A DNA stretch of 64,000 bases, taken from the NCBI GenBank assembly GCA_964387375.1, contig CAYLWB010000002.1, positions 27,173-91,172 on the forward strand. Direction: 5' to 3'. The notes below the pieces were generated by a model that was not told the DNA's origin, did no database searches, and worked only from the letters and a program-made list of their open reading frames with translations. This document shows positions 1 to 64,000 of the stretch, one piece after another (position 1 is the first letter of the stretch; every line of letters begins with the position of its first letter). Both the position numbers and the translations under genes were made by a program. The DNA is from an uncultured Candidatus Peribacteria bacterium. GTDB lineage: Bacteria; Patescibacteriota; Gracilibacteria; UBA1369; 2-02-FULL-48-14.

Positions 1-78
1 AAGCAAATAAGAACTTGCCGCCAGCCCAATTGGACTGAGTACGGTCATTGCAGTGTAGAGGCGGCGTATGGAACTCAT
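1..78 (-). CDS. partial CDS (N-terminus only, continues past window start); unknown, hydrophobic N-terminus
   Basis: Minus-strand ATG at 78..76 opens frame MSSIRRLYTAMTVLSPIGLAASSYLL... that runs off the window edge. Confidence 0.25.
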   Translation of the reverse strand, partial: MSSIRRLYTAMTVLSPIGLAASSYLL

Positions 79-160
79 GGCTTCAGCATAATCAAGAAGA
101 ACCTCTTTTTCAAGTTGCCCTTTTTCTACGAAAGATCTAAAATGCGCTGGCCCATTTTAT

Positions 161-238
161 GGTGGATGTAGCTCAGTTGGTTAGAGCATCGGGTTGTGGT
201 CCCGAGGGTCGTGGGTTCGAATCCCATCATCCACCCCA
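161..238 (+). tRNA. tRNA-His (anticodon GTG) with encoded G-1 and 3' CCA
   Basis: Hand-folded cloverleaf. Acceptor GTGGATG/CATCCAC; D arm GCTC-AGTTGGTTA-GAGC; anticodon stem TCGGG/CCCGA with loop TTGTGGT; T arm GTGGG-TTCGAAT-CCCAT. An extra 5' G at 161 lies opposite discriminator C, and CCA is at 236-238. Confidence 0.9.
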
Positions 239-244
239 TTTGCA

Positions 245-1033
245 TCATTGCCCGAGTAAGACAGAAGTGTCCTCCCCAAGCATAGTGGTGGGAAGTTTTC
301 CGTCCCATTTTTCCACCCACTTCAGCTTAACGTACTCAGCCCCACCTTGTGCAGAAATGGATTCTGCTTGAATACGAATCGCCTCTGCTTCCGCTTGAGC
401 TTCTGCAACTCTTTGTTCAGCTTCATACTTTACCTGATCCAGTTTGTTTTTTGCCGTAAGCGCATCTTGTTCTGCAGTAACTTTAGCCTCAATAGCTTCG
501 TTGAACTGATCTGAAAAGTTGAAATTAACAATATTCACATTCTCAAGAATGAAGTAACCTTGATCCAGTTGAGTTAAAAGGTTTTCCTCAATTTTTGTGG
601 AAACCTCATTGCGCTTGGTGATCAATTCTTCTGCAGTAAAAAGTGCTGTGGCTGCTTTGACGGATTCCTGAATAGCTGGATCGATCAACTTCATTTCATA
701 GTCTTTCCCAACCGTGCTGTAAAGAGACACAAGCGCATTGGTATCCAGACTGTAGTTCACCGCAATAGATGTGGTTACAACCTGCAAATCCTTCGAGGCA
801 GCAACCGATTCAGCTTCCGCTTTTTGAGTTCGTACATCCATGTGGATGATTTCACTAAAAGGAGACACCAAATGGAATCCTGGCTCCAGAGGCACATCTT
901 GAATTTTTCCAAAAGTCGTCACAAGTCCACGGTATCCAGGAGAAACGATGGTGAAAGGTAGAAAGAAAACAAAGAAAAGCAATAATAGGGCCAGAACAAT
1001 GCTACCAATGGAATAAAGCTTAATCCTGTTCAT
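245..1033 (-). CDS. SPFH/band-7 (prohibitin/HflC-like) membrane protein
   Basis: N-terminal TM anchor (IGSIVLALLLLFFVFFL), then an SPFH-like core and an Ala/Glu-rich coiled-coil tail (AEQRVAEAQAEAEAIRIQAE). ATG at 1033 preferred over the upstream GTG at 1093. Confidence 0.8.
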   Translation of the reverse strand: MNRIKLYSIGSIVLALLLLFFVFFLPFTIVSPGYRGLVTTFGKIQDVPLEPGFHLVSPFSEIIHMDVRTQKAEAESVAASKDLQVVTTSIAVNYSLDTNALVSLYSTVGKDYEMKLIDPAIQESVKAATALFTAEELITKRNEVSTKIEENLLTQLDQGYFILENVNIVNFNFSDQFNEAIEAKVTAEQDALTAKNKLDQVKYEAEQRVAEAQAEAEAIRIQAESISAQGGAEYVKLKWVEKWDGKLPTTMLGEDTSVLLGQ

Positions 1034-1102
1034 AAAAGATTTTTTTAAAAGAACCTCGGCAGCGAGACTACCATAAAAATCCAGCCTGTACACCTAACAC
1101 TT

Positions 1103-1759
1103 CTAAAACCTCTTTCCGTACGTGGTCCAGTTTAGTGCGGCATCGGGGCCTCCAGCCTCAAATTGAGCTTTGAGGCCTTTGATGATTTCCAACGCCTCCG
1201 AACCTTTTTCTACAGAAACTACAAAATCCATGTCTTCTGGATTCATGAAGCCTGCCTGTAAAGGATAGTTTTTCACCCAATTGAGCAGCTGTTCCCACAT
1301 GTCTCCCACCACAATGACTGGGATGTTTTTGATGTGATTTACCTGCAGAAGTTGCCACGTATAAAACAATTCAAGACAAGTCCCAATACCTCCTGGCATC
1401 ACGACCACTACATTGGAAAGGAGCATGAATTCATCCAAACGTGTAGAGAAACGATCATGGTTTTCAACCACATCTAGGCTGTCATTTGGTTTTTGCTCAA
1501 AAGGCAATCGAATGTTCAAACCTATAGAATCCACTTTCGACTCTTTATCCCCAGCACGATGTCCAACACTTGCGGCTTCCATCAAACCTGGCCCACCCCC
1601 CGTAACAAGATCCACACCCATTTCAGCTAAGGCATAGGCTAGATCGTGTGTTTCTTGATACATGGGATCGCCTTCTTTGATTCGAGCAGAGCCAAAAATA
1701 GATACGCGAAAATCATTTCGGAGCAGTTCTTCCTTAAGATCAAATGGGACGGGAGACAT
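1103..1759 (-). CDS. LOG-family / TIGR00730-type Rossmann-fold protein (cytokinin riboside 5'-monophosphate phosphoribohydrolase-like)
   Basis: Motifs VTGGGPGLMEA and PGGIGTCLELF are characteristic of the LOG/lysine-decarboxylase-like family. Confidence 0.8.
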   Translation of the reverse strand: MSPVPFDLKEELLRNDFRVSIFGSARIKEGDPMYQETHDLAYALAEMGVDLVTGGGPGLMEAASVGHRAGDKESKVDSIGLNIRLPFEQKPNDSLDVVENHDRFSTRLDEFMLLSNVVVVMPGGIGTCLELFYTWQLLQVNHIKNIPVIVVGDMWEQLLNWVKNYPLQAGFMNPEDMDFVVSVEKGSEALEIIKGLKAQFEAGGPDAALNWTTYGKRF

Positions 1760-1823
1760 GGATGATTTGGTTAAAAACCCTTCTACATATTATAGCAAAT
1801 CTAGAACTGAAATGCTATCTTAA

Positions 1824-3074
1824 GTGCAGCATAGCTCCACCACACTCATGAAACTCGACCTCGGACACCTCTTTTTATTAGAAAAGGGGATCTCCTTAAA
1901 CCAACTAGAAGAAGCAGCTCAACAAATTCCAGAGTTTTTGGCGCGCTTTCAAAAGCGAGATCAAGGCTTCCCACAACTCCCAAAAGTAAGTGGGAATGTT
2001 TTGGCAGTTAAAAAATTAGTAGAAAGTTTGAAAGGGCGTTTTCGTGACATCGTGGTTTTGGGGATTGGTGGAAGTGCTCTAGGCATTTCTTGTTTACGAG
2101 ATGCTCTCAAAGGCCCCTATTGGAACATGCATGGCTCCCCTCGCCTCTTTGTTTTAGACAACCTGGATCTTGTGGAAGAAGTTGAGAAAGTCATTGACTT
2201 AGATCAAACCCTCTTTTTGGTGATCACCAAGTCGGGGCAAACGCCAGAAACCATGTCGCAGTATTTCTACTTCCGCAAGAAAGCTGTAAAAGACCAGTTT
2301 GTTTTTGTGACAGATCCAGACGACGGCGAACTACGAAAAATCGCTAAAGAAGAAGGCATACCGACTCTTGATATCCCTAAAAATGTAGGCGGACGTTTTT
2401 CTGTTTTAAGCACTGTAGGTTTGCTCCCTGCTGCCCTTTTAGGGTTGGACATTGAATTGCTCCTGGAGGGTGCAGAAGAAATGAGTAAACGCTTCTACTC
2501 AGAAGACTTGCACGCCAATTTTCCCTTTCAACTTGCCACAGTCCAGTATCTTTTAGAATGGGAGCATGGAGTGCACATGACCGTTCTAATGCCCTATGCA
2601 ACGCGTCTCCTGAGCCTTGCCGATTGGTATGGTCAACTGCTTGGAGAAAGCATCGGCAAAGAAGGCAAAGGCCTCACACCGCTGCGTGCCCTTGGAGCTA
2701 CAGACCAACATTCACAACTTCAACTCTACAACGAGGGCCCCACAGACAAGCTGATTATTTTGATCGACGTTGAAAAAGAAGGTGGGCCTATGATCCCAAA
2801 AGTAGAGCGCCCTTCTTTGAACTATCTGTCTGAAATTTCTTTCCACAAGCTCCTGCGTACTGAATGCCAAGGTACAGCAGAAGCCCTTACGGAATACAAA
2901 AAACCAAACATTCAAATCACCATCCCCGAAATCAACGAATACCACTTGGGACAACTTTTTATGCTCTTTGAAGCCAGTATTGCCTTTTTGGGCGAGTACT
3001 ATAGGATAAACGCATTCAACCAGCCTGGTGTGGAACTGGGTAAAAACATTACTAAAAAGCTCCTCTCGCAATGA
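1824..3074 (+). CDS. pgi: glucose-6-phosphate isomerase (short bacterial/archaeal type)
   Basis: SIS/PGI motifs GIGGSALG, TKSGQTPET, GGRFSVLS. The stop overlaps the tkt start (ATGA). An alternative ATG lies at 1848. Confidence 0.85.
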   Translation: MQHSSTTLMKLDLGHLFLLEKGISLNQLEEAAQQIPEFLARFQKRDQGFPQLPKVSGNVLAVKKLVESLKGRFRDIVVLGIGGSALGISCLRDALKGPYWNMHGSPRLFVLDNLDLVEEVEKVIDLDQTLFLVITKSGQTPETMSQYFYFRKKAVKDQFVFVTDPDDGELRKIAKEEGIPTLDIPKNVGGRFSVLSTVGLLPAALLGLDIELLLEGAEEMSKRFYSEDLHANFPFQLATVQYLLEWEHGVHMTVLMPYATRLLSLADWYGQLLGESIGKEGKGLTPLRALGATDQHSQLQLYNEGPTDKLIILIDVEKEGGPMIPKVERPSLNYLSEISFHKLLRTECQGTAEALTEYKKPNIQITIPEINEYHLGQLFMLFEASIAFLGEYYRINAFNQPGVELGKNITKKLLSQ

Positions 3075-4960
3075 AGCTTCCAGAACTTGGACAACCCCTA
3101 AACGATGAGCAGTTGGCTTTTTTACGAGCCTTCGCTAAGTCTTGTCGCCGATCCATCATCACTATGGTGACGAATGCTCAATCTGGACACCCTGGAGGAT
3201 CTCTTTCCAGCGTCGATTACTTGGCACTGATCTACGCAATGCGTGTTTGTCAAAGCAACGAACGCGTGGTGGTTTCCAACGGGCACATTTCCCCCGCCGT
3301 GTATGCGGTTTTGGCAGAACTGGGCGTTATCCCAAAAAATCGGGTGCTACAAAGTTTTCGCAAGCCTGACGATCTCTATGAAGGTCACGTGAATCGGAAA
3401 ATTCAGGGAGTGCACTATGGGACTGGCCCATTAGGGATTGGTGGAAGCGTGGCGAACGGTTTAGCTCTGGGCGATGTGATTCACAAGGAAGACCGCTTGA
3501 CCTTTTTACTTATGGGAGACGGCGAACAGCAAGAAGGACAAGCTTACGAAATGATGAACTTTGCTGCGAAATATGCTCTCAAGCGTTTGGTACTTTTTAT
3601 CGACTACAACGAGGTACAGCTTACCGACTCACTGGCTTGCATCATGCCCACCAATATTGCTGGCCACTATGCGGCTTCTGGTTGGCAGGTTCTTGAGGTG
3701 GATGGCCATGACTTTCAAGCCATGTGGAGAGCTCTTGGAAGTGCAGCAAAAAGTGAGACGCCAACCCTTATTCTAGGAAAAACATTCATGGGCAAAGGGG
3801 TGTCTTTTATGGAAGAAACAGGTCTAAGACATGAGGCGACTTGGCATGGGAAAGCTCCTAAAAAAGAAGATGCAGAGGCCGCATTGACCCGCTTGGAACT
3901 GGATGCAGACGAGTCTAGGATTTTGGAAGAAGGGCTGTCTCAACTCCCAAAGAACATTCGTACTCCACACACTGCCGAAGAAGATCTCAAGACCCCAGTG
4001 CTGCCAGGAGAACCTTTTATAAACACACCAGAAGTACAAACGGACTGTCGTGGGGCCTACGGAAAAGCACTCGCAGATTTAGCCAAAAACAACCCTCACA
4101 TTGTGGCACTCACAGCGGATGTCGCCGGCAGTGTGCGTACAGACCTGCTCCAAAAAGAGTTCCCAGATCGTCATTTTGAATGCGGGATTTCCGAACAACA
4201 CATGGTCAGTGCGAGTGGAGGACTTTCTTTGCAAGGTTTCGTTCCTTTCTGCAGTGTATTTGGAGCTTTTATGACCAGCCGAGCTAAAGATCAGGCTCGA
4301 GTGAATGACATCAATGAAACCAATGTGAAAATGGTGGCTACACATTGTGGACTTTCTGTAGGAGAAGATGGTCCCACCCATCAAGCTATTGATGACATCA
4401 GCTCTTTTGCTGGCTTTTTTCATACTAAAATTTACGAACCTGCTGACCCAAACCAATGTGACCATCTCATTCGTTTTGCAGCTTCGCACTATGGGAATGT
4501 TTATGTTCGCATGGGGCGCTCCAAGGCCTCTATTCTCACAAAGACAGACGGCACTCCCTTTTTCGACAAAGACTATCGCTTCAATGAAAAAATAGATGTG
4601 CTGCGTGAGGGTTCCAAACTCACTTTGGTAGCAGCAGGCCCAATGGTGACTGTAGCTCTAAAAGCTGCAGAATTCTTGGGTGGAGATATCGAGGTTTTGG
4701 CAGTGAGTAGTTTTATACCTTTCGATGCAGAGACTCTTTTAAAGAGTGTTAAAAAAACCGGTCGCCTGGTGAGTATCCACGACCATCATGTAGACACTGG
4801 CCTTGCACATTTTATAAACAAGGCCCTTCTTGGAACGGAGGTGAAAATGAAACATCTTGGAGTGAGCCACTACTCCCTTTCGGGCACTGTGGAGCAACTC
4901 TACGAAAAAATGGGCCTCACAGCGGAAGCACTTGCAGAAGCTGCTAAGAGCCTTCTATAA
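3071..4960 (+). CDS. tkt: transketolase
   Basis: GHPGGSLS, GDGEQQEGQ (ThDP/metal-binding GDG motif), EQHMVS; full three-domain length of 629 aa. Confidence 0.9.
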   Translation: MKLPELGQPLNDEQLAFLRAFAKSCRRSIITMVTNAQSGHPGGSLSSVDYLALIYAMRVCQSNERVVVSNGHISPAVYAVLAELGVIPKNRVLQSFRKPDDLYEGHVNRKIQGVHYGTGPLGIGGSVANGLALGDVIHKEDRLTFLLMGDGEQQEGQAYEMMNFAAKYALKRLVLFIDYNEVQLTDSLACIMPTNIAGHYAASGWQVLEVDGHDFQAMWRALGSAAKSETPTLILGKTFMGKGVSFMEETGLRHEATWHGKAPKKEDAEAALTRLELDADESRILEEGLSQLPKNIRTPHTAEEDLKTPVLPGEPFINTPEVQTDCRGAYGKALADLAKNNPHIVALTADVAGSVRTDLLQKEFPDRHFECGISEQHMVSASGGLSLQGFVPFCSVFGAFMTSRAKDQARVNDINETNVKMVATHCGLSVGEDGPTHQAIDDISSFAGFFHTKIYEPADPNQCDHLIRFAASHYGNVYVRMGRSKASILTKTDGTPFFDKDYRFNEKIDVLREGSKLTLVAAGPMVTVALKAAEFLGGDIEVLAVSSFIPFDAETLLKSVKKTGRLVSIHDHHVDTGLAHFINKALLGTEVKMKHLGVSHYSLSGTVEQLYEKMGLTAEALAEAAKSLL

Positions 4961-5365
4961 AGATTGGTCGTACCATCGGTTTTTGTTCCAGTCGACAAGA
5001 CGCCAACTGAGAAAACTCACCCAAAGCAGTGCAAAAATCCTCATGGGTATTCCCATAAACTCTGGAATTCCAAGGGCTTGGTGAATCTCTGGAATTGCAA
5101 GAAGGGCAGGTGTGACCCCAACCGCTGGCACCAAAACCCAAGAAAATACATAGGTTTTAAAAATTTCACTCCAGTCCAAAGGCGTCTTCCTCAAAACGTG
5201 GTAGTCAAAGCTGTTTCCTGAGTGCCGAACAGGCTGGATTTCCCCTCTCCACAGAGGAAAAATGGGCAGATATAGAACAGTGAACCACATTGTGGCGAAG
5301 CGAGTTCTAGGTTGCTCCGAAGGATTCACTCCCAAAAGGTAAATGCCTGTACCGTTGAGGCGCAT
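4955..5365 (-). CDS. hypothetical membrane protein
   Basis: 136-aa ORF with several hydrophobic segments; convergent with tkt. Confidence 0.45.
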   Translation of the reverse strand: MRLNGTGIYLLGVNPSEQPRTRFATMWFTVLYLPIFPLWRGEIQPVRHSGNSFDYHVLRKTPLDWSEIFKTYVFSWVLVPAVGVTPALLAIPEIHQALGIPEFMGIPMRIFALLWVSFLSWRLVDWNKNRWYDQSL

Positions 5366-5367
5366 TT

Positions 5368-5763
5368 TTAGAGATTGTTCCAGAAGTCATTTTCCAAGAA
5401 CCACTTCTTGTCTTCCAAAACAAAGTAGGCCAAGTCTCCTTCCTCCATTTGGTAAAGTTTAACTCGGCTGCGATCTCCATTGAATTCACTGCGTTCCCAA
5501 TCGATGCTTGGAATGCCCTCCTCTAAAGCGCGTCCTGCTTCTTTACAATCTGACTCAGTGATTCCTGAGTCACTGAGGGTATGACTTAGAAAAGCTTCAC
5601 AATCTTGAGTTTGTGCAGCATAAGTGATCTGATCCCATGCCAAAGAAAGATCTTTGATCTCTGGGTTTGCATTCATCACTTCTTTAGAAACTCCCAGCTC
5701 CTCTACAGAGTTACAAGCAGTCAAAAGAAAAAGGGTCCCCACAACAGCAAAAAGTCTTTTCAT
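5368..5763 (-). CDS. hypothetical lipoprotein
   Basis: Signal peptide with lipobox (LFLLTAC). Confidence 0.55.
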   Translation of the reverse strand: MKRLFAVVGTLFLLTACNSVEELGVSKEVMNANPEIKDLSLAWDQITYAAQTQDCEAFLSHTLSDSGITESDCKEAGRALEEGIPSIDWERSEFNGDRSRVKLYQMEEGDLAYFVLEDKKWFLENDFWNNL

Positions 5764-5802
5764 AGAGCATAAATTAAAGTGGCCTCACACTAACACTCCT
5801 GC

Positions 5803-6993
5803 TCAAAATTGGCCAGGATTTTGAAGCGGAGCAAGTTGGTGTGGAGCTTCTTGCAGTGCTTCAAAGAGAGAACGAGAAAGATGTTCTCGGCGCGCTGTTT
5901 CAAAATGAAATAGGGCACTAGAAAGCACATGTACAGGAACACCTCCTAAAGTTGCCATGGAGACAGCCGCACCCCAAGATTTTTCCGCATCGTTTAGATG
6001 AGCTTCCATTTCAGCTTCTTGGAATTTTCCAATACGAAGAAACTCAGCAAAGTTAAAGTCGAAAGCGTAAGACTGATTGGCTTCTTTCAGCAGAGCCATT
6101 CCCTGTTGAAAACTCGAAGCACGAGTGGCAAATAATGCCTTTTTTAGATGGTCTTTCATCTCGGAGAGCAGCATTTTTGGAACAAAAACATTCGCAGCAT
6201 TGAGCTCAGGAGTTTGTGCTTGATTCTCTCCTCTTTTTTTATGCTGTTGAGCGAAAAGTGCTGCAGTTAGAGTCGGAGTGGGTACACCCAAACGGATGGC
6301 TTCTTCTATAATCCAGGCAGCATTGTTTTTTTCAGGTTCCGATGGAAAAGGCAGTTTCCACTCCGCAAGAATCTCGATCACTTCCTCTTCACGAAGACGG
6401 TAGAGGGTTTTCAAAATATCGTAAGCTTCTACAAACGCTTGTCGTTCAACAGCCTCAAACGCTCCATAAAGCATGGTCACATAATGAGCAGAAGCGCCCT
6501 TCCCCACATACCCCACGCTTGCACGTCCGTTCAAATCTTCTCCTGCAATAGGAAGAAGCAGGGGTTCAAAGAGACGCCAAGCCTCTTCGGGGCCACTGAG
6601 CCAAAGCTTAGAAGGCAAACTCGAAGAAAGCAGAAAAATCCCCCGTTCAGAAAGTTCACCTTGCAGCTCTTCAGTACGAGAAAAAAGTTTAGAGCCCATG
6701 TCTAAAACGCAATCCCCTGGCTCCAACACATTTCTCATCTGGCGCAGAGCTTCTTCATTGCCTGAGACTGAAGTCACAGTGACAAGAACTTTACGTGGAG
6801 TTTCTAAACTCTCTACAAAATCTTCAAAGCTATGCGGAGCAAAAAAAGCCTCTTCGCCATAGCTCCCTATAAAATCATTTAATTTTTTACGATTTTGATC
6901 CCATACGGTCAACTTAAAGCCCTTTTTTGCAAGGCTTTTTGCGAGAGTGGCACCTAGAGTTCCTAGGCCCAAAACGGCGAGGTCCGAAGACAT
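5803..6993 (-). CDS. 6-phosphogluconate dehydrogenase-like NAD(P)-binding protein (divergent)
   Basis: N-terminal Rossmann motif VLGLGTLGATLAKSLAKKGFKLTVWD. A central segment GKGASAHYVTMLYGAFEAV sits where 6PGDH has GxGHxVKMVHNGIEY. The gene neighbours pgi and tkt. Confidence 0.6.
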   Translation of the reverse strand: MSSDLAVLGLGTLGATLAKSLAKKGFKLTVWDQNRKKLNDFIGSYGEEAFFAPHSFEDFVESLETPRKVLVTVTSVSGNEEALRQMRNVLEPGDCVLDMGSKLFSRTEELQGELSERGIFLLSSSLPSKLWLSGPEEAWRLFEPLLLPIAGEDLNGRASVGYVGKGASAHYVTMLYGAFEAVERQAFVEAYDILKTLYRLREEEVIEILAEWKLPFPSEPEKNNAAWIIEEAIRLGVPTPTLTAALFAQQHKKRGENQAQTPELNAANVFVPKMLLSEMKDHLKKALFATRASSFQQGMALLKEANQSYAFDFNFAEFLRIGKFQEAEMEAHLNDAEKSWGAAVSMATLGGVPVHVLSSALFHFETARREHLSRSLFEALQEAPHQLAPLQNPGQF

Positions 6994-7010
6994 AAAAGTG
7001 GCGTGAGGGA

Positions 7011-7697
7011 CTAGAGACTAGAAGGAACACCTTCTTCAAGAGGAGTTTCAATGATTTCCTCGTCTGTTTTTTGAAGAGCGACTTCTCTCAATTTAATCAA
7101 AACAGCCTGAAGACTCAAGAGGCCAAAGGATCGAACCTGCTCTTCACTGGTTTGCATACCGTGGCGTTCAAAATAAAGCTCTAAAGAATAATCAAAAAGA
7201 TCCAATACAATGGATTTGAGCTTCTGTTCGTGAGTGAGTACCGTCGCCAAGGTTTTCCCAGGCAACATGAGGCCACTGTGTAAAAGAAGTTTCATCCAAC
7301 TGTGCAACTCCTCCTGCAGTTCTTGAGGAAGGCTCAACTGCATGGGCAAATCTATATCAAGGGCATGAGCCACTGGCGTTTCGGCAAGTGCTTTTTTTAG
7401 CTCTTCTTCAAGCTCAGCATCGGAAATGGAAAGGATTGCAAGAATGAATGCCCCAGGCACATTTTCTTGAAGCAGCTTCACCACCAAAAAAATAACGTCC
7501 CCTTTGTTGTCATCTTGAAGCAGTTTTACTAAGAGGCGGGCGAGCTGGTCTTCCTTTTTCTTTTGTATTTGTTGATGCACACCCATGGCTGCAATCGCCT
7601 TGGCACTTTTGCGCATCTGTTCACGAAACTTCTCTGAAGCCTCAGCGTTTCCTTGGGATTCGCCTTCTTCCAGACCGAAGAATGATTCCAGAGACAT
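7011..7697 (-). CDS. hypothetical acidic protein
   Basis: 228-aa ORF with protein-like composition and no recognised motif. Confidence 0.5.
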   Translation of the reverse strand: MSLESFFGLEEGESQGNAEASEKFREQMRKSAKAIAAMGVHQQIQKKKEDQLARLLVKLLQDDNKGDVIFLVVKLLQENVPGAFILAILSISDAELEEELKKALAETPVAHALDIDLPMQLSLPQELQEELHSWMKLLLHSGLMLPGKTLATVLTHEQKLKSIVLDLFDYSLELYFERHGMQTSEEQVRSFGLLSLQAVLIKLREVALQKTDEEIIETPLEEGVPSSL

Positions 7698-7759
7698 GTG
7701 AAGCTATAAAAGAAAAGCCATCCTAGGATAGCTTTTTAAAAGGTTGAAATCAATGAAGT

Positions 7760-8038
7760 TTACGCTGTAACAACGTGTACCAAAGTATCTCGTTGGAATT
7801 CACCATCAAACTTCTTGCGACGTTTCTCAGTGAACTTAACCACTCCAGACTTAGCTGCAAAGAGAGTGAAATCACGACCCATAGAGACATTTTGTCCTGG
7901 GTGCCATTTTGTACCCTTTTGTCGAACAATGATTTGTCCAACACTTACAACCTGGTCACCGAAACGCTTGATTCCAAGTCGCTTCGCATTCGAGTCTCGT
8001 CCGTTTTTGCTGGAACCTCCAGCCTTTTTATGTGCCAT
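7760..8038 (-). CDS. rpmA: 50S ribosomal protein L27
   Basis: [29 protein letters not shown]... is the canonical L27 N-terminus. Confidence 0.95.
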
Positions 8039-8123
8039 AGTGCTTTTTAAAAACCTAAAGCAGAGGGATTTTAGGGGGAAAAGATGGATTTTGCAAGGGA
8101 ATTTTTGTGCTATTCTCTAGTGG

Positions 8124-9173
8124 ATGACTTGGCCACAAAAACTCATAGCTTGGTTCCGACTCGCGCAGCGCCCCCTTCCCTGGCGCAAAGGCTACGACCC
8201 TTACCAGGTTTGGATTTCGGAAGTGATGCTGCAGCAGACCCAGGTTAAGACCGTGCTTCCTTATTTTGAACGCTGGATGCAGGCTTTTCCCACGGTGGCG
8301 GATTTGGCCGCAGCGAGCGAAGATGAACTTTTGCACCTGTGGCAGGGCCTCGGCTACTACAGCCGCGCTTTGAATTTGCGAAAGGCCGCGCAGAAAATTG
8401 TGAGTGAGTTTGGAGGCAAAATTCCTTCTAAAAAAGAGGCGCTGCTCAGCTTGCCTGGAGTCGGCCCCTATACGGCAGCCGCCATTGCGAGCATTGCTTT
8501 TAAAGAAGATGAAGCCCTTGTAGATGGCAACGTGGTGCGAGTTTTGGCCCGTGTAGAGGGTTTTAAAAAAGATCCCAGCACTCATGCAGACTGGTTTTGG
8601 AAACGTGCTGCAGAGCGACTGCCCAAGGGAGAAGCCCGCGAGTTCAATCAGGGACTTATGGAGCTCGGGGCTCTTATTTGTACTCCAAAAAATCCTCGCT
8701 GCAGCGAATGCCCCCTTCAAAAGGACTGTTTTGCCCTACGTACAGAAAAAGTCACCGAACTGCCGGTGCCCAAAGTGCGTGCAAAGAGCACCCCAATCCA
8801 GGTGGCCATCGCGGTGATGGAACGGAATGGAAAGGTCTTCATTCAAAAACGCCCACCCACTGGCTTGATGGCGGGGCTTTGGGAATTTCCAGGTGGGAAA
8901 GTAGAAAACGGAGAGGAAATTGAGATCGCTTTGCGCCGCGAGCTACGCGAAGAATTGGGCGTGGAGGTTGAAAACCTGCGACCCTTCATGGTGGTGAAGC
9001 ACGCCTATACCCGTTTCAAAGTGGAGCTACATTGTTTTTTGGCGGATTGGGCTTCGGGCGAACCAGAATTGAAAGCGGCCGTCGACGGGAAATGGCTACA
9101 GAAAGATACACTGCGCAATTACGCCTTTCCAGCCGCAAATAAAAAGATCGTGGAGGGCTTGACGAAAAACTAA
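8124..9173 (+). CDS. mutY: A/G-specific adenine DNA glycosylase
   Basis: LPWR...YQVWISEVMLQQTQV HhH-GPD motif; 4-Cys Fe-S loop (CTPKNPRCSECPLQKDC); C-terminal NUDIX-like domain (WEFPGGKVE). Confidence 0.9.
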   Translation: MTWPQKLIAWFRLAQRPLPWRKGYDPYQVWISEVMLQQTQVKTVLPYFERWMQAFPTVADLAAASEDELLHLWQGLGYYSRALNLRKAAQKIVSEFGGKIPSKKEALLSLPGVGPYTAAAIASIAFKEDEALVDGNVVRVLARVEGFKKDPSTHADWFWKRAAERLPKGEAREFNQGLMELGALICTPKNPRCSECPLQKDCFALRTEKVTELPVPKVRAKSTPIQVAIAVMERNGKVFIQKRPPTGLMAGLWEFPGGKVENGEEIEIALRRELREELGVEVENLRPFMVVKHAYTRFKVELHCFLADWASGEPELKAAVDGKWLQKDTLRNYAFPAANKKIVEGLTKN

Positions 9174-9193
9174 AAAGCGTTTTTACTATTGGC

Positions 9194-9613
9194 ATGAGCA
9201 CAAATTCTCCAAAAGAAAATCAAGTTCCTATCCTGGAAATTTTAAATAGAATGGCTGCAAACCCAGATTTGCAGAGAGAGCCAGAGGATGTGCGTGGTCC
9301 AATTCGTGCTATAATAGACGAAGCCAGACGTGCATTAGAGGGGGTTAACCTGGAAAAGAACAGAGAGCGAACACCTCATGCTGTTTGGGCGCACGTAGAT
9401 GGTGATACCCGAAGAGGTGTTCACTATGAAATTGGACCCAGAGGACCCTATTTCCGCATTGAACACAAAACATACCCTACAAAAACTACCGGAAGCATTT
9501 TTGTGCAAGCAGAGTTTAACCTTTCTGGAACAGATATGTGGACAGCGGGCAAAGTGACAAGCAGTCCTCTCCAGGGATCAGCTACAATGCAGCAGAGACT
9601 GGCCGCCAAATAA
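9194..9613 (+). CDS. hypothetical protein
   Basis: 139-aa ORF, no recognised motif. Confidence 0.45.
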   Translation: MSTNSPKENQVPILEILNRMAANPDLQREPEDVRGPIRAIIDEARRALEGVNLEKNRERTPHAVWAHVDGDTRRGVHYEIGPRGPYFRIEHKTYPTKTTGSIFVQAEFNLSGTDMWTAGKVTSSPLQGSATMQQRLAAK

Positions 9614-9663
9614 TTGAATTTTTCCCTGTTTTATGGTACAATTGAGGGATTTTTTCGTATTGA

Positions 9664-11133
9664 ATGAAACGCCTATTCATCGCCCTTTCCCTCCTCACCC
9701 TGCTCTTTGGACCTGTTGTTCGTGCCGCAGAGGTGCGTCCAGGTCAAAAAGAAGAGGGAACGACGTATTCGGAGGCTGTGAATGCCGTTGTTCAGGACAT
9801 CAGCACGCTTTCACAGCTCAAATTAGAGCTTGCTCAAGCGCAATATCGCTATTTTCTGTTCCAGAGCAATGTGAAGGTGGCTGCGGAGGAATTGACCGAA
9901 GTGCAAGATACCGAAGAAGAACTGACCGCTAGTGTGGAAGATCTAGAGAAGAAAATCAAAGACTCTGGGAAACAAATCCTGAGTGTGAAATCTCAAAAGG
10001 AGGAAAACACCATGGACTTGGATGCGCTCGAAGAAGACTTGGCCGACTTGGAATTGCAGTTTGAAGATCAAAAGGCTCTCGTTGGCGATTTGATGCTGCT
10101 GCTCTACCTGAAGCGCGACAGCTATTTTAACGCAGATGAAAGCGATTGGGTGAGCCTCTTGGCCAGCTCAAAAACCGTTTCAGAAAATCTGCAAGAAGTG
10201 AGTTTTTTGGACCTCGTGGAGGACGAAAACCGCATTCAAATGGATAAAATGGAAACCCTTTCACTTGAACTGGAGGCCACTCAAGACAGTCTCTTTGCAA
10301 AACAAGATGAGTTGGACCTTTTGGACGTGCGTTTAGCTGAAGAAAAACTCACCTTAGAAGAGCAGTTGGTGGCTAAAAATATTCTCCTGGAGGAAACGAG
10401 CGACCAAGCGGATCTCTTGGAAACCATGTTGAATTCCAAAAACGAACGTGAAGAAGATTTAACTGGAGAAATCGACGCCTACCAAAAGAACATTGAAGAT
10501 CTAAAACTGGCTATCGAAGAAAAACGCGGCAGCCTTTCCGAAGAAGAAGCTGCAGTGGTCGCCAAGCTCGAAAAAGAATTGGCTGAACAAATGGATCTTT
10601 CTTCCATTGGAGATTTTGTGGATTTCATTTGGCCCGTTTCCCCTCGAGCGGGGCTCACGGCCTACTTTTACGACACTCACTACCAAGCTGCCTTTGGAGT
10701 GCCCCACCACGCCATCGATATTCGCGCCAAAGCCAAAACCCCCATCCATGCGGTGGCAGAAGGTATTGTAGAACGAGTGGTCTTTCGCCCCGATTCTGCT
10801 GAGTATGCCAGCATCACACTGGTGCATGCGAACTCCATCCATACGGTGTACGGACACGTTTCTGGAGTGAATGTGCAAGTGGGCGACTATGTTAAGCAAG
10901 ACGACATCATCGGCTGGACGGGTGGCCAACCAGGTAGCGTTGGAGCCGGCGGACGCACCACGGGACCCCACCTCCACTTTGAAATGTGGCTGGATGGTGC
11001 TCCAATCGACCCTCTCACACAACTCCCCCTCACTGAAGTGCCTGTGGATTCCTTGCCCAAGGGCTACGAGGAGCAAGTTCAAAAGGATTTAGAACAAGAA
11101 ATCAACAAAATCGAAGAAGCGCTAGGGGTTTAA
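9664..11133 (+). CDS. M23 family metallopeptidase with long N-terminal coiled coil (EnvC-like)
   Basis: Signal peptide, about 300 aa of Glu/Leu-rich coiled coil, then M23 motifs HHAIDI and GPHLHFEMW. Confidence 0.85.
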   Translation: MKRLFIALSLLTLLFGPVVRAAEVRPGQKEEGTTYSEAVNAVVQDISTLSQLKLELAQAQYRYFLFQSNVKVAAEELTEVQDTEEELTASVEDLEKKIKDSGKQILSVKSQKEENTMDLDALEEDLADLELQFEDQKALVGDLMLLLYLKRDSYFNADESDWVSLLASSKTVSENLQEVSFLDLVEDENRIQMDKMETLSLELEATQDSLFAKQDELDLLDVRLAEEKLTLEEQLVAKNILLEETSDQADLLETMLNSKNEREEDLTGEIDAYQKNIEDLKLAIEEKRGSLSEEEAAVVAKLEKELAEQMDLSSIGDFVDFIWPVSPRAGLTAYFYDTHYQAAFGVPHHAIDIRAKAKTPIHAVAEGIVERVVFRPDSAEYASITLVHANSIHTVYGHVSGVNVQVGDYVKQDDIIGWTGGQPGSVGAGGRTTGPHLHFEMWLDGAPIDPLTQLPLTEVPVDSLPKGYEEQVQKDLEQEINKIEEALGV

Positions 11134-11170
11134 TTTGCGAGCCCTCATAAAATGCGTAGGATGGATATGT

Positions 11171-11671
11171 ATGGGTCATCCAGCAAAAAAATTGGATTCT
11201 GGAAATCAAGGTTCTGGGCAAGAACCTCCGGAGCTTGGCAATCCTGGTGAACGTTTGTTTGCTGAATTGAGCCGCCTGGCTCGTGGGGGCGATTTGGCCA
11301 GGGTTAGCACCGTTGCATTTCATGCTCGTGTGGAGGCTGCATTACGTGACCTTTTAGCCAAATTTGGACTGCAACTTGAAAAAACAGATCCAAACAGCCC
11401 CAATGGGGTGCAAGCTGCTCAGGAAGTTTTTGTGCAAGCCGAAGCCTTGGGTGGTTTGGGCACGCAAAGCTTTTATTTTTATGGAACAGATGGCAAGGCT
11501 CCCTATGTGGTCACTGTGGATTTTGTTGCTGCCATGCATGTGAGGCACCCCAATGGCACTCTGGAACACGTTCAACCTGCAGTGATTCGCTGCAGTTGGA
11601 CAGATCTAAGGGCACTTGAAAAGAACCGCCAAAAGATGGCTGAGCCTCCAGCAACCCCCTCCCAAAAATAA
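11171..11671 (+). CDS. hypothetical protein (Ala/Arg/Gly-rich)
   Basis: The ORF opens at TTG 11135; the first ATG is at 11171. No recognised motif. Confidence 0.4.
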   Translation: MGHPAKKLDSGNQGSGQEPPELGNPGERLFAELSRLARGGDLARVSTVAFHARVEAALRDLLAKFGLQLEKTDPNSPNGVQAAQEVFVQAEALGGLGTQSFYFYGTDGKAPYVVTVDFVAAMHVRHPNGTLEHVQPAVIRCSWTDLRALEKNRQKMAEPPATPSQK

Positions 11672-11732
11672 GAAATTGACTTTACCCCACCCTTTAATTA
11701 GATTTGCAGGGCGCAGTTTTGCGCATGAGCGT

Positions 11733-11807
11733 TGGGGCGTCGCCAAGTGGTAAGGCACCGGGTTTTGGTCCCGGCATTCGTGGGTTCGAATCCTACCGCC
11801 CCAGCCA
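11733..11807 (+). tRNA. tRNA-Gln (anticodon TTG) with encoded CCA
   Basis: Acceptor TGGGGCG/CGCCCCA; 3-bp D stem GCC/GGC; anticodon stem CCGGG/CCCGG with loop TTTTGGT; T arm GTGGG-TTCGAAT-CCTAC; discriminator G followed by CCA. Confidence 0.9.
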
Positions 11808-11921
11808 ATACGTGCATGATTTGGACCTATGACCCGAGTACCTAGGGCGATGGATACTCGAATTTTCATAGTGGTCTCCATAAAAGTGCTTCTGTTAAAA
11901 GCAAAAGAATCTGCCAAGGGT

Positions 11922-13301
11922 TCAATTCCCGCTCCCTACAGGCGCAGGGGCATTAGGAGAAATCTGCACCTGTAGCGTGGTGACCAACTCAATATCTTCG
12001 TTTTTGAACCAAACTTTGCCTTCTTTCAGAAAAAGTTGGCCCTCCAAAGTTGCCAGAAAATCCCTTTTCTCTACTGGAGTTCCGCTCTTCAAGATGTAGT
12101 GAATGTATTCTTGTTCCGTGATTCTTTTCGCTCCTTCGCCCATCGTGATTTCGTGAAGTTCGTTCATTTTTTGAACTTCCCGAGTTATTTTCTTATGGAT
12201 CCTCAGTTCTTTGCTTTTGAATTGGTCGACTAGCTGAGCAATGCTTTGAATCAGCTCTTCTTCGCGGATGTACTTTTCGTCACATCGTTTCGTTCCACCG
12301 TATTTGGTACACTTGTAGTAGGTGTAGCTTTTGCCGTGCCTATTCACGTGAGTTTCTCCACACACTCCCGAGTTGCATGCCCCACACTTGAATAGTTTGC
12401 TGAAATAGAAGCTCTTGTTACCCCACTTGCTCCTTTCAAAGGTCTTGATTGCCTTCTGGGCCGCTTCCCACTGTTCTTTTGTGATGATCGGCTCATGCGT
12501 GCCCTCATACCAATTGCCGCTCCCCTCTGGGTACTCAAATTCACCGTAATAGAATCTTTCTTTGAAGATCCTATACGTCATGCTGAGGGTCACATTTTTA
12601 CCTTTCCTCGTCCTGAATCCCTCGTCTGTTAAATACTCATTGATTTGTCTCCCACTAAAGCCGTTGATCGTGAGGTATTCGAACATTTTTTTGATGAATG
12701 GAGCCCGTTCGGGATCTATAAGTATCTTGGTTTCCGCCGAAAGGTTCTCTGGATCGCGATATAGCTTGTAACCAATGGGCTGAATGCCTGGCCGTTTGCC
12801 TCGTTCACATTTGGCCCGTAAACCTCGCTTCACATTCTTGCCTCGATTGTCATTCTCAAGCTTTGCCTGACTGCACAAAATCATAAGCAGGAACTTCTCA
12901 TTGGGTGAATTTATGAAAGTTTGTCCGTGAGTACGGATGTTCACCAGTCGGCCTTCATCCATAAGATCAACAATATCTCCCAAATCTCCAGCATTTCTGC
13001 TCAGACGGTCTGGAGCCCACGTTAAAATGGCGTTGAACTTTCCATCACCGAGGCCTTTCAGCATTTCATTGAACTTTACTCTCACTCCTTTGGCTTTTGC
13101 ACTTTTGCTCTCCTGCATGATCTCTACAATGGTGAGCTTTTCGTGCTCAGCAATTTGGAGCATCTCATGAATCTGAGAATCGATGCTCATGGCCTGTTTT
13201 TCGTCCGATTCCGACGATTTCCGTGCGTAAAGGCAGTACTTAAGGGGTTCATCTAAATCTGTCATGGTAGGTGGGTTAAATCCTACCCACATAGATGACA
13301 C
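11922..13301 (-). CDS. large serine recombinase (integrase type)
   Basis: Resolvase catalytic domain (YARKSSESDEKQAMSIDSQ ... PDRLSRN), a recombinase domain, and a Zn-ribbon (CGACNSGVCGE...YYKCTKY...RC). Confidence 0.9.
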   Translation of the reverse strand: MSSMWVGFNPPTMTDLDEPLKYCLYARKSSESDEKQAMSIDSQIHEMLQIAEHEKLTIVEIMQESKSAKAKGVRVKFNEMLKGLGDGKFNAILTWAPDRLSRNAGDLGDIVDLMDEGRLVNIRTHGQTFINSPNEKFLLMILCSQAKLENDNRGKNVKRGLRAKCERGKRPGIQPIGYKLYRDPENLSAETKILIDPERAPFIKKMFEYLTINGFSGRQINEYLTDEGFRTRKGKNVTLSMTYRIFKERFYYGEFEYPEGSGNWYEGTHEPIITKEQWEAAQKAIKTFERSKWGNKSFYFSKLFKCGACNSGVCGETHVNRHGKSYTYYKCTKYGGTKRCDEKYIREEELIQSIAQLVDQFKSKELRIHKKITREVQKMNELHEITMGEGAKRITEQEYIHYILKSGTPVEKRDFLATLEGQLFLKEGKVWFKNEDIELVTTLQVQISPNAPAPVGSGN

Positions 13302-13327
13302 AATGGATCGTGATAGCTAGTAGATAA

Positions 13328-14677
13328 CTATATTTGGCTTTGAAAAACCTCACCCAAAAACACCTGCATTAGCGTTTCGGCATTGTTTGCGTTCTGTGCG
13401 ATTTTTTCCTCAAGTTGGGATACATACTCCATAAGCCTCCCAACTTTGGCAACGATCGCCCTTTGTTCGGCACGTGGGGGGAGAGGAAAAATCGTATTAG
13501 CTAGTTTTGATCCATTAAAGTTTGCTTGCCCACATTGTTGGACAATTTGAGGTTCGATTTGAGTTTCACGAAATATTCGAGTATTTAGATATAAATTTAC
13601 AAAATAGGGAGAAATTGATTCTTCAAAAAATCGGAGCCTGATAAGATATGAAGCGAAGGTATATTCATCATCTTCACCTTCGTAGACTCCTGTTTTTCCA
13701 ACAAGCTCCCAGCTATTTGTTCTATTGAACAACAGATCATCCTTTTTTAGTAAAAGTCTTGGCAAATCAGAACTTTCGAGTGATAAATTTTTTTTCGCAT
13801 TCAGGATAACTTTTCCATTAAAAATATTGCCCATTGCCAACACGGGAACACCTTTAGTATTTAAATCAGCTTTTTGCGAAGTACCATATTCTGACAGATA
13901 TTTTATCTCTCCCAAACGACACCAACCCCACCCCTCTGGCAACTCAAACGGAACCTCATCATCTGCAATTTTTGGCAAGGATTTTTCCTTTTTAATCTTC
14001 TTTTCCGCAATCAGCTTTTCTTTCTCGGCATTGATTTGTTCGAGTAGTCTGCTCGCAGGCTCGGTGATAGGATTTTCCGCTCGCCAGTCCTCTGTGAGTT
14101 TTCCTGAAATCGCATCTTGGAGGACTTGTTGGCGGAGAAGAGTCAGAATAGATTTCTGTGAAGAACATTCCTTCTCTAACCCTTCCTTCTTTTGTTTTAT
14201 TGAAATAAATTTTTTAGAAACTTCCTTTTGCTTGTCGACAGAAGGTAAATAAATCTCTTGATTGAAGAACTTTGTTTTTTGAAGCCGAATCCTTTGTGTT
14301 GTTCCATCACTTCCAAGTCTGCAAATTTCGTCAAACCATTTTGTGGAAGTAAGTTCCAAGAAAAAATGCTTATCAATCAGTCCCTCATTTAATCTAAAAT
14401 ACCAAAAGTCATTTGTGACAATTGCTCCATCCAACTCATCTCCGACGATTCCAAAAGCCCCGTTTCGAGCATCAATTCCAGATAAAATAAAATCTCCGAC
14501 CTTCACTTCATACATTTTTGATTTAATCTCATTCCCTTTTTTATGGCCTCGAAGCTTTACTCCTTTATGATGAAGTTGAATCGTGACAAGCTTATATTCT
14601 TTTTCATCTTCCAAGACAACAGGCCTCTTAATCCTTTTTAAAAAATCGCCAATTTTTACTTTTTGCCACTCACTCAT
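13328..14677 (-). CDS. hsdS: Type I restriction-modification specificity subunit
   Basis: Two target-recognition halves separated and followed by helical conserved spacers; 4-nt overlap with hsdM. Confidence 0.85.
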   Translation of the reverse strand: MSEWQKVKIGDFLKRIKRPVVLEDEKEYKLVTIQLHHKGVKLRGHKKGNEIKSKMYEVKVGDFILSGIDARNGAFGIVGDELDGAIVTNDFWYFRLNEGLIDKHFFLELTSTKWFDEICRLGSDGTTQRIRLQKTKFFNQEIYLPSVDKQKEVSKKFISIKQKKEGLEKECSSQKSILTLLRQQVLQDAISGKLTEDWRAENPITEPASRLLEQINAEKEKLIAEKKIKKEKSLPKIADDEVPFELPEGWGWCRLGEIKYLSEYGTSQKADLNTKGVPVLAMGNIFNGKVILNAKKNLSLESSDLPRLLLKKDDLLFNRTNSWELVGKTGVYEGEDDEYTFASYLIRLRFFEESISPYFVNLYLNTRIFRETQIEPQIVQQCGQANFNGSKLANTIFPLPPRAEQRAIVAKVGRLMEYVSQLEEKIAQNANNAETLMQVFLGEVFQSQI

Positions 14678-16104
14678 AACTCACCCTTTAAAGAGAAGAG
14701 TATCTTTTTGCTTTCTTCAAATGAAGCTTCTAGTTGAAAAATCAATTCTTCAGTTGATTGTTCAATTTCCACATCTTTCATATGTGGATTTTTAATATCA
14801 AGGCCCCAACCATTCTCTTGTATATCTTTAATCAAAACCTTCCACGAAACATCGCTTTCATTGCGCTCCTCCCACCACCGCTTAATCGGATCAAACTCTT
14901 TAAGCATGATCGGCTTTGTTTTTGAATATGACTTTTGACCCTCTGGTAGCCTGTGCTGGTAATAACAAACTTCAGAAGTGGGCTCACCTTTTGTGAAGAA
15001 AAGCAAGTTTGTTGCAACCGTTGCATACGGCGCAAAAACCGAATTAGGAAGCCGTATGATCGTATGAACATTACATTCTGTCAAAAGTCGCTCTCTAATT
15101 CTTTCCTTTACTCCATCTCCTGTTAGTGACCCATCAGGAAGAACAATCCCGGCTCTCCCTCCTGGTTTGAGCAGTTTAATGAACAGCAGTAAGAATAAAT
15201 CAGCTGTTTCTTTTGTTCTGAAAATTGCAGGAAAGTTAGTTAGGATGCCACCCTCAACAGTCCCGCCAAATGGAGGATTTGCCACAATGCAATCCACACG
15301 ATCTTTAGGGCCAATATCTTTCAAAGGTTGAGCTAAAGAATCACCTCTTTTGATATTTGTTGGGGCAGAAAGCCCATGGAGCATCATGTTCGTGATACAC
15401 AACATATGGGGCAACGGTTTTAATTCATTCCCTCTAACCGTTTGTTGTATCAATACTTCGTCTTCGGCTGTATGAACATCGTTCCTGCGAATATGTTCAA
15501 TGACGGATGTTAAAAACCCACCAGTACCACAGGCAGGGTCGTACACGCGCTCACCCAACCTTGGGTTCACCATTTCGACAATAAATTCAGTGATTGCCCT
15601 AGGGGTGTAAAACTCACCAGCATTTCCTGCACTTTGCAGGCTTCTAAGCAACTCTTCATATATCAAGCCAAATTGATCACGATCCGCCTTTCGGTTGAAA
15701 TCAATATCGTTAATCTTATTGATCACCTGACGTATCAGAGTTCCATTTTTCATGTAATTAAAGCTGTCTTCAAAAACAGACCTCACAATAAAGCCAGCTT
15801 CATTGTCACTTATTGTGTATTCCAAGTTCTTAAACTCAGGAAAGAGCTTGTTGTTAACGAAGCCCAATAATTCATCACCAGTAATTCCTTCGTCATCACT
15901 AGCCCATGTCCTCCAGCGAAGCTCTTCTGGAATTGGTGATTTATAATTGGCATCTAGCAGCTCTTTCTCTTCCTCTGTTTCATCAAAAATCTTCAAAAAT
16001 AACATCCATACCAACTGAGATAGTCTTTGAGCGTCACCATCCACCCCATGATCTTTACGCATGGTATTCTGAATAGATTTTATTATTCCAGATAGATTAG
16101 ACAT
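14674..16104 (-). CDS. hsdM: Type I R-M N6-adenine DNA methyltransferase subunit
   Basis: HsdM N-terminal domain, AdoMet motif DPACGTGGFL and catalytic NPPFGG. Confidence 0.9.
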   Translation of the reverse strand: MSNLSGIIKSIQNTMRKDHGVDGDAQRLSQLVWMLFLKIFDETEEEKELLDANYKSPIPEELRWRTWASDDEGITGDELLGFVNNKLFPEFKNLEYTISDNEAGFIVRSVFEDSFNYMKNGTLIRQVINKINDIDFNRKADRDQFGLIYEELLRSLQSAGNAGEFYTPRAITEFIVEMVNPRLGERVYDPACGTGGFLTSVIEHIRRNDVHTAEDEVLIQQTVRGNELKPLPHMLCITNMMLHGLSAPTNIKRGDSLAQPLKDIGPKDRVDCIVANPPFGGTVEGGILTNFPAIFRTKETADLFLLLFIKLLKPGGRAGIVLPDGSLTGDGVKERIRERLLTECNVHTIIRLPNSVFAPYATVATNLLFFTKGEPTSEVCYYQHRLPEGQKSYSKTKPIMLKEFDPIKRWWEERNESDVSWKVLIKDIQENGWGLDIKNPHMKDVEIEQSTEELIFQLEASFEESKKILFSLKGEL

Positions 16105-16109
16105 ACGTT

Positions 16110-18485
16110 TTAGACATTAATGTTGTAAATTTCCTCTTCAAGCTCTGAAACAGCTTTTAAATACTTTGCTCTCCCACCAAATTCGTTCACAAGCTCCACT
16201 GGTGATCCCAGGGCACTAAAAGGATCCACTCGCAGTATATTGATATTTTCAATGTGCTCTAATCCTTCATCTGCATATTTATCTAGAAGTGCATCCAACA
16301 CTTTACGAGCTTTTGCTGAATATTTTTTCAGGTAATTCTTCTTCCTGACGTGCTTTGCTCTTTCCGCTCTCGTCATGAGTTTTTTCTTGTCAAAGGCAAC
16401 ATGCATGATCATGTCGAATAGATCCAGCTCAATACCAATATCTTTCTGTAGCTCTTCAAGCATGATGCCCTGTGAAATCATCTCTTCAAAAATATAGTAC
16501 TTTCGTTTCTGCTTGCTCCAGTTCTGTAAAAAGTCATCTAATGATTCATATTTTTTCCTAATTTGCTTTCTTGTGTAGTCCTTAAGAGATTCCGTAATGA
16601 GTTTGCCATTTGCGTCTAAATACTGTGTGTGCTTATAAGCAACATCCACAGGAACTTCATCTACGTATATTTTTTCTCGATGACTTTCTTCGATTTCACC
16701 TGCCTCAATAATATCTGGACGCAATTCTGTCGGCGGTTCTTCTTCTATAACTAGCTCTGCACTGATATCGGCATCTTCAATCTCAACCTCAATCTCTTCT
16801 CCTTCTTTAATTTCTTTGACCTGAATTGGCTCCCCATCAAAGTCGGGATCGGCAAAAAGCTTGGTTACATTTCTGAAATCCAAAATCGTAAAGTGTGTTT
16901 TCCCAAATTCTTCATTGATACGTGTTCCCCGACCAATAATCTGTTTGAATTCTGTCATTGACCCAATGTTCGCATCTAAGACAACGAGCTTACAGGTCTG
17001 AGCATCAACTCCTGTCGTCATCAACTTGCTTGTTGTAACTATCGTTGGATATGGGTTCTCTGGATCAATGAAATTGTCCAGCTCCGCTTTTCCTTCCTTA
17101 TCATCTCCCGTTATTTTCATCACATATTTTCTATTTTCCTTTACAAGATCACTATTCAATTCGATTAGCGCCTCACGTATACGTTCTGCATGCTCAATGT
17201 CTACACAAAAAACTATCGTTTTTGCATAACGGTCCGTCTTTTTCAAATACTCGGTAATCTCCTTCGCTACTAACTTCGTACGCTTGGTGAGAACTATACT
17301 TCTATCGAAATCTTTTCCCGTATACTCTTTATCCTCAATTTCTCGCCCCTCTCTGTCCCTATCCATAATGCTTGGACGGTATCCACCAACATCTTTGTCT
17401 AATAAGACTTTAACAACCTTATATGGAGCCAAAAAACCATCCTCGATTCCCTGCTTAAGTGAGTAGGTATAAATAGGCTCCCCAAAGTATTCCTGATTCG
17501 ACACTTTCTGTGTCTCTTTTGGTGTCGCAGTAAGCCCAATGTGCACAGCATTTTCAAAATAATCTAATACTTCACGCCAAGCAGAGTCCGCCGAAGCGCT
17601 CCCTCTGTGACATTCGTCGATAACGATTAGGTCAAAGAAATCTGGGCTAAAAGCTTTATAAGCGTTTTTCTCTTCCTCGTTCCCAGTAAGCGACTGATAT
17701 AGTCCCATGTAAATTTCATGGGCTTTACTAATGTTGCCTCTTTGAATTTTGATCATTTTATCTCCAAAATGCTTAAAATCATTAACCATGGTTTGATCTA
17801 CCAGGATATTTCTATCTGCTAAAAACAAAATCCTTTTTGCCCGCCTTGATTTCCAAAGACGCCAAATAATTTGCCCCGCCACCAGGGTTTTACCTGTACC
17901 TGTGGCCATAACGGTAATGATTCGCTTTTGACCTTTCGCGACCGCCTCAACAGTGCGATTGATTGCTATCTCCTGATAGTATCTGGGCGTTTTATTGCTA
18001 CCATCAGAGTAATATGGTGTCTGAATTACTTTCTCAACAGCTTCATCAATTCCCTTTCCCTTTTTGTATCGCTCATACAGCTCTTCTGGGCTTGGCAATT
18101 CTTCCAGACTAAGTTGACGCTCCTTTCCTGTGAGGAAATCATGCTCTAGAAATCCATCTCCATTTGAACTATATGCAAATGGTACGTCTAAGATCTCTGC
18201 ATAATCTAGCGCTTGCTGAATGCCACTCGAAATTGAATGACTATTGTCCTTGGCTTCCAATACGGCAAGCGGCAGATTTCGCTTATAATAAAGGACGTAG
18301 TCAGCCTTTTTTGCATCACCACGCTTCACAATTCTACCTTGAACTTGAATTCTTCCATCTGTAAAAAAAACTTCCTCTCTTAGCTGAGTCATCTCATCCC
18401 ATCCAGCATTCCTGATCGCAGGCGTGATGTATTTCGTTCGTATGTCTTGTTCAGAAAGGGTTTTTTTGTCTATGCTCATTTGCAA
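16110..18485 (-). CDS. hsdR: Type I R-M restriction endonuclease/helicase subunit
   Basis: N-terminal nuclease region, SF2 motifs MATGTGKT and DECHRGS, and a C-terminal helical domain. Confidence 0.9.
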   Translation of the reverse strand: MQMSIDKKTLSEQDIRTKYITPAIRNAGWDEMTQLREEVFFTDGRIQVQGRIVKRGDAKKADYVLYYKRNLPLAVLEAKDNSHSISSGIQQALDYAEILDVPFAYSSNGDGFLEHDFLTGKERQLSLEELPSPEELYERYKKGKGIDEAVEKVIQTPYYSDGSNKTPRYYQEIAINRTVEAVAKGQKRIITVMATGTGKTLVAGQIIWRLWKSRRAKRILFLADRNILVDQTMVNDFKHFGDKMIKIQRGNISKAHEIYMGLYQSLTGNEEEKNAYKAFSPDFFDLIVIDECHRGSASADSAWREVLDYFENAVHIGLTATPKETQKVSNQEYFGEPIYTYSLKQGIEDGFLAPYKVVKVLLDKDVGGYRPSIMDRDREGREIEDKEYTGKDFDRSIVLTKRTKLVAKEITEYLKKTDRYAKTIVFCVDIEHAERIREALIELNSDLVKENRKYVMKITGDDKEGKAELDNFIDPENPYPTIVTTSKLMTTGVDAQTCKLVVLDANIGSMTEFKQIIGRGTRINEEFGKTHFTILDFRNVTKLFADPDFDGEPIQVKEIKEGEEIEVEIEDADISAELVIEEEPPTELRPDIIEAGEIEESHREKIYVDEVPVDVAYKHTQYLDANGKLITESLKDYTRKQIRKKYESLDDFLQNWSKQKRKYYIFEEMISQGIMLEELQKDIGIELDLFDMIMHVAFDKKKLMTRAERAKHVRKKNYLKKYSAKARKVLDALLDKYADEGLEHIENINILRVDPFSALGSPVELVNEFGGRAKYLKAVSELEEEIYNINV

Positions 18486-18608
18486 CTGTTATGCAGCACA
18501 GCTTATCAGAAAAGACTGCTTTTGGGAAAACTAACGCTCGAAAACTCCCTCAACACCAACTTTCGGTCTTTTCTATTCAAGAGCAGTCCATTTTGATATG
18601 ATCCCACC

Positions 18609-19469
18609 ATGTTTTTCGCAATGCCAGCTCAAACAATACGTATTTTCCTCCCTGAAGGCCATCCCCTGGGGTTAAGAATTGCAGATATTTCTGGGAAGCT
18701 CATTCAAGCTTTTGTTTTCTCAAGAAAGACTCTCAAGACGATGGCTAACCGTGCTGAACTCAGCAATACAGGCGTATATTTTCTATTTGGCCAAGAGCCA
18801 GATCAAGAGCTGCCAAGTGTCTACATTGGTGAAGCTGAAAACATTTATGCAAGGCTTATTCAGCACAACAAAGACGATACTAAAGATTTCTGGACGGAAA
18901 CTGTGTGCTTTGTGACGAAGGACAACTCACTCACAAAGGCTCATGTGAAATTTTTGGAGTACAATGCCTACAGAATCGCAAGAGATATTAAACGCTGCCA
19001 TGTGGCGAATAGCTCTATCCCTGCCTCCATAAAGCTTCCAGAAATGGATGAAGCAGATGCAGATAATTTCCTGATTGAGATGAAAATTATTCTCTCTTCG
19101 CTTGGGTGGAATATTCTTTTGCCTCCACAGCAAAGCGAACAATCTGAAGATGTGACGTACTCGTACTCAAAGGGTTCCGTTCATGCAAAAGGGAAATATC
19201 TTTCAGAGGGCTTTCTAATTTACAAAGGTTCTTGTGTTGAATCTAAAACACAAAAAAGTGCTGGCCCTTGGGTTCAAGCCCTAAGAGATGAGCTTCTTAA
19301 ATCTGGTGTTCTCAAAGAGGGCCCAAACCAGACCTACGAGCTGATGCAGGACTATCTATTTAAAAGTCCATCTGCAGCAGGAGCGATCGTACGGGGAGGA
19401 AATATTAACGGTTGGACTTTCTGGAAGGATAGTTCCGGAAAAACTTTAGACGAAAATGAACGTCAATGA
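18609..19469 (+). CDS. GIY-YIG nuclease-like protein with DUF4357-type C-terminal domain
   Basis: GVYFLFG ... VYIGEAENIYARLIQH matches the GIY-(x)n-YIG plus Arg pattern. The C-terminal segment SPSAAGAIVRGGNINGWTFWK resembles DUF4357. Confidence 0.65.
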   Translation: MFFAMPAQTIRIFLPEGHPLGLRIADISGKLIQAFVFSRKTLKTMANRAELSNTGVYFLFGQEPDQELPSVYIGEAENIYARLIQHNKDDTKDFWTETVCFVTKDNSLTKAHVKFLEYNAYRIARDIKRCHVANSSIPASIKLPEMDEADADNFLIEMKIILSSLGWNILLPPQQSEQSEDVTYSYSKGSVHAKGKYLSEGFLIYKGSCVESKTQKSAGPWVQALRDELLKSGVLKEGPNQTYELMQDYLFKSPSAAGAIVRGGNINGWTFWKDSSGKTLDENERQ

Positions 19470-20962
19470 CCATGAAAATCACCGCATCTCACCTCTACAA
19501 CTACGATGCCTGCCCCCACAGGGTTTGGCGGGATGCTCATGACAACCCGAACCTGAGAGATGATCCGAATGAATTCGTTCAGCTCCTCTGGGAGCAAGGG
19601 ACTCAGTACGAAAAAGAAGTCCTTGAAAACATGGAGGGCGACCAGTCTGTTTTAGACCTATCTATCCTTCCCAAGGAAGAGCGTGCACAGGCCACTTTGG
19701 ATGCTATGAATCGTAAAGAGCCGCTTATTTACCACGGACGCTTGGAAGTAGGTGAATTGCTTGGAGAACCCGACCTGCTGGAACTCCAGCCCAATGGGGA
19801 ATATATGCCTGTAGATATTAAATCAGGGATGGGTCTGGAGGGAGGAGACGATTTCACCGAAGGAAAGCCTAAACGGCACTATGCACTGCAACTGGCACTT
19901 TATGTAGATGCACTCAGGCAGCTTGGTTTTGCCACTCACTACCATGGAAAAATCTTCGACAGCACAGGTAAGATGGTTTTGTACGAACTCGACAAACCAA
20001 AAAGTAAAACGGCTAAGGTGACTTGGTGGGAAGAGTATGAAGAAGTCCTTATGGTCACGAGGAATATCTTGCTCAAAAAGATTCAAACAAAACCTGCACT
20101 TGGAGCAACATGCAAAATGTGCGTTTGGTATAGCAACTGCAAAAAAATCTGCATTGATGGAGACTATCTTTCCCTCATCCCTGAGCTTGGTCGTGCCAAG
20201 CAAGAGGCATTTGAAGGACTGGTTTCCACAGTTCATGAACTCGCAGCTTTGGATCCTGAAGATCACATTGATGCGAAAGGCAAAGTAAACTTGCCTGGCA
20301 TCGGTGAATCCACTCTTCGCAAACTCCATCAACGAGCTGAGCTGCTTTCCAGCGGATCCAAAGACATGCTGGTGACGACCCCCTACACACTCCCTCAGCG
20401 AAACATTGAACTCTATTTCGATATAGAGACCGATCCCACTCAAAACATAGTCTACCTCCACGGAGTTGTAGAGCGGAGAAACGGCGACAATGCAAATACC
20501 AAATTTCACTCCTTCCTAGCAAAGGGCGTGAGCAATGCTGAGGAGCGTGAAGCCTTTCAAAAGTTCTGGGATTATATCCGCTCTCTGGGTGGCGACTTTG
20601 CCGTCTACTACTACAGTAAATATGAACGGACCCAGTTCCGAAACTTAATGAAAAAGTTCCCGGGCATCGTTGATGAAGATGAGCTTGAGTACTTCTTTGA
20701 TAATGATGCATCCATAGACCTCTATGAGTTGGTCAAAAAGCACACCGAATGGCCTACCTACAACTACTCCGTAAAAACTTTGGCCCAACATTTAGGCTTT
20801 AATTGGCGAGATGCCAATCCCTCTGGGGCCGCCTCCATTCAATGGTTCAATGAATGGTGCAAAGACCAATCACACGAAAAAATGCAGCGGATTCTTGATT
20901 ACAATGAGGACGACTGTGTTGCCATGATGGTACTCAAAGACGAGCTGGCTAAGCACTGCTAG
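19466..20962 (+). CDS. RecB/Cas4-like PD-(D/E)xK nuclease fused to a DEDD (RNase H-fold) exonuclease; TM0106-like
   Basis: EPDLL...PVDIKSG nuclease motif; Cys cluster CKMCVWYSNCKKIC; exonuclease motifs YFDIETDP and YNEDDCVAM. ATGA overlap with the upstream gene. Confidence 0.65.
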   Translation: MTMKITASHLYNYDACPHRVWRDAHDNPNLRDDPNEFVQLLWEQGTQYEKEVLENMEGDQSVLDLSILPKEERAQATLDAMNRKEPLIYHGRLEVGELLGEPDLLELQPNGEYMPVDIKSGMGLEGGDDFTEGKPKRHYALQLALYVDALRQLGFATHYHGKIFDSTGKMVLYELDKPKSKTAKVTWWEEYEEVLMVTRNILLKKIQTKPALGATCKMCVWYSNCKKICIDGDYLSLIPELGRAKQEAFEGLVSTVHELAALDPEDHIDAKGKVNLPGIGESTLRKLHQRAELLSSGSKDMLVTTPYTLPQRNIELYFDIETDPTQNIVYLHGVVERRNGDNANTKFHSFLAKGVSNAEEREAFQKFWDYIRSLGGDFAVYYYSKYERTQFRNLMKKFPGIVDEDELEYFFDNDASIDLYELVKKHTEWPTYNYSVKTLAQHLGFNWRDANPSGAASIQWFNEWCKDQSHEKMQRILDYNEDDCVAMMVLKDELAKHC

Positions 20963-21015
20963 TCATTCAGAAATGCTCTCAGTCCCTCAATGAGCCTGTC
21001 GCAATTTAAAGCGAC

Positions 21016-22077
21016 CTAATCCACCTTTGGATATAAATCTGCAAAATCACTCGGGTTTATTCGATCTATGAAGCTCACACCTGCGGCCTTTAATGCTTGG
21101 TAGAATTTTAGACGCTGATCATCGTCATTGAGATAATTGAAGTATAGGGCCACACTCCCATCTGAGGAAGCCGTTAGGAATACTCGAGGACATTTATTGA
21201 AGTATTTTGGTTTGATAGAGCCTGCCTTCACACCCGTTCCGAAGGAAACTTCATCCGCCGTTTCTTGCAGGAAGTTTTTGAGCTTAATGAAGCAATCAAA
21301 TTGTTCCTTGCTCAGTCTGCTCTTGGCATCCGCAATCACGCTCTCCATTGTCCAAGATCTCTTGGGAGTATTACTGGTTTTCACTGCTATGTCTTTCTTC
21401 ACTTCAGCCCCGAAAATCTTCGGGATCATGATCTCAAAAGTATCGTGTTTGTAGTACTCAAGCTCCACCGCATAGACATCAAATTGGCTGTTCTGATTCA
21501 GGAATACGATGAGATCCTTGAGGCGATCGTGCAGTTTGTCCATCAACACAACGAATTTGAAATTCCCTTCATTCAGGTTGCTTTTCACGCTCTCCCAAAA
21601 GAAGCCCAGATCGTCTTGTTCAAATCCAAAGAACTCTTTGAGCTTCTCATCCACTGGCATGTGGAAAAACTTCTGGCTAGCTCGATCAATTGCAGATGTG
21701 AACTCTGGGAAATCACTCCCTCGTTTCCAGAGTGAAGCTCCGTAGTCCAAAACCTGAGCAACCACGGTTCTTTTATCTGCATTTTTGTACAACTTGGTTT
21801 CCACAAGATAGATGTTTCCTTCCGCATCAACTCCCAGAGCGTCGATGGGGCCGCTATCCGTCTGATACTCTCTCACTAAGATAAGAAGCTTGATGTCCTC
21901 CTTGATATCATAAAGCGGAATGGAACCTGGATTTTCGTAAATATACTGTTGCAGGTGATCCTCCTTGTCGAAATTGGACTGCTCAAGTTTCTGAGCATTT
22001 CTCCCTGATTGAGATACGATGATCGTCATATTTTTGGGTTTATAAACAAAAGGGACAACCTGACTTGGCAGTCCCAC
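21016..22077 (-). CDS. hypothetical protein with N-terminal PD-(D/E)xK (NucS/DUF91-like) motif
   Basis: IDALGVDAEGNIYLVETKLYKN gives the D...E-x-K signature; the rest is unrecognised. Confidence 0.5.
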   Translation of the reverse strand: MGLPSQVVPFVYKPKNMTIIVSQSGRNAQKLEQSNFDKEDHLQQYIYENPGSIPLYDIKEDIKLLILVREYQTDSGPIDALGVDAEGNIYLVETKLYKNADKRTVVAQVLDYGASLWKRGSDFPEFTSAIDRASQKFFHMPVDEKLKEFFGFEQDDLGFFWESVKSNLNEGNFKFVVLMDKLHDRLKDLIVFLNQNSQFDVYAVELEYYKHDTFEIMIPKIFGAEVKKDIAVKTSNTPKRSWTMESVIADAKSRLSKEQFDCFIKLKNFLQETADEVSFGTGVKAGSIKPKYFNKCPRVFLTASSDGSVALYFNYLNDDDQRLKFYQALKAAGVSFIDRINPSDFADLYPKVD

Positions 22078-22266
22078 ATTCTTGGCTCACACAGAGTCAA
22101 TTCAGCAGGCAAGTAGGTTGCCCCAGCTTGCACTGAATTGACGTATAAATACGTGTGAGAATGAAATGTAGGACTGCATGCGTATCCTACAACACTCGGC
22201 CTCTGTTGTGAATGGATTTGCATATGTATTAGGTTAAATCCCAACACACAGATGCCAGAGCGGAGC

Positions 22267-23784
22267 TTAATGTCTAGTCTTAAATCGAATTATGTTCCCA
22301 CCTGTACTCTCTTTGGTGAATCCCCCATAAAACTGATGCATTGTGTTTATAAGCATGGAAATTGCGTCTGGTAAGTCATCGTGCTTCAGCCCCTCATGGA
22401 AGTTCAGCAACTGCCGTATTGGGTAATCGTAGTCTTTTGGAAAAAAGACATGACCTCTCTCCATTGGAAATGTGGCTGCCTGCAAGCGACCTACTTTATC
22501 TGTTGAGTGATTTTTTACCCTACACACATGGATATCACCATTTTCAGACAATTCCGTTTCAATATTGCTAGCCAATAGTTCCTGCGCCCCATTGGATTCC
22601 ACGATGATTTTGATGGTCAATTTTCCCTTCTGACCGTACTTATAGATGAACCATTTTAGTTTTTGGATTAAATCTGGCATCGAAAGCCTCCTTTCTAAAT
22701 ATTTCGGTAAAAAATGGACTTCATATCTTCCCCTAATAAGATAAACATAGGCCGCTACTACGGCCGTAAAGTCTGCACTTTCTTTCAGGGAGAAGGCGGG
22801 GTCTATGGCAATCACCATTTCTTCCAAACGGCACTCAGGTCCACTTGGCAACTCTTCTTCTCGCTTTATCCATTTTGGATGGACGATCATCTCGTATTCA
22901 GAGCTGGGCATCAGCAAGTACTCTCTATTAAACATGAGCGTTCCCCCAACTTTCATTCGCAATTGTTCCATTTTATTATCTGGAAATTTCTCAGGCCAGC
23001 GAGATTTTCCATTTTCATCCAGCAGAGGGATTTTGAGGAAGAGGCCTTCACCCCCCTTATCTACCAAACTCTCCTTTAGCCTTAGAAGGTAGGACTCTTC
23101 ATGGATTATGTTTCCGATAAAAAAGAAACGTGTTCGTAAATTGTGTCCCGCTGGCATCAGATCCGCTAGTATTTTTCGATACATTTTGTCACGTATATCT
23201 TGGGATCGTACCGAATCCACATCTTCAAGATCATCACAAATGATGAGTTCGGGACGGTTATGTCCGAACTTTATCCCACGATACCCCTGATTCTGAGATA
23301 CGATGGTTATTCTTGCGCCGTAGTAAGGAAGATCAACGTCGGTACTGGACCATGTCTGACCTTCGCCATTTTTTTCAATTTTAAACGGCCCAAGATCTTG
23401 TTTTAACAGCTCATTCTTCCCTAATTCGATCTGTATGTTTTCCAAATAACGCTCTGCTTGGTCTTTCGTCTTTGCAACAATGAGAACGAACTTGAGTTTT
23501 TGAACGCCCATGATGGACCATAGAGGGAGGCAGGTTGTAAAAACTGTTGTTTTAGCGGACTCACGAAAGGCACTTACAATCACGTACTTGAACTTGGTTT
23601 CTTCGCAAGCGTCAAAGTAGCTTTGGTGGAAAGGTGCGAAATTGTACTCCATATGTTCGTGGAAGTAGACGGACATATAGGCCTTGATGGAGTGGCGAGT
23701 AAGTTCTCGGCGGACTTTTGCACTTTTCAGTGCTTCAAAGAGGGGTTCATTCATTGGGTGGTGGGGTAAAGGAATTTTTGGCAT
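22267..23784 (-). CDS. phage terminase large subunit-like protein
   Basis: ATPase region (VSAFRESAKTT, LIICDDLED) and a C-terminal RNase H-like nuclease region (IAIDPAFS, VESNGAQ, KHDDLPDAI). An alternative ATG lies at 23754. Confidence 0.7.
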   Translation of the reverse strand: MPKIPLPHHPMNEPLFEALKSAKVRRELTRHSIKAYMSVYFHEHMEYNFAPFHQSYFDACEETKFKYVIVSAFRESAKTTVFTTCLPLWSIMGVQKLKFVLIVAKTKDQAERYLENIQIELGKNELLKQDLGPFKIEKNGEGQTWSSTDVDLPYYGARITIVSQNQGYRGIKFGHNRPELIICDDLEDVDSVRSQDIRDKMYRKILADLMPAGHNLRTRFFFIGNIIHEESYLLRLKESLVDKGGEGLFLKIPLLDENGKSRWPEKFPDNKMEQLRMKVGGTLMFNREYLLMPSSEYEMIVHPKWIKREEELPSGPECRLEEMVIAIDPAFSLKESADFTAVVAAYVYLIRGRYEVHFLPKYLERRLSMPDLIQKLKWFIYKYGQKGKLTIKIIVESNGAQELLASNIETELSENGDIHVCRVKNHSTDKVGRLQAATFPMERGHVFFPKDYDYPIRQLLNFHEGLKHDDLPDAISMLINTMHQFYGGFTKESTGGNIIRFKTRH

Positions 23785-24169
23785 TCAAAAGCTTGAGAGC
23801 ATTTTGTAAAATTTCTGTTTCTTTGTTATTGAGTATGTCACTTCTCTTCTGAAGAAGTTGTTTTTGTGCTAGTTTGGAGTTGTAATCAATGTGATGATTT
23901 TTTAGCCAGTAAATTATCCCAGTCATATTTCCCGACTGGATGGCTTTTATTAGTTGTGCTTCAGCGACGTCATTCACCTCATCTTTACCGCCTTGCAGGG
24001 CAGTTTCAGCGGCTTCTCTGAACTCTTGATCATGGTCGATCCACCTGTAATAGGTGGCTCTACTGACGCCCATTTTTTCACAAGCCGCACGGACGATCGG
24101 CATTTTCTTCAACTGGTTTATCAGTTGTTCTTTGCGAATATCCTGCTTGGTTTCTGTTGTCATGGTCAT
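23747..24169 (-). CDS. HTH protein, terminase small subunit-like
   Basis: N-terminal HTH (ACEKMGVSRATYYRWID), placed immediately upstream of the TerL-like gene. Confidence 0.5.
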   Translation of the reverse strand: MTMTTETKQDIRKEQLINQLKKMPIVRAACEKMGVSRATYYRWIDHDQEFREAAETALQGGKDEVNDVAEAQLIKAIQSGNMTGIIYWLKNHHIDYNSKLAQKQLLQKRSDILNNKETEILQNALKLLNAKNSFTPPPNE

Positions 24170-24939
24170 GGCGTTAAGAAGATAGGCTCAATCCCTGTCA
24201 TTTTTTTGAACCGATCGACGATGACTTGGCAGTACTTCGGTTCAAGCTCCATAGCAAAGCATCGGCGTTTGGCCTGCTCTGCAGCAATCAAGGTGCTACC
24301 CGAGCCCGCAAATGGGTCAAAGACGGTGCCGCCAATTTTTGAGGAATTTAAAATCAAGTGACGCATGAGCGGCATAGGTTTCATAGTTGGGTGGAGTTTG
24401 TTATTCTTCGTCTTTGGATAAATTAGAATGTTCTTATCCTTGGACTTGTAAAACTTGTGAGTCCCATGCCACCCGTAAGCGATAAGCTCTGTCTGTGGTA
24501 GGTAGTCGAGCCTTCCTATGTTTGCTGATGTTTTTAGCCAAATGAGAAGCTGCTTGAACAAAAACTGCTCAGCCTTCAGCCCGTCTAGGAGAGCGTGAAT
24601 CATGCGGTCGCAGTTGAAGATATAAAAAGCATTTTTCTCTGCAAGATACGGCTTACAGGCCCTTAGCCAATCCTGTGTGAACTTCGTGTATTCTGCGTGA
24701 GATTGAAGTTGGTCATTGGCAATGGGAATGTGACGGCTAGACAGTTCATCTTTGCTTTGGACTACGGCCACTCCATACGGCACATCTGTGGCGATTAGAT
24801 CTATTTTCTGGCCTTGCATGAGCTTTTGAACATCTGCTTCACTTGTGGCATCGCCACAAAGTAAAGAATGTTCACCGAGTTGTATTAAGCTCCCTCGCTC
24901 AATTGAGTTTGAGGGCCTTTGAATTGGTGAATTTTTCAT
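24166..24939 (-). CDS. DNA methyltransferase (N4-C/N6-A, beta-class order)
   Basis: Catalytic DVPYGV followed by AdoMet motif FDPFAGSGSTLIAAE. Confidence 0.85.
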   Translation of the reverse strand: MKNSPIQRPSNSIERGSLIQLGEHSLLCGDATSEADVQKLMQGQKIDLIATDVPYGVAVVQSKDELSSRHIPIANDQLQSHAEYTKFTQDWLRACKPYLAEKNAFYIFNCDRMIHALLDGLKAEQFLFKQLLIWLKTSANIGRLDYLPQTELIAYGWHGTHKFYKSKDKNILIYPKTKNNKLHPTMKPMPLMRHLILNSSKIGGTVFDPFAGSGSTLIAAEQAKRRCFAMELEPKYCQVIVDRFKKMTGIEPIFLTP

Positions 24940-26170
24940 AGCGTGTGATGATAAGTGAGGCGAATAAAGGATCTAGTTCAACGAGAAGGCACCGACGGTT
25001 CATTTGCTGGCATGCTGCCATGATTGAGCCACTACCTCCGAAGAGTTCCAGGACGTAATCGCCTGGTTTGGTGCAGCGTCTGAGCATGCGTTCGTAGATA
25101 GTGGGACTTTTCTCCGTTGGATGTGAATATTTGGCTGAAGGGAGCCGTTTTTCTAACCAAATGTCTAACAAATCTAGGATGTCGTCGTGTGCACGGTTGC
25201 CTGTGCCGACCTCTTTGTTCATGATTTCTGCAAAGGAAGTGTGATAGCTGGAAAGAAATGGTTTACCTCGTGTGCCGTAGCAACAAGGCTCATAGCATCG
25301 GTTGAATGCGATTTGAGGAGTGACCATTGCGGAATTTTTCAGCCATAGGCATACCCGTTGCTGTTTGATTCCGCACTCCGCATACAAACTTTGGATCAGT
25401 CCAATGTAGTTCTGATCCGAGAATGTGAAGTAATGGCAGTCTGGTTGAGAAACGGCTACAGTGTTTTCTAAAATCTTGCTGAGGAAGCTTCGGTAATCCT
25501 CATCTGATTTGTTGTCATCGACGACAGTCCCGCCGTATTTTCCTTTTGTACCTATCCCCTTGTTATAGTCCACTTTTAGGTTATAAGGTGGATCGAGTGT
25601 GACGAAGTGAACTTTTTTGTCGCCAACAAGTTTTTGCACGACTTTTGGATCAGTGCTGTCCCCACAGGCCAGCAGATGCTGGCCTAACTGATAGTAGTCG
25701 CCTTCCTTTACGAAAACTTCTTTGATCTCCTTCAGTTCTTCTTCTAGATCGAAATCGTCATCTTCTGTTTCGGATACGTCGTCCCAGAGATGCTGAAGCT
25801 CCTCAGAAGAGAATCCAACATCTGTGAGAAGGTCTAGATCGAACTCACGGAGAAGGTCAAAATCCCATTCTCCTGTATTTTTGTTCAATCTTATATTCAA
25901 TTCACGCTCTCGGTCTTCATCAGGAATGTTCACATAGAGTACTGGTATTTGATCAAAGCCTAAATCAGCCGCTGCTTTCATTCTCTGGTGTCCTCCAATT
26001 ACGATGTTTTTCCGATTGGGAGCGTTGTTGACGATAATTGGCCCCAACAAACCGAAGCGTTTTATACTTTCCTTGATCTGTTCAAATGCTTCTGGGGTTA
26101 TTTTTCTAGGATTGTAGGGAGAAGGGTTAAGATTTTTAATTGGAACGAGAACTGATTTTGGATTGTCCAT
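24899..26170 (-). CDS. ParB-like nuclease domain fused to DNA methyltransferase
   Basis: ParB/Srx motif VIGGHQRMKAA, then LDPPYN and ELFGGSGSIMAA. ATG at 26170 (MDNPKSV...) is preferred over the longer ORF. Confidence 0.85.
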   Translation of the reverse strand: MDNPKSVLVPIKNLNPSPYNPRKITPEAFEQIKESIKRFGLLGPIIVNNAPNRKNIVIGGHQRMKAAADLGFDQIPVLYVNIPDEDRERELNIRLNKNTGEWDFDLLREFDLDLLTDVGFSSEELQHLWDDVSETEDDDFDLEEELKEIKEVFVKEGDYYQLGQHLLACGDSTDPKVVQKLVGDKKVHFVTLDPPYNLKVDYNKGIGTKGKYGGTVVDDNKSDEDYRSFLSKILENTVAVSQPDCHYFTFSDQNYIGLIQSLYAECGIKQQRVCLWLKNSAMVTPQIAFNRCYEPCCYGTRGKPFLSSYHTSFAEIMNKEVGTGNRAHDDILDLLDIWLEKRLPSAKYSHPTEKSPTIYERMLRRCTKPGDYVLELFGGSGSIMAACQQMNRRCLLVELDPLFASLIITRYEKFTNSKALKLN

Positions 26171-26261
26171 TTGAGTGGGGTTAAAAAATCGTCCCCATTT
26201 TGCTATGAACAAAAAAACGGGAGAATCTCCCGTTTTCAAACACACTTCTCCCGTTTTTGAA

Positions 26262-26819
26262 TTATGTCCTCACTGTATTATCTACAAGATAACCCCTGTT
26301 TCGTATTCTCTTTGCAAACACCCCATTCAGGCCGATTTGACTATCTTCTAAATTCAAAAATCTTTTAGCCGCTCTGATCCCTAAACGGATTCTATCTTTC
26401 ATTTTTTCTCCTTCACGTGGTGGCAGACCCTGATCCCGAAGAAGATTCTCTATCTGTCGCTCCGTACAAATTCCAAACTCATCCTGTGTTTCAATCAATG
26501 CTCGTATCACTAAAACGTGAACGGAATTCATTTTTGGATAAATTTTCTTGCCACAAACAACTACACAATCAGGCTTAAAAACAATGGCTAGCTCTCTAGG
26601 TTTTGAGCGCATGATTTGGACTGTTTCCAGTTCTAAATCAAATGTGTCACCCTTGATCCATCCGTGTATTACTCTTACTGGTTCCAATAGCGCTTCTTCG
26701 AACTCCTTTAGGATGTCGGCCACGTCGTTCAGTCTTTCGATAAAATCGCTCATGCTATTCGCTCCAGCGTAATCCATTTGCATCCCCGAGGCTGTGACCA
26801 TATTGTTGAAGCTTTGCAT
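26262..26819 (-). CDS. hypothetical protein
   Basis: 185-aa ORF in the same operon, no recognised motif. Confidence 0.5.
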   Translation of the reverse strand: MQSFNNMVTASGMQMDYAGANSMSDFIERLNDVADILKEFEEALLEPVRVIHGWIKGDTFDLELETVQIMRSKPRELAIVFKPDCVVVCGKKIYPKMNSVHVLVIRALIETQDEFGICTERQIENLLRDQGLPPREGEKMKDRIRLGIRAAKRFLNLEDSQIGLNGVFAKRIRNRGYLVDNTVRT

Positions 26820-26845
26820 GTCTACATTTTATTAACTGCTAGATC

Positions 26846-27127
26846 TTAACGGGTTGGGCATTGATCTAAAGAAAGAAGATTGTTGTTATAATATCCATCC
26901 GCATAAGTCCGCAAATAAGGATTCTGTCCAAGCTGACGCACAACTCCAACATCGGATCGACGACGATTGGTCGGATCTAAAACATAAAACGTATCCGTAT
27001 TATTTTCGATGTTTTGAATGACCTTTTCCCTTGTCGCAAACCAGCCATACCCACCCAGATGGGTGATGTGCTCATGAGTGCTGTCGAGATTGGGCTTAAT
27101 GATACATGTTACCTCTAGATCTGCCAT
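26846..27127 (-). CDS. DUF3892-like small protein
   Basis: VTCIIKPNLDSTHEHITHLGG... resembles the DUF3892 core (recalled from memory, not searched). Confidence 0.55.
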   Translation of the reverse strand: MADLEVTCIIKPNLDSTHEHITHLGGYGWFATREKVIQNIENNTDTFYVLDPTNRRRSDVGVVRQLGQNPYLRTYADGYYNNNLLSLDQCPTR

Positions 27128-27138
27128 GATAGTTTTGG

Positions 27139-27315
27139 TTAAGGTTTATTGACTTTAGTGACGCCTTTGAATGGCCCGGGTGACCTCTTACCGTCCATAA
27201 ATTTTCCGTCATCTCCCATTTTGGTCCAAACGTCCGTCTTGGGGTTATAAACTTGCTTGCGGTCACGGACAGCCCCATGTCGTCTACCGTCACCTTTCGG
27301 AGGGTTAGCTGCCAT
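27139..27315 (-). CDS. small basic hypothetical protein, first gene of the leftward operon
   Basis: ATG at 27315 (MAANPPKGDGRRHG...) sits downstream of a good sigma70-like promoter. Confidence 0.4.
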   Translation of the reverse strand: MAANPPKGDGRRHGAVRDRKQVYNPKTDVWTKMGDDGKFMDGKRSPGPFKGVTKVNKP

Positions 27316-27340
27316 ATCTGTAAAATTAAGAAACGAGCGA

Positions 27341-27369
27341 ACTATAGCGAATAAAAAGAGAATATGCAA
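27341..27369 (-). promoter_or_regulatory. candidate sigma70-type promoter for the leftward (terminase/methylase) operon
   Basis: Minus strand reads TTGCAT, 17 nt, TATAGT. TTCGCT direct repeats spaced 10 bp apart (plus-strand AGCGAA at 27336-27341 and 27346-27351) flank the -10. Confidence 0.35.
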
Positions 27370-27423
27370 GAACTTATTACGAAAACAGGTGGACTCTGTA
27401 CTACTTAAAGTGATATCATGTAA

Positions 27424-28044
27424 ATGAAGTTAATCTACGCCATGCTCGAAAGTCTCACTGCAAGCCAACAAAAGGTATTTCGTTATTACGAGACATTCTT
27501 TCAAGAAAACCATCGGCCTCCCACTTATGAAGAAGCGGGAAGGGATTTGGATGTGTCTCCAAGCGTTGTATACAATCACATCAAAAACCTAGAAAAAAAG
27601 GGCTACCTGAAATCATCTTCTAAATCAGAAGGGCGTGGTGTTGAGCTTTTTGGTCATACCCAAGGTATCCCAATCCTTGGGAAAATTGCCTGTGGAGAAC
27701 CCATTCAAGTATTTGAAGAAGCGGCTGAGCCAATTAACGTTCCAAAAGCTATGCTCAAAGGGCCTGGCCCATTTTATGGACTTTATGCAGAAGGCTTCAG
27801 CATGATCAATGCTGGTATCAGCCATAAAGATATCCTCATCATTCGGAAGCAAAACGATGTGGATGATGGAGATATTGGAGTAGTCATTTTAGGTGATGAT
27901 CCTACGGAGGAACGAGCCACATTGAAGCGGGTCTACAAGAGGCCACAATCCGTCATTTTGAAACCAGAGAACGATGATTTCGAGTCCATTGCAGTGGAGA
28001 ACTGCCAAATTCGTGGGAAACTGATCGGTCGTATCACGTATTAA
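27424..28044 (+). CDS. lexA: LexA-like S24 peptidase repressor
   Basis: N-terminal wHTH (PPTYEEAGRDLDVSPSVVYNHIKNLEKKGYL), cleavage region ...IACGEP..., catalytic Ser in GFSM and Lys in TLKRV. Confidence 0.85.
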   Translation: MKLIYAMLESLTASQQKVFRYYETFFQENHRPPTYEEAGRDLDVSPSVVYNHIKNLEKKGYLKSSSKSEGRGVELFGHTQGIPILGKIACGEPIQVFEEAAEPINVPKAMLKGPGPFYGLYAEGFSMINAGISHKDILIIRKQNDVDDGDIGVVILGDDPTEERATLKRVYKRPQSVILKPENDDFESIAVENCQIRGKLIGRITY

Positions 28045-28064
28045 GAAAAGACTCATTAATTTAC

Positions 28065-28559
28065 ATGATGAAAACTGATATCGGAGAGTACATCGTCGGA
28101 GCTTACCTCAAGCTAATTGAAAAATGTGATGTGATTGACTACAATGTCAGACCTACTGGCGGTGGAGTCAAAGGGCTGGGTGAGCTGGATGTCATTGGAA
28201 TGAATTTCAAAACGAACACTGTTTTTATTTGTGAAGTCACGACTCATTTGAATGGCCTACTTTATGCCAATGGAAACATAGGAACTGTCAAAAAAATTCA
28301 GGATAAACACCAGAGGCAAAAAGAGTACGCTGAAGAATTTCTGTCTCATTTCAAAAATAAACGGTTCATGTTCTGGTCCCCACGAATTCCCAAAGGGACA
28401 ATCACAAATGGAATCACTCAACTCACTGATTTAGAGCTGATAATCAATGATGAATATACAAAAAAAGTGGATGCGCTGAAAGCCTTGGCACGAACGACGA
28501 CGGCTGACTGTGGAAATGTCTTTTTCCGCACATTGCAGATTTTAGAACACCTCAGGTAA
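28065..28559 (+). CDS. hypothetical protein, possible YraN/PD-(D/E)xK-like fold
   Basis: GELDVIGMNFKTNTVFICEVTTH resembles the D...E-x-K core, but the Lys is replaced by Thr. Confidence 0.45.
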   Translation: MMKTDIGEYIVGAYLKLIEKCDVIDYNVRPTGGGVKGLGELDVIGMNFKTNTVFICEVTTHLNGLLYANGNIGTVKKIQDKHQRQKEYAEEFLSHFKNKRFMFWSPRIPKGTITNGITQLTDLELIINDEYTKKVDALKALARTTTADCGNVFFRTLQILEHLR

Positions 28560-28597
28560 AGACCCGCCTTCCGAGCTTGCCATAAAATGTGGAGTAA

Positions 28598-29644
28598 TCA
28601 TTCCATGTTATTTAACTTGAAATTCACTTCATATGTTTGCAATGAAACATTTGGAAGTGTTTTAAGCGCATAACGGATACGGTCGTCGTGGGAACCTAGA
28701 ATGATGAGTCCTTTTACCGTTTCACCTTCGCTCGCTAAATGTTCGGATACGAAGCCGATATACCTTAAGACCTGACCCACAACTTCATCGCTAGATCTGC
28801 CCCTCTTAAGCTCAATCACCAGCCATTCTTTTCCATCCTTACTTTTAGCGAGGATATCGATGCGGCCAACGATTTCAGTATCATATTGCTGGCCGATTAA
28901 GTCGCCGTCTTTCTCAAGAATTGCGTAAGTTTTGCCCAATGAAGTTTTCTCCCAGTTGTACACAAGGAAGTCTTCCAGGAATTTTTCTAGTCCAAACTCA
29001 GCTATATCTGTTACACCCTCTTTTTGGAGTATTGCTTCCACTTCTGCCGAATCTTCATCTTCCTCTCGGCCAATAGGTTTATCAGAAAATGAAAGCCAAC
29101 CGAGGATATCGTCGGTCTGCCAAAGTGTTAGACCATGTTCCTTTGAAAAGGCTTTAAGTGCTTCGTTCACAAGAACATATCTCTCTGCGAAACTTTTTCC
29201 TTTCAAATTCGGCAACAACCCTGCAGCTTCCAAGCCTGCCTCGCTTTTTGTATTGAACACGCCATACCTTTCTGGATAAACGACCAATAGAATGGGTGTT
29301 ACTATCGCTCTACCCAAACCCTTAATCATTGAAGGTCCTTTTGGCGAGAATAAATCGTTTAAACGTTCCTTAAGAGACCGTGTTTCGTCCAAGAGTATCT
29401 TCAAAGCTCCAATGAGCCTCGGCATGTTTTCTGTTATCATGTTGCTCTGACGATGGATTCCATCCCAATGCCGATTATTCTTGATTACAAGGAATGATTT
29501 GAAATCTTCCTTTGTGAGTCGGTCAAGGTTTGATGGATGAAAGATCTGGCCGTACTTACCGATCACCTCTTCCTCTTCCTGTAATCGCTTGGGATTGGTG
29601 AGTACGAGCTGTTTCCACTCGTCGACTTGTTTTTTATCGATCAT
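28598..29644 (-). CDS. protein with C-terminal PD-(D/E)xK nuclease domain (NucS/DUF1016-like)
   Basis: VGRIDILAKSKDGKEWLVIELKRGRSSDEVVGQVLRY gives D...E-x-K followed by the QxxxY helix. The roughly 230-aa N-terminal region is unrecognised. Confidence 0.6.
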   Translation of the reverse strand: MIDKKQVDEWKQLVLTNPKRLQEEEEVIGKYGQIFHPSNLDRLTKEDFKSFLVIKNNRHWDGIHRQSNMITENMPRLIGALKILLDETRSLKERLNDLFSPKGPSMIKGLGRAIVTPILLVVYPERYGVFNTKSEAGLEAAGLLPNLKGKSFAERYVLVNEALKAFSKEHGLTLWQTDDILGWLSFSDKPIGREEDEDSAEVEAILQKEGVTDIAEFGLEKFLEDFLVYNWEKTSLGKTYAILEKDGDLIGQQYDTEIVGRIDILAKSKDGKEWLVIELKRGRSSDEVVGQVLRYIGFVSEHLASEGETVKGLIILGSHDDRIRYALKTLPNVSLQTYEVNFKLNNME

Positions 29645-30249
29645 GCTTTTTTCGTGTTTATGGAATTAAATTTAAACATATTTGTACTCCTGAGTGCTTT
29701 ACATTCTTTGCCGATTTCATCCAGCAGTTCATTCCAAACTTCTCCAAGGCGGTTTGCAGCAGCTATAACACCATTCATTGTTTCTACATTAAGAGAAGAT
29801 AAAGCGGCAGATTTCTTTTCCTTTCCTTCTGAAATCTTCCTGGTTAGGGCATGACCATGTACCAACATATTTCTAATTTTCCCTATATGTCGAACCTGAC
29901 TTAGGATTTCTTTTCGGGCTTCTATCGCCTTTTCACCAGAGATGAAAAAGGAAATAAAAAATCCAATCTTTTCTTTAATGTGCATATCTTTTTCAGTTTT
30001 TTCCCATATTTGGAACAAATCGGGCCGTCTGAATTCAAATTCTAGTTGCATCACCCTTCTCATGTTTTGATGCAAAAAACACTCGATGTAAACTTGCAGA
30101 AATATAAAGGCAAAAATTAGCTCCTCATCTTTTTTGCCTTCCTCAAACTTAGCCCTGAATGCCTCGAATTCGTTCCTATAAATAATGGCGTCCTTTTCAA
30201 CCATCAAACTAATCTCCTCTGAGATTGAAATAGTTTCTTCTATATTCAC
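29641..30249 (-). CDS. HEPN-like protein (Rx4H motif)
   Basis: All-helical sequence containing GKIRNMLVHGH (R-N-x3-H, the HEPN Rx4-6H signature). ATGA overlap with the downstream nuclease gene. Confidence 0.5.
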   Translation of the reverse strand: MNIEETISISEEISLMVEKDAIIYRNEFEAFRAKFEEGKKDEELIFAFIFLQVYIECFLHQNMRRVMQLEFEFRRPDLFQIWEKTEKDMHIKEKIGFFISFFISGEKAIEARKEILSQVRHIGKIRNMLVHGHALTRKISEGKEKKSAALSSLNVETMNGVIAAANRLGEVWNELLDEIGKECKALRSTNMFKFNSINTKKA

Positions 30250-30253
30250 AATT

Positions 30254-30283
30254 TTGGAAGGTTAAACTGCTCTATGCTAAAAT
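30254..30283 (+). promoter_or_regulatory. candidate sigma70-type promoter
   Basis: TTGGAA, 18 nt, TAAAAT, ending about 27 nt upstream of the small ORF at 30311. Confidence 0.3.
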
Positions 30284-30310
30284 ATATCATGTTTTTTCAT
30301 ATTTTCGTGT

Positions 30311-30445
30311 ATGGCTAAACGCACTAAAAAACAGCAGAGAGGCAAGATCCGCTTTACCGTTACTTTTTGCGAAGACGAAGAAGAAAACGAGCGTGCTTTT
30401 GAAAATGCTGTCAGTGCTGTTTTAGGTCTAAATTCACTTCACTAA
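30311..30445 (+). CDS. small ORF (44 aa), hypothetical
   Basis: Hand-translated as MAKRTKKQQRGKIRFTVTFCEDEEENERAFENAVSAVLGLNSLH*. It is below the ORF-track cutoff and ends 11 nt before the next gene. Confidence 0.3.
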   Translation: MAKRTKKQQRGKIRFTVTFCEDEEENERAFENAVSAVLGLNSLH

Positions 30446-30456
30446 CCTTAACTTAT

Positions 30457-31044
30457 ATGAACTTGCCTGATGAAGCCGTACGTGAATTACAAGAAATTTA
30501 TAAAAAGGAGTATGGAAAAGAAATTTCACATGCGGAAGCATACGAATCGGCCAGTAATCTAATCGGTCTTTTTGAGGTTTTACTCAAAGGTGAACGAGAA
30601 GACCGTGCAAGGAAACTTAGGCTGAAAGATGAGCCTAAAGGCTTTCACATCAAGGGCGGCCCTTATAACTGTTTTATTTGCGGAAAGTACGTGAGCGACG
30701 AAGAAACTTGGTACGATAAATATGGAATCAAGTGCTTGATATGCCAGCGTGCTGTAGAAAAGCGGATAGTGCCTGGGAAAATCTGTCAGGACAAAGACTC
30801 GTGGTATTCAATGTGGGAGCTGGACCACTACTTTAAGATCAAGTATCAAGCTGCACGGAAGCTCATCCGACAAGGCAAGTTGAAAGCCAGGGTCATCACA
30901 TCTCAAGGTGACGATGCCTACTGTTTTGTTTTTCTCATCAAGGAAAATCCGATCCTAGGCTCAAAGCCGAAGTCCACTTTGGTCAAACATGAGGATGGCC
31001 GTTTTAGTACTCGTCAGGAGGAAAGGACTATTCAGTTTGATTAA
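30457..31044 (+). CDS. hypothetical Zn-ribbon protein
   Basis: CFICGKYVSDEETWYDKYGIKCLICQ forms a CxxC...CxxC pattern. Confidence 0.55.
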   Translation: MNLPDEAVRELQEIYKKEYGKEISHAEAYESASNLIGLFEVLLKGEREDRARKLRLKDEPKGFHIKGGPYNCFICGKYVSDEETWYDKYGIKCLICQRAVEKRIVPGKICQDKDSWYSMWELDHYFKIKYQAARKLIRQGKLKARVITSQGDDAYCFVFLIKENPILGSKPKSTLVKHEDGRFSTRQEERTIQFD

Positions 31045-31300
31045 CGGTTACTGGCACTCGGTTTCAGGAGAGCATCAATCACAACAACATTTGGTACGCG
31101 TTTACTACTCGAATCTAACCCCTAACCTTATTAAACCAAGAAAAATCGTCTACAAAGACAAGACTATTATTTACACCAACCGGAGTAAGATTACTTTGAC
31201 CTGTAAATATGCCGAAAAAACTCCGGAGGGGTTGTGGGAGGCGGTGTACAAAGTGCTGCTTCGAGCTGGAGTCTTTGATGATCTTAAGGGTTCACTTTAA
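31037..31300 (+). CDS. possible small hypothetical protein (TTG start)
   Basis: Only this ORF (30989..31300 frame) covers the otherwise unassigned 31045-31283. An in-frame TTG lies at 31037. Confidence 0.25.
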   Translation: MINGYWHSVSGEHQSQQHLVRVYYSNLTPNLIKPRKIVYKDKTIIYTNRSKITLTCKYAEKTPEGLWEAVYKVLLRAGVFDDLKGSL

Positions 31301-31856
31301 ACCCTGGCCAAATAGAGCCAAATATCTCTTCTAGGATTGCCAGGTTTTGTGGATAATCAATTTGATATTTCCATCCCGCCCATCTCGAGATTGAAACCCA
31401 GTCATCTTGAATGAAGTTTTCAAAGTCTTCGCCTTGAAAGAAGGCCATAGGTACCTGTCCGAACTCATTAAGAAGCTCTCGTTGATGGACTTGTCTCGAA
31501 ATCCTGAACTCCCCATAGAGTACTGCTGCGACAGTAACCCCTATTTGCAGTGCTCGTTTCCTGACACTTTTCGTAGGATGAGCTAAAGCCTTGCCTAAGA
31601 ATTGGAAAAAATCTTTTGGTATTTCTGGCCACCTTTTTTGATCGATGACATGCATGGAAGTGACATTTAATATCGACCGGAGGATTCGGTAGACTCCCTT
31701 CTCAGTTGAATCAACTTTCTCAAGACCGATTTCTACTAGCCCTGGAAAAAACCTTGGTGCTTTAGCAAGAACTCCTATGATCAAACCTCCCTCTGAAAAG
31801 TCAGCTGCTTTTAAAAGAGGCTCCAGCAATTCTGGTTTAATCATCCTTTCATCCAT
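31284..31856 (-). CDS. hypothetical protein
   Basis: ATG at 31856 lies 1 nt after the stop of the upstream DUF2188-like gene. The longer ORF to 31931 would overlap that gene by 74 nt. Confidence 0.5.
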   Translation of the reverse strand: MDERMIKPELLEPLLKAADFSEGGLIIGVLAKAPRFFPGLVEIGLEKVDSTEKGVYRILRSILNVTSMHVIDQKRWPEIPKDFFQFLGKALAHPTKSVRKRALQIGVTVAAVLYGEFRISRQVHQRELLNEFGQVPMAFFQGEDFENFIQDDWVSISRWAGWKYQIDYPQNLAILEEIFGSIWPGFKVNP

Positions 31857-31857
31857 T

Positions 31858-32100
31858 TTAGTGTTTTTTATCTCTGGGTGGGAAAGGGTCCTTAGCGGGA
31901 GCGATTGTATCGCTATCTCTAAATTTTCCATCTAGCCCTTTTGTTCGTACTTCGCCTCCGCCAGAATTTTTTGAAAACTCTTTTGCCTGCTGTTCCGCTT
32001 GTTTCTGGGTGTCGGCGTAGCCGCTTACTTTGCTGGCACCATCTTTTTTGATGCCCCATTGGTCATTTTCTTTGCTTTTTGAAACCGTGTAGTTTGCCAT
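31858..32100 (-). CDS. DUF2188-like small protein
   Basis: MANYTVSKSKENDQWGIKKDGASKVSGYADTQKQAEQQAKEF... follows the DUF2188 pattern (from memory). Confidence 0.6.
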   Translation of the reverse strand: MANYTVSKSKENDQWGIKKDGASKVSGYADTQKQAEQQAKEFSKNSGGGEVRTKGLDGKFRDSDTIAPAKDPFPPRDKKH

Positions 32101-32191
32101 ACGTAGGTTGTTAGAGAAATCGTGGTAAGCATACGCTCACCTCATTCTTTTTTCAACCTTTTTTACTCTCTCAAATGTCACATTTTATAGA

Positions 32192-32201
32192 CCCTATAGG
32201 G
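32192..32201. promoter_or_regulatory. perfect palindrome CCCTATAGGG in an AT-rich context (CsoR-box-like)
   Basis: ATAGACCCTATAGGGATATAT. It resembles the box upstream of csoR at 39292-39308. Confidence 0.35.
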
Positions 32202-32272
32202 ATATATACTTCTTTTAAAGCCTTATGATGAAGTGATTTCACTTCATACTTTGTAGATTTGTAGTAAAGTTT

Positions 32273-32506
32273 GTGAGTAAAAGTTTTGTTATGAAGATTA
32301 CCGTGGTAGCTAGACCCAACGCAAAGTTCGAAAAAGTTGAAAAGATAGAAACAGGATATAAGGTCTGGACAAAGAAAGCTCCTGTGGAGGGCAAAGCCAA
32401 CGCAGCGATCATTAAACTGCTGGCCGCGTATTTGAAAATTCCACGGTCAGGCATTCATTTGATTTCCGGGGCAAAGGGAAAGAAAAAACTGTTCGAGATC
32501 ACTTGA
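32273..32506 (+). CDS. DUF167 (YggU-like) protein
   Basis: KITVVARPNAKFEKV...APVEGKANAAIIKLLAAYLKIPRSGIHLISGAKGKKKLFEI matches the DUF167 pattern. GTG at 32273, ATG at 32291. Confidence 0.65.
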   Translation: MSKSFVMKITVVARPNAKFEKVEKIETGYKVWTKKAPVEGKANAAIIKLLAAYLKIPRSGIHLISGAKGKKKLFEIT

Positions 32507-34625
32507 TGCTAAGTGAATTTCTTCGGAGCAAAACGGCATTAAAAGCAACGATCACCGTGGATACGCTCATGAGAACAGCGGCAATAGCTGGCTCGAGTAC
32601 TATCCCTTTAGAGGCTAGAACACCCGCAGCGAGTGGAATAGCGATTACATTATACCCCGTTGCCCAGAAAAGATTTTGAATCATCTTGCGATAAGTGAGT
32701 TCAGATAATCTAAATATTTTTGGAATGTCCCGAGGGTCGTTTTTAACCAAAATAATTCCGGCAGACTCGATCGCTACATTGGTGCCGGCTCCGATGGCTA
32801 TACCTAGATCCGCTTGAGTCAGGGCTGGCGCATCATTCACTCCATCTCCCACCATGGCTACTTTTTGGCCTTTGCTTTGGAGAAGTTTCACTTTTTCTGC
32901 TTTTTGCTCTGGTTTTACACTTGCAAAGTATTCATCCAGCTCCAGTTCTTTGGCTACCCAAGCGGCAACGTCCTCCGAATCGCCGGTGATCATTGCCGTT
33001 TTGATGCCCAGGTTTTTGAGCGTTTTTATAGCTTCTCTGGATTCTTCCCGGATTACATCGGCAAGAGCTATGCTGCCAAGCAATTTTCCTTCGCTGATAA
33101 CATGAATGACGGTTTTACCGTCTTTAGCTAGAGATCCCATCTTGTTTTGGTATTTTTCCTCTAGAACAATGTGGTGCTCTTTCAGAAAATCTTCATTACC
33201 CACATAAGTATCTTTACCCTCCACTTTACCTTTTGCCCCCTTACCAGCCACTCGAGCGAAGTCTTTTAGTGGAAGAATGGTCAGCTTTCTTTTTTGCGCT
33301 TCCTGCACCATTGCTTTGGCTAAAGGGTGTTCGGACTGGCTGTTCACGGAGGCAGCCGTTTGCAGGACTTCTTCTTCTGTGTTTCCGTTGGTGAGAATGG
33401 TATCGATTCCAAATTCTCCTTTTGTGAGGGTTCCTGTTTTATCGAATAAAACGGTATTGATGTTTCTAGCAGCCTCCAAAGCCAATCTTTGCTTCACCAA
33501 GAGGCCGTTTCGGGCAGCCATGGTTGTAGAAATGGATGCAACCAATGGAACAGCCAATCCCAAGGCGTGAGGACAAGTGATCACGAGCACCGCCACTAAA
33601 CGCTCTGTTGCTGTCACCACTCCAGCTCCCACCAAAAGCCATACGGCAAAAGTAATAGAGCCAACCACAATAGCAATGAGAGTGAGGTAGAAAGCTGCTC
33701 GGTCAGAGAGGATTTGTAGTTTTGATTTGGAAGCCTGTGCATCTGCAACGAGCCGCATGACTCCAGCCAAAAAGGTGTGTTCACCGATTTTATCGATCTC
33801 TACTTTAAGACTGCCATCTCCATTGATTGAACCCGCAATTACATTTGTACCGACTGTTTTTTCAATGGGTTTGGATTCGCCCGTGATGATCGCTTCATTT
33901 AAATCTGAACGGCCTTCAATGATTTTTCCGTCTGCAGGAACTTTCGCCCCTGGTTTAACGAGTACAATATCGCCCACGCGAAGTTTGCTCAAAGGGATGA
34001 TTTCCGTCTTATCTCCTCTCACCACTTCCGCTTGATCTGGAAGAAGTTTTGCCAGTTCTTTGAGTGCTCCCTGTGCTCCTTGTACGGATTTCATTTCAAT
34101 CCAGTGCCCGAGCAGCATGATGGTGATAAGCGAGGCTAGCTCAAATAGAAGGTCGTGACTTTCTCCAGATATGATTGCAAAGAAACTGAAGAGATAGGCC
34201 GCTGTAGTTGCGAGCGCAATCAGTGTCATCATTCCTGGAAGTTTGGCCCGCAGTTCTCGGTAAGCGCTAGCTAGAAAAATCCATCCGCAGTAAAAAAAGA
34301 TAATGCTCCCAAGCCCCAGGGATACGTATTGGTATCCTGGGAACTTTGGAGCTTCTAGACCGAAAACCATCGAGGCCATTTCCGAATATAAGAAAACAGG
34401 AATCGTAATCACTAGACTGACCCAGAATTTTTTTAAAAAGGAACTCGTTTTGTGACCCGCATGTTTGTCGTGGTCTTGATGAAGCTCTGCTTTTGAGGCA
34501 GCAGGGACTAAATTCATCCCACATTCGGGACACATACCTGGTTTATCCTGATGCACCTCGGGGTGCATAGGACAGGTGTATCCCGAACTTGATTCAGAAT
34601 GATTCGGATGGTTTTTGTGATGCAT
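32499..34625 (-). CDS. copB: copper-translocating P1B-type ATPase (CopB-like, CPH motif)
   Basis: His-rich N-terminus (HHKNHPNH); CPMHPE...CPECG metal-binding ribbon; TGES; transmembrane CPH (ITCPHALGLA); DKTGTLT; GDGVNDAP. ATG at 34625 avoids overlap with the upstream gene. Confidence 0.9.
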   Translation of the reverse strand: MHHKNHPNHSESSSGYTCPMHPEVHQDKPGMCPECGMNLVPAASKAELHQDHDKHAGHKTSSFLKKFWVSLVITIPVFLYSEMASMVFGLEAPKFPGYQYVSLGLGSIIFFYCGWIFLASAYRELRAKLPGMMTLIALATTAAYLFSFFAIISGESHDLLFELASLITIMLLGHWIEMKSVQGAQGALKELAKLLPDQAEVVRGDKTEIIPLSKLRVGDIVLVKPGAKVPADGKIIEGRSDLNEAIITGESKPIEKTVGTNVIAGSINGDGSLKVEIDKIGEHTFLAGVMRLVADAQASKSKLQILSDRAAFYLTLIAIVVGSITFAVWLLVGAGVVTATERLVAVLVITCPHALGLAVPLVASISTTMAARNGLLVKQRLALEAARNINTVLFDKTGTLTKGEFGIDTILTNGNTEEEVLQTAASVNSQSEHPLAKAMVQEAQKRKLTILPLKDFARVAGKGAKGKVEGKDTYVGNEDFLKEHHIVLEEKYQNKMGSLAKDGKTVIHVISEGKLLGSIALADVIREESREAIKTLKNLGIKTAMITGDSEDVAAWVAKELELDEYFASVKPEQKAEKVKLLQSKGQKVAMVGDGVNDAPALTQADLGIAIGAGTNVAIESAGIILVKNDPRDIPKIFRLSELTYRKMIQNLFWATGYNVIAIPLAAGVLASKGIVLEPAIAAVLMSVSTVIVAFNAVLLRRNSLSIK

Positions 34626-34635
34626 CTTATTTTGA

Positions 34636-34857
34636 TTAAATAATTTCTCCTCTCTTCTCAAGCATCATGTGGTGAATAGTGGCAATTTGGGTCCAAATTG
34701 CGATGAGAATAAGAATTGCAGTGCAAGCTAAAGCGTCTGCTTTTGTAATTCCGAATACAAGATTGTCTGCTCCACCGAGGATGGAAGCGACGAAGGTAAG
34801 CACCCCGGTGAGTCCTACTAAGACACTGATGATGTGCATTGATTTAGATAGTTTCAT
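34636..34857 (-). CDS. small membrane protein
   Basis: 73 aa with two hydrophobic helices, inside the copper operon. Confidence 0.5.
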   Translation of the reverse strand: MKLSKSMHIISVLVGLTGVLTFVASILGGADNLVFGITKADALACTAILILIAIWTQIATIHHMMLEKRGEII

Positions 34858-34874
34858 ATTTTTAGGTTAAATGA

Positions 34875-35069
34875 TTAATTAGCTGCCGTACTGAGGTATT
34901 TTTCTGGATCAGTGACGAATTGATCCTTGCAACCCGTGCTACAAAAATAGTAGATGCATCCTTTGTGAGCGACTTGGAGAGTTTCCTCTGTAGGATTGAG
35001 TTCCATGCCACAGACTACATCCTTAACTGGAGATGAATTTTTATTACCGCAACATGATGAGTTTTCCAT
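34875..35069 (-). CDS. YHS/TRASH-domain metal-binding protein
   Basis: VCGMELNP...YYFCSTGCKDQFVTDPEKY. Confidence 0.75.
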   Translation of the reverse strand: MENSSCCGNKNSSPVKDVVCGMELNPTEETLQVAHKGCIYYFCSTGCKDQFVTDPEKYLSTAAN

Positions 35070-35185
35070 AAATTTAATTGTTATTGATGAGACAAATAAG
35101 CTCTACTAAACTACTGGTTTGCCGGTGTACAACTTTCGCTTTGAATTCTTGATTAAACATGAGGAGGTGGTAAAAGAGTCAAAAC

Positions 35186-36742
35186 TCAAAGAGAGGAAAC
35201 TTTGAAAGGCATCATCATGCCGCTTTCAAGATGCTCTGGAATATGGCAGTGAATCATCCAGTCTCCAGGGTTGTCCATGACCACTAGAAGTTCAACCGTA
35301 GACCCTGACGGGATAAGTACGGTGTCTTTCCAAACCAAGTTCTCGGATTTTTCCCCATCCATAGATAAGACGAGGAAGCGTTGACCGTGGATATGGATCG
35401 GGTGCTGCATGGGGTGCATAGTATCGTTGGGATTGGCTATTTGAATTTTCACTACTTCTCCCTGTGTGAAGTTCCAGTCGTCGATGTCTTCGTTTGTCTT
35501 TTTCGTTTCTTCGTCGATGAGTTGCCATTCCAGCGTGTCGGTATTCGATGTGCTGTTCATCATGCTCATGGTGTCTTCCCATTCAATCGGTTCACCGTCA
35601 CTCATCATGCCCATCTCTGAATCATCCATCATCATTCCACCATGCATCGAATGCATTCCGCTCATACTCTCCATTTCTAGATCAATACTTAAGGATTTGT
35701 CTGCAGCTTTCCCAAAGCTGGCTCGGTAAGGATCAATGCTGGCGATGGTGCTCTGGTGTGTTTTGAGGGTATTGAAGTCGGCTGCATAAGATTCAGAGAC
35801 CTCCTCATCGGAGACGTGGAAGTCTGCCAAGGTATAAGTTCTATCTGGCGTTTTGTGGACTAGGGAGAAGTCACCTGATTCTGAAAACATCACCTCTACG
35901 ATTGCGCGCTCGGATGGCCCGAGCAAAACCTCTTCTGCCCATTCGTCGTGTTCATAGAGTCCATTGTCTGCTCCAACCAATTTCATTTGCGCTCCTGGGA
36001 TGCTTAGATTGAAAACTCGTGTATTGGCCGTGTTCGTGATGTAAAAGCGTATGACTTCACCTTTCTTTGCCGTCAGGTTGTAATCCGTGCTGCCGTTCAC
36101 CAGCATGGTGTTTCCAAAGCGACCCATGAGGGTGTGAGTGACTTCATCAAAGGAGTAGGAATCCAGTTCGTTTCCTTGCATAAGAATGTCATCGACCATT
36201 AAGGTTTCTTCTCTATTAACTGGGGACCAATCTTCTTCATCGGCGACGATGATGTAGTTGCCGTAGAGTCCCATGTCTTGGGCGTAGTCTTCTCTTAAAT
36301 GAGGGTGGTACCAAAACACACCAGCGTCGTCGAAGCGAACTGAGTATGTGAACGTTTCACCCGGCTGGATTGCCTCTTGGGTCACGTGTGGGACTCCATC
36401 GAAAGCATTGTCCAAACGTACTCCGTGTGAATGGAGAGTGGTTTCGATGTCTGTGTTGTTTGTAAAATTGATCGTGATGGTTGAATCTTGCTTCACTTTA
36501 AGGGTTGGCCCTGGAATGGAGCCGTTATAAGCCAACATTTTGTAGAGTGAGCCATTGAGTTCTTTCTCAACAAATGAGGATTCAAGATCGTAGGCGTCCC
36601 CATCCTTCAGCTCTACGATTTGAGTGCTTGAGGCCAAAGGTGCTTCAGAAGTTTCTTCCACAGCACCTTCTTGGGTCGTATTCTGACAGGCCGTTAGAAG
36701 AGTGAGGGTGAAAAAAGCGAGAAGAAGTGAGATTTTTTTCAT
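35186..36742 (-). CDS. multicopper oxidase with Met-rich insert (CopA/CueO-like)
   Basis: Lipobox LLTAC; copper-site motifs HSHG, WYHPH, HPIHIHG, HCHIPEHLESGMM; Met-rich tract MESMSGMHSMHGGMMMDDSEMGMM. Confidence 0.9.
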   Translation of the reverse strand: MKKISLLLAFFTLTLLTACQNTTQEGAVEETSEAPLASSTQIVELKDGDAYDLESSFVEKELNGSLYKMLAYNGSIPGPTLKVKQDSTITINFTNNTDIETTLHSHGVRLDNAFDGVPHVTQEAIQPGETFTYSVRFDDAGVFWYHPHLREDYAQDMGLYGNYIIVADEEDWSPVNREETLMVDDILMQGNELDSYSFDEVTHTLMGRFGNTMLVNGSTDYNLTAKKGEVIRFYITNTANTRVFNLSIPGAQMKLVGADNGLYEHDEWAEEVLLGPSERAIVEVMFSESGDFSLVHKTPDRTYTLADFHVSDEEVSESYAADFNTLKTHQSTIASIDPYRASFGKAADKSLSIDLEMESMSGMHSMHGGMMMDDSEMGMMSDGEPIEWEDTMSMMNSTSNTDTLEWQLIDEETKKTNEDIDDWNFTQGEVVKIQIANPNDTMHPMQHPIHIHGQRFLVLSMDGEKSENLVWKDTVLIPSGSTVELLVVMDNPGDWMIHCHIPEHLESGMMMPFKVSSL

Positions 36743-36755
36743 TGTATTAATTGGA

Positions 36756-38642
36756 TTAGTAGATTTTTTGCCAGTTCAATCCGCTGTCTTCACTCTTATA
36801 GACCTTATTGTTCTCATCTATAGCGTAAACAAGCTTGGGGTTACTGGACGAATAAGTTATGAAGTAGAAAATGGCGTTTGGTGCTCCTGAAACAGAGGCC
36901 CATGTCTTTCCAGCATCACTACTGGAAGCTAGGCCGAAGGTATCGGAAAAACTGAGCATTTGGTTCGCATCTTGAGGATTTTGAACCAATGTCAAAACTG
37001 CGCTGGATACCAAATCCTCTGAAAGGATTGTCCACGTTTCACCGCCATCTTTACTCACCCAAATTCCCTGTTTCGTGTTTGCGTAGACGGTTTGATCGTC
37101 CACCCTGTCGGCCACTAGACTGAAGATGCTTTCCGGTTGGTTTGTGAGCAGTGACCATGTTTTGCCACTGTCGATGCTTTTTTGAATTTTCGAGTGGAAG
37201 TAACCATAAACAATATTCGCGTTCACTGAACTGACTGTCATGGCATGAAAATCAACGGGCCCATCGATTCCGTCCGATACTTTACTCCAAGTTTCACCGC
37301 CATCCGTTGTCTTTTGAAGGCCACTATTACCACCAAAGGAAGGATGTCCACTGGCGTAGAAAGTGAGAGGGTCTTTGCTGTTGATTGTGAAGCCCATCAA
37401 ATCATTCGTAGTTTCTCCAATCCGATATAAATCTTTTTCGTTTTCTAAAACCAACAACCCTTCGTGAGTGGCAATATACAGTTTGTTTGAGTCATCAATC
37501 GCTACGGCTATTCCATGTGAGTGAGAGATGCCATCCACCTCAGTCACAGAAACCGATGCTTCACTTGTTTCTCGCTCCCAAACACTCACTCCATTGGGGG
37601 CTTTCCCTATTTCGATGGTTTTGATTACTTGATCCGTTTTTGTATCAATAATGGAAAGATCTCCACTCACAATATTGGTGATGTAAACTTGTGAACCATC
37701 TTTGGAGATGGCTACTCCATGGGGTCCTTCTCCAGCAAGGATGGTTGCCACAACTTCTTGAGACTCTAGATCGACCTTATAGACTTTATCGTTTGTGGGC
37801 TGATCGAAGTAAAAGCCTTGATCCGCCACATACACATAACGAGAATTGGGAGTTGCATAAACTTGTACTGGTCCTTTGGCTTCTGGCAGTGCCACTTTGC
37901 TGACCGTTTTTGTTTCTACGTTATAAAGTCCCAACTGTTTGGTGGAATAAAGAGAGGCGAATGCCCACTTCCCGTCGAGAGTGACTCCAGTTTGCACTAC
38001 CGCATCTTCAAAATTTACAATTTCAAACGCCTCCGTTCCAAAGTTCAAAATACCCATGCCTTTTGATCCCATGAGAGCGATGTAAGCAACACTTCCATCG
38101 GTATTTAATCGCAAACCATGAGGCTCAGCTCCTTCTGGAAGCTCTATTGTTTTTTCAAGTGTGTATGTTTTTGCATTTACTATGAAGATCTCACCTTCTT
38201 CTTGTGCTGCTGCGTAGGCCCATTGATTGTCAGGACTGAGCACGACATGGGCAAGGTGCAGATCCGTGCCCAACTTTATCGTTTGGATGACTTGCTCCGT
38301 CTCTGTAGAGATAACAATCAATTGATCTTCTTCTGCAAGATTGCTTTCGCTCGAATGCATTTCCTCTTTTTCACCTTCCTCTTCACCCATTGCGTTGACG
38401 GTCACCCAAACCGTTTCTCCATCTGGGGAAACTTGAACGTTATGAGGCATGCCTGGAATGTCTACTCTTTTTAAAATAGTCCCTGAAGTAGGGTCCACCA
38501 CGGCGACTTCATTGCCGTTTTCTACGGCAACATAGACCTTTTTATCAAGGGAACTGTCTTCTTGCACCGTATCTGTATTTTGACTTTGGCAAGCACTTAA
38601 AATGAGTGCCGTGCCAAGTAGGAGTGAAAGTATTTTTTTCAT
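36756..38642 (-). CDS. lipoprotein fusing a YVTN/YncE-type beta-propeller with a BNR/Asp-box (Ycf48/sortilin-like) propeller
   Basis: Lipobox LILSAC. The N-terminal half has repeated G..PHG(V/L) blades. The C-terminal half has five Asp-boxes (TTDGGETWS, SIDSGKTWS, SKDGGETWT, SSDAGKTWA, SEDSGLNWQ). Confidence 0.7.
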   Translation of the reverse strand: MKKILSLLLGTALILSACQSQNTDTVQEDSSLDKKVYVAVENGNEVAVVDPTSGTILKRVDIPGMPHNVQVSPDGETVWVTVNAMGEEEGEKEEMHSSESNLAEEDQLIVISTETEQVIQTIKLGTDLHLAHVVLSPDNQWAYAAAQEEGEIFIVNAKTYTLEKTIELPEGAEPHGLRLNTDGSVAYIALMGSKGMGILNFGTEAFEIVNFEDAVVQTGVTLDGKWAFASLYSTKQLGLYNVETKTVSKVALPEAKGPVQVYATPNSRYVYVADQGFYFDQPTNDKVYKVDLESQEVVATILAGEGPHGVAISKDGSQVYITNIVSGDLSIIDTKTDQVIKTIEIGKAPNGVSVWERETSEASVSVTEVDGISHSHGIAVAIDDSNKLYIATHEGLLVLENEKDLYRIGETTNDLMGFTINSKDPLTFYASGHPSFGGNSGLQKTTDGGETWSKVSDGIDGPVDFHAMTVSSVNANIVYGYFHSKIQKSIDSGKTWSLLTNQPESIFSLVADRVDDQTVYANTKQGIWVSKDGGETWTILSEDLVSSAVLTLVQNPQDANQMLSFSDTFGLASSSDAGKTWASVSGAPNAIFYFITYSSSNPKLVYAIDENNKVYKSEDSGLNWQKIY

Positions 38643-38679
38643 ATCAGTGAGTTATAGGCTAAATCGATTCAATCGCCTT

Positions 38680-38988
38680 TCACTCTCTCTGTATGACTCC
38701 TTTTAAGGTACGCCGGAGAAGATTTCTATCTGGACGCAGCGGTACAAAACTTAAGGAGGATTTGTTTTCAGAGTAAGAAAGGAAAACAAAAAATACTGGA
38801 ACAGCTAAGGTGAGTAGTAGGGGAAGGACTGCTTCGCTTTGATTCACTGCTGACTCAAGGATGCAGTGCTCACTAAATGCACAAGTATTTTCATGTCCTT
38901 GACTACTCATTAGTAGAGCAAAAGAGAACTGAAGTAGGCTCAAGCCTACAATCAGCATCCACAATATTTTCGTCTTTAGTGATTTCAT
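38680..38988 (-). CDS. small membrane protein
   Basis: 102 aa with two hydrophobic segments, second gene of the copper operon. Confidence 0.45.
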   Translation of the reverse strand: MKSLKTKILWMLIVGLSLLQFSFALLMSSQGHENTCAFSEHCILESAVNQSEAVLPLLLTLAVPVFFVFLSYSENKSSLSFVPLRPDRNLLRRTLKGVIQRE

Positions 38989-39007
38989 ACTTCGAGTTTA
39001 GATTCTA

Positions 39008-39280
39008 TTATTTTTTCTTTTGAGCAAGCTTATAGACCTTCAGTATTTCTTGCACCGCTTGGTCTTCTTTCCCACCTTTCATTTGCTCGATCACATGAGT
39101 GGAGAGGTGGTTCTCTAGAACCAAATCTTCAACACCAGAGAGCCCTTCTTTAACCGCACTGGCTTGAGTGATGATGTCCACACAGTAGCTCTCCTCCTCA
39201 ACCATTTTTTGAAGACCACGAATTTGCCCTTCAATGATTTTTAGCCTTCGTATGGCTTTGAATTTTACCTCTTTTCTCAT
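39008..39280 (-). CDS. csoR: CsoR/RcnR-family metal-sensing transcriptional repressor
   Basis: RLKIIEGQIRGLQKMVEEESYCVDIITQ...ENHLSTHV is the typical DUF156 fold sequence. Confidence 0.85.
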   Translation of the reverse strand: MRKEVKFKAIRRLKIIEGQIRGLQKMVEEESYCVDIITQASAVKEGLSGVEDLVLENHLSTHVIEQMKGGKEDQAVQEILKVYKLAQKKK

Positions 39281-39291
39281 ATGACCCTAGC

Positions 39292-39308
39292 ATACCCATA
39301 GGGAGTAT
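39292..39308. promoter_or_regulatory. candidate CsoR operator
   Basis: ATACCCATAGGGAGTAT, a G/C core flanked by an AT-rich inverted repeat, starts 12 nt upstream of the csoR ATG. Confidence 0.45.
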
Positions 39309-39353
39309 TATAAGTCAACTGAGACTACTGCTGTGACTCATCCCTTTTTATAC

Positions 39354-39424
39354 TGTCTCAAATGTCTCATTTAGCCTGAAATGCTACGATTGTGTCTCAC
39401 GGCAAGAATAGGTAAGATGAGACA
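39354..39424. repeat. cluster of four TGTCTCA heptamers (three direct, one inverted)
   Basis: TGTCTCA at 39354, 39363 and 39393; TGAGACA at 39418. ACTGTCTCA (39352-39360) is complementary to 39418-39426 within ATGAGACAGT. Confidence 0.6.
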
Positions 39425-39474
39425 GTCCCAAGGGTACTAGACCCACTTAGCCAGCCAAATAACCTTTATTACAC

Positions 39475-39750
39475 ATGAAAACCGTTAACGAAAATACAGA
39501 AGCCCTCATGCGCATTGTTGTTGCAGTCGTTTCAGGCTTCGTCCTGGAAGTGTGGGGTGCACTCATTGGCGTTTTGATTCTTGTTAATCTTGTAATTACC
39601 GTTGTGAATGGCAAACGGCACAAAGAAATCGCTGAATTTTGTGAGATGTGGAACACCCAGTTTTATGTGTTCTCAAAGTACATGACCTTCATGTCGAATG
39701 AGCGTCCCTTCCCATTCGAGAAGATGAAGAAGAACATGTCCGAATTCTAG
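39475..39750 (+). CDS. small membrane protein, hypothetical
   Basis: 91 aa with one long hydrophobic region. Confidence 0.5.
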   Translation: MKTVNENTEALMRIVVAVVSGFVLEVWGALIGVLILVNLVITVVNGKRHKEIAEFCEMWNTQFYVFSKYMTFMSNERPFPFEKMKKNMSEF

Positions 39751-39767
39751 GGTTTCTTTCAAGGATT

Positions 39768-40943
39768 TTACTCGTGCCTCAACGCTTCAATTGGATTGAG
39801 CTTGGCTGCTTTTTGTGAGGGATAATAACCGAAGAAGAGCCCCACTGATCCAGAAAAAATCGTAGCAAGCAGCACAGACCCCAAAGTGACTATTGGTGTA
39901 AAGTCTGGAATAATTTTGCCAAGCACCCAAGCGAAGAAGGCCCCAATCAGAATGCCCACAATGCCTCCCAACAAAGTGAGCAAAATGGCTTCAACAAGAA
40001 ACTGAAATACAATGTCTCTAGCCCGTGCACCCAGTGCCTTACGAAGTCCAATTTCTTGGGTACGTTCGGTGACTGTAGTGAGCATCATGTTCATGATGCC
40101 AATGCCTCCAACAAAAAGAGAAATAGAGCCGATTGCTGCGAGCAAATATGTAAAAATCTGTGTGACCTGAGCTGCCGTTTTCACAATGGAGCTGAGGTCA
40201 AAAACAGAGAAGACATCCTTGCTGACCTCCAGGTTTCTACTCCGATGCAGCAAGGTTTGTACAAAGGGCTCGATTGCAGGAATATCTTCAGTAGTGGCTG
40301 CCTTCAAGGCAATGCTCGTCGGGCCTTTTTCATTTGAAACAAAGGTTAAATAGCTTTCAAAAGGCATGTAGAGCGCCCCACCCGCACCAAAATCATTGGA
40401 ATCTTTTGAGTCAAAAACTCCAATCACCAAATAGTCGTATCCTGCAATACGCACCTCTTTGCCCAAAAGCGACGTTGAAGAGAGTTCTTCTTCAACGGAA
40501 CTGCCCAAAATAACGATTCTCTCTCTAGTGGCCACTTCTTCCTCAGAGAAAAAAGACCCCTTAAGCAGGTCGAGTGCTTGTAGATCCTTATAGACCGGAT
40601 CGACTCCATAAAGAGTTGCCCTTGCCTCTTCTCCATCAAAAATAACATCCCCTTGAGACTGGAGCACGTTAGAAATGGCTATGATTCTTGGGATTTGAGA
40701 CGAGAGTAGGGCTTTGTCCTCAAAATGCAGAGGATACTTGCTGTCTTTGGAAGACACAGTTATGACTTGGCTTCCGATGGATGCAATTTGATCCTGAATG
40801 GAAGCTTGAGCTCCATTCCCCAAAGCCAAAAGTAAAATCACAGAACTGATCCCAATGACAATCCCCAAAATGGTGAGCCCGGAGCGCACTTTGTTTTGAG
40901 TGATGCTGCCCGTTGTTTGCAAAAGAAGATCTCTTAGTTTCAT
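39768..40943 (-). CDS. ABC transporter permease, MacB/FtsX type
   Basis: N-terminal TM, a large periplasmic domain, and a C-terminal FtsX-like 3-TM bundle (RTQEIGLRKALGARARDI). Confidence 0.85.
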   Translation of the reverse strand: MKLRDLLLQTTGSITQNKVRSGLTILGIVIGISSVILLLALGNGAQASIQDQIASIGSQVITVSSKDSKYPLHFEDKALLSSQIPRIIAISNVLQSQGDVIFDGEEARATLYGVDPVYKDLQALDLLKGSFFSEEEVATRERIVILGSSVEEELSSTSLLGKEVRIAGYDYLVIGVFDSKDSNDFGAGGALYMPFESYLTFVSNEKGPTSIALKAATTEDIPAIEPFVQTLLHRSRNLEVSKDVFSVFDLSSIVKTAAQVTQIFTYLLAAIGSISLFVGGIGIMNMMLTTVTERTQEIGLRKALGARARDIVFQFLVEAILLTLLGGIVGILIGAFFAWVLGKIIPDFTPIVTLGSVLLATIFSGSVGLFFGYYPSQKAAKLNPIEALRHE

Positions 40944-41617
40944 TGGAGCAGTCCGTCTTTAAGAGTAATGATTCGGTCTGCACGTTTGGCCACGTGCAAA
41001 TCATGAGTGATCATGATGATGGTTTTGCCCTCTTTAGCATTGATCTCACGGAAACTTTTTAAAATGTGTTCTCCAGTTTTGCTGTCCAAATTCCCGGTAG
41101 GTTCGTCTGCCAAAATGATAGACGGGTGCCCCACCAAGGCGCGCGCAATAGCCACACGTTGCCGTTGACCACCAGAAAGTTCGTTGGGTTTGTGATTCCA
41201 CCGATCCTCAGGAACTTGCCCAAGATTCAAAGCCGCTTCCACAAGAGCTTTACGCTCCGAAGACGCTACGCTGGAATTGTAAATAAGGGGCAATTCCACA
41301 TTGTTATAAACAGGAATCGCCAAAAGATTAAAAGACTGAAACACAAAGCCAATTTCCTGAGAACGAACCAAGGCAAGCTCGTCTTCATTCATTTTTGAAA
41401 CGTCTAGGCCATTCAAAAAATAGCTGCCCGAAGTGGGTGAATCCAAGCAGCCCAAAATATTCATCAATGTGGATTTTCCTGAACCCGAAGGCCCCATCAC
41501 CGCAAGAAATTCACCTTCTTTTACATACAGATCCACGCCACGAAGAACATGGACTGTTTCACTTCCCATTTCGTAGTTCTTTCGGATCTCACGGCACTCA
41601 ATCACGTTTTTCATCAT
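40940..41617 (-). CDS. ABC transporter ATP-binding protein, MacB/LolD type
   Basis: Walker A GPSGSGKST, signature LSGGQRQR, Walker B ILADEPTGNLD. Confidence 0.9.
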   Translation of the reverse strand: MMKNVIECREIRKNYEMGSETVHVLRGVDLYVKEGEFLAVMGPSGSGKSTLMNILGCLDSPTSGSYFLNGLDVSKMNEDELALVRSQEIGFVFQSFNLLAIPVYNNVELPLIYNSSVASSERKALVEAALNLGQVPEDRWNHKPNELSGGQRQRVAIARALVGHPSIILADEPTGNLDSKTGEHILKSFREINAKEGKTIIMITHDLHVAKRADRIITLKDGLLQ

Positions 41618-43449
41618 TCGGGGTGATCAATTTTTCCTGGATCTGCAGGTCGTTCAGCTGAGGCAACATCTTCATCGGCGACCAGCAAAACCCAAGCACC
41701 TTCCTCAAGACCCTCTACAATTTCCACTTCAGAACTGCTCATAAGACCCACAGTCACTTTTATTTTTTGAATGTTCAAAGCACTGCGCAGGTAGATTTCT
41801 TTTGGGGCAAATACGAGTTTTGAATCTTCGGTAGCACGCTCCACATAGTCTGCATCACTCTCCAGAAGAATAGCCAATCGTGGCACCACAAGGACCTGCT
41901 CTTTCTTATCTAAGATCAGCTCAATCTCTGCACTCATCCCCTCTTTAAGAGCCAGCTCATTCTCCTTCAGCACAAAGTGAGCTTTATATTCAACCACATT
42001 GCTCTCAGCGTTATTCATCTCAGAAATAAACACCAACTCCGTGGCCACTTCCTCCCCTGGGAAGGCTTCAAACTGTGCTGTACCAGGCTGCCCTATTTTC
42101 AATTGAGCAATATCGATTTCATTCAAATAGGCCTCTACCATTTTTTGACTGCTCACCAAGGTAAATGCCGTGCTCGCCGTACTGGCACTTTGACCCAATT
42201 CCAAATCCACACTGGTCACAATGCCCGCAAAAGGTGCATAGATGAATTTATCGCCATAAGCTTTTTGAGCCTTAAGAAGGGCGTTTTCGCGTTTTTCCAC
42301 TTCAATTTCTTGAGAACGGATGTCTTCATCCGTAGCCCCCTCCAAGAGCTCATCCAGCGCCAGCTGCATTTGCTGAATGCTTAAGTTTGCTTCTTGCACA
42401 TCCATTTCGTATTGCGTGCCTAAGTCAGTAAGGTCTCGCTCAAAATCTGCAATGTCTTGCTCCATGTCTTGCAAGGTCTGCACTTCTTCAGAAAGAGTAA
42501 CAAGATGTGGGTTCATTACAGAAATAGCCGCATCCACTGTTTCCCGGTGTTCAGTGAGTGTTGTAGGAATATCACTGGCATTGGAATATTTATCCTCAAG
42601 ACCAATGAGAATAACGTTGGAACTTTTCAGCAAAGTGTTTGTGGATTCCACGGTGGCATAAACAGAGTCCATCAATAAAATCAGCTCCTCTTGAGTGGAA
42701 GAAGCACTTACCGTGTTGTAGAGGTCAAAAGAAGTATTGTAAGAAGTTCTAGCGTCCTTGTAGAGGTTTTCCCATCCATCGATTTGCTCTTCTAAAACAC
42801 TGCCATCGTGCGCTCGATTCTTATAATAGGCTATATTCCGCTGATTGGATTGGTAGTCATAATCATAGAGAATACTTTCGATATCTGTGAGCACTCCAGG
42901 TAGATCTATAAAAAGATCTGAAACCAAGCTGTAGGCATTCACGACTTCTTGAGCCAAGTCTTCTTTGGCATTTGCAAGATCCACTTGGGCATCAATCACG
43001 TTCATTTCGTAGTCCACACCCAACTGCTCCAAATCATTTTGAGCCTTGAGCAAGTCATTCTCAGCCCTTTTTTGTTCGCTCTCATCCGCAGCTTTTTCCA
43101 ATTCTTCCAGATCCAATTCGGCCAACTCCAAATCAAGCTTTGCATTTTTCAAATCAACCGCTTCTTCCGTTGCGTCCATAGAAAGGAGCAGCTGGCCCTG
43201 AGCTACTTTTTGACCCTCGTCAACATGAACGCGTGTCACCTTCCCACTGCTTTGTGGGTTCAGTTCTACCGATTGATCACTCAAAATCTCTCCATCTGCG
43301 GTCAAAGTGACCAAGAGATCTTTTCTTTCTACCTGGAACAGAGACACACTTTGAGAAGCCCCTCCTTGCCCTCTCCCAAAAAAGATATAGAGCAAAATAG
43401 CTACAGGAATAAGTAGAAGCAGCCATTTTTTTTTAAATCGTTCTTTCAT
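41614..43449 (-). CDS. HlyD/MacA-family periplasmic adaptor with extended coiled coil
   Basis: N-terminal TM, barrel-sandwich segments flanking a very long coiled coil, and operon position upstream of the MacB-like genes. Confidence 0.7.
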   Translation of the reverse strand: MKERFKKKWLLLLIPVAILLYIFFGRGQGGASQSVSLFQVERKDLLVTLTADGEILSDQSVELNPQSSGKVTRVHVDEGQKVAQGQLLLSMDATEEAVDLKNAKLDLELAELDLEELEKAADESEQKRAENDLLKAQNDLEQLGVDYEMNVIDAQVDLANAKEDLAQEVVNAYSLVSDLFIDLPGVLTDIESILYDYDYQSNQRNIAYYKNRAHDGSVLEEQIDGWENLYKDARTSYNTSFDLYNTVSASSTQEELILLMDSVYATVESTNTLLKSSNVILIGLEDKYSNASDIPTTLTEHRETVDAAISVMNPHLVTLSEEVQTLQDMEQDIADFERDLTDLGTQYEMDVQEANLSIQQMQLALDELLEGATDEDIRSQEIEVEKRENALLKAQKAYGDKFIYAPFAGIVTSVDLELGQSASTASTAFTLVSSQKMVEAYLNEIDIAQLKIGQPGTAQFEAFPGEEVATELVFISEMNNAESNVVEYKAHFVLKENELALKEGMSAEIELILDKKEQVLVVPRLAILLESDADYVERATEDSKLVFAPKEIYLRSALNIQKIKVTVGLMSSSEVEIVEGLEEGAWVLLVADEDVASAERPADPGKIDHPE

Positions 43450-43822
43450 GAGAATGCTGAGTGATTATTTTAAGAAGGTTTTTTTTGAGCTGCTCTTTTT
43501 CTTGTGCATTGAGTACGTCAAAAACGGGGTCCCCCACTTTACGCAAATGATCCTGCACTTTTTCCATGGTCTCCTGTCCTTTTTTTGAAAGTGCCAAACG
43601 AATGCTTCTTTTGTCTTTAGAATCTGTTTTTTTTGTAAGGAAGCCTCTTTTAATTAATTTTTGAATCAAAACAGAAACTGTAGGTCTGCTCACACACATT
43701 TCTTCCGCACAGTCCGAAACAGTTTCCCCCGCATGCTCTTCAAAAAATTTAAGTGCCATGAATTCAGGAGGAGAAAGCATCACTTCAAAGTCACCCCGTG
43801 CACGACTGCGCACCAGCTTCAT
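43433..43822 (-). CDS. MarR-family transcriptional regulator
   Basis: wHTH: CAEEMCVSRPTVSVLIQKLIKRGFLTKKTDSKDKRSIRLALSKKG. Confidence 0.85.
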   Translation of the reverse strand: MKLVRSRARGDFEVMLSPPEFMALKFFEEHAGETVSDCAEEMCVSRPTVSVLIQKLIKRGFLTKKTDSKDKRSIRLALSKKGQETMEKVQDHLRKVGDPVFDVLNAQEKEQLKKNLLKIITQHSHERTI

Positions 43823-43868
43823 AACCTTAAACAGAAGCTCGAATAGAGAAATTGACAGAAAATTTAAT

Positions 43869-43883
43869 TAGTTACGCTAACTA
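43869..43883. promoter_or_regulatory. candidate MarR operator (palindrome TAGTTA-cgc-TAACTA)
   Basis: A perfect 6-3-6 inverted repeat begins 47 nt upstream of marR. A second palindrome TTGACtGTCAA lies at 43898-43908. Confidence 0.4.
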
Positions 43884-43980
43884 TATGCTTGGAAACATTG
43901 ACTGTCAACACAACAAAACCTTTACGAACACAAAAAGAAAGGCCACAATGCAGTTGGATTCAGATTAACATTCTTAAAGT

Positions 43981-44322
43981 ATGCACGAAGGAGAACCAAG
44001 TGGCTTAGACTTAGAAAGCGAAGCTGGAATACTTGCCGCTTTTCTTGAGCGTGGCCCCACGGATGCAGAGGCATTGGAGGCTTATGCCCGTTTAATAGCC
44101 AAAAAAGAAGCTGCTGCAGATCTGGACCCATCAGGAGAAGGGCGGGCCAGATTTGAGCTCTGGCGGGCTCGTTTTTCTACCAAGGCTGGGCTGCCTAGCG
44201 CAAAGCAGAACTGGGAGGATTGCCAGACGAATGCAGACGGTTTATTCGATTCTGGAGCGCTAAACGGAGCGCTTTATGCTGAAATAACTGCGGCATGCGA
44301 AAAGGAATGCCCAAGGAGTTGA
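43981..44322 (+). CDS. hypothetical protein (Ala/Glu-rich)
   Basis: 113-aa ORF, no recognised motif. Confidence 0.4.
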   Translation: MHEGEPSGLDLESEAGILAAFLERGPTDAEALEAYARLIAKKEAAADLDPSGEGRARFELWRARFSTKAGLPSAKQNWEDCQTNADGLFDSGALNGALYAEITAACEKECPRS

Positions 44323-44410
44323 AGCTGTGATGGACTTTTCTTTGACGAACGTGTATTTAGTGCAACTCTTTTGAAAAAGGTACGTTTTAGTAAACCGTAA
44401 CATAATAAAA

Positions 44411-45934
44411 ATGGAAACCCACTCTCAAGACCTCTCCACCAATGAATCTTTAGATCATTCAGATACCTCTATTCACATTCCTAGTGGAATACAAGCTCTG
44501 ACTTTTGCTGCTATAGCGGCCTGCACTTACGAAAGCCCTATCACAAACATAACCTACGAGATTCCTCCTGCAACAACATCTTCTCAATTTTTAGGTCCAG
44601 AAGCTTGTGGCATTCAAGCTACGATTCCTGCTTCAGAAATGCCCCCTTTCGCTTTTTACGGGAAAGAAGCTGACGGAGTTAATCTTGCCATTTTAATTGA
44701 AGAAGAAGAGTTAAAAAAAGCTAATGCAGAGGCTGCAAATTTCGACCAAGGGGGATGGATTCAATATGTTCCAGGAGAGGATGTAATGGATACGACTACT
44801 GAACCCATGGCCACACTGTGTGTGAGTCCGGCAAACAAGAGTTGGACCGTTTGCGAACCTGTTTCTCTAAAAATTGCAGGAGGAATGACTCGGGTAGAAT
44901 GGCATGGCGAAGGAGAAGGAATGCTCCCCGAATACATCACTCCAAGCATTCCAACCTTGAATCTTGACCTAAACCAGGTCAGCAAAGATTTCGAGATTCA
45001 AGACACAACAACAGGAAGAGACATCGACAACGTACGCATCAATTCTGGACAAAGCTTGGGTTTGCCCAGTGCTGCCATCTCCTATGAACTGAGTTCAAGA
45101 CATGGAGTGATGACCGTACCCACAAGCTACGTGCATGTTACCAGCAATGTTTGGGGAATTGATGAAAACACAGGAAGCTGCGTCAGCGTTCCGATGCTCA
45201 ATGTAATGCGAAGTAACGATGGCAATATTTGCGAAACAAATGGAAAAGATCTGGAGGGAGATTGTGTGTACGGTTTTGAAGGATATTCTTTGAGTTCCCT
45301 ACAAACAATGGAGTGTCAGTGGGCCAAAAACGGTACGACATGTGATTACGAAAAACTCACCGCCTTTGCTGATGCAGTTCAAACTGCCAGTACGGATCCT
45401 TTTCAGTTTTCTGAGGCAGTGGCTCCGTATGTCGATAGAGATAAAGTCCTATCTATGATTGCTGACGAAAAAGTCCAATATTTTGGAGACGGATATGCGG
45501 TGGGCAACAACAACGTGTGGGATGCTACACAAGACTCAGAGGGAAATATCCGTTTCTATCCTGCCCCCTATTCGCGAGATTTCGCGATGGTAAATGGAGG
45601 GGACAATGCATATATTGATTTTCTTGGTGGCGAACCAATTGCAATAGGTTGGGCGTGGGACCCAGAAAGCTGCATGGTTCTCCACAATAGAATCAGCGAA
45701 TTGAATGAAGCCATGAAGACAGAGTGCGCTCCTGTTGTTGAGGATCATTTTGCTCGTATTGAAGCCCATGGCATGACTCGCCCCCAAGATGAGGGGGTAA
45801 AGGCAGCGAAATTGCGCTTCTGCGAAACTTTCCCAGGAGTTTTAGGGTCCAACCTACCTACTTTAGAAGCCCATTGCGCTTCTCTCCTAGTGACCCCAGA
45901 AGAAACTGGCAGCTCTACAGAAACTGGCTTTTAA
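44411..45934 (+). CDS. hypothetical Cys-rich protein, probably exported
   Basis: 507 aa with a possible lipobox (LTFAAIAAC) and many scattered Cys. Confidence 0.5.
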   Translation: METHSQDLSTNESLDHSDTSIHIPSGIQALTFAAIAACTYESPITNITYEIPPATTSSQFLGPEACGIQATIPASEMPPFAFYGKEADGVNLAILIEEEELKKANAEAANFDQGGWIQYVPGEDVMDTTTEPMATLCVSPANKSWTVCEPVSLKIAGGMTRVEWHGEGEGMLPEYITPSIPTLNLDLNQVSKDFEIQDTTTGRDIDNVRINSGQSLGLPSAAISYELSSRHGVMTVPTSYVHVTSNVWGIDENTGSCVSVPMLNVMRSNDGNICETNGKDLEGDCVYGFEGYSLSSLQTMECQWAKNGTTCDYEKLTAFADAVQTASTDPFQFSEAVAPYVDRDKVLSMIADEKVQYFGDGYAVGNNNVWDATQDSEGNIRFYPAPYSRDFAMVNGGDNAYIDFLGGEPIAIGWAWDPESCMVLHNRISELNEAMKTECAPVVEDHFARIEAHGMTRPQDEGVKAAKLRFCETFPGVLGSNLPTLEAHCASLLVTPEETGSSTETGF

Positions 45935-45961
45935 AGCCAACAAATCTGTTCCTTTTTGAGC

Positions 45962-46306
45962 TTAATCTTTAGAACGAAACCCTTTTACAAGCTTTCTGGC
46001 GCCTTCCCAAAAGAGCGCCACTGCAAATCCAAGGAGGTAATAGAAGAAAACACTCAGAAGTGCGATTGCAAAGGCAATCAAAATTTCCTGATCAGTACAG
46101 ATTTTGGACGGTAAAATTCCATTATCATCCCAAAAACCACAAGCAATAATAAGAAGCATGAGATGGGGAAGCAGGGGGAGCATGAGGACATCTGCAAGAA
46201 ACTCAACAGGGATGGATCGAAAACTAAAAGCGGAACTCACATCCAACAAAAATAGAACGGAAATACAAACTCCAACTCCAGTAAATGCACGGACGATTTT
46301 TTTCAT
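45962..46306 (-). CDS. small membrane protein
   Basis: 114 aa with 3-4 hydrophobic helices; 4-nt overlap with the MFS gene. Confidence 0.5.
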   Translation of the reverse strand: MKKIVRAFTGVGVCISVLFLLDVSSAFSFRSIPVEFLADVLMLPLLPHLMLLIIACGFWDDNGILPSKICTDQEILIAFAIALLSVFFYYLLGFAVALFWEGARKLVKGFRSKD

Positions 46307-47784
46307 AAGCGTGGTTCATTTTTTTCAGAGAACTCCCCTGACTCCACTGCCAATTCGATTCCTGCTTGTGTGAGAGGCGAACGGTTCTCTGCTTCTGAGT
46401 GGATGGGAACTTCCTCCAAGAATAGCGTCAAGAAAAAGCCTGCCAACAAAACCAGCATGCCAAAGAAAAACGCGTCTCCGATAGCCAATCCCAAATCTCC
46501 ATGGTGTTTGAGCATTTGATTGTTCAGAATTGCCCCCATAAGAGCAACCCCCATCGTTCCGCCCACGCTGCGGAACAGCTGAATGGCAGCAGTAACTACA
46601 CCAATCTTAGAGCGTTCAAAAATATTCTGAATAACAATGTTGAAGACGGGCATGGTCATTCCAAGGCCCAAACCTGTGAAGATCATACGTAAGCGTAAGC
46701 TTTCGTATGTGGTGTTCGAATCCATCCTAGAAAGGGCATACATTGCTGCAGAAGCCAACAACATGCCCACCAGTGCCAGCGCTTTATAGCGACCTGTGCG
46801 AGAAATGATTTGTCCAGAAACAATGCTCATAAAAATCATTCCCAAAGTGAGCGGTATAAGAATGGTTCCAGAGTCCGTTGCCGAGGTTCCAATCACCTTT
46901 TGAGCAAAAAGGGGTATATAAGAAATAACACTGAACATCCCCATTCCAATCAAAAGTGTTGCAGCAATGGAAACCCGAAATGTTGGGTTTTTAAAAAGAT
47001 CCATTGGGATGATAGGGTTCTTCACTTTTTTCTCTAGCGAGACAAAAAAACTAAGAATGATGAAAGCAAAGGCCAATAGCAAAAGAATCTCAGGAGAATT
47101 CCAGGGATAGAGGTTCCCTCCCCAAACCAAGGCCAAAAGCAAACTCAACAAACCCAAGGTCAAACAAAAAGCACCAACGTAATCTATGGAACGGTTTTTT
47201 ATGGAAGATTGAATAGAAGGCATGAAGAAAAGGAGAACAAAAAACACAACCCCTCCCAACGGCATGTTCAAATAAAAAACCCAGCGCCAAGAAACTTGGT
47301 CGGTTAAAAACCCACCCAAAAAGGGCCCTATAATAGAAGACAGCCCGAATACTGCCCCCATAAAACCTTGCCAAGTCCCTCTTTCAACAGGAGTAAACAG
47401 ATCCGCGATGATGGCAAAACAATTGGTCATGAGCGCTCCCCCTCCAATCCCTTGAATAGCACGGAAAACAATAAGTTGATTCATGTCTTGGGCCACTCCA
47501 CACAAGGCTGATCCCGCCAAAAAGATGACAATACTTGCCAAGAAAAACTCCTTGCGCCCATAGAGGTCAGAAAGTCTTCCATAAATGGGTACAGTAATGG
47601 TGGATGCAAGCATGTAGGCCGTAAAAACCCAACTGATGTGCTCCAGGGCATTGAATTCCTTAACAATGATCGGCATTGCCGTGGAAACCACCGTTTGATC
47701 CAGTGCCGACAAGAACATAGCCAACATGACCATGATCATGATGGCCGCTTTTTGGCGTCCAGGGATGTTGACTAAAGTTTCCAT
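46303..47784 (-). CDS. MFS transporter, DHA2 (EmrB/QacA, 14-TMS) type
   Basis: GRLSDLYGRKEFF (MFS motif A), about 14 hydrophobic segments, 493 aa. Confidence 0.85.
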   Translation of the reverse strand: METLVNIPGRQKAAIMIMVMLAMFLSALDQTVVSTAMPIIVKEFNALEHISWVFTAYMLASTITVPIYGRLSDLYGRKEFFLASIVIFLAGSALCGVAQDMNQLIVFRAIQGIGGGALMTNCFAIIADLFTPVERGTWQGFMGAVFGLSSIIGPFLGGFLTDQVSWRWVFYLNMPLGGVVFFVLLFFMPSIQSSIKNRSIDYVGAFCLTLGLLSLLLALVWGGNLYPWNSPEILLLLAFAFIILSFFVSLEKKVKNPIIPMDLFKNPTFRVSIAATLLIGMGMFSVISYIPLFAQKVIGTSATDSGTILIPLTLGMIFMSIVSGQIISRTGRYKALALVGMLLASAAMYALSRMDSNTTYESLRLRMIFTGLGLGMTMPVFNIVIQNIFERSKIGVVTAAIQLFRSVGGTMGVALMGAILNNQMLKHHGDLGLAIGDAFFFGMLVLLAGFFLTLFLEEVPIHSEAENRSPLTQAGIELAVESGEFSEKNEPRL

Positions 47785-47791
47785 CGGACAC

Positions 47792-48535
47792 CTATTTTAA
47801 TCCACTCAAGAGAAACATCAAGACCAGCCCGAGCAACATGAAGAGGCTCACAGTAAGCGATCTGGATTTGTGACTTTCTGGCACCAAATCTGAGGCAGCA
47901 ATGTAAAGAAAAGAACCTGCAGCGATTGCAAGGAGTTTCCCGAGTATTTCAATTGATAAACCTGGAAAGAACGCCAGCGTGAGCACGGTCCCAAGAGGGG
48001 TGGCTAGAGCCACCGCAGCAGAAGCCCAAACTGCTTTTTTGAGTTTCATTCCTGAATGCATGAGAATAGAAAAGGTAAAAATACCTTCAGGAAGTTCGTG
48101 GATCATCACAGCCAAGGCAGTGACTAAACCGAGTTGTGGGTCGATTTCATAACCGATGCCAATTGCAATTCCATCTAAAAGCGAGTGGAGCAAAATTCCC
48201 AAGCCTGCCACTGGACCGAGCACATGGTCGTGATGCTTCCCTTCTTCTTCTCGACATGCATGAAAGCCAACCAGTGCTTCCACAACAAAAAAGAGTACAA
48301 AACCGAGCAAAACCCACAAGAAAAAATCCTGCTCAACCAGTTCACTAGCCTCAGGTAAAATGTGGAAAAAGGCTGTGCCTAAAAGGACACCTGCCGCCAA
48401 ACTGACAACATAAAAGGAGTATTTTTGAACAAATTTCTTAGCGAAAAGGGTGAGGGCGAGACCAAGCAAGGTGGCGCTACCAGCGATGGCTGAAAGGAGT
48501 ATGGGCATGGGTAGATTTAATGGCAAGAAGAACAA
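47792..48535 (-). CDS. ZIP-family divalent metal transporter (ZupT-like)
   Basis: HSLLDGIAIG and HELPEG motifs with a His-rich loop (EEGKHHDH). An alternative ATG lies at 48508. Confidence 0.85.
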   Translation of the reverse strand: MFFLPLNLPMPILLSAIAGSATLLGLALTLFAKKFVQKYSFYVVSLAAGVLLGTAFFHILPEASELVEQDFFLWVLLGFVLFFVVEALVGFHACREEEGKHHDHVLGPVAGLGILLHSLLDGIAIGIGYEIDPQLGLVTALAVMIHELPEGIFTFSILMHSGMKLKKAVWASAAVALATPLGTVLTLAFFPGLSIEILGKLLAIAAGSFLYIAASDLVPESHKSRSLTVSLFMLLGLVLMFLLSGLK

Positions 48536-48900
48536 AGACCAAAGAAAGTGAGTTCGTGCTTTTTAGGCGCAAATCCACGTTTTTTTAAAGTTTTTTCGAG
48601 TTTTTTTAGGGTTGTTTCTTCTTCAGACTCAAGATCTAAAACTTCTTCGCACGACTCACAAACAAAGTGATGGTGATGCCCTCTTTTGAGTTCAAACATC
48701 TGCACCGTTGGGTCCACAACAATCCGCTCCACCTCACCTTTTGTGATCAATGCCTCCAGCTGGCGGTAGATCGTTGTTTTGTTTGGATGCAATCCTTTTT
48801 TTGAGAGAGCATGCAGTAAATCCACAGCATCTATAGGCTTTTTCTGTTCGCCAAGAACATCAAGAAGTGTACGACGGACAGGAGTTTCACGCAGATTCAT
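48517..48900 (-). CDS. Fur-family metalloregulator (Zur-like by context)
   Basis: wHTH, then HHHHFVCESCEEV and GLCSSC metal sites. ATG at 48900 (MNLRETPVRR...) is preferred because a palindrome sits just upstream. Confidence 0.85.
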   Translation of the reverse strand: MNLRETPVRRTLLDVLGEQKKPIDAVDLLHALSKKGLHPNKTTIYRQLEALITKGEVERIVVDPTVQMFELKRGHHHHFVCESCEEVLDLESEEETTLKKLEKTLKKRGFAPKKHELTFFGLCSSCH

Positions 48901-48912
48901 GAACCCACAGTA

Positions 48913-48929
48913 TTGCAACTTAGTTGCAA
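48913..48929. promoter_or_regulatory. perfect 7-3-7 palindrome TTGCAAC-tta-GTTGCAA (candidate Fur/Zur-type operator)
   Basis: Lies between the stop of the 365-aa ORF (48932) and the fur-like ATG (48900). Confidence 0.4.
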
Positions 48930-48931
48930 CG

Positions 48932-50029
48932 TCAAGCTCCACCACCGAACGCAAAGGTTTTTAGAGCAGCTACTTCCTCCGAAAGGCGGCTTCTTGCAAT
49001 CCCACTTCTGTGCTCCATTCGCCCTGTAGCCGTAGCCCAGCCTGCCAAATATGTCCGTGCAGCTAGAGCTCTCCCTGTGCTAGGAAGAAACATCAAATCT
49101 GTACCAAAATGAGTTGTTGTTAGTTTGCTTGGAGCAACTCCTACAGTTGCAGCCAAAACACCCAGATCGAACCGAACATGGTTTTCATAATAAGCCCGAT
49201 CGTACAAAGGTCGAACTGGATACCCAGCTTCTGCTCTCAATATATCCAGTGTATTGGCACGGTGAGAATGCCCATGAGCAACTGTCTCCCCAGTGATAAC
49301 TGCCCAGGCGTTGTCCAAAAACGTTTCCAATTTCATGAGCCTGCCATCCAAGCACACCATGTCATGACCGCCCCACTTTGCATCAAGCTCTTTTTCTTTT
49401 TTGGTTCCTATTCCAGTTGGTATATCGAGAACAGCGTTGACTCCGAGAAAATCCCTCCATGCTTCAAGTTGATACCGTATCCCACCTGGATGTAAAAACA
49501 TCCATTCAGTTAATGGAACTGGCTCAGGGGGGAACACATCGTTTCCGTATTCTTGTGGTGTTCTGCGCCTATGCCAGTTACCCACTTGCGTTTCTACTGC
49601 TCCCCACTCTGGAAGAAAAGTCCTTAAAAGACCTGCAGCTCTCCAAAGACTTGGCCCCTCTGGGGTTCGAACAGTCGTTGCGTCAAAACCAGCACGCCCA
49701 CCCACCCACCGCTCTATCTCTGCTGTAAGAGTCGGGTTGTCCTGTCTGGAAGCTGCAACTCGAAGACGAAAATTATAAAGCTCCACAAAATCTGCAGCTC
49801 TCAAATTCCCATCTTCCATCAAGACTCTAGCTGAAGCTTCATGGAGCTGTGGCAAACCTGAAAGAAGAGCCCTGTCGGCATGCCCCACTCGAGCGTTAGC
49901 AGGAGAAGCAGGACAAAATACCAGTTTGCAGTACTGTCCTGGTTTCAAATCAGCAGTATTTTTTACGGAGATCGGTACAAACACTTCGCTTCCCAGGGGA
50001 AGGGTGTTTTCTTCGGGTACTCTAGACAA
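48932..50029 (-). CDS. hypothetical protein, possibly a divergent metallophosphoesterase
   Basis: Ordered motif-like strings GNWHRR, WGGHDM and AHGHSH resemble calcineurin-type motifs III-V. Motifs I and II are not convincing. Composition is Ala/Arg/Gly-rich. Confidence 0.45.
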   Translation of the reverse strand: MSRVPEENTLPLGSEVFVPISVKNTADLKPGQYCKLVFCPASPANARVGHADRALLSGLPQLHEASARVLMEDGNLRAADFVELYNFRLRVAASRQDNPTLTAEIERWVGGRAGFDATTVRTPEGPSLWRAAGLLRTFLPEWGAVETQVGNWHRRRTPQEYGNDVFPPEPVPLTEWMFLHPGGIRYQLEAWRDFLGVNAVLDIPTGIGTKKEKELDAKWGGHDMVCLDGRLMKLETFLDNAWAVITGETVAHGHSHRANTLDILRAEAGYPVRPLYDRAYYENHVRFDLGVLAATVGVAPSKLTTTHFGTDLMFLPSTGRALAARTYLAGWATATGRMEHRSGIARSRLSEEVAALKTFAFGGGA

Positions 50030-50104
50030 GAGAAAGCGTTATATTTCCTGCAAAATAATGCTTTTCAAATTTTTGTCAACACCCGAGGAGATCCTTCCTT
50101 ATTT

Positions 50105-50878
50105 CTACAGACGAGCCTTGAAGGTCTTTTCTTGAGGCTCATCCAAAAGGAGCGCTCTTTGCTCCCCTCCGTACCTCCATTCACTCATGGCCAGGAGGAT
50201 GGCCCCTGTCACGTCCTCACGAGAAAGGCCTGTAGTGTCCACCGTTTGGGTAGCCAGACGTTTACTCAGACCGGTCATTTCTACCACCACTTCTCTTAAA
50301 AATTCTAGCTGCTCTTCCTTCAATAGAGTTTCACCACGCTGTAAAATTCGCCGCTGCATTTCAGTTTCGTCCACAGTGAGGTGCAAGTGCAGATCTGGTA
50401 TTGGCAAGTTCATGAAGGCAGATTTAGCCCGTTGCAAAAGCAAAGCTCCTGCGTCAGGAACCTTCGCCCAACGATGCATACGAACACCTTGGTAACCACA
50501 AAAAGAAAGAATCCCCCGATCCGAAAGCACCACTTTACCTGCCGCTTGAGCAGGAACAATTGTGCTTTCTACTTCGTAAAGAAGGTCTGCGAGAAGCGCA
50601 TATGCATCGGCAAATGGAGTCTTGTTCTCGGGGTGCAAACTATAGAAGCGCTTCTCTTTAATGATCTGAAGGATGAGTCTACCCACGGGCCCGTCAGACA
50701 TTTCCGGCAGGCGCTGAACCTGTAAACCCGCTTGCTCCAAACAAGCCGCCACTCGATCCAATTGGGTGGTCTTGCCCACCGCATTCACTCCGTCGAGCAC
50801 AAACCAACGTCCTTGGAGGTGCTGGAAGGGGCTCGGCGCAGTCATGGAAGAGTGGCTAAACTCGTTTGAAGTTAACAT
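50105..50878 (-). CDS. thymidylate kinase-family (Tmk-like) P-loop kinase
   Basis: FVLDGVNAVGKTTQL (P-loop) and LSDRG, where Tmk has the DRY/SDR motif. The protein has N- and C-terminal extensions. An alternative ATG lies at 50845. Confidence 0.6.
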   Translation of the reverse strand: MLTSNEFSHSSMTAPSPFQHLQGRWFVLDGVNAVGKTTQLDRVAACLEQAGLQVQRLPEMSDGPVGRLILQIIKEKRFYSLHPENKTPFADAYALLADLLYEVESTIVPAQAAGKVVLSDRGILSFCGYQGVRMHRWAKVPDAGALLLQRAKSAFMNLPIPDLHLHLTVDETEMQRRILQRGETLLKEEQLEFLREVVVEMTGLSKRLATQTVDTTGLSREDVTGAILLAMSEWRYGGEQRALLLDEPQEKTFKARL

Positions 50879-50894
50879 AGTTTTCCTGGCAGCT

Positions 50895-52526
50895 CTAGTC
50901 CTCCAAGTAGAGCATAGGATTCATCTTCTGCCCCTTGTCGTTGATTTCAAAGTGCAGGTGGATTCCCGACCCCCCTTTCACTCGGCCTGTGTTTCCCATC
51001 ACGGCGATTTGCTGCCCCGCTGTTACCGTTTGCCCTTCTTCAACCAGAATGTCCCCCAGGTGGGCGTAAAGACTTTCAATACCATCCCCGTGGTCCAAAA
51101 TGATCATGTTCCCTCGACCAGCATTCCAACGCCCATCGTTGCTGACCACCCGCACCGTGGCATCCGCAATGGCCACAATGGGCACGTTTTCTTGTCCATC
51201 GCTTTGAAAATCCAGAGCAGCGTGTCCAGGATTGTAGGCCTGAGAAATAGAAGTGGAGGCAGGACGCAGCCACTCTTTTTGCTGTTCGGTTATTTCTACC
51301 TCACCATCATCTACCTCACCATCAGGTGCTTCACCGTCATCGAAGACGGGATCGGAGGCCTCCGCGAGCTGATCTTCTTGCATTGCATCAAAATTGAGTT
51401 CCCACTGTTCAATGGCTTCTGCAGGCACCTCCTCAAGGATCGCAGCACTTTCAGCCTTGCTGTACTCTTCGCCCAGGTGGTTGTAACAGCCTGAATCCGT
51501 CAAGCCCCAGCTATCAAAAGGAGTACCTACCAAAAGCATGGGGAAGGCCTTCAAGTCGTAAGAGGCGTACTGCTCGGGATCAAAAATCAAACCAGGGTCT
51601 TGCGTCTGGTCGTACTCACTGATCAAGTAGATTTGTTCTGTGGAACTCCCAGCGCTGAACTCGTTGACTGTTTTTTTGAGCTCGTAGGTTGTGGCATCAA
51701 AGTAGTAAGACTCTGTAGAATCAGCCCCCTGGTCGTTGAAACGGTGGAAGAAAACCACAAACTTTTCTCCGTTTTCCACTTCTTGGCGCACACTGTAGAA
51801 ATTGGGCTCCGCCTGCAACTGCTCAATGAGGGTGAGCGTGGTCGAAGTGGTTTCCACCTCGCCCATCCCCCCACTAACCGTGTAATGGGTATAATCTTCC
51901 TTGGCCAAAGCGAGGACGGACTGGACCAATTGACCTTCTTCCACAATTGTCTTGATACAAAAGTCTTTTTCACCCTCGTAAACGGCTAGCCAAGCTTTTT
52001 GACTTTCAGAAGGACCTTCATCAAAACCTTGCTCTAAACTTTTTGATGCATAGTCCCAACCATCCCCATATTCGTTGAGGGTGCTCAAATTGATGTCTAA
52101 AATTTCCTCTGTAAAAGGATCGCGGCTGAGGGTCAAACTGTTGCCCACGTCATCCCTCCAGTACTCATCCAAGCTGCTTTGGAGCAGAGTTCCATGAGAG
52201 AGTTCCCGTGTGAGGATCTTCTCGTGATAGAGGCCTTGACCTTGGTAGAGTTCTGCAGCTTGGGCCAGAATTTTTTCTGGATTCAAGGGCCTAAAAAAAA
52301 GTGTTCCTGCCACCACCAGTAACACGGCGGTAGATAGCGGTATGTAAAAATTGCGTTTCATTTGAATGTAAAGGTTATGCAAGGTCTGCAAGCGACTTGA
52401 TCGTGGCACCTGCATTTGCTCTCGAGCCTGGACGAGCAAACGCTGACCCAAGGCCCGTTTAAAGTCGGGGCGAAGGGGTGGCAATTCACTGCGCAAGTGG
52501 TCGAAGTTGTTGTGATGAAGCTTCAT
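50895..52526 (-). CDS. anti-sigma-like membrane protein fused to a C-terminal M23 metallopeptidase
   Basis: Short cytoplasmic N-terminus, one TM (IPLSTAVLLVVAGTLFF), a large extracytoplasmic region, and M23 motifs HAALDF and GIHLHFEI. It follows the ECF sigma gene directly. Confidence 0.7.
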   Translation of the reverse strand: MKLHHNNFDHLRSELPPLRPDFKRALGQRLLVQAREQMQVPRSSRLQTLHNLYIQMKRNFYIPLSTAVLLVVAGTLFFRPLNPEKILAQAAELYQGQGLYHEKILTRELSHGTLLQSSLDEYWRDDVGNSLTLSRDPFTEEILDINLSTLNEYGDGWDYASKSLEQGFDEGPSESQKAWLAVYEGEKDFCIKTIVEEGQLVQSVLALAKEDYTHYTVSGGMGEVETTSTTLTLIEQLQAEPNFYSVRQEVENGEKFVVFFHRFNDQGADSTESYYFDATTYELKKTVNEFSAGSSTEQIYLISEYDQTQDPGLIFDPEQYASYDLKAFPMLLVGTPFDSWGLTDSGCYNHLGEEYSKAESAAILEEVPAEAIEQWELNFDAMQEDQLAEASDPVFDDGEAPDGEVDDGEVEITEQQKEWLRPASTSISQAYNPGHAALDFQSDGQENVPIVAIADATVRVVSNDGRWNAGRGNMIILDHGDGIESLYAHLGDILVEEGQTVTAGQQIAVMGNTGRVKGGSGIHLHFEINDKGQKMNPMLYLED

Positions 52527-52552
52527 GCTATAAAGAGAATTTGGATTGGAAA

Positions 52553-53146
52553 TTACTGCCTGGATTCAAAAGCTTTTCGGAGCTTTTCAAAAGCACGAAC
52601 CAGATTGGAAGCCACGGTTTTTTCGGAAATGCCTTGGAGAATGGCGATTTCTTTATTTTTGAAACCGGCTAGATATTTGAGGCGGACGCTTTCCTGCTGT
52701 TGTTCAGGCAACCCCTCAAGAAGCTCGTGGAGCTCTCCTTTCAACTCCTTGTGCTCAGCACTTTCTTTTGGATTTGGACTTTCCTCTGGCAAAACTGAGA
52801 AAAATTCTTCCGAAAAAGGTTGAACTCTACCCTTCTTTTTGAAGTATTGGTTCACTTCGTTGCGCGCAATGGTGAAAATCCAGGCCTGAAAGGAAACCAA
52901 GTCAAGTCCACGGAAGTTCTGAATACCCTGTAAAACGGCTTCCCAAACCTTGCTGCATAGGTCTTCAGCCTCCTGAACTTGACGCACGCGGCTCAAGAGA
53001 TACCTGTACACACGATCAACGTGCTGCTCATAGAGTTGCACGAAACTTTCTGGGTTGGTTTTAGCTTTTTCAACAAGATTCATTGTCTTAAAGAGTAACA
53101 TACACGCTAAATACTGCTCCTCGGCGAAAAACTTTTCCCTTTGCAT
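52553..53146 (-). CDS. ECF-type RNA polymerase sigma-70 factor
   Basis: Region 2 (VDRVYRYLLSRV...FQAWIFTIARN) and region 4 HTH (LKYLAGFKNKEIAILQGISEKTVASNLVRA). An alternative ATG lies at 53083. Confidence 0.85.
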   Translation of the reverse strand: MQREKFFAEEQYLACMLLFKTMNLVEKAKTNPESFVQLYEQHVDRVYRYLLSRVRQVQEAEDLCSKVWEAVLQGIQNFRGLDLVSFQAWIFTIARNEVNQYFKKKGRVQPFSEEFFSVLPEESPNPKESAEHKELKGELHELLEGLPEQQQESVRLKYLAGFKNKEIAILQGISEKTVASNLVRAFEKLRKAFESRQ

Positions 53147-53236
53147 TAATCTATTTTTCTGCTATAGTGTCCTTGACGAGCTTGTTAATTTGTATCGGGT
53201 TCGTACACTAGCCCTTTACTTCTTAACAACAGATTT

Positions 53237-53524
53237 ATGGCTAAAAAACTTTTTATCGGTAACATGTCTTGGTCCACCAAAAAGGAGGACCTTGAACAGG
53301 CCTTTTCCCAATTCGGTACCGTTACCGAAGCGGTTGTCATTGAAGACCGTGACACTCGCCGCTCCAAGGGATTCGGATTCGTAACTTTTGAGAACGATGC
53401 CGATGCAGATGCAGCAATTGCTGGCATGAACGACAAAGAACTCATGGGTCGTCAAATCAAGGTAAACGAGGCTCGTCCTCGAGAAGAACGCCCTCGTGGT
53501 GGCTTCGGTGGAGATCGCTTCTAA
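53237..53524 (+). CDS. RRM-type (RNP-1/RNP-2) RNA-binding protein with Gly/Arg tail
   Basis: RNP-2 LFIGNM and RNP-1 KGFGFVTF. Confidence 0.9.
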   Translation: MAKKLFIGNMSWSTKKEDLEQAFSQFGTVTEAVVIEDRDTRRSKGFGFVTFENDADADAAIAGMNDKELMGRQIKVNEARPREERPRGGFGGDRF

Positions 53525-53546
53525 TCGATCTTAAGTAGACTTTGAA

Positions 53547-53580
53547 AAAGCCCCATTCCTAGGAGTGGGGCTTTTGTGTT
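53547..53580 (+). terminator. rho-independent terminator
   Basis: AAAGCCCCA / TGGGGCTTT 9-bp stem followed by TTTTGTGTT. Confidence 0.75.
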
Positions 53581-53592
53581 ACAACAAGAACA

Positions 53593-54702
53593 ATGATGTT
53601 CAATTTTCTTTATAAAAACGCAGTACGTCCACTTATTTTTCTGGTCGATCCCGAAAAAATACATGACACCTTTGTACATTTTGGATCTTTTTTAGGGAAA
53701 TATAAGATTTTACGAAATTCACTCCACAGGCTTCTTGCCTATGAAAACCCTATTTTAGAGCAAGAATTCTTTGGGATTTCCTTTAAGAACCCCATCGGAC
53801 TATCTGCTGGTTTTGATAAAGAAGCAGATTTGCCAAAAACGATAGAGGCCGTTGGATTTGGCTTCACAGATATTGGTTCCGTCACACATTTGCCCTACGA
53901 AGGCAACCCTTATCCCCGCTTGTACCGACTCAAGAAATCGAAAGGGATCGTTGTGTATTATGGACTCAAAAATTTGGGCGTACGAGCTACACTCAAAAAA
54001 CTCGAGTACACACAGGCTCCAGGCTTCCCTACGGGTATTTCTGTAGCAAAAACAAACTGCAAAGAAACAGTAGATCGAAAACAAGGGATTCAAGACTACT
54101 GCGCCAGCTTGGAGATACTGGAAAAAGCTCCTATGGGCAGTTTTTACACGCTCAATATTTCCTGTCCCAATGCCTTTGGAGGAGAACCTTTCACAACACC
54201 AGAAGATTTGGAGGCTCTTTTGAAAGCCGTAAAAAAGCTTCAGATTCAAAAACCCATTTTCGTGAAGATGCCCATCAACCTTAGCTGGAAAGTGTTTAAA
54301 AAACTTTTAGACCTTCTTCTAGCTTATGAGATACAAGGTGTCATCATTGGAAATTTGAATAAAAACCATAAAGACCCTCATGTAAAGGATGTGATTCCAC
54401 CCCATGTAAAGGGGGGAATAAGCGGACGACCATGCAAAGATCTTTCTAATTTTCTTATTGGGAAAACCTATCAATACACTCAAGGAAAATTACTAATCGT
54501 TGGGGTGGGAGGAATTTTTTCTGCAGAAGATGCTTACGAAAAAATCCGGCTTGGCGCTTCACTCCTGCAACTCATCACAGGAATGATTTACGAAGGCCCA
54601 CAGCTCATTGGCCAAATCAACAAAGGCTTAGTACGACTTCTAAAAAAAGATGGGTATACCCACCTTTCTCAAGCCATTGGGCAAAACAAAAGAGCGCACT
54701 AG
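53593..54702 (+). CDS. pyrD: dihydroorotate dehydrogenase (quinone), class 2
   Basis: FKNPIGLSAGFDKEA, NISCPN and GGISGRP motifs, with the N-terminal extension typical of class 2. Confidence 0.9.
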   Translation: MMFNFLYKNAVRPLIFLVDPEKIHDTFVHFGSFLGKYKILRNSLHRLLAYENPILEQEFFGISFKNPIGLSAGFDKEADLPKTIEAVGFGFTDIGSVTHLPYEGNPYPRLYRLKKSKGIVVYYGLKNLGVRATLKKLEYTQAPGFPTGISVAKTNCKETVDRKQGIQDYCASLEILEKAPMGSFYTLNISCPNAFGGEPFTTPEDLEALLKAVKKLQIQKPIFVKMPINLSWKVFKKLLDLLLAYEIQGVIIGNLNKNHKDPHVKDVIPPHVKGGISGRPCKDLSNFLIGKTYQYTQGKLLIVGVGGIFSAEDAYEKIRLGASLLQLITGMIYEGPQLIGQINKGLVRLLKKDGYTHLSQAIGQNKRAH

Positions 54703-54717
54703 ACGCCCTTTTGTTTT
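54683..54717. terminator. bidirectional hairpin terminator overlapping the pyrD stop
   Basis: AAAACAAAAG / CTTTTGTTTT 10-bp arms plus an inner GCG/CGC, with an A-tract on one side and a T-tract on the other. Confidence 0.6.
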
Positions 54718-54722
54718 AATAA

Positions 54723-55094
54723 CTATCTTTTTGTTGCAAGACCCATTACAGATCCAAGAAGGATCAAAAGGGTAGAAGCCAAGGTAAGCCATCCTACCAA
54801 AGTATTGATAGAATCGTAGCCTAGGCCAGATGGGTTGTTCGCCATAAAGATCAGCCCAATCAAAAGACCTGCCAAAAGAGCAAGTCCGTAAAAGAGCTTA
54901 GATCCTTTTTTGGAACCCATTGCTGCGAAAAGGGCAGCCAAAACGGCGGCAACGAGGAGTACGTATCCTGTGTTGGTTCCCCAAGCCTTGAAGGTCATCA
55001 CTTCGTCAAGAAGATCAAAGCTGTACCAAGGCATGAAGGCACTTACGACTCCAACGAGACCTCCAAGAATGGCAAGCATTGCACCCTTAGACAT
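54723..55094 (-). CDS. small membrane protein
   Basis: 123 aa with four hydrophobic helices. Confidence 0.55.
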   Translation of the reverse strand: MSKGAMLAILGGLVGVVSAFMPWYSFDLLDEVMTFKAWGTNTGYVLLVAAVLAALFAAMGSKKGSKLFYGLALLAGLLIGLIFMANNPSGLGYDSINTLVGWLTLASTLLILLGSVMGLATKR

Positions 55095-55146
55095 AGCGGG
55101 AGAGGGTTAGGAAATAATCGGAGAAAGTCTACCCCAAGGATGCCCC

Positions 55147-55674
55147 CTAAGCAACCCTTCTCCCTGCGCCATGCCCACCCCGTCTAATCTCTTGAAGCTT
55201 GCACCAAAAATAGGCCCCCAGCTCTGCCAACTCTCTCCTAGAGTAAGGTGGTTGTTCATTATCTAAGGCGGCATGTAAAAGACGTTGATTCACCAACGCA
55301 GGCGCTAAACGAACCGCCCCATTGAATTTTGCATACGGAAGGATTCCACGCATTGGTTCAGTAGAAAATCCACTTCGCCCACCCAGCTCAAGATCTTCTT
55401 GAAAAAGCCCAAGACCAAAACGATCTGCAATTAACCTTGCAAATGCTCTGTTTGCGACTCGATTGATGGTCGTTACATGTTGCACAGCTCTAGGCAGATC
55501 TATCCCTCTTGCGGCACTTACAACAGCTTCTCCGAGCCTCAATTGCTCTAAAATCCACTGCGGGTGACCATCACCTCTTTCAAAAATATGCACTCCTTCT
55601 TGAGTGGCATATGTTTTTTTCAAACCCAGCTCTTTTAATAGCCAAAGCTTGGTTCTTTGGGCTAAAGGGCACAC
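55147..55674 (-). CDS. hypothetical protein (GTG start; may be the 3' part of a frameshifted gene)
   Basis: 175-aa ORF that overlaps the upstream ORF by 95 nt in a different frame. Confidence 0.4.
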   Translation of the reverse strand: MCPLAQRTKLWLLKELGLKKTYATQEGVHIFERGDGHPQWILEQLRLGEAVVSAARGIDLPRAVQHVTTINRVANRAFARLIADRFGLGLFQEDLELGGRSGFSTEPMRGILPYAKFNGAVRLAPALVNQRLLHAALDNEQPPYSRRELAELGAYFWCKLQEIRRGGHGAGRRVA

Positions 55675-55999
55675 GAACTGTCAGTGTAGGAACTGGGACC
55701 TCTATCCCTAAACTCATCTTTCGTCTAATCCGTGGAGGAAGCAAGAAAGGTGGCCCATTTACAGTCCCAGGGTCTCTATCTGCAACTTTTCGCATAGCTG
55801 TCTCATCCAGCTCGGACCCCAAGAGAACAAAAGCAGCCCCATCTACAAAAGTTACACGAAGCGCATCTTCTCTTACAAAAAAACCATCTTCACGAAGACG
55901 GGTGCCTTCTGCATCAATCACAAGCAAGCGCCCAGCTGGAGAACGCCCCATAAGCTCCTGAGCATCATCCTCTCCACCCTCTTTAGGTTCAAGCTTCAT
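55580..55999 (-). CDS. hypothetical protein (may be the 5' part of a frameshifted gene)
   Basis: 139-aa ORF. Its last 30 or so codons overlap the next ORF. Confidence 0.4.
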   Translation of the reverse strand: MKLEPKEGGEDDAQELMGRSPAGRLLVIDAEGTRLREDGFFVREDALRVTFVDGAAFVLLGSELDETAMRKVADRDPGTVNGPPFLLPPRIRRKMSLGIEVPVPTLTVRVPFSPKNQALAIKRAGFEKNICHSRRSAYF

Positions 56000-56080
56000 T
56001 CTTTAATATGGGATTTTTTTTAATTTTGTCAAAGTTGCTGCCCTATTGTCAAGAAGGGTGCAGCCCAGTAGTCTGTCCCT

Positions 56081-56986
56081 ATGAATGCTGTCTCTATTCA
56101 AAAACTTACAAAAACCTACGCCACCGGCACCCAAGCACTTAAAGGAATCAACCTGGAAATCGCTGAAGGTGACTTCTTTGCTTTGCTCGGTTCCAATGGA
56201 GCTGGAAAAACAACAACGATTGGTATTTTAACGAAACTCGTTAACAAAAGTCAGGGTGAGGTAAAGGTGTTTGGTTTCGATCTTGAAACCCATCCCAATG
56301 AAGCAAAGCAACGCATTGGAGTCGTACCCCAAGAGTTCAACTTCAATATTTTTGAAAAAGTCATAGATATTGTAACCCAACAAGCTGGATATTTTGGCAT
56401 TCCTCGGAAACAGGCCCTAAAACGAGCCGAAGAAGTTCTTAAGGCTTTGGAGCTTTGGGAAAAGCGTGATACACGCTCTCAAGCACTTTCTGGTGGAATG
56501 AAGCGCCGCCTAATGATTGCTCGGGCACTCATGCACAAGCCAAAACTTTTGATTTTAGATGAGCCAACAGCCGGTGTAGATGTGGAATTGCGGCATGGCA
56601 TGTGGGACTATTTAAAAAAACTCAACAGAGAAGGTACAACCATTTTATTGACCACTCACTACCTGGAAGAAGTCGAACAGCTCTGTAAAAACGTAGCGAT
56701 CATCAAAGAAGGTGTGATTGTTAAACAAGACAGCGTTAAAAACATGCTGCGTTCTTTGGAGGTTCAAAGCTACACCGTAGATGTGATTGATTTGCCGGCA
56801 AAATTCACACTCCCCGATTATCCATTTGAAAAAATTGACGCACACACACTTGAAATTGAGCTCAAGGATAAACAGCCTTTGACTGATTTGATCGTTGCAC
56901 TCAAAGAGCAGAGCATCTTGGTCAAAGATATCCGCCCCAAAGGAAACCGCATGGAACAACTCTTTTTAAACATTTTGAAGCAATGA
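56081..56986 (+). CDS. ABC transporter ATP-binding protein (ABC-2/NatA type)
   Basis: GSNGAGKTT, LSGGMKRRL, LILDEPTAGVD. Confidence 0.9.
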   Translation: MNAVSIQKLTKTYATGTQALKGINLEIAEGDFFALLGSNGAGKTTTIGILTKLVNKSQGEVKVFGFDLETHPNEAKQRIGVVPQEFNFNIFEKVIDIVTQQAGYFGIPRKQALKRAEEVLKALELWEKRDTRSQALSGGMKRRLMIARALMHKPKLLILDEPTAGVDVELRHGMWDYLKKLNREGTTILLTTHYLEEVEQLCKNVAIIKEGVIVKQDSVKNMLRSLEVQSYTVDVIDLPAKFTLPDYPFEKIDAHTLEIELKDKQPLTDLIVALKEQSILVKDIRPKGNRMEQLFLNILKQ

Positions 56987-57762
56987 TAAAGCAGAGCACG
57001 CTCAACTGGGTCGCTTTTCTTACCTTGTTACGCAAGGAGTGCAACCGATGGCTACGCATTTGGAAGCAAACCCTGCTCCCAGTGGTCATCAACCAAACTT
57101 TGTACTTCATTATTTTTGGCTCCATGATTGGCTCCCGTATAGGTGAAGTCAAAGGTGTTTCTTACATGGCTTTTTTGGTGCCAGGACTCGTAATGATGGC
57201 AATCATCAATGGGGCCTTCAATAACGTAGTGAGTTCTTTTTTTGGTTCTAAGTTCCAAAAAAACATCGAAGAACTTTTGGTTTCACCCACTCCAAATTGG
57301 GTGATTATCGCAGGCTATGTAGCAGGTGGTGTGGGTCGAGGTCTCACCGTAGGACTTTTGGTTTTTTTGGTTTCCTTTTTCTTTGCTCGCCCTGAAATTT
57401 ACAGCCTGAGCTTGATTTTATTATTTTCTATTCTCACCGCAGTGCTCTTTTCTCTGGGTGGCTTGCTCAATGGTATTTATGCACAAAAATTCGACGACGT
57501 GAGCATTTTCAACTCCTTTATTTTAACACCCCTCATTTATCTTGGAGGTGTTTTCTACAGTATTGAAGGGTTTTCGCCTTTTTGGCAGAACTTCGCAAAA
57601 GCCAATCCCCTGCTCTACATGGTGGATGGTTTTCGTTACGGGTTTTATGGTGTTTCGGACATTTCCATTTCAATCAGTCTGAGTATTTTGCTCGTTTTAA
57701 CGGTGATGGCAACTGTGCTCTGCTTGCATCTCATGCGCATTGGGAAAGGCCTTCGAACATAA
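56983..57762 (+). CDS. ABC-2 type transporter permease
   Basis: Six hydrophobic segments; ATGA overlap with the ATPase gene. Confidence 0.85.
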
Positions 57763-57829
57763 AAAGCTTTCCGATGGAATTTTTAATGTTTTCATGACAC
57801 AATTCCAGATGAACTTTAGCCTAAAACTC

Positions 57830-58243
57830 ATGTTTAAAAAATTTCTCGTCCTCTTGACCCTTCCTTTTCTATTATTAACTGGCTGCAAGGCCGATTCTAT
57901 GGAAAATTCTCACACACAAAAAAATGGACTCGTCATTGAAGATCTTGTCGTTGGTGATGGCTCTGAGGTTAAAAAAGGCAATACAGTGGAAGTGCACTAC
58001 ACTGGCAGCTTAGAAGATGGAACTGTATTCGATAGCTCACTTGAACGCGCCCCTTTTAGTTTTAAGGTGGGGAATGGAGATGTGATCGCAGGATGGGATC
58101 AAGGCTTGGTGGGCATGAAAGTGGGCGGGAAACGCAAACTCACCATTCCTTCAAGTTTGGGCTATGGAGACCGTGGTTACCCTGGAGTGATCCCAGGTGG
58201 TGCAACTTTGATCTTTGAGATTGAACTTCTGAGCATTGAATGA
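57830..58243 (+). CDS. FKBP-type peptidyl-prolyl cis-trans isomerase, lipoprotein
   Basis: Lipobox LLLTGC, then [16 protein letters not shown]...[20 protein letters not shown]...[11 protein letters not shown] at 57830 is preferred over the ORF start at 57740. Confidence 0.85.
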
Positions 58244-59205
58244 TGAGCGATTTGAATACAAAAGTTGTTCAAATTTTTTCTGAAATTGGGGACATGCTCG
58301 AAGTCCTCGGGGAGAATGTTTTTCGTGTACGAGCCTATCGCCGTGCAGCTGAAGTCATTCGTAACCTAGGCCGTGACCTTAAAGAAGTTCACGAGAGCGA
58401 AGATGAATCCATTGAGGCAATCTCGGGTATAGGCAAAGATCTGCATTTGAAAATTGTGGAAATCATTCAAACAGGTGGTTGTAAAATGCATGAACAGCTT
58501 CTTGAGAAGCTCTCTCCTGGAATTCTGGACATCCTACGCATTCGTGGGATTGGGCCTAAAAAGGTGAAGCTTTTTTACGAGCAACTGGGCATCGACTCTC
58601 TCGAAAAATTGAAAAGTGCAGCAGAAAATGGAGCATTGGCTGGGCTCCCAGGCATGGGTGAAAAGAGTGAATTGGCTATTCGTGAAGCACTCAAACAAAG
58701 CAGTTTTTCCACCGATCGCATCCCCTACAAAGAGGCTCGAAAAGAAGCAGATGCTTATCTTGAGTACATGAAAAAATGCCCTGCATTGGAAAAAGTAGAG
58801 GCAGCAGGCAGCCTACGCCGTGAACGGGAAACCATTGGTGACGTGGATCTCTTAGCCACTGGAACCGATGCTGCAGCCATGAGTCAGCACTTTCTCGCCT
58901 ACCCAAAAATCACTCAAGTTCTGGCGGCAGGTGACACCAAGTCCAGCGTGATGATCGACAACCGCATCCAAGTGGACTTTCGTGTGGTTGAGCCCGAGAG
59001 CTTTGGAGCTGCACTCTTTTATTTTACCGGGCCCAAGCACTTCAACATTGCGGTGCGTACCTTGGCCCTCAAACGCAACTTAAAGGTGAATGAGTACGGC
59101 TTGTACAGAGGTGAAGAAAAAATTGCTGGTAAAACAGAGGAAGAAATTTTTAAAGCTCTCGAACTGTCCTATCTCACCCCTAAAGAACGAGAAGACTATC
59201 AATAA
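58240..59205 (+). CDS. family X DNA polymerase core (Pol beta-like) without a PHP domain
   Basis: HhH motifs ([16 protein letters not shown]) and nucleotidyltransferase motif [16 protein letters not shown]. The 321-aa protein ends after the thumb region. Confidence 0.8.
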
Positions 59206-59894
59206 TGCAACATTTCATACTCGAGGCTGACCTTTCAAGCTCTCTCCTCTCCATAACCGACAAAGACATCCTGCATCAAATGAAAAATGTGCTGCGTTTT
59301 CGCCCTGGCGAAAGCTGCATCGTTCTGAACGGCCAAGGGGCTCGTGCTCAAGGTAAGATCCGTGAACTCCATCGACATGGAGCCGTCATTGAGCTCAGCA
59401 AGTTAGAAACGTTTCCGAGCCCAAAAACTGCACTACGACTCTACTGTGCCCTACCCAAAAAACCTTCCACTTTCGAATGGGTTTTGCAAAAAGCTACAGA
59501 ACTCGGGGTTACCGAACTCATCCCACTGATCTCTGAACGCTGCCAGGTGAAAGACTTAAAAAAAGCCCCACGTCTGGAAGCTATCGTTAAAGAAGCAGCC
59601 GAACAAGCTGAACGGCTCTTCCTACCTATCTTGCAGACTCCAGTGGAATTAAAAAGCCTTTTGAAGGAACTCCCTGAAGGAACTTGCCTCGTGGGCGATG
59701 CACGTGAAGGTGAAGCTTTACCAAAAGGTTTGAAAGGTGACTTGAACCTATTCATTGGACCCGAGGGTGGTTTTAGCCCTCAAGAACTCGAAGAGTTTAA
59801 AAAAAAGGGCGCCCATATTTTCAAACTCGGTGACACGGTTTTGCGCGTAGAAACCGCGGCCGTGGCGGCCCTGTCCTTGCTCCGCTACAACTGA
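59205..59894 (+). CDS. rsmE: 16S rRNA (uracil1498-N3)-methyltransferase
   Basis: SPOUT/RsmE C-terminal motif LFIGPEGGFSPQELE...LGDTVLRVETA. Confidence 0.85.
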   Translation: MQHFILEADLSSSLLSITDKDILHQMKNVLRFRPGESCIVLNGQGARAQGKIRELHRHGAVIELSKLETFPSPKTALRLYCALPKKPSTFEWVLQKATELGVTELIPLISERCQVKDLKKAPRLEAIVKEAAEQAERLFLPILQTPVELKSLLKELPEGTCLVGDAREGEALPKGLKGDLNLFIGPEGGFSPQELEEFKKKGAHIFKLGDTVLRVETAAVAALSLLRYN

Positions 59895-59929
59895 ATCTGC
59901 TAAGCTTTACCCATACCCTCCACAATCTT

Positions 59930-60523
59930 ATGAAAAAATTACTTTTTGCTGGTCTCTCTGCGACCCTCCTTTCTGCCTGTGCACTCCTCGGCCCCACCAT
60001 CACTTTCACCACCCCAAATGAAGCTGTGATCGACCCAGCGGTGGACACACTTGATTTGGCTGTGAGTCAACCCATGATGGCTTACCTTTCTCAAGCGAAA
60101 TGTGAAGGCCAAGAGGCTATTGAAATTCTGCCTGTGATTACCGAAGACATGGAATCCACCACTGCACACAACCTTCCCTTGAGCATTTTAGATGGGCAAA
60201 ACCCTGGAACCCGCTGCGAACTGACTGTTTCTGTCTACAACCAAAGCACTACCACCAATTTCAGTAAAAATATCGATGTCTATGTTTTAGCTGAACCTGT
60301 TGAAGAAGTTGTTGCAGAAGAGGTCGTTGTGGAAGAAGAAGTCACAGAAGTGGAGGCTCCCCTTGTAGAAGAAGAGACTCCCATTGAAACCGAAGAAACA
60401 AACCCAGCTGCGGGAGGTTCTGAACTCACTCAAGAAGAATGCTTGGCCGCAGGTGGCCAATACGTAAGCAAAATGGGAGAAGGTGAAATCTTGATCCAAA
60501 GCTGTGAACTCGAAACAGAGTAA
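59930..60523 (+). CDS. hypothetical lipoprotein with acidic Val/Glu-rich tract
   Basis: Lipobox LLSAC and low-complexity VEEVVAEEVVVEEEVTEVE. Confidence 0.55.
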   Translation: MKKLLFAGLSATLLSACALLGPTITFTTPNEAVIDPAVDTLDLAVSQPMMAYLSQAKCEGQEAIEILPVITEDMESTTAHNLPLSILDGQNPGTRCELTVSVYNQSTTTNFSKNIDVYVLAEPVEEVVAEEVVVEEEVTEVEAPLVEEETPIETEETNPAAGGSELTQEECLAAGGQYVSKMGEGEILIQSCELETE

Positions 60524-61154
60524 ACTCCTCGAACTGCTTCGCAAAAGCAGTGCAGAATTGAACCTTTTTTCGGCAGGTGACCGGGATAAGTTGGCTGAAA
60601 AACATTTGCCCGATGCACTTGCGATTTTGCCTTTTTTCTCCTTTCAAAAAGGTGCTGAACTTTTGGATTTAGGAACGGGCGGAGGCATTCCCGGACTTCC
60701 ATTAGCTATCGAATGCCCTGACTTTTTCTTTACTCTTTGTGATGCCCGTCAAAAAAAATGCGCAGCCATCGATTCTATGATTGCTGACTTGGCTCTTAAA
60801 AATGCTCAAACTCTTTCAGGTCGTTTTGAAGACCTCGCCCACGAGCGAGCCCACCGAGCCCATTACGATGGGGTTTTGGCTCGTGCCGTAGCTCCTCTCC
60901 CCGTGCTCTTGGAATATGCAGCGGGCTTTTTAAAAGACGGAGGGAAGCTCTATGCCTGGAAGGGGCAAAACCATGAAATAGAGCTACAAGAAGCCCAGAA
61001 CGCCTTAAAAATTCTTGGGTTTCACGAAGAAGGTTTACACCCTTACACACTCCCTACTGGAGAAACTCGTGTGATCCTATGCTTTATTCGAAAAGGAAAA
61101 TTGGATAAGATGCTTCCCCGAAAGGCTGGAATACCAAAAAGAAAACCACTCTAA
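60504..61154 (+). CDS. rsmG: 16S rRNA (guanine527-N7)-methyltransferase
   Basis: LLDLGTGGGIPGLPLAI and VLARAVAP motifs; GTG start. Confidence 0.85.
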   Translation: MNSKQSKLLELLRKSSAELNLFSAGDRDKLAEKHLPDALAILPFFSFQKGAELLDLGTGGGIPGLPLAIECPDFFFTLCDARQKKCAAIDSMIADLALKNAQTLSGRFEDLAHERAHRAHYDGVLARAVAPLPVLLEYAAGFLKDGGKLYAWKGQNHEIELQEAQNALKILGFHEEGLHPYTLPTGETRVILCFIRKGKLDKMLPRKAGIPKRKPL

Positions 61155-61769
61155 ATGCCAAAACCTTACCAAGTCCAAGACATTTACTTCCACCGCGCTA
61201 AAAAAGAGGGCTATCGTGCACGCAGTGTTTACAAACTCAAAGAGATTCAAGAAAAATTTCACCTCATCCGGAAAGGTGATATTGTCATCGACCTAGGAGC
61301 TGCCCCAGGAAGTTTCATGCAAATCATTTTGGAGTGGGTGGGCCCACAGGGCCGTTGCATAGGGATAGATTTACAAGAAATCGAGAGTTTCGATCAGCAA
61401 AATGCCGCGGTAGTGCAAGGAGATATTTTTGAAACAGAAACTCTACTCCCCCTGCTTCGATCCAAGGGCTTTTGTCCAGCTGACGTTGTGACTAGCGATT
61501 TAGCTCCAAAAACCAGCGGCATCCGCGACGTGGATCAAGCCCGCAGCGCTGAACTCACCGAACAGGCTTTTGATTGGGCCAAACTCTGCTTAAAACCTGG
61601 TGGTCACTTTGTGGGCAAGGTCTTTGAAGGCGAAGACTTCCCCTTCCTAATCAAGAAAATGAAGCGCCACTTTAAAACGGTGAAGAGCTACAAACCAACC
61701 GCATGTAGGGATAGGAGTTTTGAAACCTATTTGGTAGGAATCGGTTTTATCCCCAGTCGAACTAGTTGA
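61155..61769 (+). CDS. rlmE: 23S rRNA (uridine2552-2'-O)-methyltransferase
   Basis: YRARSVYKLKEI..., VIDLGAAPGSF, SDLAPKTSG (FtsJ/RlmE motifs). Confidence 0.9.
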   Translation: MPKPYQVQDIYFHRAKKEGYRARSVYKLKEIQEKFHLIRKGDIVIDLGAAPGSFMQIILEWVGPQGRCIGIDLQEIESFDQQNAAVVQGDIFETETLLPLLRSKGFCPADVVTSDLAPKTSGIRDVDQARSAELTEQAFDWAKLCLKPGGHFVGKVFEGEDFPFLIKKMKRHFKTVKSYKPTACRDRSFETYLVGIGFIPSRTS

Positions 61770-63915
61770 CTGTAATTTCCTGTTCAAAGTTGTCCACAAT
61801 ACCGTTGTCTCCCGTCACTTCTAGAGTGATGGTGTAGGTGCCGGGCTCTTCGTAGAGGTGTGCTTCGGGCTGACGGTCAAAACTGACGTCACCATCTCCA
61901 AAATTCCATTCATAAGATTGAATGGTTCCCTGAGAACAAGAAGGCTGCACAGTCACGTAGAGAGGTGCTTTACCGCTGTCGACATTCAAGTTGAAACAAG
62001 CCGTGAGCGCTACAGGACGTACCACCACTTGCACGCTGGCAGTATCACGAGTGCCGTCATTGCCGATCACAGTCACAGTCGCTGTAAAAGTTCCCACAGA
62101 GGTGTAGCGGTAGCTCACGCTGGAGCCACCCACATGGCCATCGCTACCGTCCCCAAAGTCGTATTCGTAAGACAAAATGCTTCCCTCTTGGTAAGTAGAT
62201 CCAGAAGCATCAAAGCGTACAACGAGAGGCACCTCCCCATTGGAAAGATCCGTTTCAAGTCGAGCAATGATTCCTTGCTCTGTGACTTTCACATTCACCA
62301 GAGTTTCTGCCTCATGGCCCTCCGCATCCGTCACAAGAAGACGCGCTTCGTAATTACCCACTTCCTGGTAGGTGTATTTCACCGCTTCGCCACGGTCATC
62401 AAGAGTTCCATCGTTATCAAAATCCCAAGCGTAGTCCACCAAATCGTCATCTGGATCAAGAGAATTGGAGGCATCAAAGTCTATGGTTAGAGGCACGCTG
62501 CCCTCAATGGTTCCAGATTTTGCGCTGGGGGTGCTCGTGATCACTGCTTGAGGTTTGCTACCAGGGTCCACCACTTCCACAATCAATGAAGCCGTATCTG
62601 TTTCTCCATTGGCATCAGCCACAGTAAGCAAGATTTCGTAGACTCCAGTTTCAGTATAGGTGTGGTTGGTGCTGCGGCTTTGAGCCGTGCTGCCATCTCC
62701 AAAATCCCACGTATATTTACCAATTGCACTGTCATCACTCTTAGATTGATCAGCAGTGAAGCTGTATTTTTCATTCACAAAATATTTTTGCCCTTCTGGA
62801 ACCGTAGAGGTGATCACGGCTTGCAGTCCTTGTACCCCCACTTGCAGAGTTTTCGTGACCACGTCGTATTCACCGTTGTTGTCGGTCACACGGAGGCTGA
62901 TTTCATAGTCTCCCTCTTGTTCAAAGGTGTAATCCACCGTCTCGCCTTCTTCATCATCGAAGCGCCCATCCCCATCCATGTCCCATTCGTAGGACACGAT
63001 CTCCCCATCGGGATCGCTGGATTTGGAAGCATCAAAATTCACGGTGAGCGGTGCCCCACCTTTGTCAGGATCCATGCTGAAGTCGGCGGCTACCAATTCG
63101 TTCTTGATTCCCACTTCTGTACTGAATTCAGCTTCAAGCAGTTCTCCACTCTTGATGTTCATGTAGTTCACAGAAAGCGTCACAGTGTAAAGCCCGTCTT
63201 TATCGGCCTTTTCCACGTAGCGGTGGGATACAATTTGTCCGTTTCCCTCTCCTCCATCCCCAAAGTCCCAGCTATAAGAAAGCACTTGGTAGACCTTGCT
63301 ATCAAGAGGAATGGCACTTGCATCAAAGGTCACATCTATCGGTGCAGTGAGTCCAATAATCACTTCGGGATCGGTCAAAATGGCGGATTCGTAGCGCTCT
63401 TCCAAAATGAGTTTTGGGCCAAGGAACCAGATTCCTACCAACCAGAGAATAGCGAGTAAGAAGAATGCAAGTCCGCTAAACAAGCCATGCTTTGTCGCCT
63501 TCTTTTTTTCGTCCACCTTCTCCTTCTTCATGAAGAGGGCTTTGAACATAAAAAAGAGCGCACTGAGTAGAGCCCCCACCACTACAATTCCCAACAAAAC
63601 GTTGAAGATGACCATAACAAACCAATTGAATTGCAACTGGCTAATGGGCAGATAGTTGAAAAGACTGAAGGGTGTTGCACCCACAACGAGAGCCCATACA
63701 ATGGTGAACAGCAAAAGGAGGGTATAAAGCGATGCACTAAAAAGTGCTAAACGTTTGCGTGATTGTTTTTTTAGAGCGGCTTTTTCTTCTGGCGTGAGGA
63801 TTTTCTTTTGCTCGGGTGTAGGCACCGGTTTGATTTCGATACCAGAAGGATTGGGCGTGGGTGTTGAATCAGGCATAAGATTATTTTTTGGAAGCAACAA
63901 GAGCAAAAACTGCAA
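61762..63915 (-). CDS. membrane-anchored protein with about six tandem PKD domains
   Basis: N-terminal TM helices and repeated WDFGDG-type motifs (YSWDFGDGG, YEWDMDGDG, YTWDFGDGS, YAWDFDNDG, YEYDFGDGS, YEWNFGDGD). ATG at 63876 (MPDSTPT...) is a likely start. Confidence 0.8.
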   Translation of the reverse strand: MQFLLLLLPKNNLMPDSTPTPNPSGIEIKPVPTPEQKKILTPEEKAALKKQSRKRLALFSASLYTLLLLFTIVWALVVGATPFSLFNYLPISQLQFNWFVMVIFNVLLGIVVVGALLSALFFMFKALFMKKEKVDEKKKATKHGLFSGLAFFLLAILWLVGIWFLGPKLILEERYESAILTDPEVIIGLTAPIDVTFDASAIPLDSKVYQVLSYSWDFGDGGEGNGQIVSHRYVEKADKDGLYTVTLSVNYMNIKSGELLEAEFSTEVGIKNELVAADFSMDPDKGGAPLTVNFDASKSSDPDGEIVSYEWDMDGDGRFDDEEGETVDYTFEQEGDYEISLRVTDNNGEYDVVTKTLQVGVQGLQAVITSTVPEGQKYFVNEKYSFTADQSKSDDSAIGKYTWDFGDGSTAQSRSTNHTYTETGVYEILLTVADANGETDTASLIVEVVDPGSKPQAVITSTPSAKSGTIEGSVPLTIDFDASNSLDPDDDLVDYAWDFDNDGTLDDRGEAVKYTYQEVGNYEARLLVTDAEGHEAETLVNVKVTEQGIIARLETDLSNGEVPLVVRFDASGSTYQEGSILSYEYDFGDGSDGHVGGSSVSYRYTSVGTFTATVTVIGNDGTRDTASVQVVVRPVALTACFNLNVDSGKAPLYVTVQPSCSQGTIQSYEWNFGDGDVSFDRQPEAHLYEEPGTYTITLEVTGDNGIVDNFEQEITVN

Positions 63916-64000
63916 GAGTCACGACTAGTGCAGCGCCGATGAGTAGGAAGAGCATTTGATTTGGGGTAACACTCAAGAGATTAGCACTCCCTAAGAAACC

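Follow-up and report, generated by a model that had tools for sequence, protein, structure and literature searches.

The window analysed here, a 64,000-nucleotide stretch of one scaffold from a member of the Peribacteria (CPR/Patescibacteria) with a tiny genome, contains a tRNA-Gln(UUG) gene beyond which housekeeping genes give out, raising the question of what the DNA beyond it is, where it ends and how it moves. The genes 5' of the tRNA (PGI, transketolase, 6PGD, MutY and M23 peptidase) are collinear with relatives as far as the tRNA itself, and the order from M23 to tRNA-Gln is kept in all nine relatives examined. Core synteny with four relatives breaks off exactly at tRNA-Gln and returns at ~58.2 kb, the intervening gap varying from 10 to ~100 kb in relatives. 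The first-pass annotation had placed the end of the housekeeping genes directly 3' of this tRNA, which the loss of collinearity bears out, and had proposed an integrative island of about 20 kb there. The island is upheld by the synteny stop and by ends shared with other elements, but its size is not: sequence comparison supports one bounded mobile island of 27,650 bp, at 11808–39457. Searches turned up neither a genome from the same genus nor a closely related metagenome contig, and no empty integration site was seen. The ends of the island are defined by the following features.

11733–11807 (+): tRNA-Gln(UUG), anticodon ttg, the integration target (ARAGORN, Rfam)
11808–11867 (+): left-end motif (L-motif), the element arm of attL, ATACGTGCATGATTTGGACCTATGACCCGAGTACCTAGGGCGATGGATACTCGAATTTTC
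32157–32185 (+): partial copy of the right-end motif, ~30 nt of its start (repeat D9)
39340–39457 (+): right-end motif (R-motif), 118 bp (repeat copies, tRNA-like end)

The L-motif is a conserved sequence of ~60 nt that begins directly after the CCA end of the tRNA. It recurs 3' of tRNA-Gln(CUG) in genomes G012 and G019 and on contig C21 of the window's own genome, 3' of tRNA-Ser(GCU) in G020 and 3' of tRNA-Gln(UUG) at locus L171, that is, after three different tRNAs in different genera; it is absent after tRNA-Gln(CUG) of G022. The final 26 nt of the R-motif, GGGTACTAGACCCACTTAGCCAGCCA (39432–39457), imitate the T-arm and acceptor end of tRNA-Gln. Seventeen of these 26 nt match the tRNA end, which only 5 of the window's 63,974 26-mers equal, and no other pseudo-tRNA end occurs in the window. 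The last 7 nt of the tRNA, CCAGCCA, form the junction core, and CCAGCCAA is common to both junctions, its right copy lying at 39451–39458. The DUF4389 flank starts at 39458 with AATAACCTTTATTAC. Whereas the ends are observed, the exact crossover position, recombinase catalysis and excision are inferred.

Just two R-motifs occur in this genome, the present one and another at the far end of a mini-element on C21, both paired with an L-motif adjoining a tRNA-Gln. The last ~28 nt are nearly invariant across 17 copies, and high-identity homology with G020, G007, G012 and G004 ends at ~39368–39470. The right boundary, previously undefined, can now be placed at 39457 rather than 32100. The R-motif also contains a sigma-70-like TTGTGT-N17-TAAGAT site and resembles an outward promoter; G012 carries many copies directly upstream of genes, and the presence of the motif alone is no proof of an element end.

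Two genes inside these ends are candidates for integration functions.

11922–13301 (−): large serine recombinase, 459 aa (Pfam Resolvase, Recombinase and Zn_ribbon_recom)
30457–31044 (+): 195-aa protein with a helical hairpin, 4-Cys zinc ribbon and winged helix (AF2 model)

The recombinase, already recognized in the first-pass annotation and here confirmed by its three Pfam domains, has its 3' end pointing toward tRNA-Gln and carries a YARKSS catalytic-serine motif. Its PDB relatives are SPbeta SprA/YokA and A118 integrase, its NCBIfam matches are CcrB-like and XisF-like, and it is 81–82% identical at the nucleotide level to its counterparts in G012 and G020. The 195-aa protein has no detectable Pfam domain; its AF2 model (pLDDT 92) yields a single fold lead, P2 Cox (4lhf), matched only weakly and locally. 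All source names and genome contexts seen for its 43 homologues are Patescibacteria/CPR, and its gene is retained in the C21 mini-element, which lacks a recombinase. The gene is a hallmark of the element, and its product is a candidate directionality factor or regulator. Between the window and L171, the recombinase (72% amino-acid identity), the 195-aa protein (63%), the L-motif (85% nucleotide identity) and the R-motif (89%) are far closer than TerL (34%) or the core M23 protein (38%), consistent with co-conservation of an integration module made up of both genes and both ends.

The remaining genes up to the copper operon are as follows.

13328–18485 (−): hsdS-hsdM-hsdR type I R-M operon, variable cargo (Pfam)
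18609–19469 (+): GIY-YIG/DUF4357 protein, variable cargo (PADLOC PDC-S14, 6e-96)
19466–20962 (+): TM0106-family RecB/Cas4-like nuclease fused to an RNase_H_2 exonuclease domain, backbone (TIGR03491, 6e-68)
21016–22077 (−): NucS-like PD-(D/E)xK protein (PDC-S11-like, 2e-17)
22267–23784 (−): terminase large subunit, TerL (phrog_38, 3e-75)
23747–24169 (−): terminase small subunit-like HTH protein, TerS
24166–24939 (−): N6/N4 DNA methyltransferase
24899–26245 (−): ParB_N-methyltransferase fusion
26262–27127 (−): 185-aa unknown protein and DUF3892 protein, first genes of the leftward operon
27424–28044 (+): LexA-like S24 repressor, divergent from the terminase operon
27424–28559 (+): segment with the repressor gene and that of a 164-aa unknown protein, also divergent
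28598–29644 (−): NucS/YhcG-like PD-(D/E)xK protein (PDC-S02, 1e-55)
29641–30249 (−): HEPN-like protein (R-N-x3-H motif)
31284–32100 (−): 215-aa unknown protein and DUF2188 protein

The backbone comprises the recombinase, the TM0106 nuclease, the operon of TerS, TerL and two methyltransferases, the divergent LexA-like repressor, the PD-(D/E)xK/HEPN pair and the 195-aa protein. Between the recombinase and the TM0106 nuclease lies an exchangeable defence slot, holding type I R-M and PDC-S14 in the window. The hsd operon is not common to the G012 or G020 copies; at this position G012 has a HerA-like ATPase and a type ISP/IIG methylase, and L171 a Shedu (SduA_C) gene. Homology to other element copies begins only at 19472, past the PDC-S14 gene, where the TM0106 gene opens a 10.2-kb block 78% identical to G020. 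The NucS-like gene at 21016–22077 has a paralogue, also 78% identical, on contig C22 of the same genome.

Most gene assignments of the first-pass annotation (hsdRMS, TerS and TerL, two phage-type methyltransferases, a LexA-like repressor) hold. Its count of at least five nuclease-type proteins stands for the GIY-YIG/DUF4357 protein (Pfam GIY-YIG at only 0.0035), the TM0106 nuclease, the two NucS-like proteins and the HsdR N-terminal domain. The HEPN case is weaker, as it has no HMM support, although an R-N-x3-H motif is invariant among 15 homologues. The view that several modules match no named defence system fails for three, which correspond to PADLOC candidate systems (PDC-S14, PDC-S11 and PDC-S02). 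An AT-rich island was correct relative to the left core (GC 0.466) and the whole genome (0.465) but not as an even property, GC being 0.401 at 13.3–19.5 kb, 0.445 at 19.5–26.2 kb and 0.417 at 26.3–32.1 kb. Tetranucleotide distance reaches the 95th–99th genome percentile at 12–19 kb and 26–33 kb.

TerL is genuine and under strong purifying selection: it matches phage TerLs at 24% identity over at least 90% of its length and is 85% identical in amino-acid sequence to that of G012, with a dN/dS of 0.07. Neither PHROGs nor Pfam revealed genes for structure, replication or conjugation in the element, and no capsid gene turned up there. HK97-type capsid PF05065 was detected in none of 26 related genomes, with control genomes positive, by a search that misses some capsid folds. 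Selection on TerL together with the lack of a capsid suggests, without proving, a satellite-like life style. Many copies are decaying, as TerL is a pseudogene in G020 and the 27424–28559 segment with the repressor, present in G020, is missing from G012; a remnant adjoining tRNA-Gln in G009, 57% identical in amino-acid sequence in the methyltransferase region, is truncated.

The right-hand part of the island is a copper module (Pfam), listed here in order.

32291–39280 (mixed strands): whole copper module
DUF167 gene (+)
32499–34661 (−): CopA P-type ATPase
73-aa membrane protein
34875–35069 (−): YHS protein
35186–36742 (−): multicopper oxidase
36756–38642 (−): beta-propeller lipoprotein
102-aa protein
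39008–39280 (−): CsoR

Suspected earlier to be cargo, this operon proves to be so: a right-hand cargo region of CsoR-controlled efflux and oxidase. The segment 35181–39368 is 86% identical at the nucleotide level to G020, 81% to G007 and 79% to G012 and G004. Five loci at three tRNAs have copper genes after the backbone, namely the window, G012, the tRNA-Ser and tRNA-Gln(UUG) elements of G020, and L171.

Conserved core synteny in relatives would have refuted the island. Instead, its backbone is 78–86% identical at the nucleotide level to copies at non-syntenic loci, tRNA-Gln(CUG) in G012 and tRNA-Ser(GCU) in G020, both of other genera, whereas flanking core DNA is merely 64–72% identical, in patches, and M23 is 41–49% identical in amino-acid sequence. 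This disparity, with common ends on many units, indicates that the island is mobile. At the same MutY-M23-tRNA-Gln locus, the independent element L171 (13.5 kb) has the same two ends and, between them, the recombinase, TerL, TerS, ParB-methyltransferase, a copper operon and a gene of the 195-aa family. Units with identical end types span 0.5 to 27.65 kb, several of them without a recombinase; both ends bound a ~0.5-kb cassette in G016, a 2.7-kb unit in G012 and the 4.4-kb C21 mini-element. On these sequence grounds the island is not a unique mosaic but belongs to an element family that recurs and whose ends are defined.

We consider it likely that 11808–39457 is one integrated copy of a family of Peribacteria site-specific integrative elements, which integrate and spread by packaging as modelled below. 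Could the region instead record two insertions, a ~20-kb recombinase/terminase/defence element (11.8–32.2 kb) lodged between the tRNA and an older recombinase-less copper island (32.2–39.46 kb), with the recombinase now moving the left part only? The partial R-motif at 32157–32185 is possibly left over from an earlier internal junction and, with the uneven GC, suggests that the unit may be a fusion of two older units. Moreover, G012 and G020 differ between the 195-aa and copper genes, where they have antiporter-like and small membrane proteins; at locus L173 a reverse transcriptase in place of copper genes lies right of the 195-aa gene; and the copper island of G004 at tRNA-Gln(UUG) lacks a recombinase and has a variant L-motif. 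We nonetheless regard separate insertions as improbable, for no pseudo-tRNA end exists at ~32.2 kb, the backbone–copper order recurs across loci and L171 holds its copper genes inside an L- and R-bounded unit. That the region merely reflects conserved core gene order, or an artefact of assembly or binning, was tested and is not supported, and we give it virtually no credence: the assembly is a 39-scaffold MAG with gaps, but the window is free of N runs, a single scaffold carries core genes on either side of the island, and family synteny is lost from the tRNA to ~58.2 kb.

The terminase module admits other readings. An immobile prophage that lost its structural genes and accreted defence genes, its terminase and recombinase relic or domesticated, would account for the temperate-phage-like order of repressor, methyltransferases, TerS and TerL, for defence genes in the slot after TerL where head genes are expected, and for the decay in G020 and G009. 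We find this very doubtful given a capsid-less backbone at three tRNAs in three genera at ~80% nucleotide identity, the low dN/dS of TerL, intact ends, the recombinase's catalytic motif and the lack of a portal gene after the methyltransferase-TerS-TerL module, which holds even for copies only 38–40% identical. Alternatively, the module might be an anti-phage or DNA-processing device, directed for example against phage packaging, the element spreading by transformation, vesicles or an unseen route. It sits among defence genes, no capsid gene accompanies it and phage satellites interfere with helper packaging; to our knowledge, no helper phage has been identified. Yet TerS, TerL and methyltransferases together are what a self-packaging element needs, and we hold a device to be unlikely, although the sequence gives no direct evidence for packaging or an anti-phage role.

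The island's closest parallels differ from it in several ways. As in phiC31, Bxb1, A118, SPbeta SprA and SCCmec CcrAB, a three-domain large serine recombinase lies at the element edge, the junctions have just a short common core and a separate small protein probably sets direction. Serine integrases usually target protein-coding genes, tRNA targets being the domain of tyrosine integrases. Unlike those elements and phages, the island targets the extreme tRNA 3' end with an arm imitating that end, and its family stacks in arrays without virion genes. With PICIs/SaPIs and other phage satellites it shares a terminal integrase gene, cargo genes for defence, a size range of 13–28 kb, a repressor divergent from the packaging-gene operon and the lack of tail or lysis genes. 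It departs from them in its serine rather than tyrosine recombinase, its LexA-like repressor, its possession of TerS and TerL without a capsid, portal or capsid-remodelling gene, the absence of any primase/replication module found, and unproven helper dependence. In the streamlined genome of Prochlorococcus, tycheposons likewise insert site-specifically at tRNA genes, have partial tRNA copies at their ends, include cargo-carrying and satellite-like forms and form tandem islands with niche genes. Of tycheposons and cryptic elements, however, 910 of 937 use tyrosine recombinases and many have primase/helicase genes (Hackl et al., bioRxiv 10.1101/2020.12.28.424599), whereas the island has a large serine recombinase, a complete terminase and no recognisable replication gene. 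Integrons offer only an analogy, in arrays of recombinase-less units with a short conserved recombination-type end site on a fixed platform; the island has no IntI tyrosine recombinase or attI/attC hairpins, no covariation was found, its platform is a tRNA 3' end, and units of its family range from 0.5 to 27.65 kb.

In the model we propose, the large serine recombinase at the left edge would insert a circular element at the extreme 3' end of the tRNA gene, with crossover inferred within CCAGCCA, the discriminator-CCA end of tRNA-Gln. The element's ~60-nt left arm would end up 3' of an intact tRNA, and the other arm, ending in the 26-nt tRNA imitation, would become the right junction. Cleavage of the repressor is inferred to switch on the methyltransferases and terminase, and the terminase to pack element DNA into capsids of an unidentified helper phage. 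Recombination of attL-like sites is not a normal activity of serine recombinases; tandem arrays hence require relaxed site rules or integration at pseudo-tRNA ends. Every integrated unit would leave a fresh tRNA-like end, which would allow units, including short recombinase-less ones, to pile up head to tail at one tRNA and be moved in trans.

The island beside tRNA-Gln(UUG) is real, is bigger and better delimited than first proposed, and is part of a recurrent family. Every item that the first-pass annotation had listed was recovered by Pfam, PADLOC, PHROGs, NCBIfam and tRNA searches, the HEPN-type protein without HMM support, and its interpretation of the region as a mobile island was judged right, given defined ends and cross-genus copies at other tRNAs. 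The extent that it proposed (about 20 kb, 11733–32100) was correct in starting at tRNA-Gln but fell short at the far end: on sequence evidence the element spans 11808–39457 (27,650 bp) and carries the copper operon as cargo. The source MAG comprises 1.06 Mb in 39 scaffolds (GC 0.465), and no N runs occur in the window. Relatives identified through the transketolase carry the names Candidatus Peribacteria or Peregrinibacteria (CPR/Patescibacteria), and the M23 peptidase preceding the tRNA has 41–49% amino-acid identity to the nearest genera. The features are as follows.

11733–11807, tRNA-Gln(UUG) (anticodon ttg; tRNA search and Rfam)
11922–13301, minus strand, large serine recombinase (LSR; 459 aa; Pfam PF00239, PF07508, PF13408)
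13328–18485, minus strand, hsdS, hsdM and hsdR (Pfam): HsdS, 449 aa, two Methylase_S stretches; HsdM, 476 aa, N6_Mtase and HsdM_N; HsdR, 791 aa, ResIII and EcoEI_R_C
18609–19469, GIY-YIG/DUF4357 protein (PADLOC PDC-S14 at 6e-96, full length)
19466–20962, TM0106-type RecB/Cas4-like nuclease with RNase_H_2 domain
21016–22077, NucS-like PD-(D/E)xK protein (PDC-S11 at 2e-17, partial)
22267–23784, TerL (phrog_38, 3e-75)
23747–24169, TerS
Two N6/N4 methyltransferases, one of them a ParB_N fusion
27424–28044, LexA-like S24 protein
28598–29644, NucS-like PD-(D/E)xK protein (PDC-S02 at 1e-55, C-terminal 145 aa only)
29641–30249, HEPN-like protein (no HMM support; R-N-x3-H motif invariant in 15 homologues)

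Rfam detected two tRNAs over the window and nothing else. The recombinase qualifies as a serine recombinase, having resolvase catalytic, recombinase and zinc-ribbon domains, and its YARKSS motif aligns with the catalytic region of solved serine recombinases, the catalytic serine being present. HsdR, HsdM and HsdS are full length and encoded together, and so meet the criteria for a type I restriction–modification (R-M) system. The PDC-S14, PDC-S11 and PDC-S02 matches are to PADLOC single-gene candidate models, whose defence function is putative. A paralogue of the PDC-S11-like nuclease (21016–22077), 78% identical, lies elsewhere in the genome at C22:3523–4578, on a 14-kb contig of low GC (0.438) with tRNA-Thr at its start. 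In a 195-aa zinc-ribbon/winged-helix protein, four cysteines are invariant and the AF2 model is confident; a fold search with this protein returned no significant match, and a weak local match to P2 Cox. A possible 57-aa ORF (MAANPPKGDGRRHGAV...) lies at 27145–27315 on the minus strand, in the 296-bp gap between the DUF3892 and LexA-like genes.

The composition of the island had been described as AT-rich. GC is indeed lower than in the left core (0.466), but patchily so, at 0.401 for 13.3–19.5 kb, 0.445 for 19.5–26.2 kb and 0.417 for 26.3–32.1 kb. The tetranucleotide check proposed at the time placed both low-GC blocks at the 95th–99th genome percentile of distance.

The left boundary coincides with the end of the tRNA. 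Positions 1–11810 are collinear with four genomes of related genera (G004, G012, G020 and G007), at just 64–72% nucleotide identity and in patches. An M23 gene followed by tRNA-Gln(UUG) occurs in nine relatives, and the content beyond the tRNA differs per genus. The ~60 nt at 11808–11867 (L-motif) recur 3' of tRNA-Gln(CUG) in G012, G019 and contig C21 of the same genome, as well as 3' of tRNA-Ser(GCU) in G020 and of tRNA-Gln(UUG) in the metagenome contig L171. At four places (the window, G012, G020 and L171) an opposite-strand recombinase is the next gene; as for the other sites, the G019 contig stops just past the motif, and a recombinase is missing from C21. In G022, the flank of tRNA-Gln(CUG) is unrelated to the L-motif. 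Because the motif is found at several tRNAs and this flank is unrelated to it, we conclude that it belongs to the element, which begins one base past the CCA end. Neither the attL arms nor their reverse complement were found elsewhere in the window, and a search there for direct or inverted repeats of the classical att type gave chance-level pairs only.

The product of the gene preceding the tRNA had no exact match in a protein look-up. A single scan of metagenome contigs with the M23 protein returned generic M23 domains only, and there is therefore no empty site from a close relative to compare. G016 was ruled out as an empty tRNA-Gln(CUG) site since a 100-N scaffold gap directly follows the tRNA; it serves to place the far flank only. 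The second tRNA-Gln, on C21, is not a strain variant of the window locus, being a tRNA-Gln(CUG) at its own conserved locus beside tRNA-Asn.

The right boundary lies beyond the copper genes. In G012 and G020, membrane/antiporter-like genes come after the gene for the 195-aa protein, and beyond these lie genes for a multicopper oxidase and a beta-propeller protein; they are near-identical between the two genera. The corresponding window segment (35181–39368; oxidase, propeller, 102-aa protein and CsoR) has 86% nucleotide identity to G020, 81% to G007 and 79% to G012 and G004, and this high-identity block stops within a 118-bp repeat at 39340–39457 (R-motif). There are two copies of the repeat in the genome, the other at C21:3149–3036; both finish ...GGGTACTAGACCC....CCAGCCA and then diverge at once. 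Its last 26 nt (39432–39457) form a pseudo-tRNA end, matching the 3' end of tRNA-Gln at 17 of 26 positions, a score reached by 5 of the 63,974 26-mers in the window. The sequence CCAGCCAA is common to both junctions (11801–11808 and 39451–39458). The two ends thus meet the criterion for attL and attR: they share a short core only, a recombinase gene adjoins one of them, and the L- and R-motifs recur on other units.

To judge from its gene order, L171 is an independent confirmation of a two-ended unit. Its 13.5-kb element lies in the order MutY, M23, tRNA-Gln(UUG), L-motif, LSR, Shedu, 145-aa gene, TerL, TerS, ParB-methyltransferase, 278-aa gene, 195-family gene, CsoR, CopA, HMA-DsbD, cupredoxin and CDF, then a perfect R-motif followed by housekeeping-type genes. 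The earlier suspicion that the copper operon might be cargo is supported by the copper genes inside this bounded unit and by the block shared with relatives.

Table. Identity between the window and L171
LSR: 72% amino acid
195-aa protein: 63% amino acid
L-motif (with tRNA): 85.5% nucleotide
R-motif: 89% nucleotide
TerL: 34% amino acid
ParB-methyltransferase: 38% amino acid
M23 (core): 38% amino acid

These identities indicate that the 195-aa protein, the recombinase and the two ends evolve together as a single module. We therefore place the bounds at 11808–39457; a composite of a separate left element (11.8–32.2 kb) and an older copper island is a less favoured reading. Past 39458 come DUF4389, MacB/ABC/HlyD efflux, MarR, MFS transporter and ZIP transporter genes (39.5–48.5 kb; GC 0.447), which are patchy in relatives. 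GC is back to 0.466 from ~48.9 kb, and family synteny resumes only at ~58.2–63.5 kb (PolX to PKD protein). The distance from tRNA-Gln(UUG) to this block is 10 kb in G007, 16 kb in G009, 18 kb in G012, 21 kb in G023, 36 kb in G004 and ~100 kb in G020. Such differing distances make the locus a family-wide variable region, of which the bounded element is the tRNA-proximal part.

The long form of the R-motif contains a sigma-70-like site (TTGTGT-N17-TACAAT/TAAGAT), three TGTCTCA repeats and an inverted TGAGACA; in all copies examined it sits 10–80 nt ahead of a gene on the same strand. With a promoter-like site so placed, it would also be an outward promoter, and not all copies need be live junctions; it may be a regulated promoter common to many cargo genes. 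We rejected a structured RNA: the folding z-score was −1.6, and across 17 copies the stem was no longer than 3 bp and showed no covariation. The motif is better read as a DNA site combined with a promoter.

Several further observations concern the copper genes. A 30-nt partial copy of the R-motif followed by the palindrome ACCCTATAGGG lies at 32157–32206. Located between DUF2188 and DUF167, the palindrome is like the ATACCCATAGGGAGTAT box upstream of csoR (39290–39310) and possibly serves as another operator for CsoR. The interval separating copA from the multicopper oxidase (34636–35178) holds two small genes, one encoding a 73-aa membrane protein and the other a YHS-domain protein of 64 aa; a 525-bp piece carrying them recurs in about ten places, at 75–90% nucleotide identity, in metal islands of G004, G012, G020, G023 and G017. 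The beta-propeller lipoprotein (36756–38642; YncE-like plus BNR/Asp-box) falls within the block that is 79–86% identical across genera. As it always adjoins the multicopper oxidase, this suggests a conserved, so far undefined role in copper handling.

Copies of the element in other genera are closely related to it. Positions 19472–29650 match G020:939102–949302 contiguously at 78% nucleotide identity, G012 matches 19472–25867, 28569–29650 and 30275–31043 at 78–82%, and the 5' part of the recombinase is 81–82% identical to both. These high-identity copies are at other tRNAs, far from the respective M23–tRNA-Gln(UUG) loci; G020 has a second, more diverged copy (64–72%) at tRNA-Gln(UUG) itself. 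Across genera the element is ~80% identical in nucleotides, whereas core proteins are ~45% identical, and the comparisons show transfer of the element between genera. TerL has 85% amino-acid identity to G012 and 77–88% to G020, where stop codons interrupt it. Between the window and G012 its dN/dS is 0.07 (dS ~1.1); TerL is under purifying selection.

Other parts are exchangeable. The type I R-M and PDC-S14 genes (13328–19469) are absent from other copies, the same slot holding a HerA-like ATPase and a type ISP/IIG-like methylase in G012 and a Shedu SduA_C gene in L171. G012 also lacks the 185-aa-to-164-aa gene block, LexA-like repressor included, and the HEPN-like gene; among the window, G012 and G020 copies, that of the window is the most complete. 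In two further family members, L173 (NCBI JACCDN010020099.1) and L169 (JGI Ga0376277_0000230), the cargo beside the 195-aa family gene consists of reverse transcriptases, retron- or DGR-like with HTH or bAvd neighbours, or a PIN-TPR-GreABC protein. In another genus, a remnant of the same module occupies the orthologous locus, 4.7 kb past the tRNA-Gln(UUG) of G009:C4 (L020 4540–9200). It comprises a TerS–TerL fusion truncated at 367 aa, a ParB-methyltransferase that shares 57% identity with that of the window and a 406-aa unknown gene, and is followed by purine biosynthesis genes.

Bounded units need not carry a recombinase. C21:3036–7481, outside the window, is a 4.4-kb mini-element without one, in the order tRNA-Gln(CUG), L-motif (93% identical over 136 bp, tRNA included), 431-aa gene, split 195-aa homologue, DUF4917 (SIR2-like), 101-aa gene, DUF2971 and R-motif. 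A DUF3800 gene lies 3' of this R-motif. Among 17 copies in relatives the ~28-nt pseudo-tRNA end is nearly invariant and the sequence upstream varies; sometimes the L-motif follows it directly (G012:888178–888230, and G016 past the scaffold gap). The units that have an L-motif at one end and a pseudo-tRNA end at the other run from ~0.5 kb (G016, one 138-aa gene) through 2.7 kb (G012) to 27.65 kb. Measured against the G016 flank genes, the tRNA-Gln(CUG) islands of G012 and G004 reach ~60 and ~68 kb, and G004 has two recombinase/terminase copies. The pattern of these putative arrays fits repeated insertion at a tRNA end or pseudo-tRNA end, the newest unit adjoining the tRNA. Two further large serine recombinases in the genome (C8:12584–13738 and C37:452–1657) are 32% identical to that of the window and probably represent other element families; the C8 gene lies 3'-to-3' with tRNA-Ser(UGA) at c14180–14269, without L- and R-motifs.

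What kind of element this is has to be judged against several known classes. TerS and TerL recall a prophage, yet the portal, major capsid, tail and lysis genes of an intact one are missing, and neither PHROG nor Pfam identified any structural or virion gene in the element. TerL is followed by a nuclease gene instead of a portal gene, no portal follows TerL even in copies 38–40% identical, and a search for the PF05065 capsid was negative in all 26 genomes of the family or order and positive in the controls. Pattern scans for TerL in genome and viral contigs gave nothing close. Packaging genes without a complete virion module meet one criterion for a PICI-like phage satellite; a second, a replication module of its own, is not fulfilled, since Pfam, PHROGs and NCBIfam found no primase, helicase or initiator among the element's proteins, five of which are unassigned. 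An integrative conjugative or mobilizable element would call for a relaxase, coupling protein or type IV secretion genes, of which Pfam found none in 11.8–39.5 kb (oriT was not in the search). The element also meets the criterion for a tycheposon, as a tRNA-targeted site-specific element whose far end is marked by a partial tRNA copy. Prochlorococcus tycheposons, however, on a comparison made without their sequences, have a different recombinase type, and the element has no recognised replication genes. In concept it comes closest to serine-integrase elements, PICI-type satellites and tycheposons, with integrons an analogy only.

These features allow a mechanism to be proposed. The recombinase would catalyse crossover within CCAGCCA, as inferred without excision or integration data. 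The predicted circle junction is ...GGGTACTAGACCCACTTAGCCAGCCA joined to ATACGTGCATGATTTGG..., and the predicted empty site tRNA-Gln...CCCCAGCCA joined to AATAACCTTTATTACACATG.... The divergent LexA-like repressor would control the leftward DUF3892-to-TerL operon, and the 195-aa protein may be a directionality factor or regulator, its only fold lead being the weak P2 Cox match. Transfer would rely on a helper phage whose capsids take up the packaged DNA; no such phage has been identified, and the mode of spread remains unproven.

The family is recurrent and was not turned up by our literature searches, which yielded no account of elements of this kind in CPR. One joint reading, which we offer tentatively and would not yet back over its alternatives, is that Peribacteria, and probably CPR in general, harbour a type of mobile DNA absent from that literature. 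Its serine-recombinase elements would dock at tRNA CCA ends through an arm that imitates the tRNA end, so that each insertion remakes the docking site. Whole elements and recombinase-less cassettes (0.5–27.65 kb) would accumulate as integron-like arrays of defence and metal-resistance genes, and autonomous members, with complete terminase and methyltransferases and without capsid genes, would cross genera in unknown helper-phage capsids. Among the satellites described to date, a terminase that is complete and under selection, yet unaccompanied by capsid genes, is to our knowledge unusual. The recombinase and att pair, both short and well defined, could serve as an integration tool. We know of very little on gene exchange in CPR/Patescibacteria, whose genomes are tiny and which are uncultured. 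The locus shows a recurrent vehicle with defined bounds, by which anti-phage systems and a copper-resistance operon have passed from genus to genus, and the combination of a serine integrase, tRNA-end targets and a tRNA-mimicking arm offers a possible explanation for the retargeting of one recombinase family to different tRNAs.

What the first reader, a model, noticed from the sequence alone, without database searches (positions are those of the whole stretch)
18609..20962. Two-gene nuclease operon diverging from hsdR: GIY-YIG/DUF4357 protein plus RecB/Cas4-like nuclease fused to a DEDD exonuclease
The two genes overlap by ATGA and are transcribed divergently from the Type I R-M operon across a 123-bp shared intergenic region.
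- Gene 1 has GVY...YIGE...R, a GIY-YIG core.
- Gene 2 combines three parts: EPDLL...VDIK (PD-(D/E)xK), a 4-Cys cluster CKMCVWYSNCKKIC (Cas4/AddB-like Fe-S), and FDIETD / YNEDD (3'-5' exonuclease).
Pairing an endonuclease with a processive, Cas4-like end-processing enzyme beside an R-M system suggests an accessory or independent anti-phage module. I know of no named system with this composition.
Basis: partly seen in the sequence, partly recalled or inferred. Interest (0 to 1): 0.65.

Follow-up and report, generated by a model that had tools for sequence, protein, structure and literature searches.

The report
Two independent nucleases in defence island
Two adjacent nuclease genes that looked like a new two-part anti-phage system are two separate, already catalogued candidate defence genes that sit side by side in the variable cargo bay of a mobile genetic island.

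Summary
Both ORFs, all quoted motifs, the ATGA junction and the 123-bp divergent spacer to hsdR are present.

Gene 1 is a full-length member of PADLOC candidate PDC-S14 (GIY-YIG + DUF4357/RAMA-like). Gene 2 is a full-length member of the curated TM0106/TIGR03491 family (COG2251), whose Cas4-like + PolB-type DEDDy exonuclease fusion was catalogued in 2014.

The pair is not a conserved system:
- 0 of 71 gene-2 loci carry a gene-1 relative.
- 0 of 56 gene-1 loci carry a gene-2 relative.
- The only other pair is in one close relative (L161). Its gene 2 is 94-95% identical to those of islands that lack gene 1.

Both genes lie in the cargo slot, between terminase and serine recombinase, of a mobile phage-derived island at tRNA-Gln, probably in a Peregrinibacteria genome. 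In sibling islands that slot holds Type I R-M, MmeI-like enzymes, SIR2 + HerA-like genes, a Shedu-type gene or SNF2 nucleases.

Best reading: two independent stand-alone defence-type nucleases, co-transcribed here by accretion. Gene 2 recurs beside many different motor and nuclease genes, so it may be a promiscuous accessory exonuclease. Novelty is low and no function has been tested.

The parts
18609..19469 (+). Gene 1: stand-alone nuclease with an N-terminal beta-rich domain, a GIY-YIG core (residues ~55-140) and a C-terminal DUF4357/RAMA-like domain (residues ~184-286). It is a PADLOC PDC-S14 family member. Its start is 18609 or 18621.
   Evidence: PADLOC PDC-S14 E 6e-96 over the full length. 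Pfam DUF4357 E 1e-19; GIY-YIG 18 bits, below the gathering score. 17/22 relatives hit GIY-YIG, 22/22 DUF4357, 18/22 RAMA. Y57, Y72, R82, H86 and E117 are invariant and N134 is >=90% conserved. AF2 pLDDT 90.6. The best BFVD fold hits are GIY-YIG proteins, probability 0.98 and 0.94.
19466..20962 (+). Gene 2: TM0106-family nuclease with an N-terminal Cas4-like PD-(D/E)xK domain carrying 4 conserved Cys (residues ~1-230), a helical linker, and a C-terminal PolB-type DEDDy 3'-5' exonuclease domain (residues ~314-495). Its probable true start is 19472.
   Evidence: NCBIfam TIGR03491 229.9 bits against a cutoff of 97.45, residues 5-492 on model positions 1-460 of 462. Pfam PDDEXK_1 and RNase_H_2. C16, C216, C219, C225, K119, Q142, Y146, D319, E321, D418, Y479 and D483 are invariant; D103 and D117 are >=90% conserved. 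AF2 pLDDT 90.4. Foldseek hits: Cas4 4r5q probability 1.0, SSO0001, AdnAB, EXO5, Pol-alpha exonuclease domain, 3'hExo.
18486..18608 (.). Divergent intergenic spacer between hsdR and gene 1. The hsdR-proximal ~75-90 nt are shared with sibling island L164. The gene-1-proximal part belongs to the gene 1 indel.
   Evidence: No sigma-70 consensus promoter was found, which is uninformative.
13328..18485 (-). Type I R-M operon: hsdS 13328-14677, hsdM 14674-16104, hsdR 16110-18485 (EcoEI-type C-terminus). It is neighbouring cargo in the same slot.
   Evidence: Pfam hits for hsdR: ResIII, HSDR_N, EcoEI_R_C. hsdM is 90% and hsdR 88% identical to L164, but hsdS only 38%.
11922..13301 (-). Large serine recombinase at the left end of the island, next to tRNA-Gln (11733-11807).
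   Evidence: Pfam Resolvase + Recombinase + Zn_ribbon_recom. tRNA-Gln. Relatives are 72-91% identical, and some are named Candidatus Peregrinibacteria bacterium by their source.
21016..22077 (-). NucS-like PD-(D/E)xK protein related to PADLOC PDC-S11 ('Madara'). It converges on gene 2 and is another variable cargo gene: present in L162, L163 and L172, absent in L161 and L164.
   Evidence: PADLOC PDC-S11 E 2.4e-17. NucS_C, weak. Presence and absence in siblings. Madara validation: bioRxiv 10.64898/2026.09.05.749240.
22267..26245 (-). Phage-derived backbone module of the island: TerL 22267-23784, TerS 23747-24169, DNA MTase 24166-24939, ParB-MTase 24899-26245.
   Evidence: PHROG phrog_38 terminase large subunit E 3e-75, TerS families, phrog_498 MTase. 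The same module recurs in sibling islands.

Best explanation
The locus holds two separate, self-sufficient nuclease genes that ended up next to each other. It is not a dedicated two-gene system. Both sit in the variable cargo slot, between terminase and serine recombinase, of a mobile phage-derived island of about 18-20 kb integrated beside tRNA-Gln. The host is probably a Candidatus Peregrinibacteria (CPR) genome. Sibling islands fill that slot with different defence systems.

**Gene 1 (PDC-S14 family).**
- Shown: it has an intact GIY-YIG catalytic set and a DUF4357/RAMA-like C-terminal domain.
- Inferred: it is a stand-alone restriction-like DNA endonuclease. It has no regular partner methyltransferase, and DUF4357 is otherwise fused to Type IV modules (GmrSD, McrB). 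It therefore most likely recognises foreign DNA through its C-terminal domain, possibly modified DNA, and cuts it with the GIY-YIG domain.

**Gene 2 (TM0106 family).**
- Shown: it joins a Cas4-like domain to a PolB-type DEDDy domain, and the catalytic residues of both are conserved.
- Inferred: the Cas4-like domain is an Fe-S 5'-3' nuclease and the DEDDy domain a 3'-5' exonuclease, so the protein can degrade DNA ends with both polarities. It would act on ends made by other nucleases (Type I R-M, gene 1, the NucS-like neighbour) or on linear phage DNA.

**Arrangement here.** Gene 1 lies in a discrete indel of about 930 bp between the hsdR promoter region and the gene 2 start. The two genes are now probably co-transcribed, so any cooperation between them is opportunistic rather than obligate.
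For: **Family identities.**. Conserved catalytic residues. Folds.

**No co-occurrence.**
- tblastn finds gene 1 in 0/80 gene-2 loci, 71 of which have >=900 nt upstream.
- It finds gene 2 in 0/80 gene-1 loci, of which 56 have >=600 nt and 35 have >=1.5 kb downstream.
- Both results hold at E 0.01.
- Neighbour clustering shows no conserved partner for either gene: the top cluster covers 6/79 and 6/71 loci.

**Homologue series.** Gene 2 runs smoothly from 100% to 45% identity, while gene 1 drops from 88% to 45%.

**Sibling islands with gene 2 but no gene 1.** L162, L163, L164, L172, L174/175 and the P0126 and P0135 loci.

**Clean indel.** L164 aligns with the window through hsdR to 18529 and again from 19459.

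**Natural experiment.** L161 (pair present) has a gene 2 94-95% identical, and a TerL 94% identical, to L164/L174 (gene 1 absent). The window's gene 2 clusters with L162/L163, which also lack gene 1.

**Recombinase-anchored sample.** The slot holds MmeI-like + DUF87 + gene 2 (L172), SIR2 + DUF87 (HerA-like) (L173), Type I R-M + gene 2 (L174), PLD-SNF2 + MTase + a small Cas4-like protein (L176), or a Shedu-type SduA_C protein (L177). Gene 2 is therefore cargo, present in 2 of 5, and no DUF4357 protein appears in any.

**Island mobility.** Host flank proteins are 38-58% identical, against 72-88% for island proteins.

**Not a phage gene.** Gene 2 has no hit in 50,697 phage genomes and only 2 in IMG/VR.

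**DUF4357 and Type IV modules.** PMC4619093 and PMC11090510.
Against: - The pair has persisted with the same tight junction in two loci whose DNA is about 25% diverged (window and L161). Some selective benefit of adjacency cannot be excluded.
- GIY-YIG-superfamily proteins of other families sit immediately beside TM0106 genes in at least four further loci: L026, L020, L061 (weak) and the P0135 locus (T5orf172).
- The samples are the best-scoring 80 loci of larger sets, and many gene-1 contigs are short.
- Distant TM0106 subfamilies were only spot-checked.
- No activity of either family has been demonstrated. PDC-S14 is only a computational candidate.
- The modification-dependence of gene 1 and the dual-polarity exonuclease activity of gene 2 are inferences from domain content.
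Confidence: 0.72

Rival explanations
1. Gene 2 is an accessory exonuclease of restriction-type systems. It is recruited next to ATP-driven restriction or helicase-nuclease systems (here Type I R-M) and finishes off the DNA ends they create. This would resemble the way RecBCD or AddAB degrades restricted DNA in other bacteria. Gene 1 is an unrelated insertion between the two partners.
For: - In every sibling island that carries gene 2, it directly abuts R-M or helicase cargo:
  - EcoEI-type Type I R-M, divergent (window, L164, L174).
  - EcoR124-type Type I R-M, co-directional with a 17-nt gap (P0126 locus).
  - MmeI/Type ISP-like enzyme (L162, L172, P0135 locus).
  - SNF2 helicase overlapping the gene 2 start by 4 nt (L163).
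  -.
- Islands whose cargo is SIR2 + DUF87 (HerA-like) or a Shedu-type SduA_C protein lack gene 2.
- L176 has a small Cas4-like PDDEXK_1 protein beside its PLD-SNF2/MTase cargo.
- In unrelated genomes the tightly coupled upstream genes are SNF2/ZorD-like helicases (5 loci), AAA_13, HerA, an SF1 helicase-endonuclease, GmrSD and a Schlafen-type helicase.
- Long family members are fused or paired with DNA2/NAM7 or DEAD helicases.
- Precedent: UvrD-Cas4-like fusions associate with Type III R-M (PMC5704561).
Against: - Most of the 76 sampled TM0106 loci have no recognisable R-M or helicase within +/-2 genes: N6_Mtase in 3, ResIII/helicase in 7.
- The sibling islands are related by descent, so there are few independent observations.
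- No statistical baseline is available.
- Adjacency inside a cargo hotspot is expected by chance.
Confidence: 0.25
2. One reading: gene 1 and gene 2 form a dedicated two-gene 'cut and chew' anti-phage system. The GIY-YIG endonuclease makes breaks, the Cas4-like/DEDD enzyme resects them, and each needs the other.
For: - The genes are tightly coupled (4-nt overlap or 2-nt gap) and share a strand.
- The pair is retained in L161 despite about 25% DNA divergence and different flanking cargo.
- Other GIY-YIG-superfamily genes flank TM0106 genes in L020, L026, L061 and the P0135 locus.
Against: - Co-occurrence is 0/71 and 0/56.
- Near-identical gene 2 copies are maintained without gene 1 in L164/L174, an arrangement seen on 21 contigs.
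- Presence of gene 1 is polyphyletic on the gene 2 tree.
- PADLOC models gene 1 as a single-gene candidate.
- Neither family has a conserved partner.
Confidence: 0.08
3. Gene 2 serves the mobile island itself. It would be a phage-type recombination or replication exonuclease, or a DNA-end processing function for packaging. It would not serve host defence.
For: - Gene 2 lies next to the terminase module in many islands across CPR and other phyla: L002, L020, L036, L040, L051, L161-164.
- Phages often encode Cas4-like nucleases (PMC5704561).
Against: - Gene 2 is absent from 3 of 5 islands sampled through the recombinase.
- Its position relative to the backbone module varies.
- It has no hit in 50,697 phage genomes and only 2 in 2.9 million viral contigs.
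- Most family members sit in chromosomes or plasmids without terminase or recombinase nearby.
Confidence: 0.07
4. Gene 2 is a housekeeping or DNA-damage repair nuclease that happens to lie in the island.
For: Some distant, long family members sit opposite a WYL regulator. In Novosphingobium the gene lies next to SOS-type genes: an SOS-response peptidase, AlkB, DinB and an error-prone polymerase.
Against: - The family is sporadic and moderate in size: 1,370 representatives at E<=1e-10 among 1.84 billion.
- It is often plasmid-borne (71 plasmids).
- Here it lies inside a mobile island, and it is present or absent among closely related islands.
Confidence: 0.06

Closest known systems
PADLOC phage-defence candidate PDC-S14 (GIY-YIG + DUF4357 single-gene candidate)
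   Same: Gene 1 matches the family models end to end (E 6e-96). It has the same domain order and, like the family, no conserved partner gene.
   Different: There is no structural difference. The family is an untested computational candidate. One paper says it overlaps GAO_29, and in 100 P. aeruginosa strains it showed no association with resistance (PMC10855318). This copy is 45% or less identical to all but one known relative.
TM0106 family RecB-like putative nuclease (NCBIfam TIGR03491; COG2251; RNase H-like family F.13 of PMC3985635)
   Same: Gene 2 scores 229.9 bits against a cutoff of 97.45 over the whole model. It has the same Cas4-like/DUF83 + PF13482 exonuclease architecture noted in 2014.
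   Different: This is the short stand-alone form of about 500 aa. Other members carry or pair with DNA2/NAM7, DEAD or tandem AAA helicase modules. No member has been characterised.
Cas4 / solo-Cas4 nucleases (e.g. Pcal_0546, PDB 4r5q; SSO0001, 4ic1)
   Same: The N-terminal half shares the fold (Foldseek probability 1.0), the RecB motifs (D103, D117-x-K119, Q142...Y146) and the 1+3 cysteine pattern.
   Different: - The Cas4 equivalog score is 24 bits against a cutoff of 65.
- No cas genes were noted among the ORFs examined, and no CRISPR array was detected in the window.
- Gene 2 is fused to a DEDDy exonuclease that Cas4 lacks.
GIY-YIG restriction endonucleases and DUF4357-bearing Type IV enzymes (GmrSD, McrB fusions)
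   Same: Gene 1 has the same catalytic superfamily. The same C-terminal DUF4357 module is found on GmrSD and McrB homologues (PMC4619093, PMC11090510).
   Different: Gene 1 has no GmrS/GmrD, McrB GTPase or HNH parts. No partner methyltransferase is regularly adjacent: 4 MTase hits among 116 neighbours. Specificity for modified DNA is inferred, not shown.
Defence-cargo hotspots of mobile elements (P2/P4 hotspots, PICI-type satellites, prophage morons; comparison from general knowledge)
   Same: A conserved backbone (recombinase, TerL/TerS, MTases) surrounds a slot whose content is swapped among otherwise similar elements. The slot is filled with defence genes, including relatives of validated systems: R-M, SIR2 + HerA-like, Shedu-type, Madara-like.
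   Different: - The backbone has a large serine recombinase plus TerL and TerS.
- No capsid, portal or tail genes are recognised.
- The hosts are CPR bacteria.
- Whether the island is a satellite, a decayed prophage or something else was not resolved.

Membership tests
GIY-YIG nuclease superfamily (gene 1) | GIY and YIG motifs about 10-15 residues apart, followed by the catalytic Arg, His, Glu and Asn | tested here: met
   G55-V-Y57, Y72-I-G74, R82, H86 and E117 are invariant, and N134 is >=90% conserved, in 22 sequences. The spacing matches the I-TevI/UvrC pattern, which I recalled from memory.
GIY-YIG nuclease superfamily (gene 1) | Match to Pfam PF01541 at or above the gathering score | tested here: inconclusive
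   The window protein scores 18.0 bits against a cutoff of 22.6. 17 of 22 relatives hit at E<0.01, best 4.9e-05.
GIY-YIG nuclease superfamily (gene 1) | GIY-YIG alpha/beta fold | tested here: inconclusive
   The AF2 model (pLDDT 90.6) shows the order beta-beta-alpha-beta-alpha over residues 55-127. The whole-chain PDB search gave nothing significant. The best BFVD hits are GIY-YIG proteins, probability 0.98 and 0.94, E about 3e-3.
PADLOC PDC-S14 | Full-length match to the family HMMs | tested here: met
   PDLC04925 E 6.1e-96, residues 4-285 on model positions 12-296 of 301.
PADLOC PDC-S14 | Anti-phage activity | not testable with these tools
   No experimental validation was found in the searchable literature.
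TM0106 / TIGR03491 (gene 2) | Score above the curated cutoff with end-to-end coverage | tested here: met
   229.9 bits against 97.45; residues 5-492 on model positions 1-460 of 462.
TM0106 / TIGR03491 (gene 2) | Cas4-like PD-(D/E)xK domain with 4 Cys, plus a PF13482 DEDD exonuclease domain | tested here: met
   Pfam PDDEXK_1 33.6 bits and RNase_H_2 94.8 bits. Conserved residues. Fold matches to both halves.
CRISPR-associated Cas4 | Equivalog model TIGR00372 above its cutoff | tested here: not met
   24.2 bits against a cutoff of 65.
CRISPR-associated Cas4 | Adjacent to cas1/cas2 or a CRISPR array | tested here: not met
   No cas genes among the annotated ORFs from 11.9 to 47.8 kb. No array by TRF and no CRISPR-DR family by Rfam in the whole window.
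Dedicated two-gene defence system (gene 1 + gene 2) | The two families co-occur as neighbours across unrelated genomes | tested here: not met
   0/71 and 0/56 informative loci. The only other pair is in the close relative L161.
Dedicated two-gene defence system (gene 1 + gene 2) | Neither gene is maintained without the other among close relatives | tested here: not met
   L164/L174 keep an intact gene 2, 94-95% identical to that of L161, without gene 1, on 21 contigs.
Defence-island resident (both genes) | Neighbourhood enriched in known defence genes | tested here: inconclusive
   In the sibling islands the slot is filled with R-M, SIR2 + HerA-like, Shedu-type and Madara-like genes. In the wider samples only a minority of +/-1 or +/-2 neighbours are defence or MGE genes, and no background rate was available.

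The most novel reading that the evidence does not exclude
TM0106-family proteins may be promiscuous 'clean-up' exonucleases. Many different restriction-type and helicase-nuclease defence systems, and stand-alone endonucleases such as GIY-YIG proteins, would recruit them as a downstream partner. They would supply two-polarity degradation of broken foreign DNA, perhaps replacing RecBCD/AddAB in small CPR genomes. On this reading the gene 1 - gene 2 junction here is one of several independent endonuclease + TM0106 unions, and the whole hsdRMS / gene 1 / gene 2 / NucS-like cluster works as a cooperative degradation unit.
Probability: 0.18. Interest if true: 0.6.

Novelty: new member of a known kind. 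Interest (0 to 1): 0.3.

Why it matters
As posed, a new two-gene anti-phage system, the finding does not hold, so its direct importance is low. Three things remain useful.

1. It gives a clean natural experiment showing that PDC-S14 and TM0106 genes are separable. This argues against annotating such neighbours as a system.
2. It places the uncharacterised TM0106 family in the same slot that related mobile islands fill with relatives of validated defence systems (R-M, SIR2 + HerA-like, Shedu-type, Madara-like). It also places the family next to many different motor and nuclease genes elsewhere. This is the best available lead to its function and makes it a reasonable candidate for testing.
3. 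It exposes a family of compact islands in Peregrinibacteria and other CPR bacteria that carry a terminase and a serine recombinase and have a defence-cargo hotspot. Little appears to be known about defence and mobile elements in these organisms (my impression from general knowledge, not checked here).

Tried and rejected
- **att repeat search.** I looked for a repeat of the tRNA-Gln region of 14 nt or more elsewhere in the window and found none. This is uninformative, because large serine recombinases do not need long repeats. The island limits were set from host-flank comparison instead.
- **Promoter and terminator scan of 18300-21200.** No promoter was found in the spacer, and terminator-like sites were at chance level. 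It gives no evidence either way on operon structure.
- **Foldseek of the whole gene 1 model against the PDB.** Nothing significant, probably because the model has several domains. The viral library gave weak GIY-YIG hits.
- **PDB sequence search.** Only Cas4 4r5q at E 0.005 for gene 2, and nothing for gene 1.
- **'Gene 2 is a phage backbone gene'.** I considered this after the first sibling loci. I rejected it after the phage and IMG/VR searches and the recombinase-anchored sample.
- **Synonymous-site comparison.** The aim was to decide between one ancient origin of the pair and a transfer of gene 1. Third-position identity is 45% for both genes, which is saturated, so the test is uninformative.
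- **Literature searches.** Searches for TM0106/TIGR03491 found nothing relevant, and the PF13482/RNase_H_2 search was swamped by human RNASEH2 papers.
- **Cas4 phylogenomics paper (PMC5704561).** The passages I searched do not describe this fusion.


Full report
**1. Observation**

- The junction CAATGACCATGAAA gives the ATGA overlap.
- hsdR (16110-18485, minus strand) diverges across a 123-bp spacer.
- Every quoted motif is present, and most are conserved in the family alignments.

Three details need adjusting.
- The fourth conserved cysteine of gene 2 is the N-terminal C16, not C229. This gives the canonical Cas4 pattern of 1 + 3 cysteines.
- All relatives of gene 2 begin MKIT, and DNA homology with sibling loci starts at 19471/19472. 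The functional start is probably ATG 19472, 2 nt after the gene 1 stop.
- Gene 1 probably starts at M1 or M5. The family alignment does not support the 242-aa form called in public assemblies.

**2. What each gene is**

Gene 1:
- It matches PADLOC candidate PDC-S14 over its whole length (E 6e-96).
- It matches Pfam DUF4357 (E 1e-19). Its GIY-YIG match is sub-threshold (18 bits against 22.6).
- Across 22 family members, 22 hit DUF4357, 18 hit the related RAMA domain and 17 hit GIY-YIG.
- Y57, Y72, R82, H86 and E117 are invariant and N134 is nearly so. From memory, these correspond to the canonical GIY-YIG catalytic set.
- The AF2 model is confident (pLDDT 90.6). It shows an N-terminal beta-rich domain, a beta-beta-alpha-beta-alpha core and a separate C-terminal domain.
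- The PDB fold search was uninformative. The best viral-library hits are GIY-YIG proteins, probability 0.98 and 0.94.

Gene 2:
- It is a full-length member of NCBIfam TIGR03491, 'TM0106 family RecB-like putative nuclease' (229.9 bits against a cutoff of 97.45). It also matches Pfam PDDEXK_1 and RNase_H_2.
- K119, Q142, Y146, C16, C216, C219, C225, D319, E321, D418, Y479 and D483 are invariant in 21 sequences down to 46% identity. D103 and D117 are conserved in at least 90% of them.
- The AF2 model (pLDDT 90.4) matches Cas4 structures (4r5q, 4ic1), AdnAB and EXO5 with its N-terminal half. Its C-terminal half matches B-family polymerase exonuclease domains and DEDD exonucleases.
- This fusion was catalogued in 2014 as RNase H-like family F.13 = COG2251: PF13482 plus a DUF83 PD-(D/E)xK domain, often with tandem AAA domains (PMC3985635).

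Both genes therefore belong to named but uncharacterised families.

**3. Do the two families travel together?**

They do not.
- I fetched 80 loci around gene-2 relatives from species-representative genomes, and 80 loci around gene-1 relatives from metagenomes.
- tblastn finds no gene-1 relative in any gene-2 locus. 71 of these have at least 900 nt upstream.
- It finds no gene-2 relative in any gene-1 locus. 56 of these have at least 600 nt downstream, and 35 have at least 1.5 kb.
- Both results hold at E 0.01.
- Clustering of the +/-4 neighbours shows no conserved partner for either family. The commonest neighbour cluster occurs in 6 of 79 and 6 of 71 loci.
- The homologue lists already hinted at this. 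Gene 2 has a smooth series from 100% to 45% identity, while gene 1 falls from 88% straight to 45%.

**4. Close relatives: a natural experiment**

Context look-ups for the nearest relatives gave the following.

| Locus | Arrangement around gene 2 |
|---|---|
| L161 | gene 1 (88% identical) + gene 2: the only other pair |
| L162 | recombinase - DUF87 - MmeI/Type ISP-like enzyme, divergent from gene 2 |
| L163 | recombinase, then a 1237-aa SNF2 helicase overlapping the gene 2 start by 4 nt |
| L164 | recombinase - hsdS - hsdM - hsdR, divergent from gene 2 |
| P0126 locus | a different (EcoR124-type) Type I operon, with gene 2 17 nt downstream |
| P0135 locus | MmeI-like enzyme ... HTH, divergent from gene 2, which is followed by a T5orf172 protein |

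- At the DNA level, L164 aligns with the window through hsdR up to 18529 and again from 19459. Gene 1 therefore occupies a discrete indel of about 930 bp.
- All siblings begin to align with the window exactly at the gene 2 start.
- On a tree of gene 2, L161 (pair present) groups with L164/L174 (gene 1 absent) at 94-95% protein identity. Its TerL is also 94% identical to theirs.
- The window's gene 2 groups with L162/L163 (85-86%), which also lack gene 1.
- The arrangement without gene 1 is common: the L174 recombinase is carried by 21 contigs, and most of the places not shown have the same neighbours.

Gene 2 is thus kept intact without gene 1, and presence of gene 1 is scattered on the gene 2 tree. 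Synonymous sites between the window and L161 are saturated for both genes. I could not tell one old origin with several precise losses from a transfer of gene 1.

**5. The setting: a mobile island with a cargo slot**

- The region from tRNA-Gln (11733-11807) to about 30-31 kb is an island. It carries a large serine recombinase, TerL (phrog_38, E 3e-75), TerS, a DNA MTase, a ParB-MTase and a LexA-like repressor.
- No capsid, portal or tail genes were recognised. Beyond about 32.5 kb lie copper-resistance and transporter genes.
- Sibling islands sit at the same site next to the same host genes. Host flank proteins are only 38-58% identical, while island proteins are 72-88% identical, so the island is mobile.
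- The nearest relatives come from Candidatus Peribacteria/Peregrinibacteria genomes.

To avoid bias from selecting on gene 2, I sampled five islands through the recombinase (72-86% identity). The slot between TerL and the recombinase holds the following.

| Locus | Cargo in the slot | Gene 2 |
|---|---|---|
| L172 | MmeI-like enzyme + DUF87 + NucS-like | present |
| L173 | SIR2 + DUF87 (HerA-like) | absent |
| L174 | Type I R-M | present |
| L176 | PLD-SNF2 + MmeI-like MTase + a 249-aa Cas4-like protein | absent |
| L177 | SduA_C protein (Shedu type) | absent |

- Gene 2 is therefore cargo (2 of 5), not backbone. No DUF4357 protein (gene-1 relative) appears in any of the five.
- The NucS-like neighbour (21016-22077) is also variable cargo. 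It is related to PDC-S11, which was recently validated as the modification-dependent system 'Madara'.

**6. TM0106 more widely**

- The family is moderate in size: 1,370 cluster representatives at E<=1e-10.
- It has no hit in 50,697 phage genomes and only 2 in IMG/VR.
- It occurs on 71 plasmids.
- Among the immediate neighbours of 76 diverse members, a minority are defence or mobile-element genes: ResIII/helicase 7, of which 5 are SNF2 proteins that strongly resemble ZorD; integrase 3; GmrSD 2; Mrr 2; GIY-YIG 2; Type ISP 1; AAA_13 1; Schlafen helicase 1.
- The rest are miscellaneous genes.
- Genes packed directly against its start include an AAA_13 ATPase, an SNF2 helicase, GmrSD, an SF1 helicase-endonuclease and a HerA-like ATPase. 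A small GIY-YIG protein lies about 340 nt upstream in L026.
- Long members are fused or paired with DNA2/NAM7 or DEAD helicases opposite a WYL regulator. In Novosphingobium the gene lies beside SOS-type genes.

**7. Most likely mechanism**

Shown:
- Both proteins keep complete catalytic motifs.
- The two genes are separable.
- Both lie in a swap-prone defence-cargo slot of a mobile island.

Inferred:
- Gene 1 is a stand-alone restriction-like endonuclease. Its DUF4357/RAMA-like domain, a module also fused to the Type IV enzymes GmrSD and McrB, would select the target, possibly modified DNA. Its GIY-YIG domain would cut.
- The lack of a regular cognate methyltransferase fits this: 4 MTase hits among 116 neighbours.
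- Gene 2 combines a Cas4-like Fe-S 5'-3' nuclease with a 3'-5' DEDDy exonuclease. It probably degrades DNA ends with both polarities.
- Here the two genes are probably co-transcribed because gene 1 sits in front of gene 2. Any cooperation between them is opportunistic.

**8. Rivals**

| Rival | Confidence |
|---|---|
| Gene 2 is an accessory exonuclease of restriction or helicase-type systems | about 0.25 |
| Gene 2 is an island-maintenance function | about 0.07 |
| Gene 2 is a housekeeping repair nuclease | about 0.06 |

- The first rival is the most serious. It is supported by consistent adjacency in sibling islands and by the helicase fusions. It is weakened by the many family members with no such neighbour and by the lack of a baseline.
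GIY-YIG-superfamily proteins of several different families flank TM0106 genes in L020, L026, L061 and the P0135 locus. I could not assess whether this exceeds what a defence neighbourhood gives by chance.

**9. Novelty and limits**

- Both genes are new, rather divergent members of known candidate families. Their pairing is a local accident of cargo accretion.
- The samples are the best-scoring 80 loci of larger sets, many metagenome contigs are short, and distant subfamilies were only spot-checked.
- No function in either family has been tested experimentally.

Noticed in passing
window 11733-~31000: An integrative island of about 18-20 kb lies beside tRNA-Gln. It carries a large serine recombinase, TerL + TerS, two DNA MTases (one fused to ParB) and a LexA-like repressor, but no recognisable capsid, portal or tail genes. 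All or most of the same compact backbone recurs in Peregrinibacteria/Peribacteria, Woesebacteria, other Patescibacteria, an Omnitrophota MAG and a gammaproteobacterial MAG (L002, L020, L036, L040, L051, L161-164, L172-178). Host flank proteins are 38-58% identical, against 72-88% for island proteins. Whether it is a satellite, a decayed prophage or another kind of element is unresolved.
   Followed up: partly
window 13328-22077 and loci L162-L164, L172-L177: The slot between TerL and the recombinase is a defence-cargo hotspot. Its contents vary among islands whose recombinases are 72-86% identical to the window's: two families of Type I R-M, an MmeI/Type ISP-like enzyme + DUF87, SIR2 + DUF87 (HerA-like), a Shedu-type SduA_C protein, PLD-SNF2 + MTase + a small Cas4-like protein, a long SNF2 helicase, PDC-S14, TM0106 and a NucS-like gene.
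   Followed up: partly
window 21016-22077 (-): A 353-aa NucS-like PD-(D/E)xK protein matches PADLOC PDC-S11 (E 2e-17). That family was recently validated as the modification-dependent defence system 'Madara' (bioRxiv 10.64898/2026.09.05.749240). The gene is present in L162, L163 and L172 and absent in L161 and L164.
   Followed up: partly
window 28598-29644 (-) and 28065-28559 (+): A second variable region lies at the right end of the island. It holds a 348-aa protein whose C-terminal half matches PADLOC PDC-S02 (E 1e-55; NucS_C/YhcG-type PD-(D/E)xK), and next to it a 164-aa ORF with no family hit. The island thus carries at least five nuclease-type genes.
   Followed up: no
window 13328-14677 (-) vs L164: hsdM and hsdR are 88-90% identical to those of L164, but hsdS is only 38% identical. 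The specificity subunit has been swapped within an otherwise conserved Type I system.
   Followed up: no
L163:6291-10004, L028:7264-9999, L020:7735-10005, L074:8298-10001, L064:5785-9984, L066:7661-9973: In unrelated genomes a large NTPase or nuclease gene ends at or within a few bases of the TM0106 start codon: an SNF2/ZorD-like helicase, an AAA_13 ATPase, GmrSD, an SF1 helicase-endonuclease or a HerA-like ATPase. These may be the real multi-gene systems that use TM0106 as a partner.
   Followed up: partly
L026:9353-9664, L020:11513-11962, L061:532-2124, P0135 locus: GIY-YIG-superfamily proteins of several different families flank TM0106 genes: a 103-aa and a 149-aa GIY-YIG protein, a Schlafen-type helicase with a weak N-terminal GIY-YIG match, and a T5orf172/MUG113 protein. 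The PDC-S14 family itself never does so outside the window's close relative. No baseline was available to judge enrichment.
   Followed up: partly
L167, L169 (plasmids CP090551.1, NZ_CP017077.1): Distant TM0106 members (~24% identity) are fused or paired with a DNA2/NAM7-type helicase and face a WYL-domain regulator. In Novosphingobium the locus sits beside an SOS-response peptidase, AlkB, DinB and an error-prone polymerase. This suggests DNA-damage-linked regulation for that subfamily.
   Followed up: no
window 32499-38642 (-): A copper-resistance cluster (P-type ATPase with a heavy-metal-binding domain, multicopper oxidase, beta-propeller protein) lies just outside the right end of the island. 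Related genes also flank the islands in L173 and L177, so the insertion site is conserved on both sides.
   Followed up: partly

Follow-up and report, generated by a model that had tools for sequence, protein, structure and literature searches.

Genes and features of the locus

The window analyzed here is a 64,000-nucleotide stretch of contig CAYLWB010000002.1, and positions refer to its first letter. A terminase and double methyltransferase operon on the minus strand (22267-27315) is the conserved core of a mobile island of about 19 kb (about 11808-31044), probably from a Peregrinibacteria-like CPR bacterium. The features are as follows.

11733-11807, plus strand: tRNA-Gln(ttg), the insertion target and right boundary; the island begins immediately after its 3' end
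11922-13301, minus strand: large serine recombinase, the integrase of the island
13328-18485, minus strand: type I restriction-modification (R-M) cargo, with hsdS at 13328-14677, hsdM at 14674-16104 and hsdR at 16110-18485
18609-19469, plus strand: DUF4357 / weak GIY-YIG protein, cargo within the variable stretch
19466-20962, plus strand: TM0106-family RecB-like nuclease (PD-(D/E)XK + RNase_H_2)
21016-22030, minus strand: PD-(D/E)XK / NucS_C-like protein, a candidate defence gene (PDC-S11)
22031-22266, minus strand: highly conserved, strongly structured intergenic element downstream of TerL (an ncRNA, a leader or a DNA site)
22267-23754, minus strand: TerL, a terminase large subunit homologue with intact ATPase and RNase H-like nuclease motifs
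23747-24169, minus strand: TerS-like HTH protein
24166-24939, minus strand: second N6/N4 DNA methyltransferase
24899-26170, minus strand: ParB_N::N6/N4 DNA methyltransferase fusion (ParB-MTase)
26213-26237, minus strand: terminator-like hairpin between the early genes and the MTase-terminase genes
26262-26819, minus strand: 185-aa lineage-specific protein, possibly an OmpR/PhoB-type winged-helix regulator, in the variable slot upstream of the MTase
26846-27127, minus strand: DUF3892 protein
27139-27315, minus strand: 58-aa basic protein
27341-27369, minus strand: promoter-like hexamers TTGCAT-17-TATAGT (unproven)
27424-28044, plus strand: LexA-type repressor (LexA_DNA_bind + Peptidase_S24), divergent from the operon
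28065-28559, plus strand: 164-aa conserved unknown protein next to the repressor
28598-29644, minus strand: NucS_C/YhcG PD-(D/E)XK nuclease, a candidate defence gene (PDC-S02)
29641-30249, minus strand: 202-aa unknown protein
30457-31044, plus strand: 195-aa protein (Zn-ribbon plus weak HTH_17), the last gene shared with the closest relative and hence the left boundary

The preliminary description, which reported a leftward operon of seven genes with no capsid, portal, tail or lysis genes, was confirmed: all seven genes are present on the minus strand and in the order it gave. Profile searches identified DUF3892 (Pfam, E=8e-13; also PHROG 8224), the ParB_N and N6_N4_Mtase domains of the fusion (E=2e-12 and 2e-23; PHROG 498, E=1.5e-99), the second N6_N4_Mtase (E=1.5e-30) and TerL (PHROG 38, E=3e-75). 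The 140-aa HTH protein gave only weak TerS hits (PHROG 4044, E=1e-8, with other PHROG TerS families down to 4e-4; Pfam Sf6_terminase, E=2e-3). Its AF2 model is all-helical, and the best Foldseek hits, which are not significant, are phBC6A51 and Sf6 TerS. Distant relatives of this protein sit just upstream of a putative large terminase in phage contigs. A profile of the TerL family hits T7 TerL (8dgc) at E=8e-6, and Walker A R74/K78, Walker B D184-D185-E187 and nuclease residues D328, E396, D470 and D473 are all present in the TerL of the window. Searches with Pfam and PHROGs found no structural, replication or lysis family in any ORF of at least 100 aa between 11.9 and 32 kb.

Several coordinates were refined by comparison with relatives, chiefly L001, a 78%-identical copy of the island in another Peregrinibacteria genome, and L002, a further locus. 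The 58-aa gene is at 27139-27315; it has no family hit, but it is conserved in L001 with a dN/dS of 0.06, indicating that it is a real gene. The TerL start is most likely M11 at 23754, which gives 495 aa as in the protein P0001 and its homologues, and ParB-MTase most likely starts at 26170 (424 aa, as in L001 and L002). The open reading frame of the PDC-S11 candidate runs to 22077, but the alignment places the conserved ATG near 22030. Adjacent genes overlap by 41 nt (ParB-MTase and second MTase), 4 nt (second MTase and TerS) and 8 nt (TerS and TerL).

The promoter had been described as good, but this is not established. The hexamers at 27369-27341 score only 8 of 12 against the consensus and fall below the threshold of our scan, which found no more promoter-like sites than shuffled sequence gives (10 against 9.5). 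The -10 hexamer is conserved in L001, while the -35 is not. The hairpin at 26237-26213 is strong and terminator-like, with an 11-bp stem followed by a T-run, and lies between the 185-aa gene and ParB-MTase. The single operon of the preliminary description may therefore be two stages. Only four homologues of the 185-aa protein exist. Its AF2 model is of low confidence, with a beta3-H-H-H-beta-hairpin topology, and the top Foldseek hits, ToxR and BaeR, are not significant. The slot is filled by unrelated families in other loci.

The repressor matches the NCBIfam lexA equivalog with 137 bits against a cutoff of 111, in agreement with Pfam; the Ser (GFSM) and Lys (LKR) are present, and the cleavage site reads A-C-G. 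The adjacent 164-aa protein is conserved in L001 and L002 (81-83% aa identity; dN/dS 0.08 against L001, dS saturated against L002) and has no family hit. The 202-aa protein is known as an ORF only, with no family hit and no ORF match in L001. The 195-aa protein belongs to a cluster (c14) that recurs at the repressor-side end of 9 loci; HTH_17 was found only at E=0.006, in a cluster representative. The intergenic element at 22031-22266 is 92-97% identical to L001, while the flanking coding DNA is about 78% identical. Its minimum free energy is -87 kcal/mol (z=-6.7), with 2 compensatory pairs and several G-U-compatible changes. It had no Rfam hit and was found only in the window, L001 and L002.

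Island boundaries, cargo and selection

The preliminary description missed that the island extends well beyond 22267-27369, that it contains the serine recombinase and a type I R-M system, and that it belongs to a very large CPR-wide family. The tRNA was identified by ARAGORN and Rfam. Homology to L001 starts right after the tRNA 3' end and ends at 31043, whereas L001 abuts tRNA-Ser and has different flanks. In 41 of 41 related loci, the first downstream tRNA is convergent with the core operon and is mostly Ser or Gln. A 9.5-kb copy, L028, is bounded by 32-nt direct repeats at tRNA-Ser. The recombinase (Pfam Resolvase, Recombinase and Zn_ribbon_recom) has the catalytic motif YARKSS and is 86% identical to the L001 copy.

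The hsd genes were assigned by Pfam (Methylase_S, N6_Mtase/HsdM_N and ResIII/EcoEI_R_C). L001 has a type ISP R-M system plus DUF87 in this position, indicating a variable cargo slot. The DUF4357 assignment is from Pfam (E=1e-19), and the TM0106-family nuclease, conserved in L001, from NCBIfam TIGR03491 (E=6e-68) and Pfam. PADLOC matched the two candidate defence genes (PDC-S11, E=2e-17; PDC-S02, E=1e-55); the former recurs in 11 loci as cluster c13/c9. PADLOC has no model matching TerL or TerS.

The genes are under strong purifying selection, with dN/dS values of 0.02-0.11 (0.02-0.07 for the second MTase and 0.08 for DUF3892). L001 carries a frameshift in TerL, but this is a single extra A in an A7 run, in what we take to be a long-read assembly, and is probably a sequencing error.

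A capsid-less family in Patescibacteria

The same gene order occurs in a complete Peregrinibacteria genome and in four other contexts. Relatives are encoded by at least 460 species genomes, nearly all Patescibacteria, and by 434 IMG/VR contigs and 476 metagenome contigs; complete carrier genomes include CP064962.1, OZ246396.1 and OZ246394.1. The layout [repressor] - variable gene - ParB-MTase(-MTase) - TerS - TerL - (0-10 cargo genes) - large serine recombinase recurs in about 200 loci examined, and the family, which has no portal, capsid, tail, lysis or recognisable replication genes, is apparently undescribed. An MTase lies within 1.6 kb upstream of TerL in 144 of 146 loci, and a second MTase is present in 63 of 146. 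A serine recombinase lies downstream of TerL on the same strand in 116 of 157 loci and is directly adjacent in 62. An S24 repressor sits in the position of the LexA-type gene in 33 of 116 loci. The one portal-like hit (locus L156) sits next to a borderline TerL of phage type. Clustering found no other gene family in more than 13 of 167 loci, and no circular or concatemeric contig was found among about 240 loci.

Of 131 element TerLs, 130 form one clade apart from portal-linked phage TerLs, and the catalytic residues, whose loss would have pointed to simple decay, are kept in at least 97% of the 131. The G-N coupling motif of the clade is a tolerated variant (PMC12366544). No portal-linked phage member of the clade was present among the 80 best IMG/VR hits, and the nearest phage-type TerLs are at most 31% identical. 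Some lineages carry two tandem TerLs, both catalytically intact, or a 700-aa TerL, which packaging phages do not. A few relatives (L257, L260, L268 and L270) have lost TerL.

Interpretation and comparison with known systems

The preliminary description proposed a phage satellite, a decayed prophage or a repurposed translocase/nuclease module, and this interpretation is partly supported. The best-supported reading, held with no more than moderate confidence, is a repressor-controlled integrative island that keeps only a phage-derived packaging-initiation module (ParB-MTase, often a second MTase, TerS and TerL), joined to a large serine recombinase and usually placed under an S24/LexA-type or Xre/M78-type repressor, and that is probably satellite-like. 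The architecture and its recurrence, purifying selection, intact catalytic sites, insertion next to tRNA 3' ends, mobility (the same island at two different tRNAs) and swapping of defence cargo are established by our data, while helper dependence and the mechanism that follows are inferred. In this view, the repressor keeps the module silent until it is inactivated by RecA-type self-cleavage or a phage cue, upon which the 58-aa protein, DUF3892 and a variable DNA-binding protein would be expressed first, followed by the MTase-TerS-TerL block. The MTases would modify the DNA, which could serve anti-restriction in the next host or license a packaging site. TerS-TerL would cut at an island-borne packaging site and load the DNA into proheads supplied by a co-resident or co-infecting phage, and the serine recombinase would excise the island and re-integrate it at a tRNA gene. 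The cargo, which includes type I R-M and PD-(D/E)XK nucleases here and CBASS, type ISP R-M, DGR and GmrSD elsewhere, would protect the host.

Some observations weigh against this reading. No replication module or origin was identified, whereas described satellites encode one, and circular or concatemeric forms were absent as noted above. A terminase that must dock on helper portals would be expected to stay close to helper terminases, in contrast to the separation of the element clade, and no phage with a closely matching TerS was found. In addition, SOS-type repressors suggest autonomous induction rather than helper-triggered induction, and the tandem and 700-aa TerLs are not those of packaging phages.

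A capsid-independent exaptation is not excluded, although we consider it doubtful. Here the MTases, TerS and TerL would work together as a modification-dependent nuclease-translocase, in which TerS recognizes DNA, TerL translocates and cuts, and the MTases mark self DNA. The unit would serve as an addiction, exclusion or anti-phage module, or process island DNA for another export route. The clean separation of the TerL clade, the coupling of MTase to TerL with overlapping reading frames, the tandem and 700-aa TerLs, the absence of a replication module and circular forms, and the abundance of other defence genes in the islands are consistent with this. On the other hand, the MTase-MTase-TerS-TerL order is inherited unchanged from true phages, where it serves packaging. 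The block also sits behind a repressor and a terminator, so the MTases are probably not constitutive, as a self-protecting R-M system would require. PADLOC offers no support, and full conservation of the ATPase coupling motif and of both catalytic centres is what a working packaging motor needs.

It is unlikely that the structural genes are encoded elsewhere in the same genome, in a GTA-like split system or an always co-occurring resident helper prophage, with the terminase as one part of a dispersed particle-producing system. TerL and TerS are intact and selected, and split arrangements exist among gene transfer agents, but the island is mobile and sits in different genomic contexts, unlike a domesticated host system, and nothing recurrent lies within 10 kb on either side.

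A decaying prophage remnant is rejected: the gene order matches the early-late junction of temperate phages, and TerL is lost in a few relatives and frameshifted in L001, but the selection, the recurrence of the reduced layout and the conserved catalytic residues contradict it. The possibility that structural genes would be contiguous in a better assembly is excluded, because the island's ends are defined by comparison with a complete 1.34-Mb genome and the recombinase directly abuts TerL in 62 loci. A complete but unrecognizable virus is close to excluded: several island ORFs have no family hit and CPR viruses are poorly known (PMC12366544), but minimal copies consist of MTase-TerS-TerL-recombinase plus one or two small genes (about 5-10 kb in all), the unannotated genes are not conserved between loci, and the recombinase so often abuts TerL.

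PICIs and SaPIs are likewise integrated, repressor-controlled islands without tail or lysis genes that carry their own small terminase to redirect packaging and often anti-phage cargo. However, PICIs have a tyrosine integrase, a primase-replicase with an origin and usually capsid-size or packaging-interference genes, and rely on the helper's TerL, while this island, found in Patescibacteria, has a large serine recombinase, its own TerL, a ParB-MTase core and no detectable replicon. Capsid-forming PICIs (cf-PICIs), the known satellites with a TerL, encode both TerS and TerL but also a portal, a protease, a major capsid protein and head-tail connectors, none of which was found here or, apart from the portal-like hit in L156, in about 200 related loci. 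PLE of Vibrio cholerae is a satellite integrated by a large serine recombinase, with no virion genes, whose excision depends on a helper-encoded directionality factor; it has its own replication initiator, no terminase and no sequence relationship to the island. VEIMEs and PICMIs are small integrative elements, some with serine recombinases and TerS, that are packaged as concatemers without capsid remodelling (PMC9618062). That paper lists replication genes and small-subunit terminases among VEIME genes, treats large-subunit terminases as helper-phage genes and, in the parts consulted, mentions no MTase-TerS-TerL core; no concatemers were seen here. In phage P1, a complete phage, adenine methylation controls pac cleavage, which is a precedent for a functional link between a DNA methyltransferase and terminase cutting, although no methylation-dependent pac site has been identified in the island.

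The packaging modules of temperate Caudoviricetes point to a phage origin of the core. A homologous ParB-MTase (about 31% identity) and a second MTase lie just upstream of TerS-TerL in Streptococcus phage Javan124, and a similar order is seen in Blautia phage NatCom_27009, whose genes downstream of the terminase are unannotated. In the Streptococcus phage, the module is preceded by replication genes and TerL is followed by an annotated portal gene within about 0.7 kb, whereas in the island TerL is followed by cargo and the recombinase.

Gene content of the window

An ORF listing and family scans confirmed, on the minus strand, the seven-gene list of the preliminary description, and its observation of a terminase and double methyltransferase (MTase) operon holds. 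All ORFs of at least 100 aa from 11.9 to 43.8 kb were scanned in addition. The features found, in order along the window, are as follows.

11733-11807, tRNA-Gln
11922-13301, large serine recombinase
13328-18485, type I restriction-modification (R-M) system
next, a DUF4357 protein
next, a TM0106-type RecB-like nuclease
next, a PD-(D/E)XK protein matching the defence candidate PDC-S11
22031-22266, minus strand, conserved intergenic stretch between TerL and the PDC-S11-like gene
22267-23754, minus strand, TerL (T7/N4-like PHROG 38 E=3e-75)
23747-24169, minus strand, 140-aa HTH protein with weak TerS hits (PHROG 4044 E=1e-8)
24166-24939, minus strand, second N6_N4 MTase
24899-26170, minus strand, ParB_N::N6_N4 MTase (PHROG 498 E=1.5e-99)
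26237-26213, terminator-like hairpin
26262-26819, minus strand, 185-aa protein with no family
26846-27127, minus strand, DUF3892 protein (Pfam E=8e-13)
27139-27315 (corrected coordinates), minus strand, 58-aa basic protein
27424-28044, transcribed divergently from the operon, LexA-type repressor
next, a 164-aa unknown protein
next, a nuclease matching the defence candidate PDC-S02 (PADLOC E=1e-55)
next, small unknown proteins
from 32.5 kb onward, ordinary copper-resistance genes

No capsid, portal, tail, lysis or replication family appeared in these scans. The last four genes of the operon (ParB-MTase, second MTase, TerS-like gene and TerL) overlap by 41, 4 and 8 nt. The hexamers TTGCAT-17-TATAGT (27341-27369), which had been described as a good promoter, exist, but they are not distinguishable from chance and the -35 is not conserved in the closest relative. 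The strong hairpin at 26237-26213 separates the three small upstream genes from the MTase-terminase block. The repressor combines a LexA DNA-binding domain with an S24 peptidase; it scores 137 bits against the cutoff of 111 of the NCBIfam lexA equivalog (TIGR00498) and keeps the Ser (in GFSM) and Lys (in LKR) of the S24 dyad, while its cleavage site is A-C-G rather than A-A-G.

The intergenic stretch of roughly 230 nt at 22031-22266 is 92-97% identical to the relatives, while the neighbouring coding DNA is about 78% identical. It is predicted to fold very stably (-87 kcal/mol, z=-6.7) into a long nested hairpin with an alternative terminator, and has 2 compensatory and several G-U-compatible changes. 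The mechanical 73-aa ORF over it has dN/dS 0.7-0.9 with dS of only 0.14, so it is not coding. Rfam gave no match, and an nhmmer search found the element only in the three closest relatives. It could be an ncRNA, an antiterminator leader, or a DNA site such as pac.

Limits and distribution of the island

The closest TerL relatives lie in Patescibacteria. In the complete genome CP064962.1 (Candidatus Peregrinibacteria, 1.34 Mb; locus L001), the gene order is the same, from a 195-aa gene through repressor, operon and nucleases to the recombinase. Nucleotide homology to the window covers three blocks, 30360-31043, 19472-29650 and 11778-13320. The gap between the last two blocks holds the type I R-M system in the window and a type ISP R-M system plus DUF87 in the relative, and is a cargo slot. 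Homology begins right after the 3' end of tRNA-Gln in the window and right after tRNA-Ser in the relative, and the outer flanks are unrelated. The island is therefore a discrete mobile unit of about 19.2 kb (about 11808-31044), with which the LexA-type repressor travels. G+C content drops to 0.39-0.41 over 12000-19000, the recombinase and type I R-M segment, against 0.44-0.48 elsewhere, which is consistent with recently acquired cargo. The patch at 26050-26700, covering the 185-aa gene, the terminator and the start of the ParB-MTase, is 99-100% identical between the window and L001 inside an island that is otherwise about 78% identical, suggesting recent recombination between islands. The apparent split of TerL in L001 is one extra A in an A7 run, which we attribute to sequencing error on the assumption that this genome is a long-read assembly.

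Direct att repeats flanking the window island were sought with exact matches and local alignment, and nothing exceeded shuffled controls; the left end rests only on where homology to L001 stops. A copper/heavy-metal P-type ATPase cluster (window 32499-38642), here including a multicopper oxidase and a beta-propeller protein, lies next to the island in the window and next to, or inside, related islands in about 12 loci (L015, L024, L045, L048, L049, L073, L079 and L084 among them). It may be recurrent cargo or a shared insertion hot-spot, and the left end could therefore extend beyond 31044.

Pattern scans with a TerL alignment found relatives in at least 460 species-representative genomes, at least 434 IMG/VR contigs and at least 476 metagenome contigs, and nearly all named genomes are Patescibacteria. 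Complete carrier genomes include CP064962.1, OZ246396.1 and OZ246394.1. At 50% clustering, 293 representatives match at E<=1e-30. ORFs were called in all fetched loci and clustered, and the loci were then annotated with HMMs built from the clusters. Among 200 element-type loci, an MTase lies within 1.6 kb upstream of TerL in 144 of 146 loci with enough flank, and there are two MTases in 63. A TerS-like gene lies upstream of TerL (within 3.5 kb) in 102 of 146. A large serine recombinase lies downstream on the same strand in 116 of 157, and is directly adjacent in 62 of the 124 loci where one was found. An S24 repressor lies upstream in 33 of 116, and Xre/M78 occurs in others, such as the relative L002. 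No other gene cluster occurs in more than 13 of 167 loci. The single portal-like hit belongs to a borderline, phage-type contig (L156).

Minimal copies, for example loci L063 and L070, are just MTase-TerS-TerL-recombinase. Locus L028 has a copy bounded by 32-nt direct repeats 9.5 kb apart, of which one abuts tRNA-Ser and the other is followed by a tRNA-3'-like fragment. In 41 of 41 loci with a tRNA downstream, that tRNA is convergent with the core, and serine (16) and glutamine (14) tRNAs dominate. In seven loci (L013, L015, L027, L040, L058, L084 and L103), a second, longer serine recombinase (about 500-550 aa) lies on the repressor side, which may mark tandem insertion of another element at the same site. 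Four relatives (L257, L260, L268 and L270) keep MTase-TerS and the recombinase but have lost TerL, and may be decay forms or a TerS-only variant. Cargo in related islands (L003/L025, L005/L006, L001, L047 and L066) includes CBASS (SMODS or CD-NTase with Cap15), type ISP R-M with an SNF2 helicase, diversity-generating retroelements (DGR; RT + bAvd), GmrSD, and small lipoprotein-like proteins (tRNA_anti-like, DUF4352).

No circular or concatemeric contig of the element was found among all fetched loci; the 2-kb internal repeat in locus L118 is a partial duplication or an assembly chimera rather than a concatemer. The correlation in a co-divergence test of TerL, recombinase and MTase was weak and uninformative (rho about 0.1, Mantel p about 0.05), reflecting either a star-like phylogeny or module shuffling. 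Profile-profile comparison of the variable genes upstream of the MTase merged only the gene clusters c15 with c97 and c32 with c62 and c83, the others being unrelated, and Pfam and PHROG searches on those families gave nothing useful.

The terminase genes

The window TerL has an N-terminal ASCE ATPase with Walker A (R74, K78), Walker B (D184, D185, E187) and coupling (G224-N225) motifs, and a C-terminal RNase H-like nuclease with the acidic residues D328, E396, D470 and D473. These residues are kept in at least 97% of 131 relatives. The family profile hits T7 TerL (8dgc), whereas the Pfam Terminase_6C match is weak (E=7e-3). The coupling motif is G-N in the islands and G-T in the phage relatives, and asparagine is one of only two tolerated substitutes at the equivalent T4 position (PMC12366544). 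Against two relatives, dN/dS is 0.02-0.11 for the MTases, TerS, the repressor and the small genes; for TerL, dS is saturated while dN is 0.14-0.25.

In IMG/VR, contigs whose TerL is at least 33% identical to that of the window have the island layout, while those at or below 31% have the classical TerL-portal-capsid order. In a neighbour-joining tree, 130 of 131 island TerLs form one pure clade, with portal-linked TerLs outside it. Apart from the phage-type contig L156, no linkage to portal or capsid genes was found in the island or in about 200 related loci. In eight loci (L010, L011, L020, L077, L087, L088, L090 and L091; mostly Peribacteria/Peregrinibacteria where named), two TerL paralogues lie in tandem, both keeping the Walker and nuclease residues, and the TerS gene is sometimes missing; such an arrangement is not known to us in packaging phages. 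TerL variants of about 700 aa (loci L021, L032, L034, L074 and L078; proteins P0049, P0043 and P0051) have a C-terminal extension of about 230 aa with no Pfam or PHROG hit, which by eye resembles a second nuclease-like domain.

The 140-aa TerS-like protein gave hits to PHROG TerS families at E=1e-8 to 4e-4 and to Pfam Sf6_terminase at E=2e-3, the latter below cutoff. Its AF2 model has a pLDDT of 68, and the best Foldseek hits, phBC6A51 and Sf6 gp1, are not significant (E>0.3). Its gene lies immediately upstream of TerL and overlaps it. In IMG/VR, every close TerS relative is in the same type of island and only distant relatives are in phages, where they precede an unannotated 400-475-aa ORF, presumed to be a large terminase of another family. 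The AF2 model of the 185-aa protein (pLDDT 53) also gave only suggestive, non-significant fold matches.

Homologues of the ParB-MTase (about 31% identity) sit with a second MTase just upstream of TerS-TerL-portal in Streptococcus phage Javan124, and a similar order is seen in a Blautia phage. The island core therefore looks like the early-late junction of a temperate phage, from which everything after TerL (morphogenesis and lysis) and everything before the MTase (replication) has been lost, while the recombinase and the repressor were kept.

Interpretation and comparison with known systems

The analysis establishes a mobile, tRNA-adjacent, repressor-equipped island with a conserved and functional-looking MTase-TerS-TerL core and exchangeable defence cargo; how it works is inferred. 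In the satellite model, derepression would turn on the early genes, which in the window include a possible OmpR/PhoB-type winged-helix protein (on weak evidence), and the MTase-terminase block would follow. The DNA would be methylated, TerS-TerL would initiate ATP-driven packaging of island DNA into proheads supplied by another phage, and the recombinase would handle excision and integration. The packaging activity itself, carriage in helper-phage particles and helper-dependent induction all belong to the inferred part. We hold this explanation as a whole with moderate confidence; we are highly confident of a mobile island family, whereas the use of helper capsids is tentative. The interpretation in the preliminary description, which offered a satellite, a decayed prophage or a repurposed module, is partly supported.

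Some observations do not fit the satellite model. There is no recognizable replicon, no circular or concatemeric assemblies were seen, and no phage with a close TerS or TerL was found in IMG/VR. Known satellites that bring a TerL also bring a portal, and some lineages have the tandem or 700-aa TerLs. These points leave possible, though less likely, a capsid-independent role for an MTase-guided TerS/TerL nuclease-translocase. In this view, a whole clade of terminases has left virion assembly and, with an obligately linked ParB-MTase, would act as the maintenance, exclusion or DNA-processing engine of a new class of serine-recombinase mobile islands widespread in Patescibacteria. Against this, the block is inherited unchanged from phages and sits behind a repressor and a terminator, so the MTases are unlikely to be constitutive. 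In addition, PADLOC gave no hit for TerL or TerS, and the MTases hit generic MTase_II models. A hypothetical split system with structural genes elsewhere is considered improbable, and a decaying remnant and a cryptic complete virus are each very unlikely.

Patescibacteria (CPR) make up a large share of bacterial diversity, yet almost nothing is known about their mobile elements, phages or defence; only one patescibacterial phage and very few defence systems are noted as described (PMC12366544). The family could be a main vehicle for moving R-M, CBASS, DGR and nuclease defence genes between these reduced genomes, and could be the first satellite-type element of the CPR. Its serine recombinases, which target tRNA-adjacent sites, and its MTases are possible tools for a group that is only now becoming genetically tractable. 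It also raises the question of what an intact, strongly selected terminase does in an element with no portal or capsid, when it belongs to a clade in which no phage members were found. As 43 of the top 80 IMG/VR hits to this TerL (L087-L129) are capsid-less islands rather than phages, virus-detection pipelines are probably counting them as CPR viruses in public catalogues.

Full-text searches of an open-access library found no description of a capsid-less TerL + MTase + serine-recombinase element in the CPR, which is absence of evidence only. In the passages considered from a survey of marine satellites (PMC9618062), small terminases and serine recombinases are reported, large-subunit terminases appear only as helper-phage genes, and no TerL-MTase core is mentioned. 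With PICI-like satellites, the island shares an integrase with site-specific insertion and a master repressor divergent from the lytic-type operon. The replication initiator and origin of such satellites have no counterpart here, as no primase, Rep or helicase family was found in the island or in the recurrent clusters, although unknown proteins could hide one. The cf-PICIs encode their own portal, protease and major capsid protein alongside TerS and TerL, and none of these three is present in the island. We regard the element as a phage-satellite-like integrative island that differs from PICI-like satellites in lacking a recognizable replicon and from cf-PICIs in lacking these virion genes, with a real chance that it is something more unusual.
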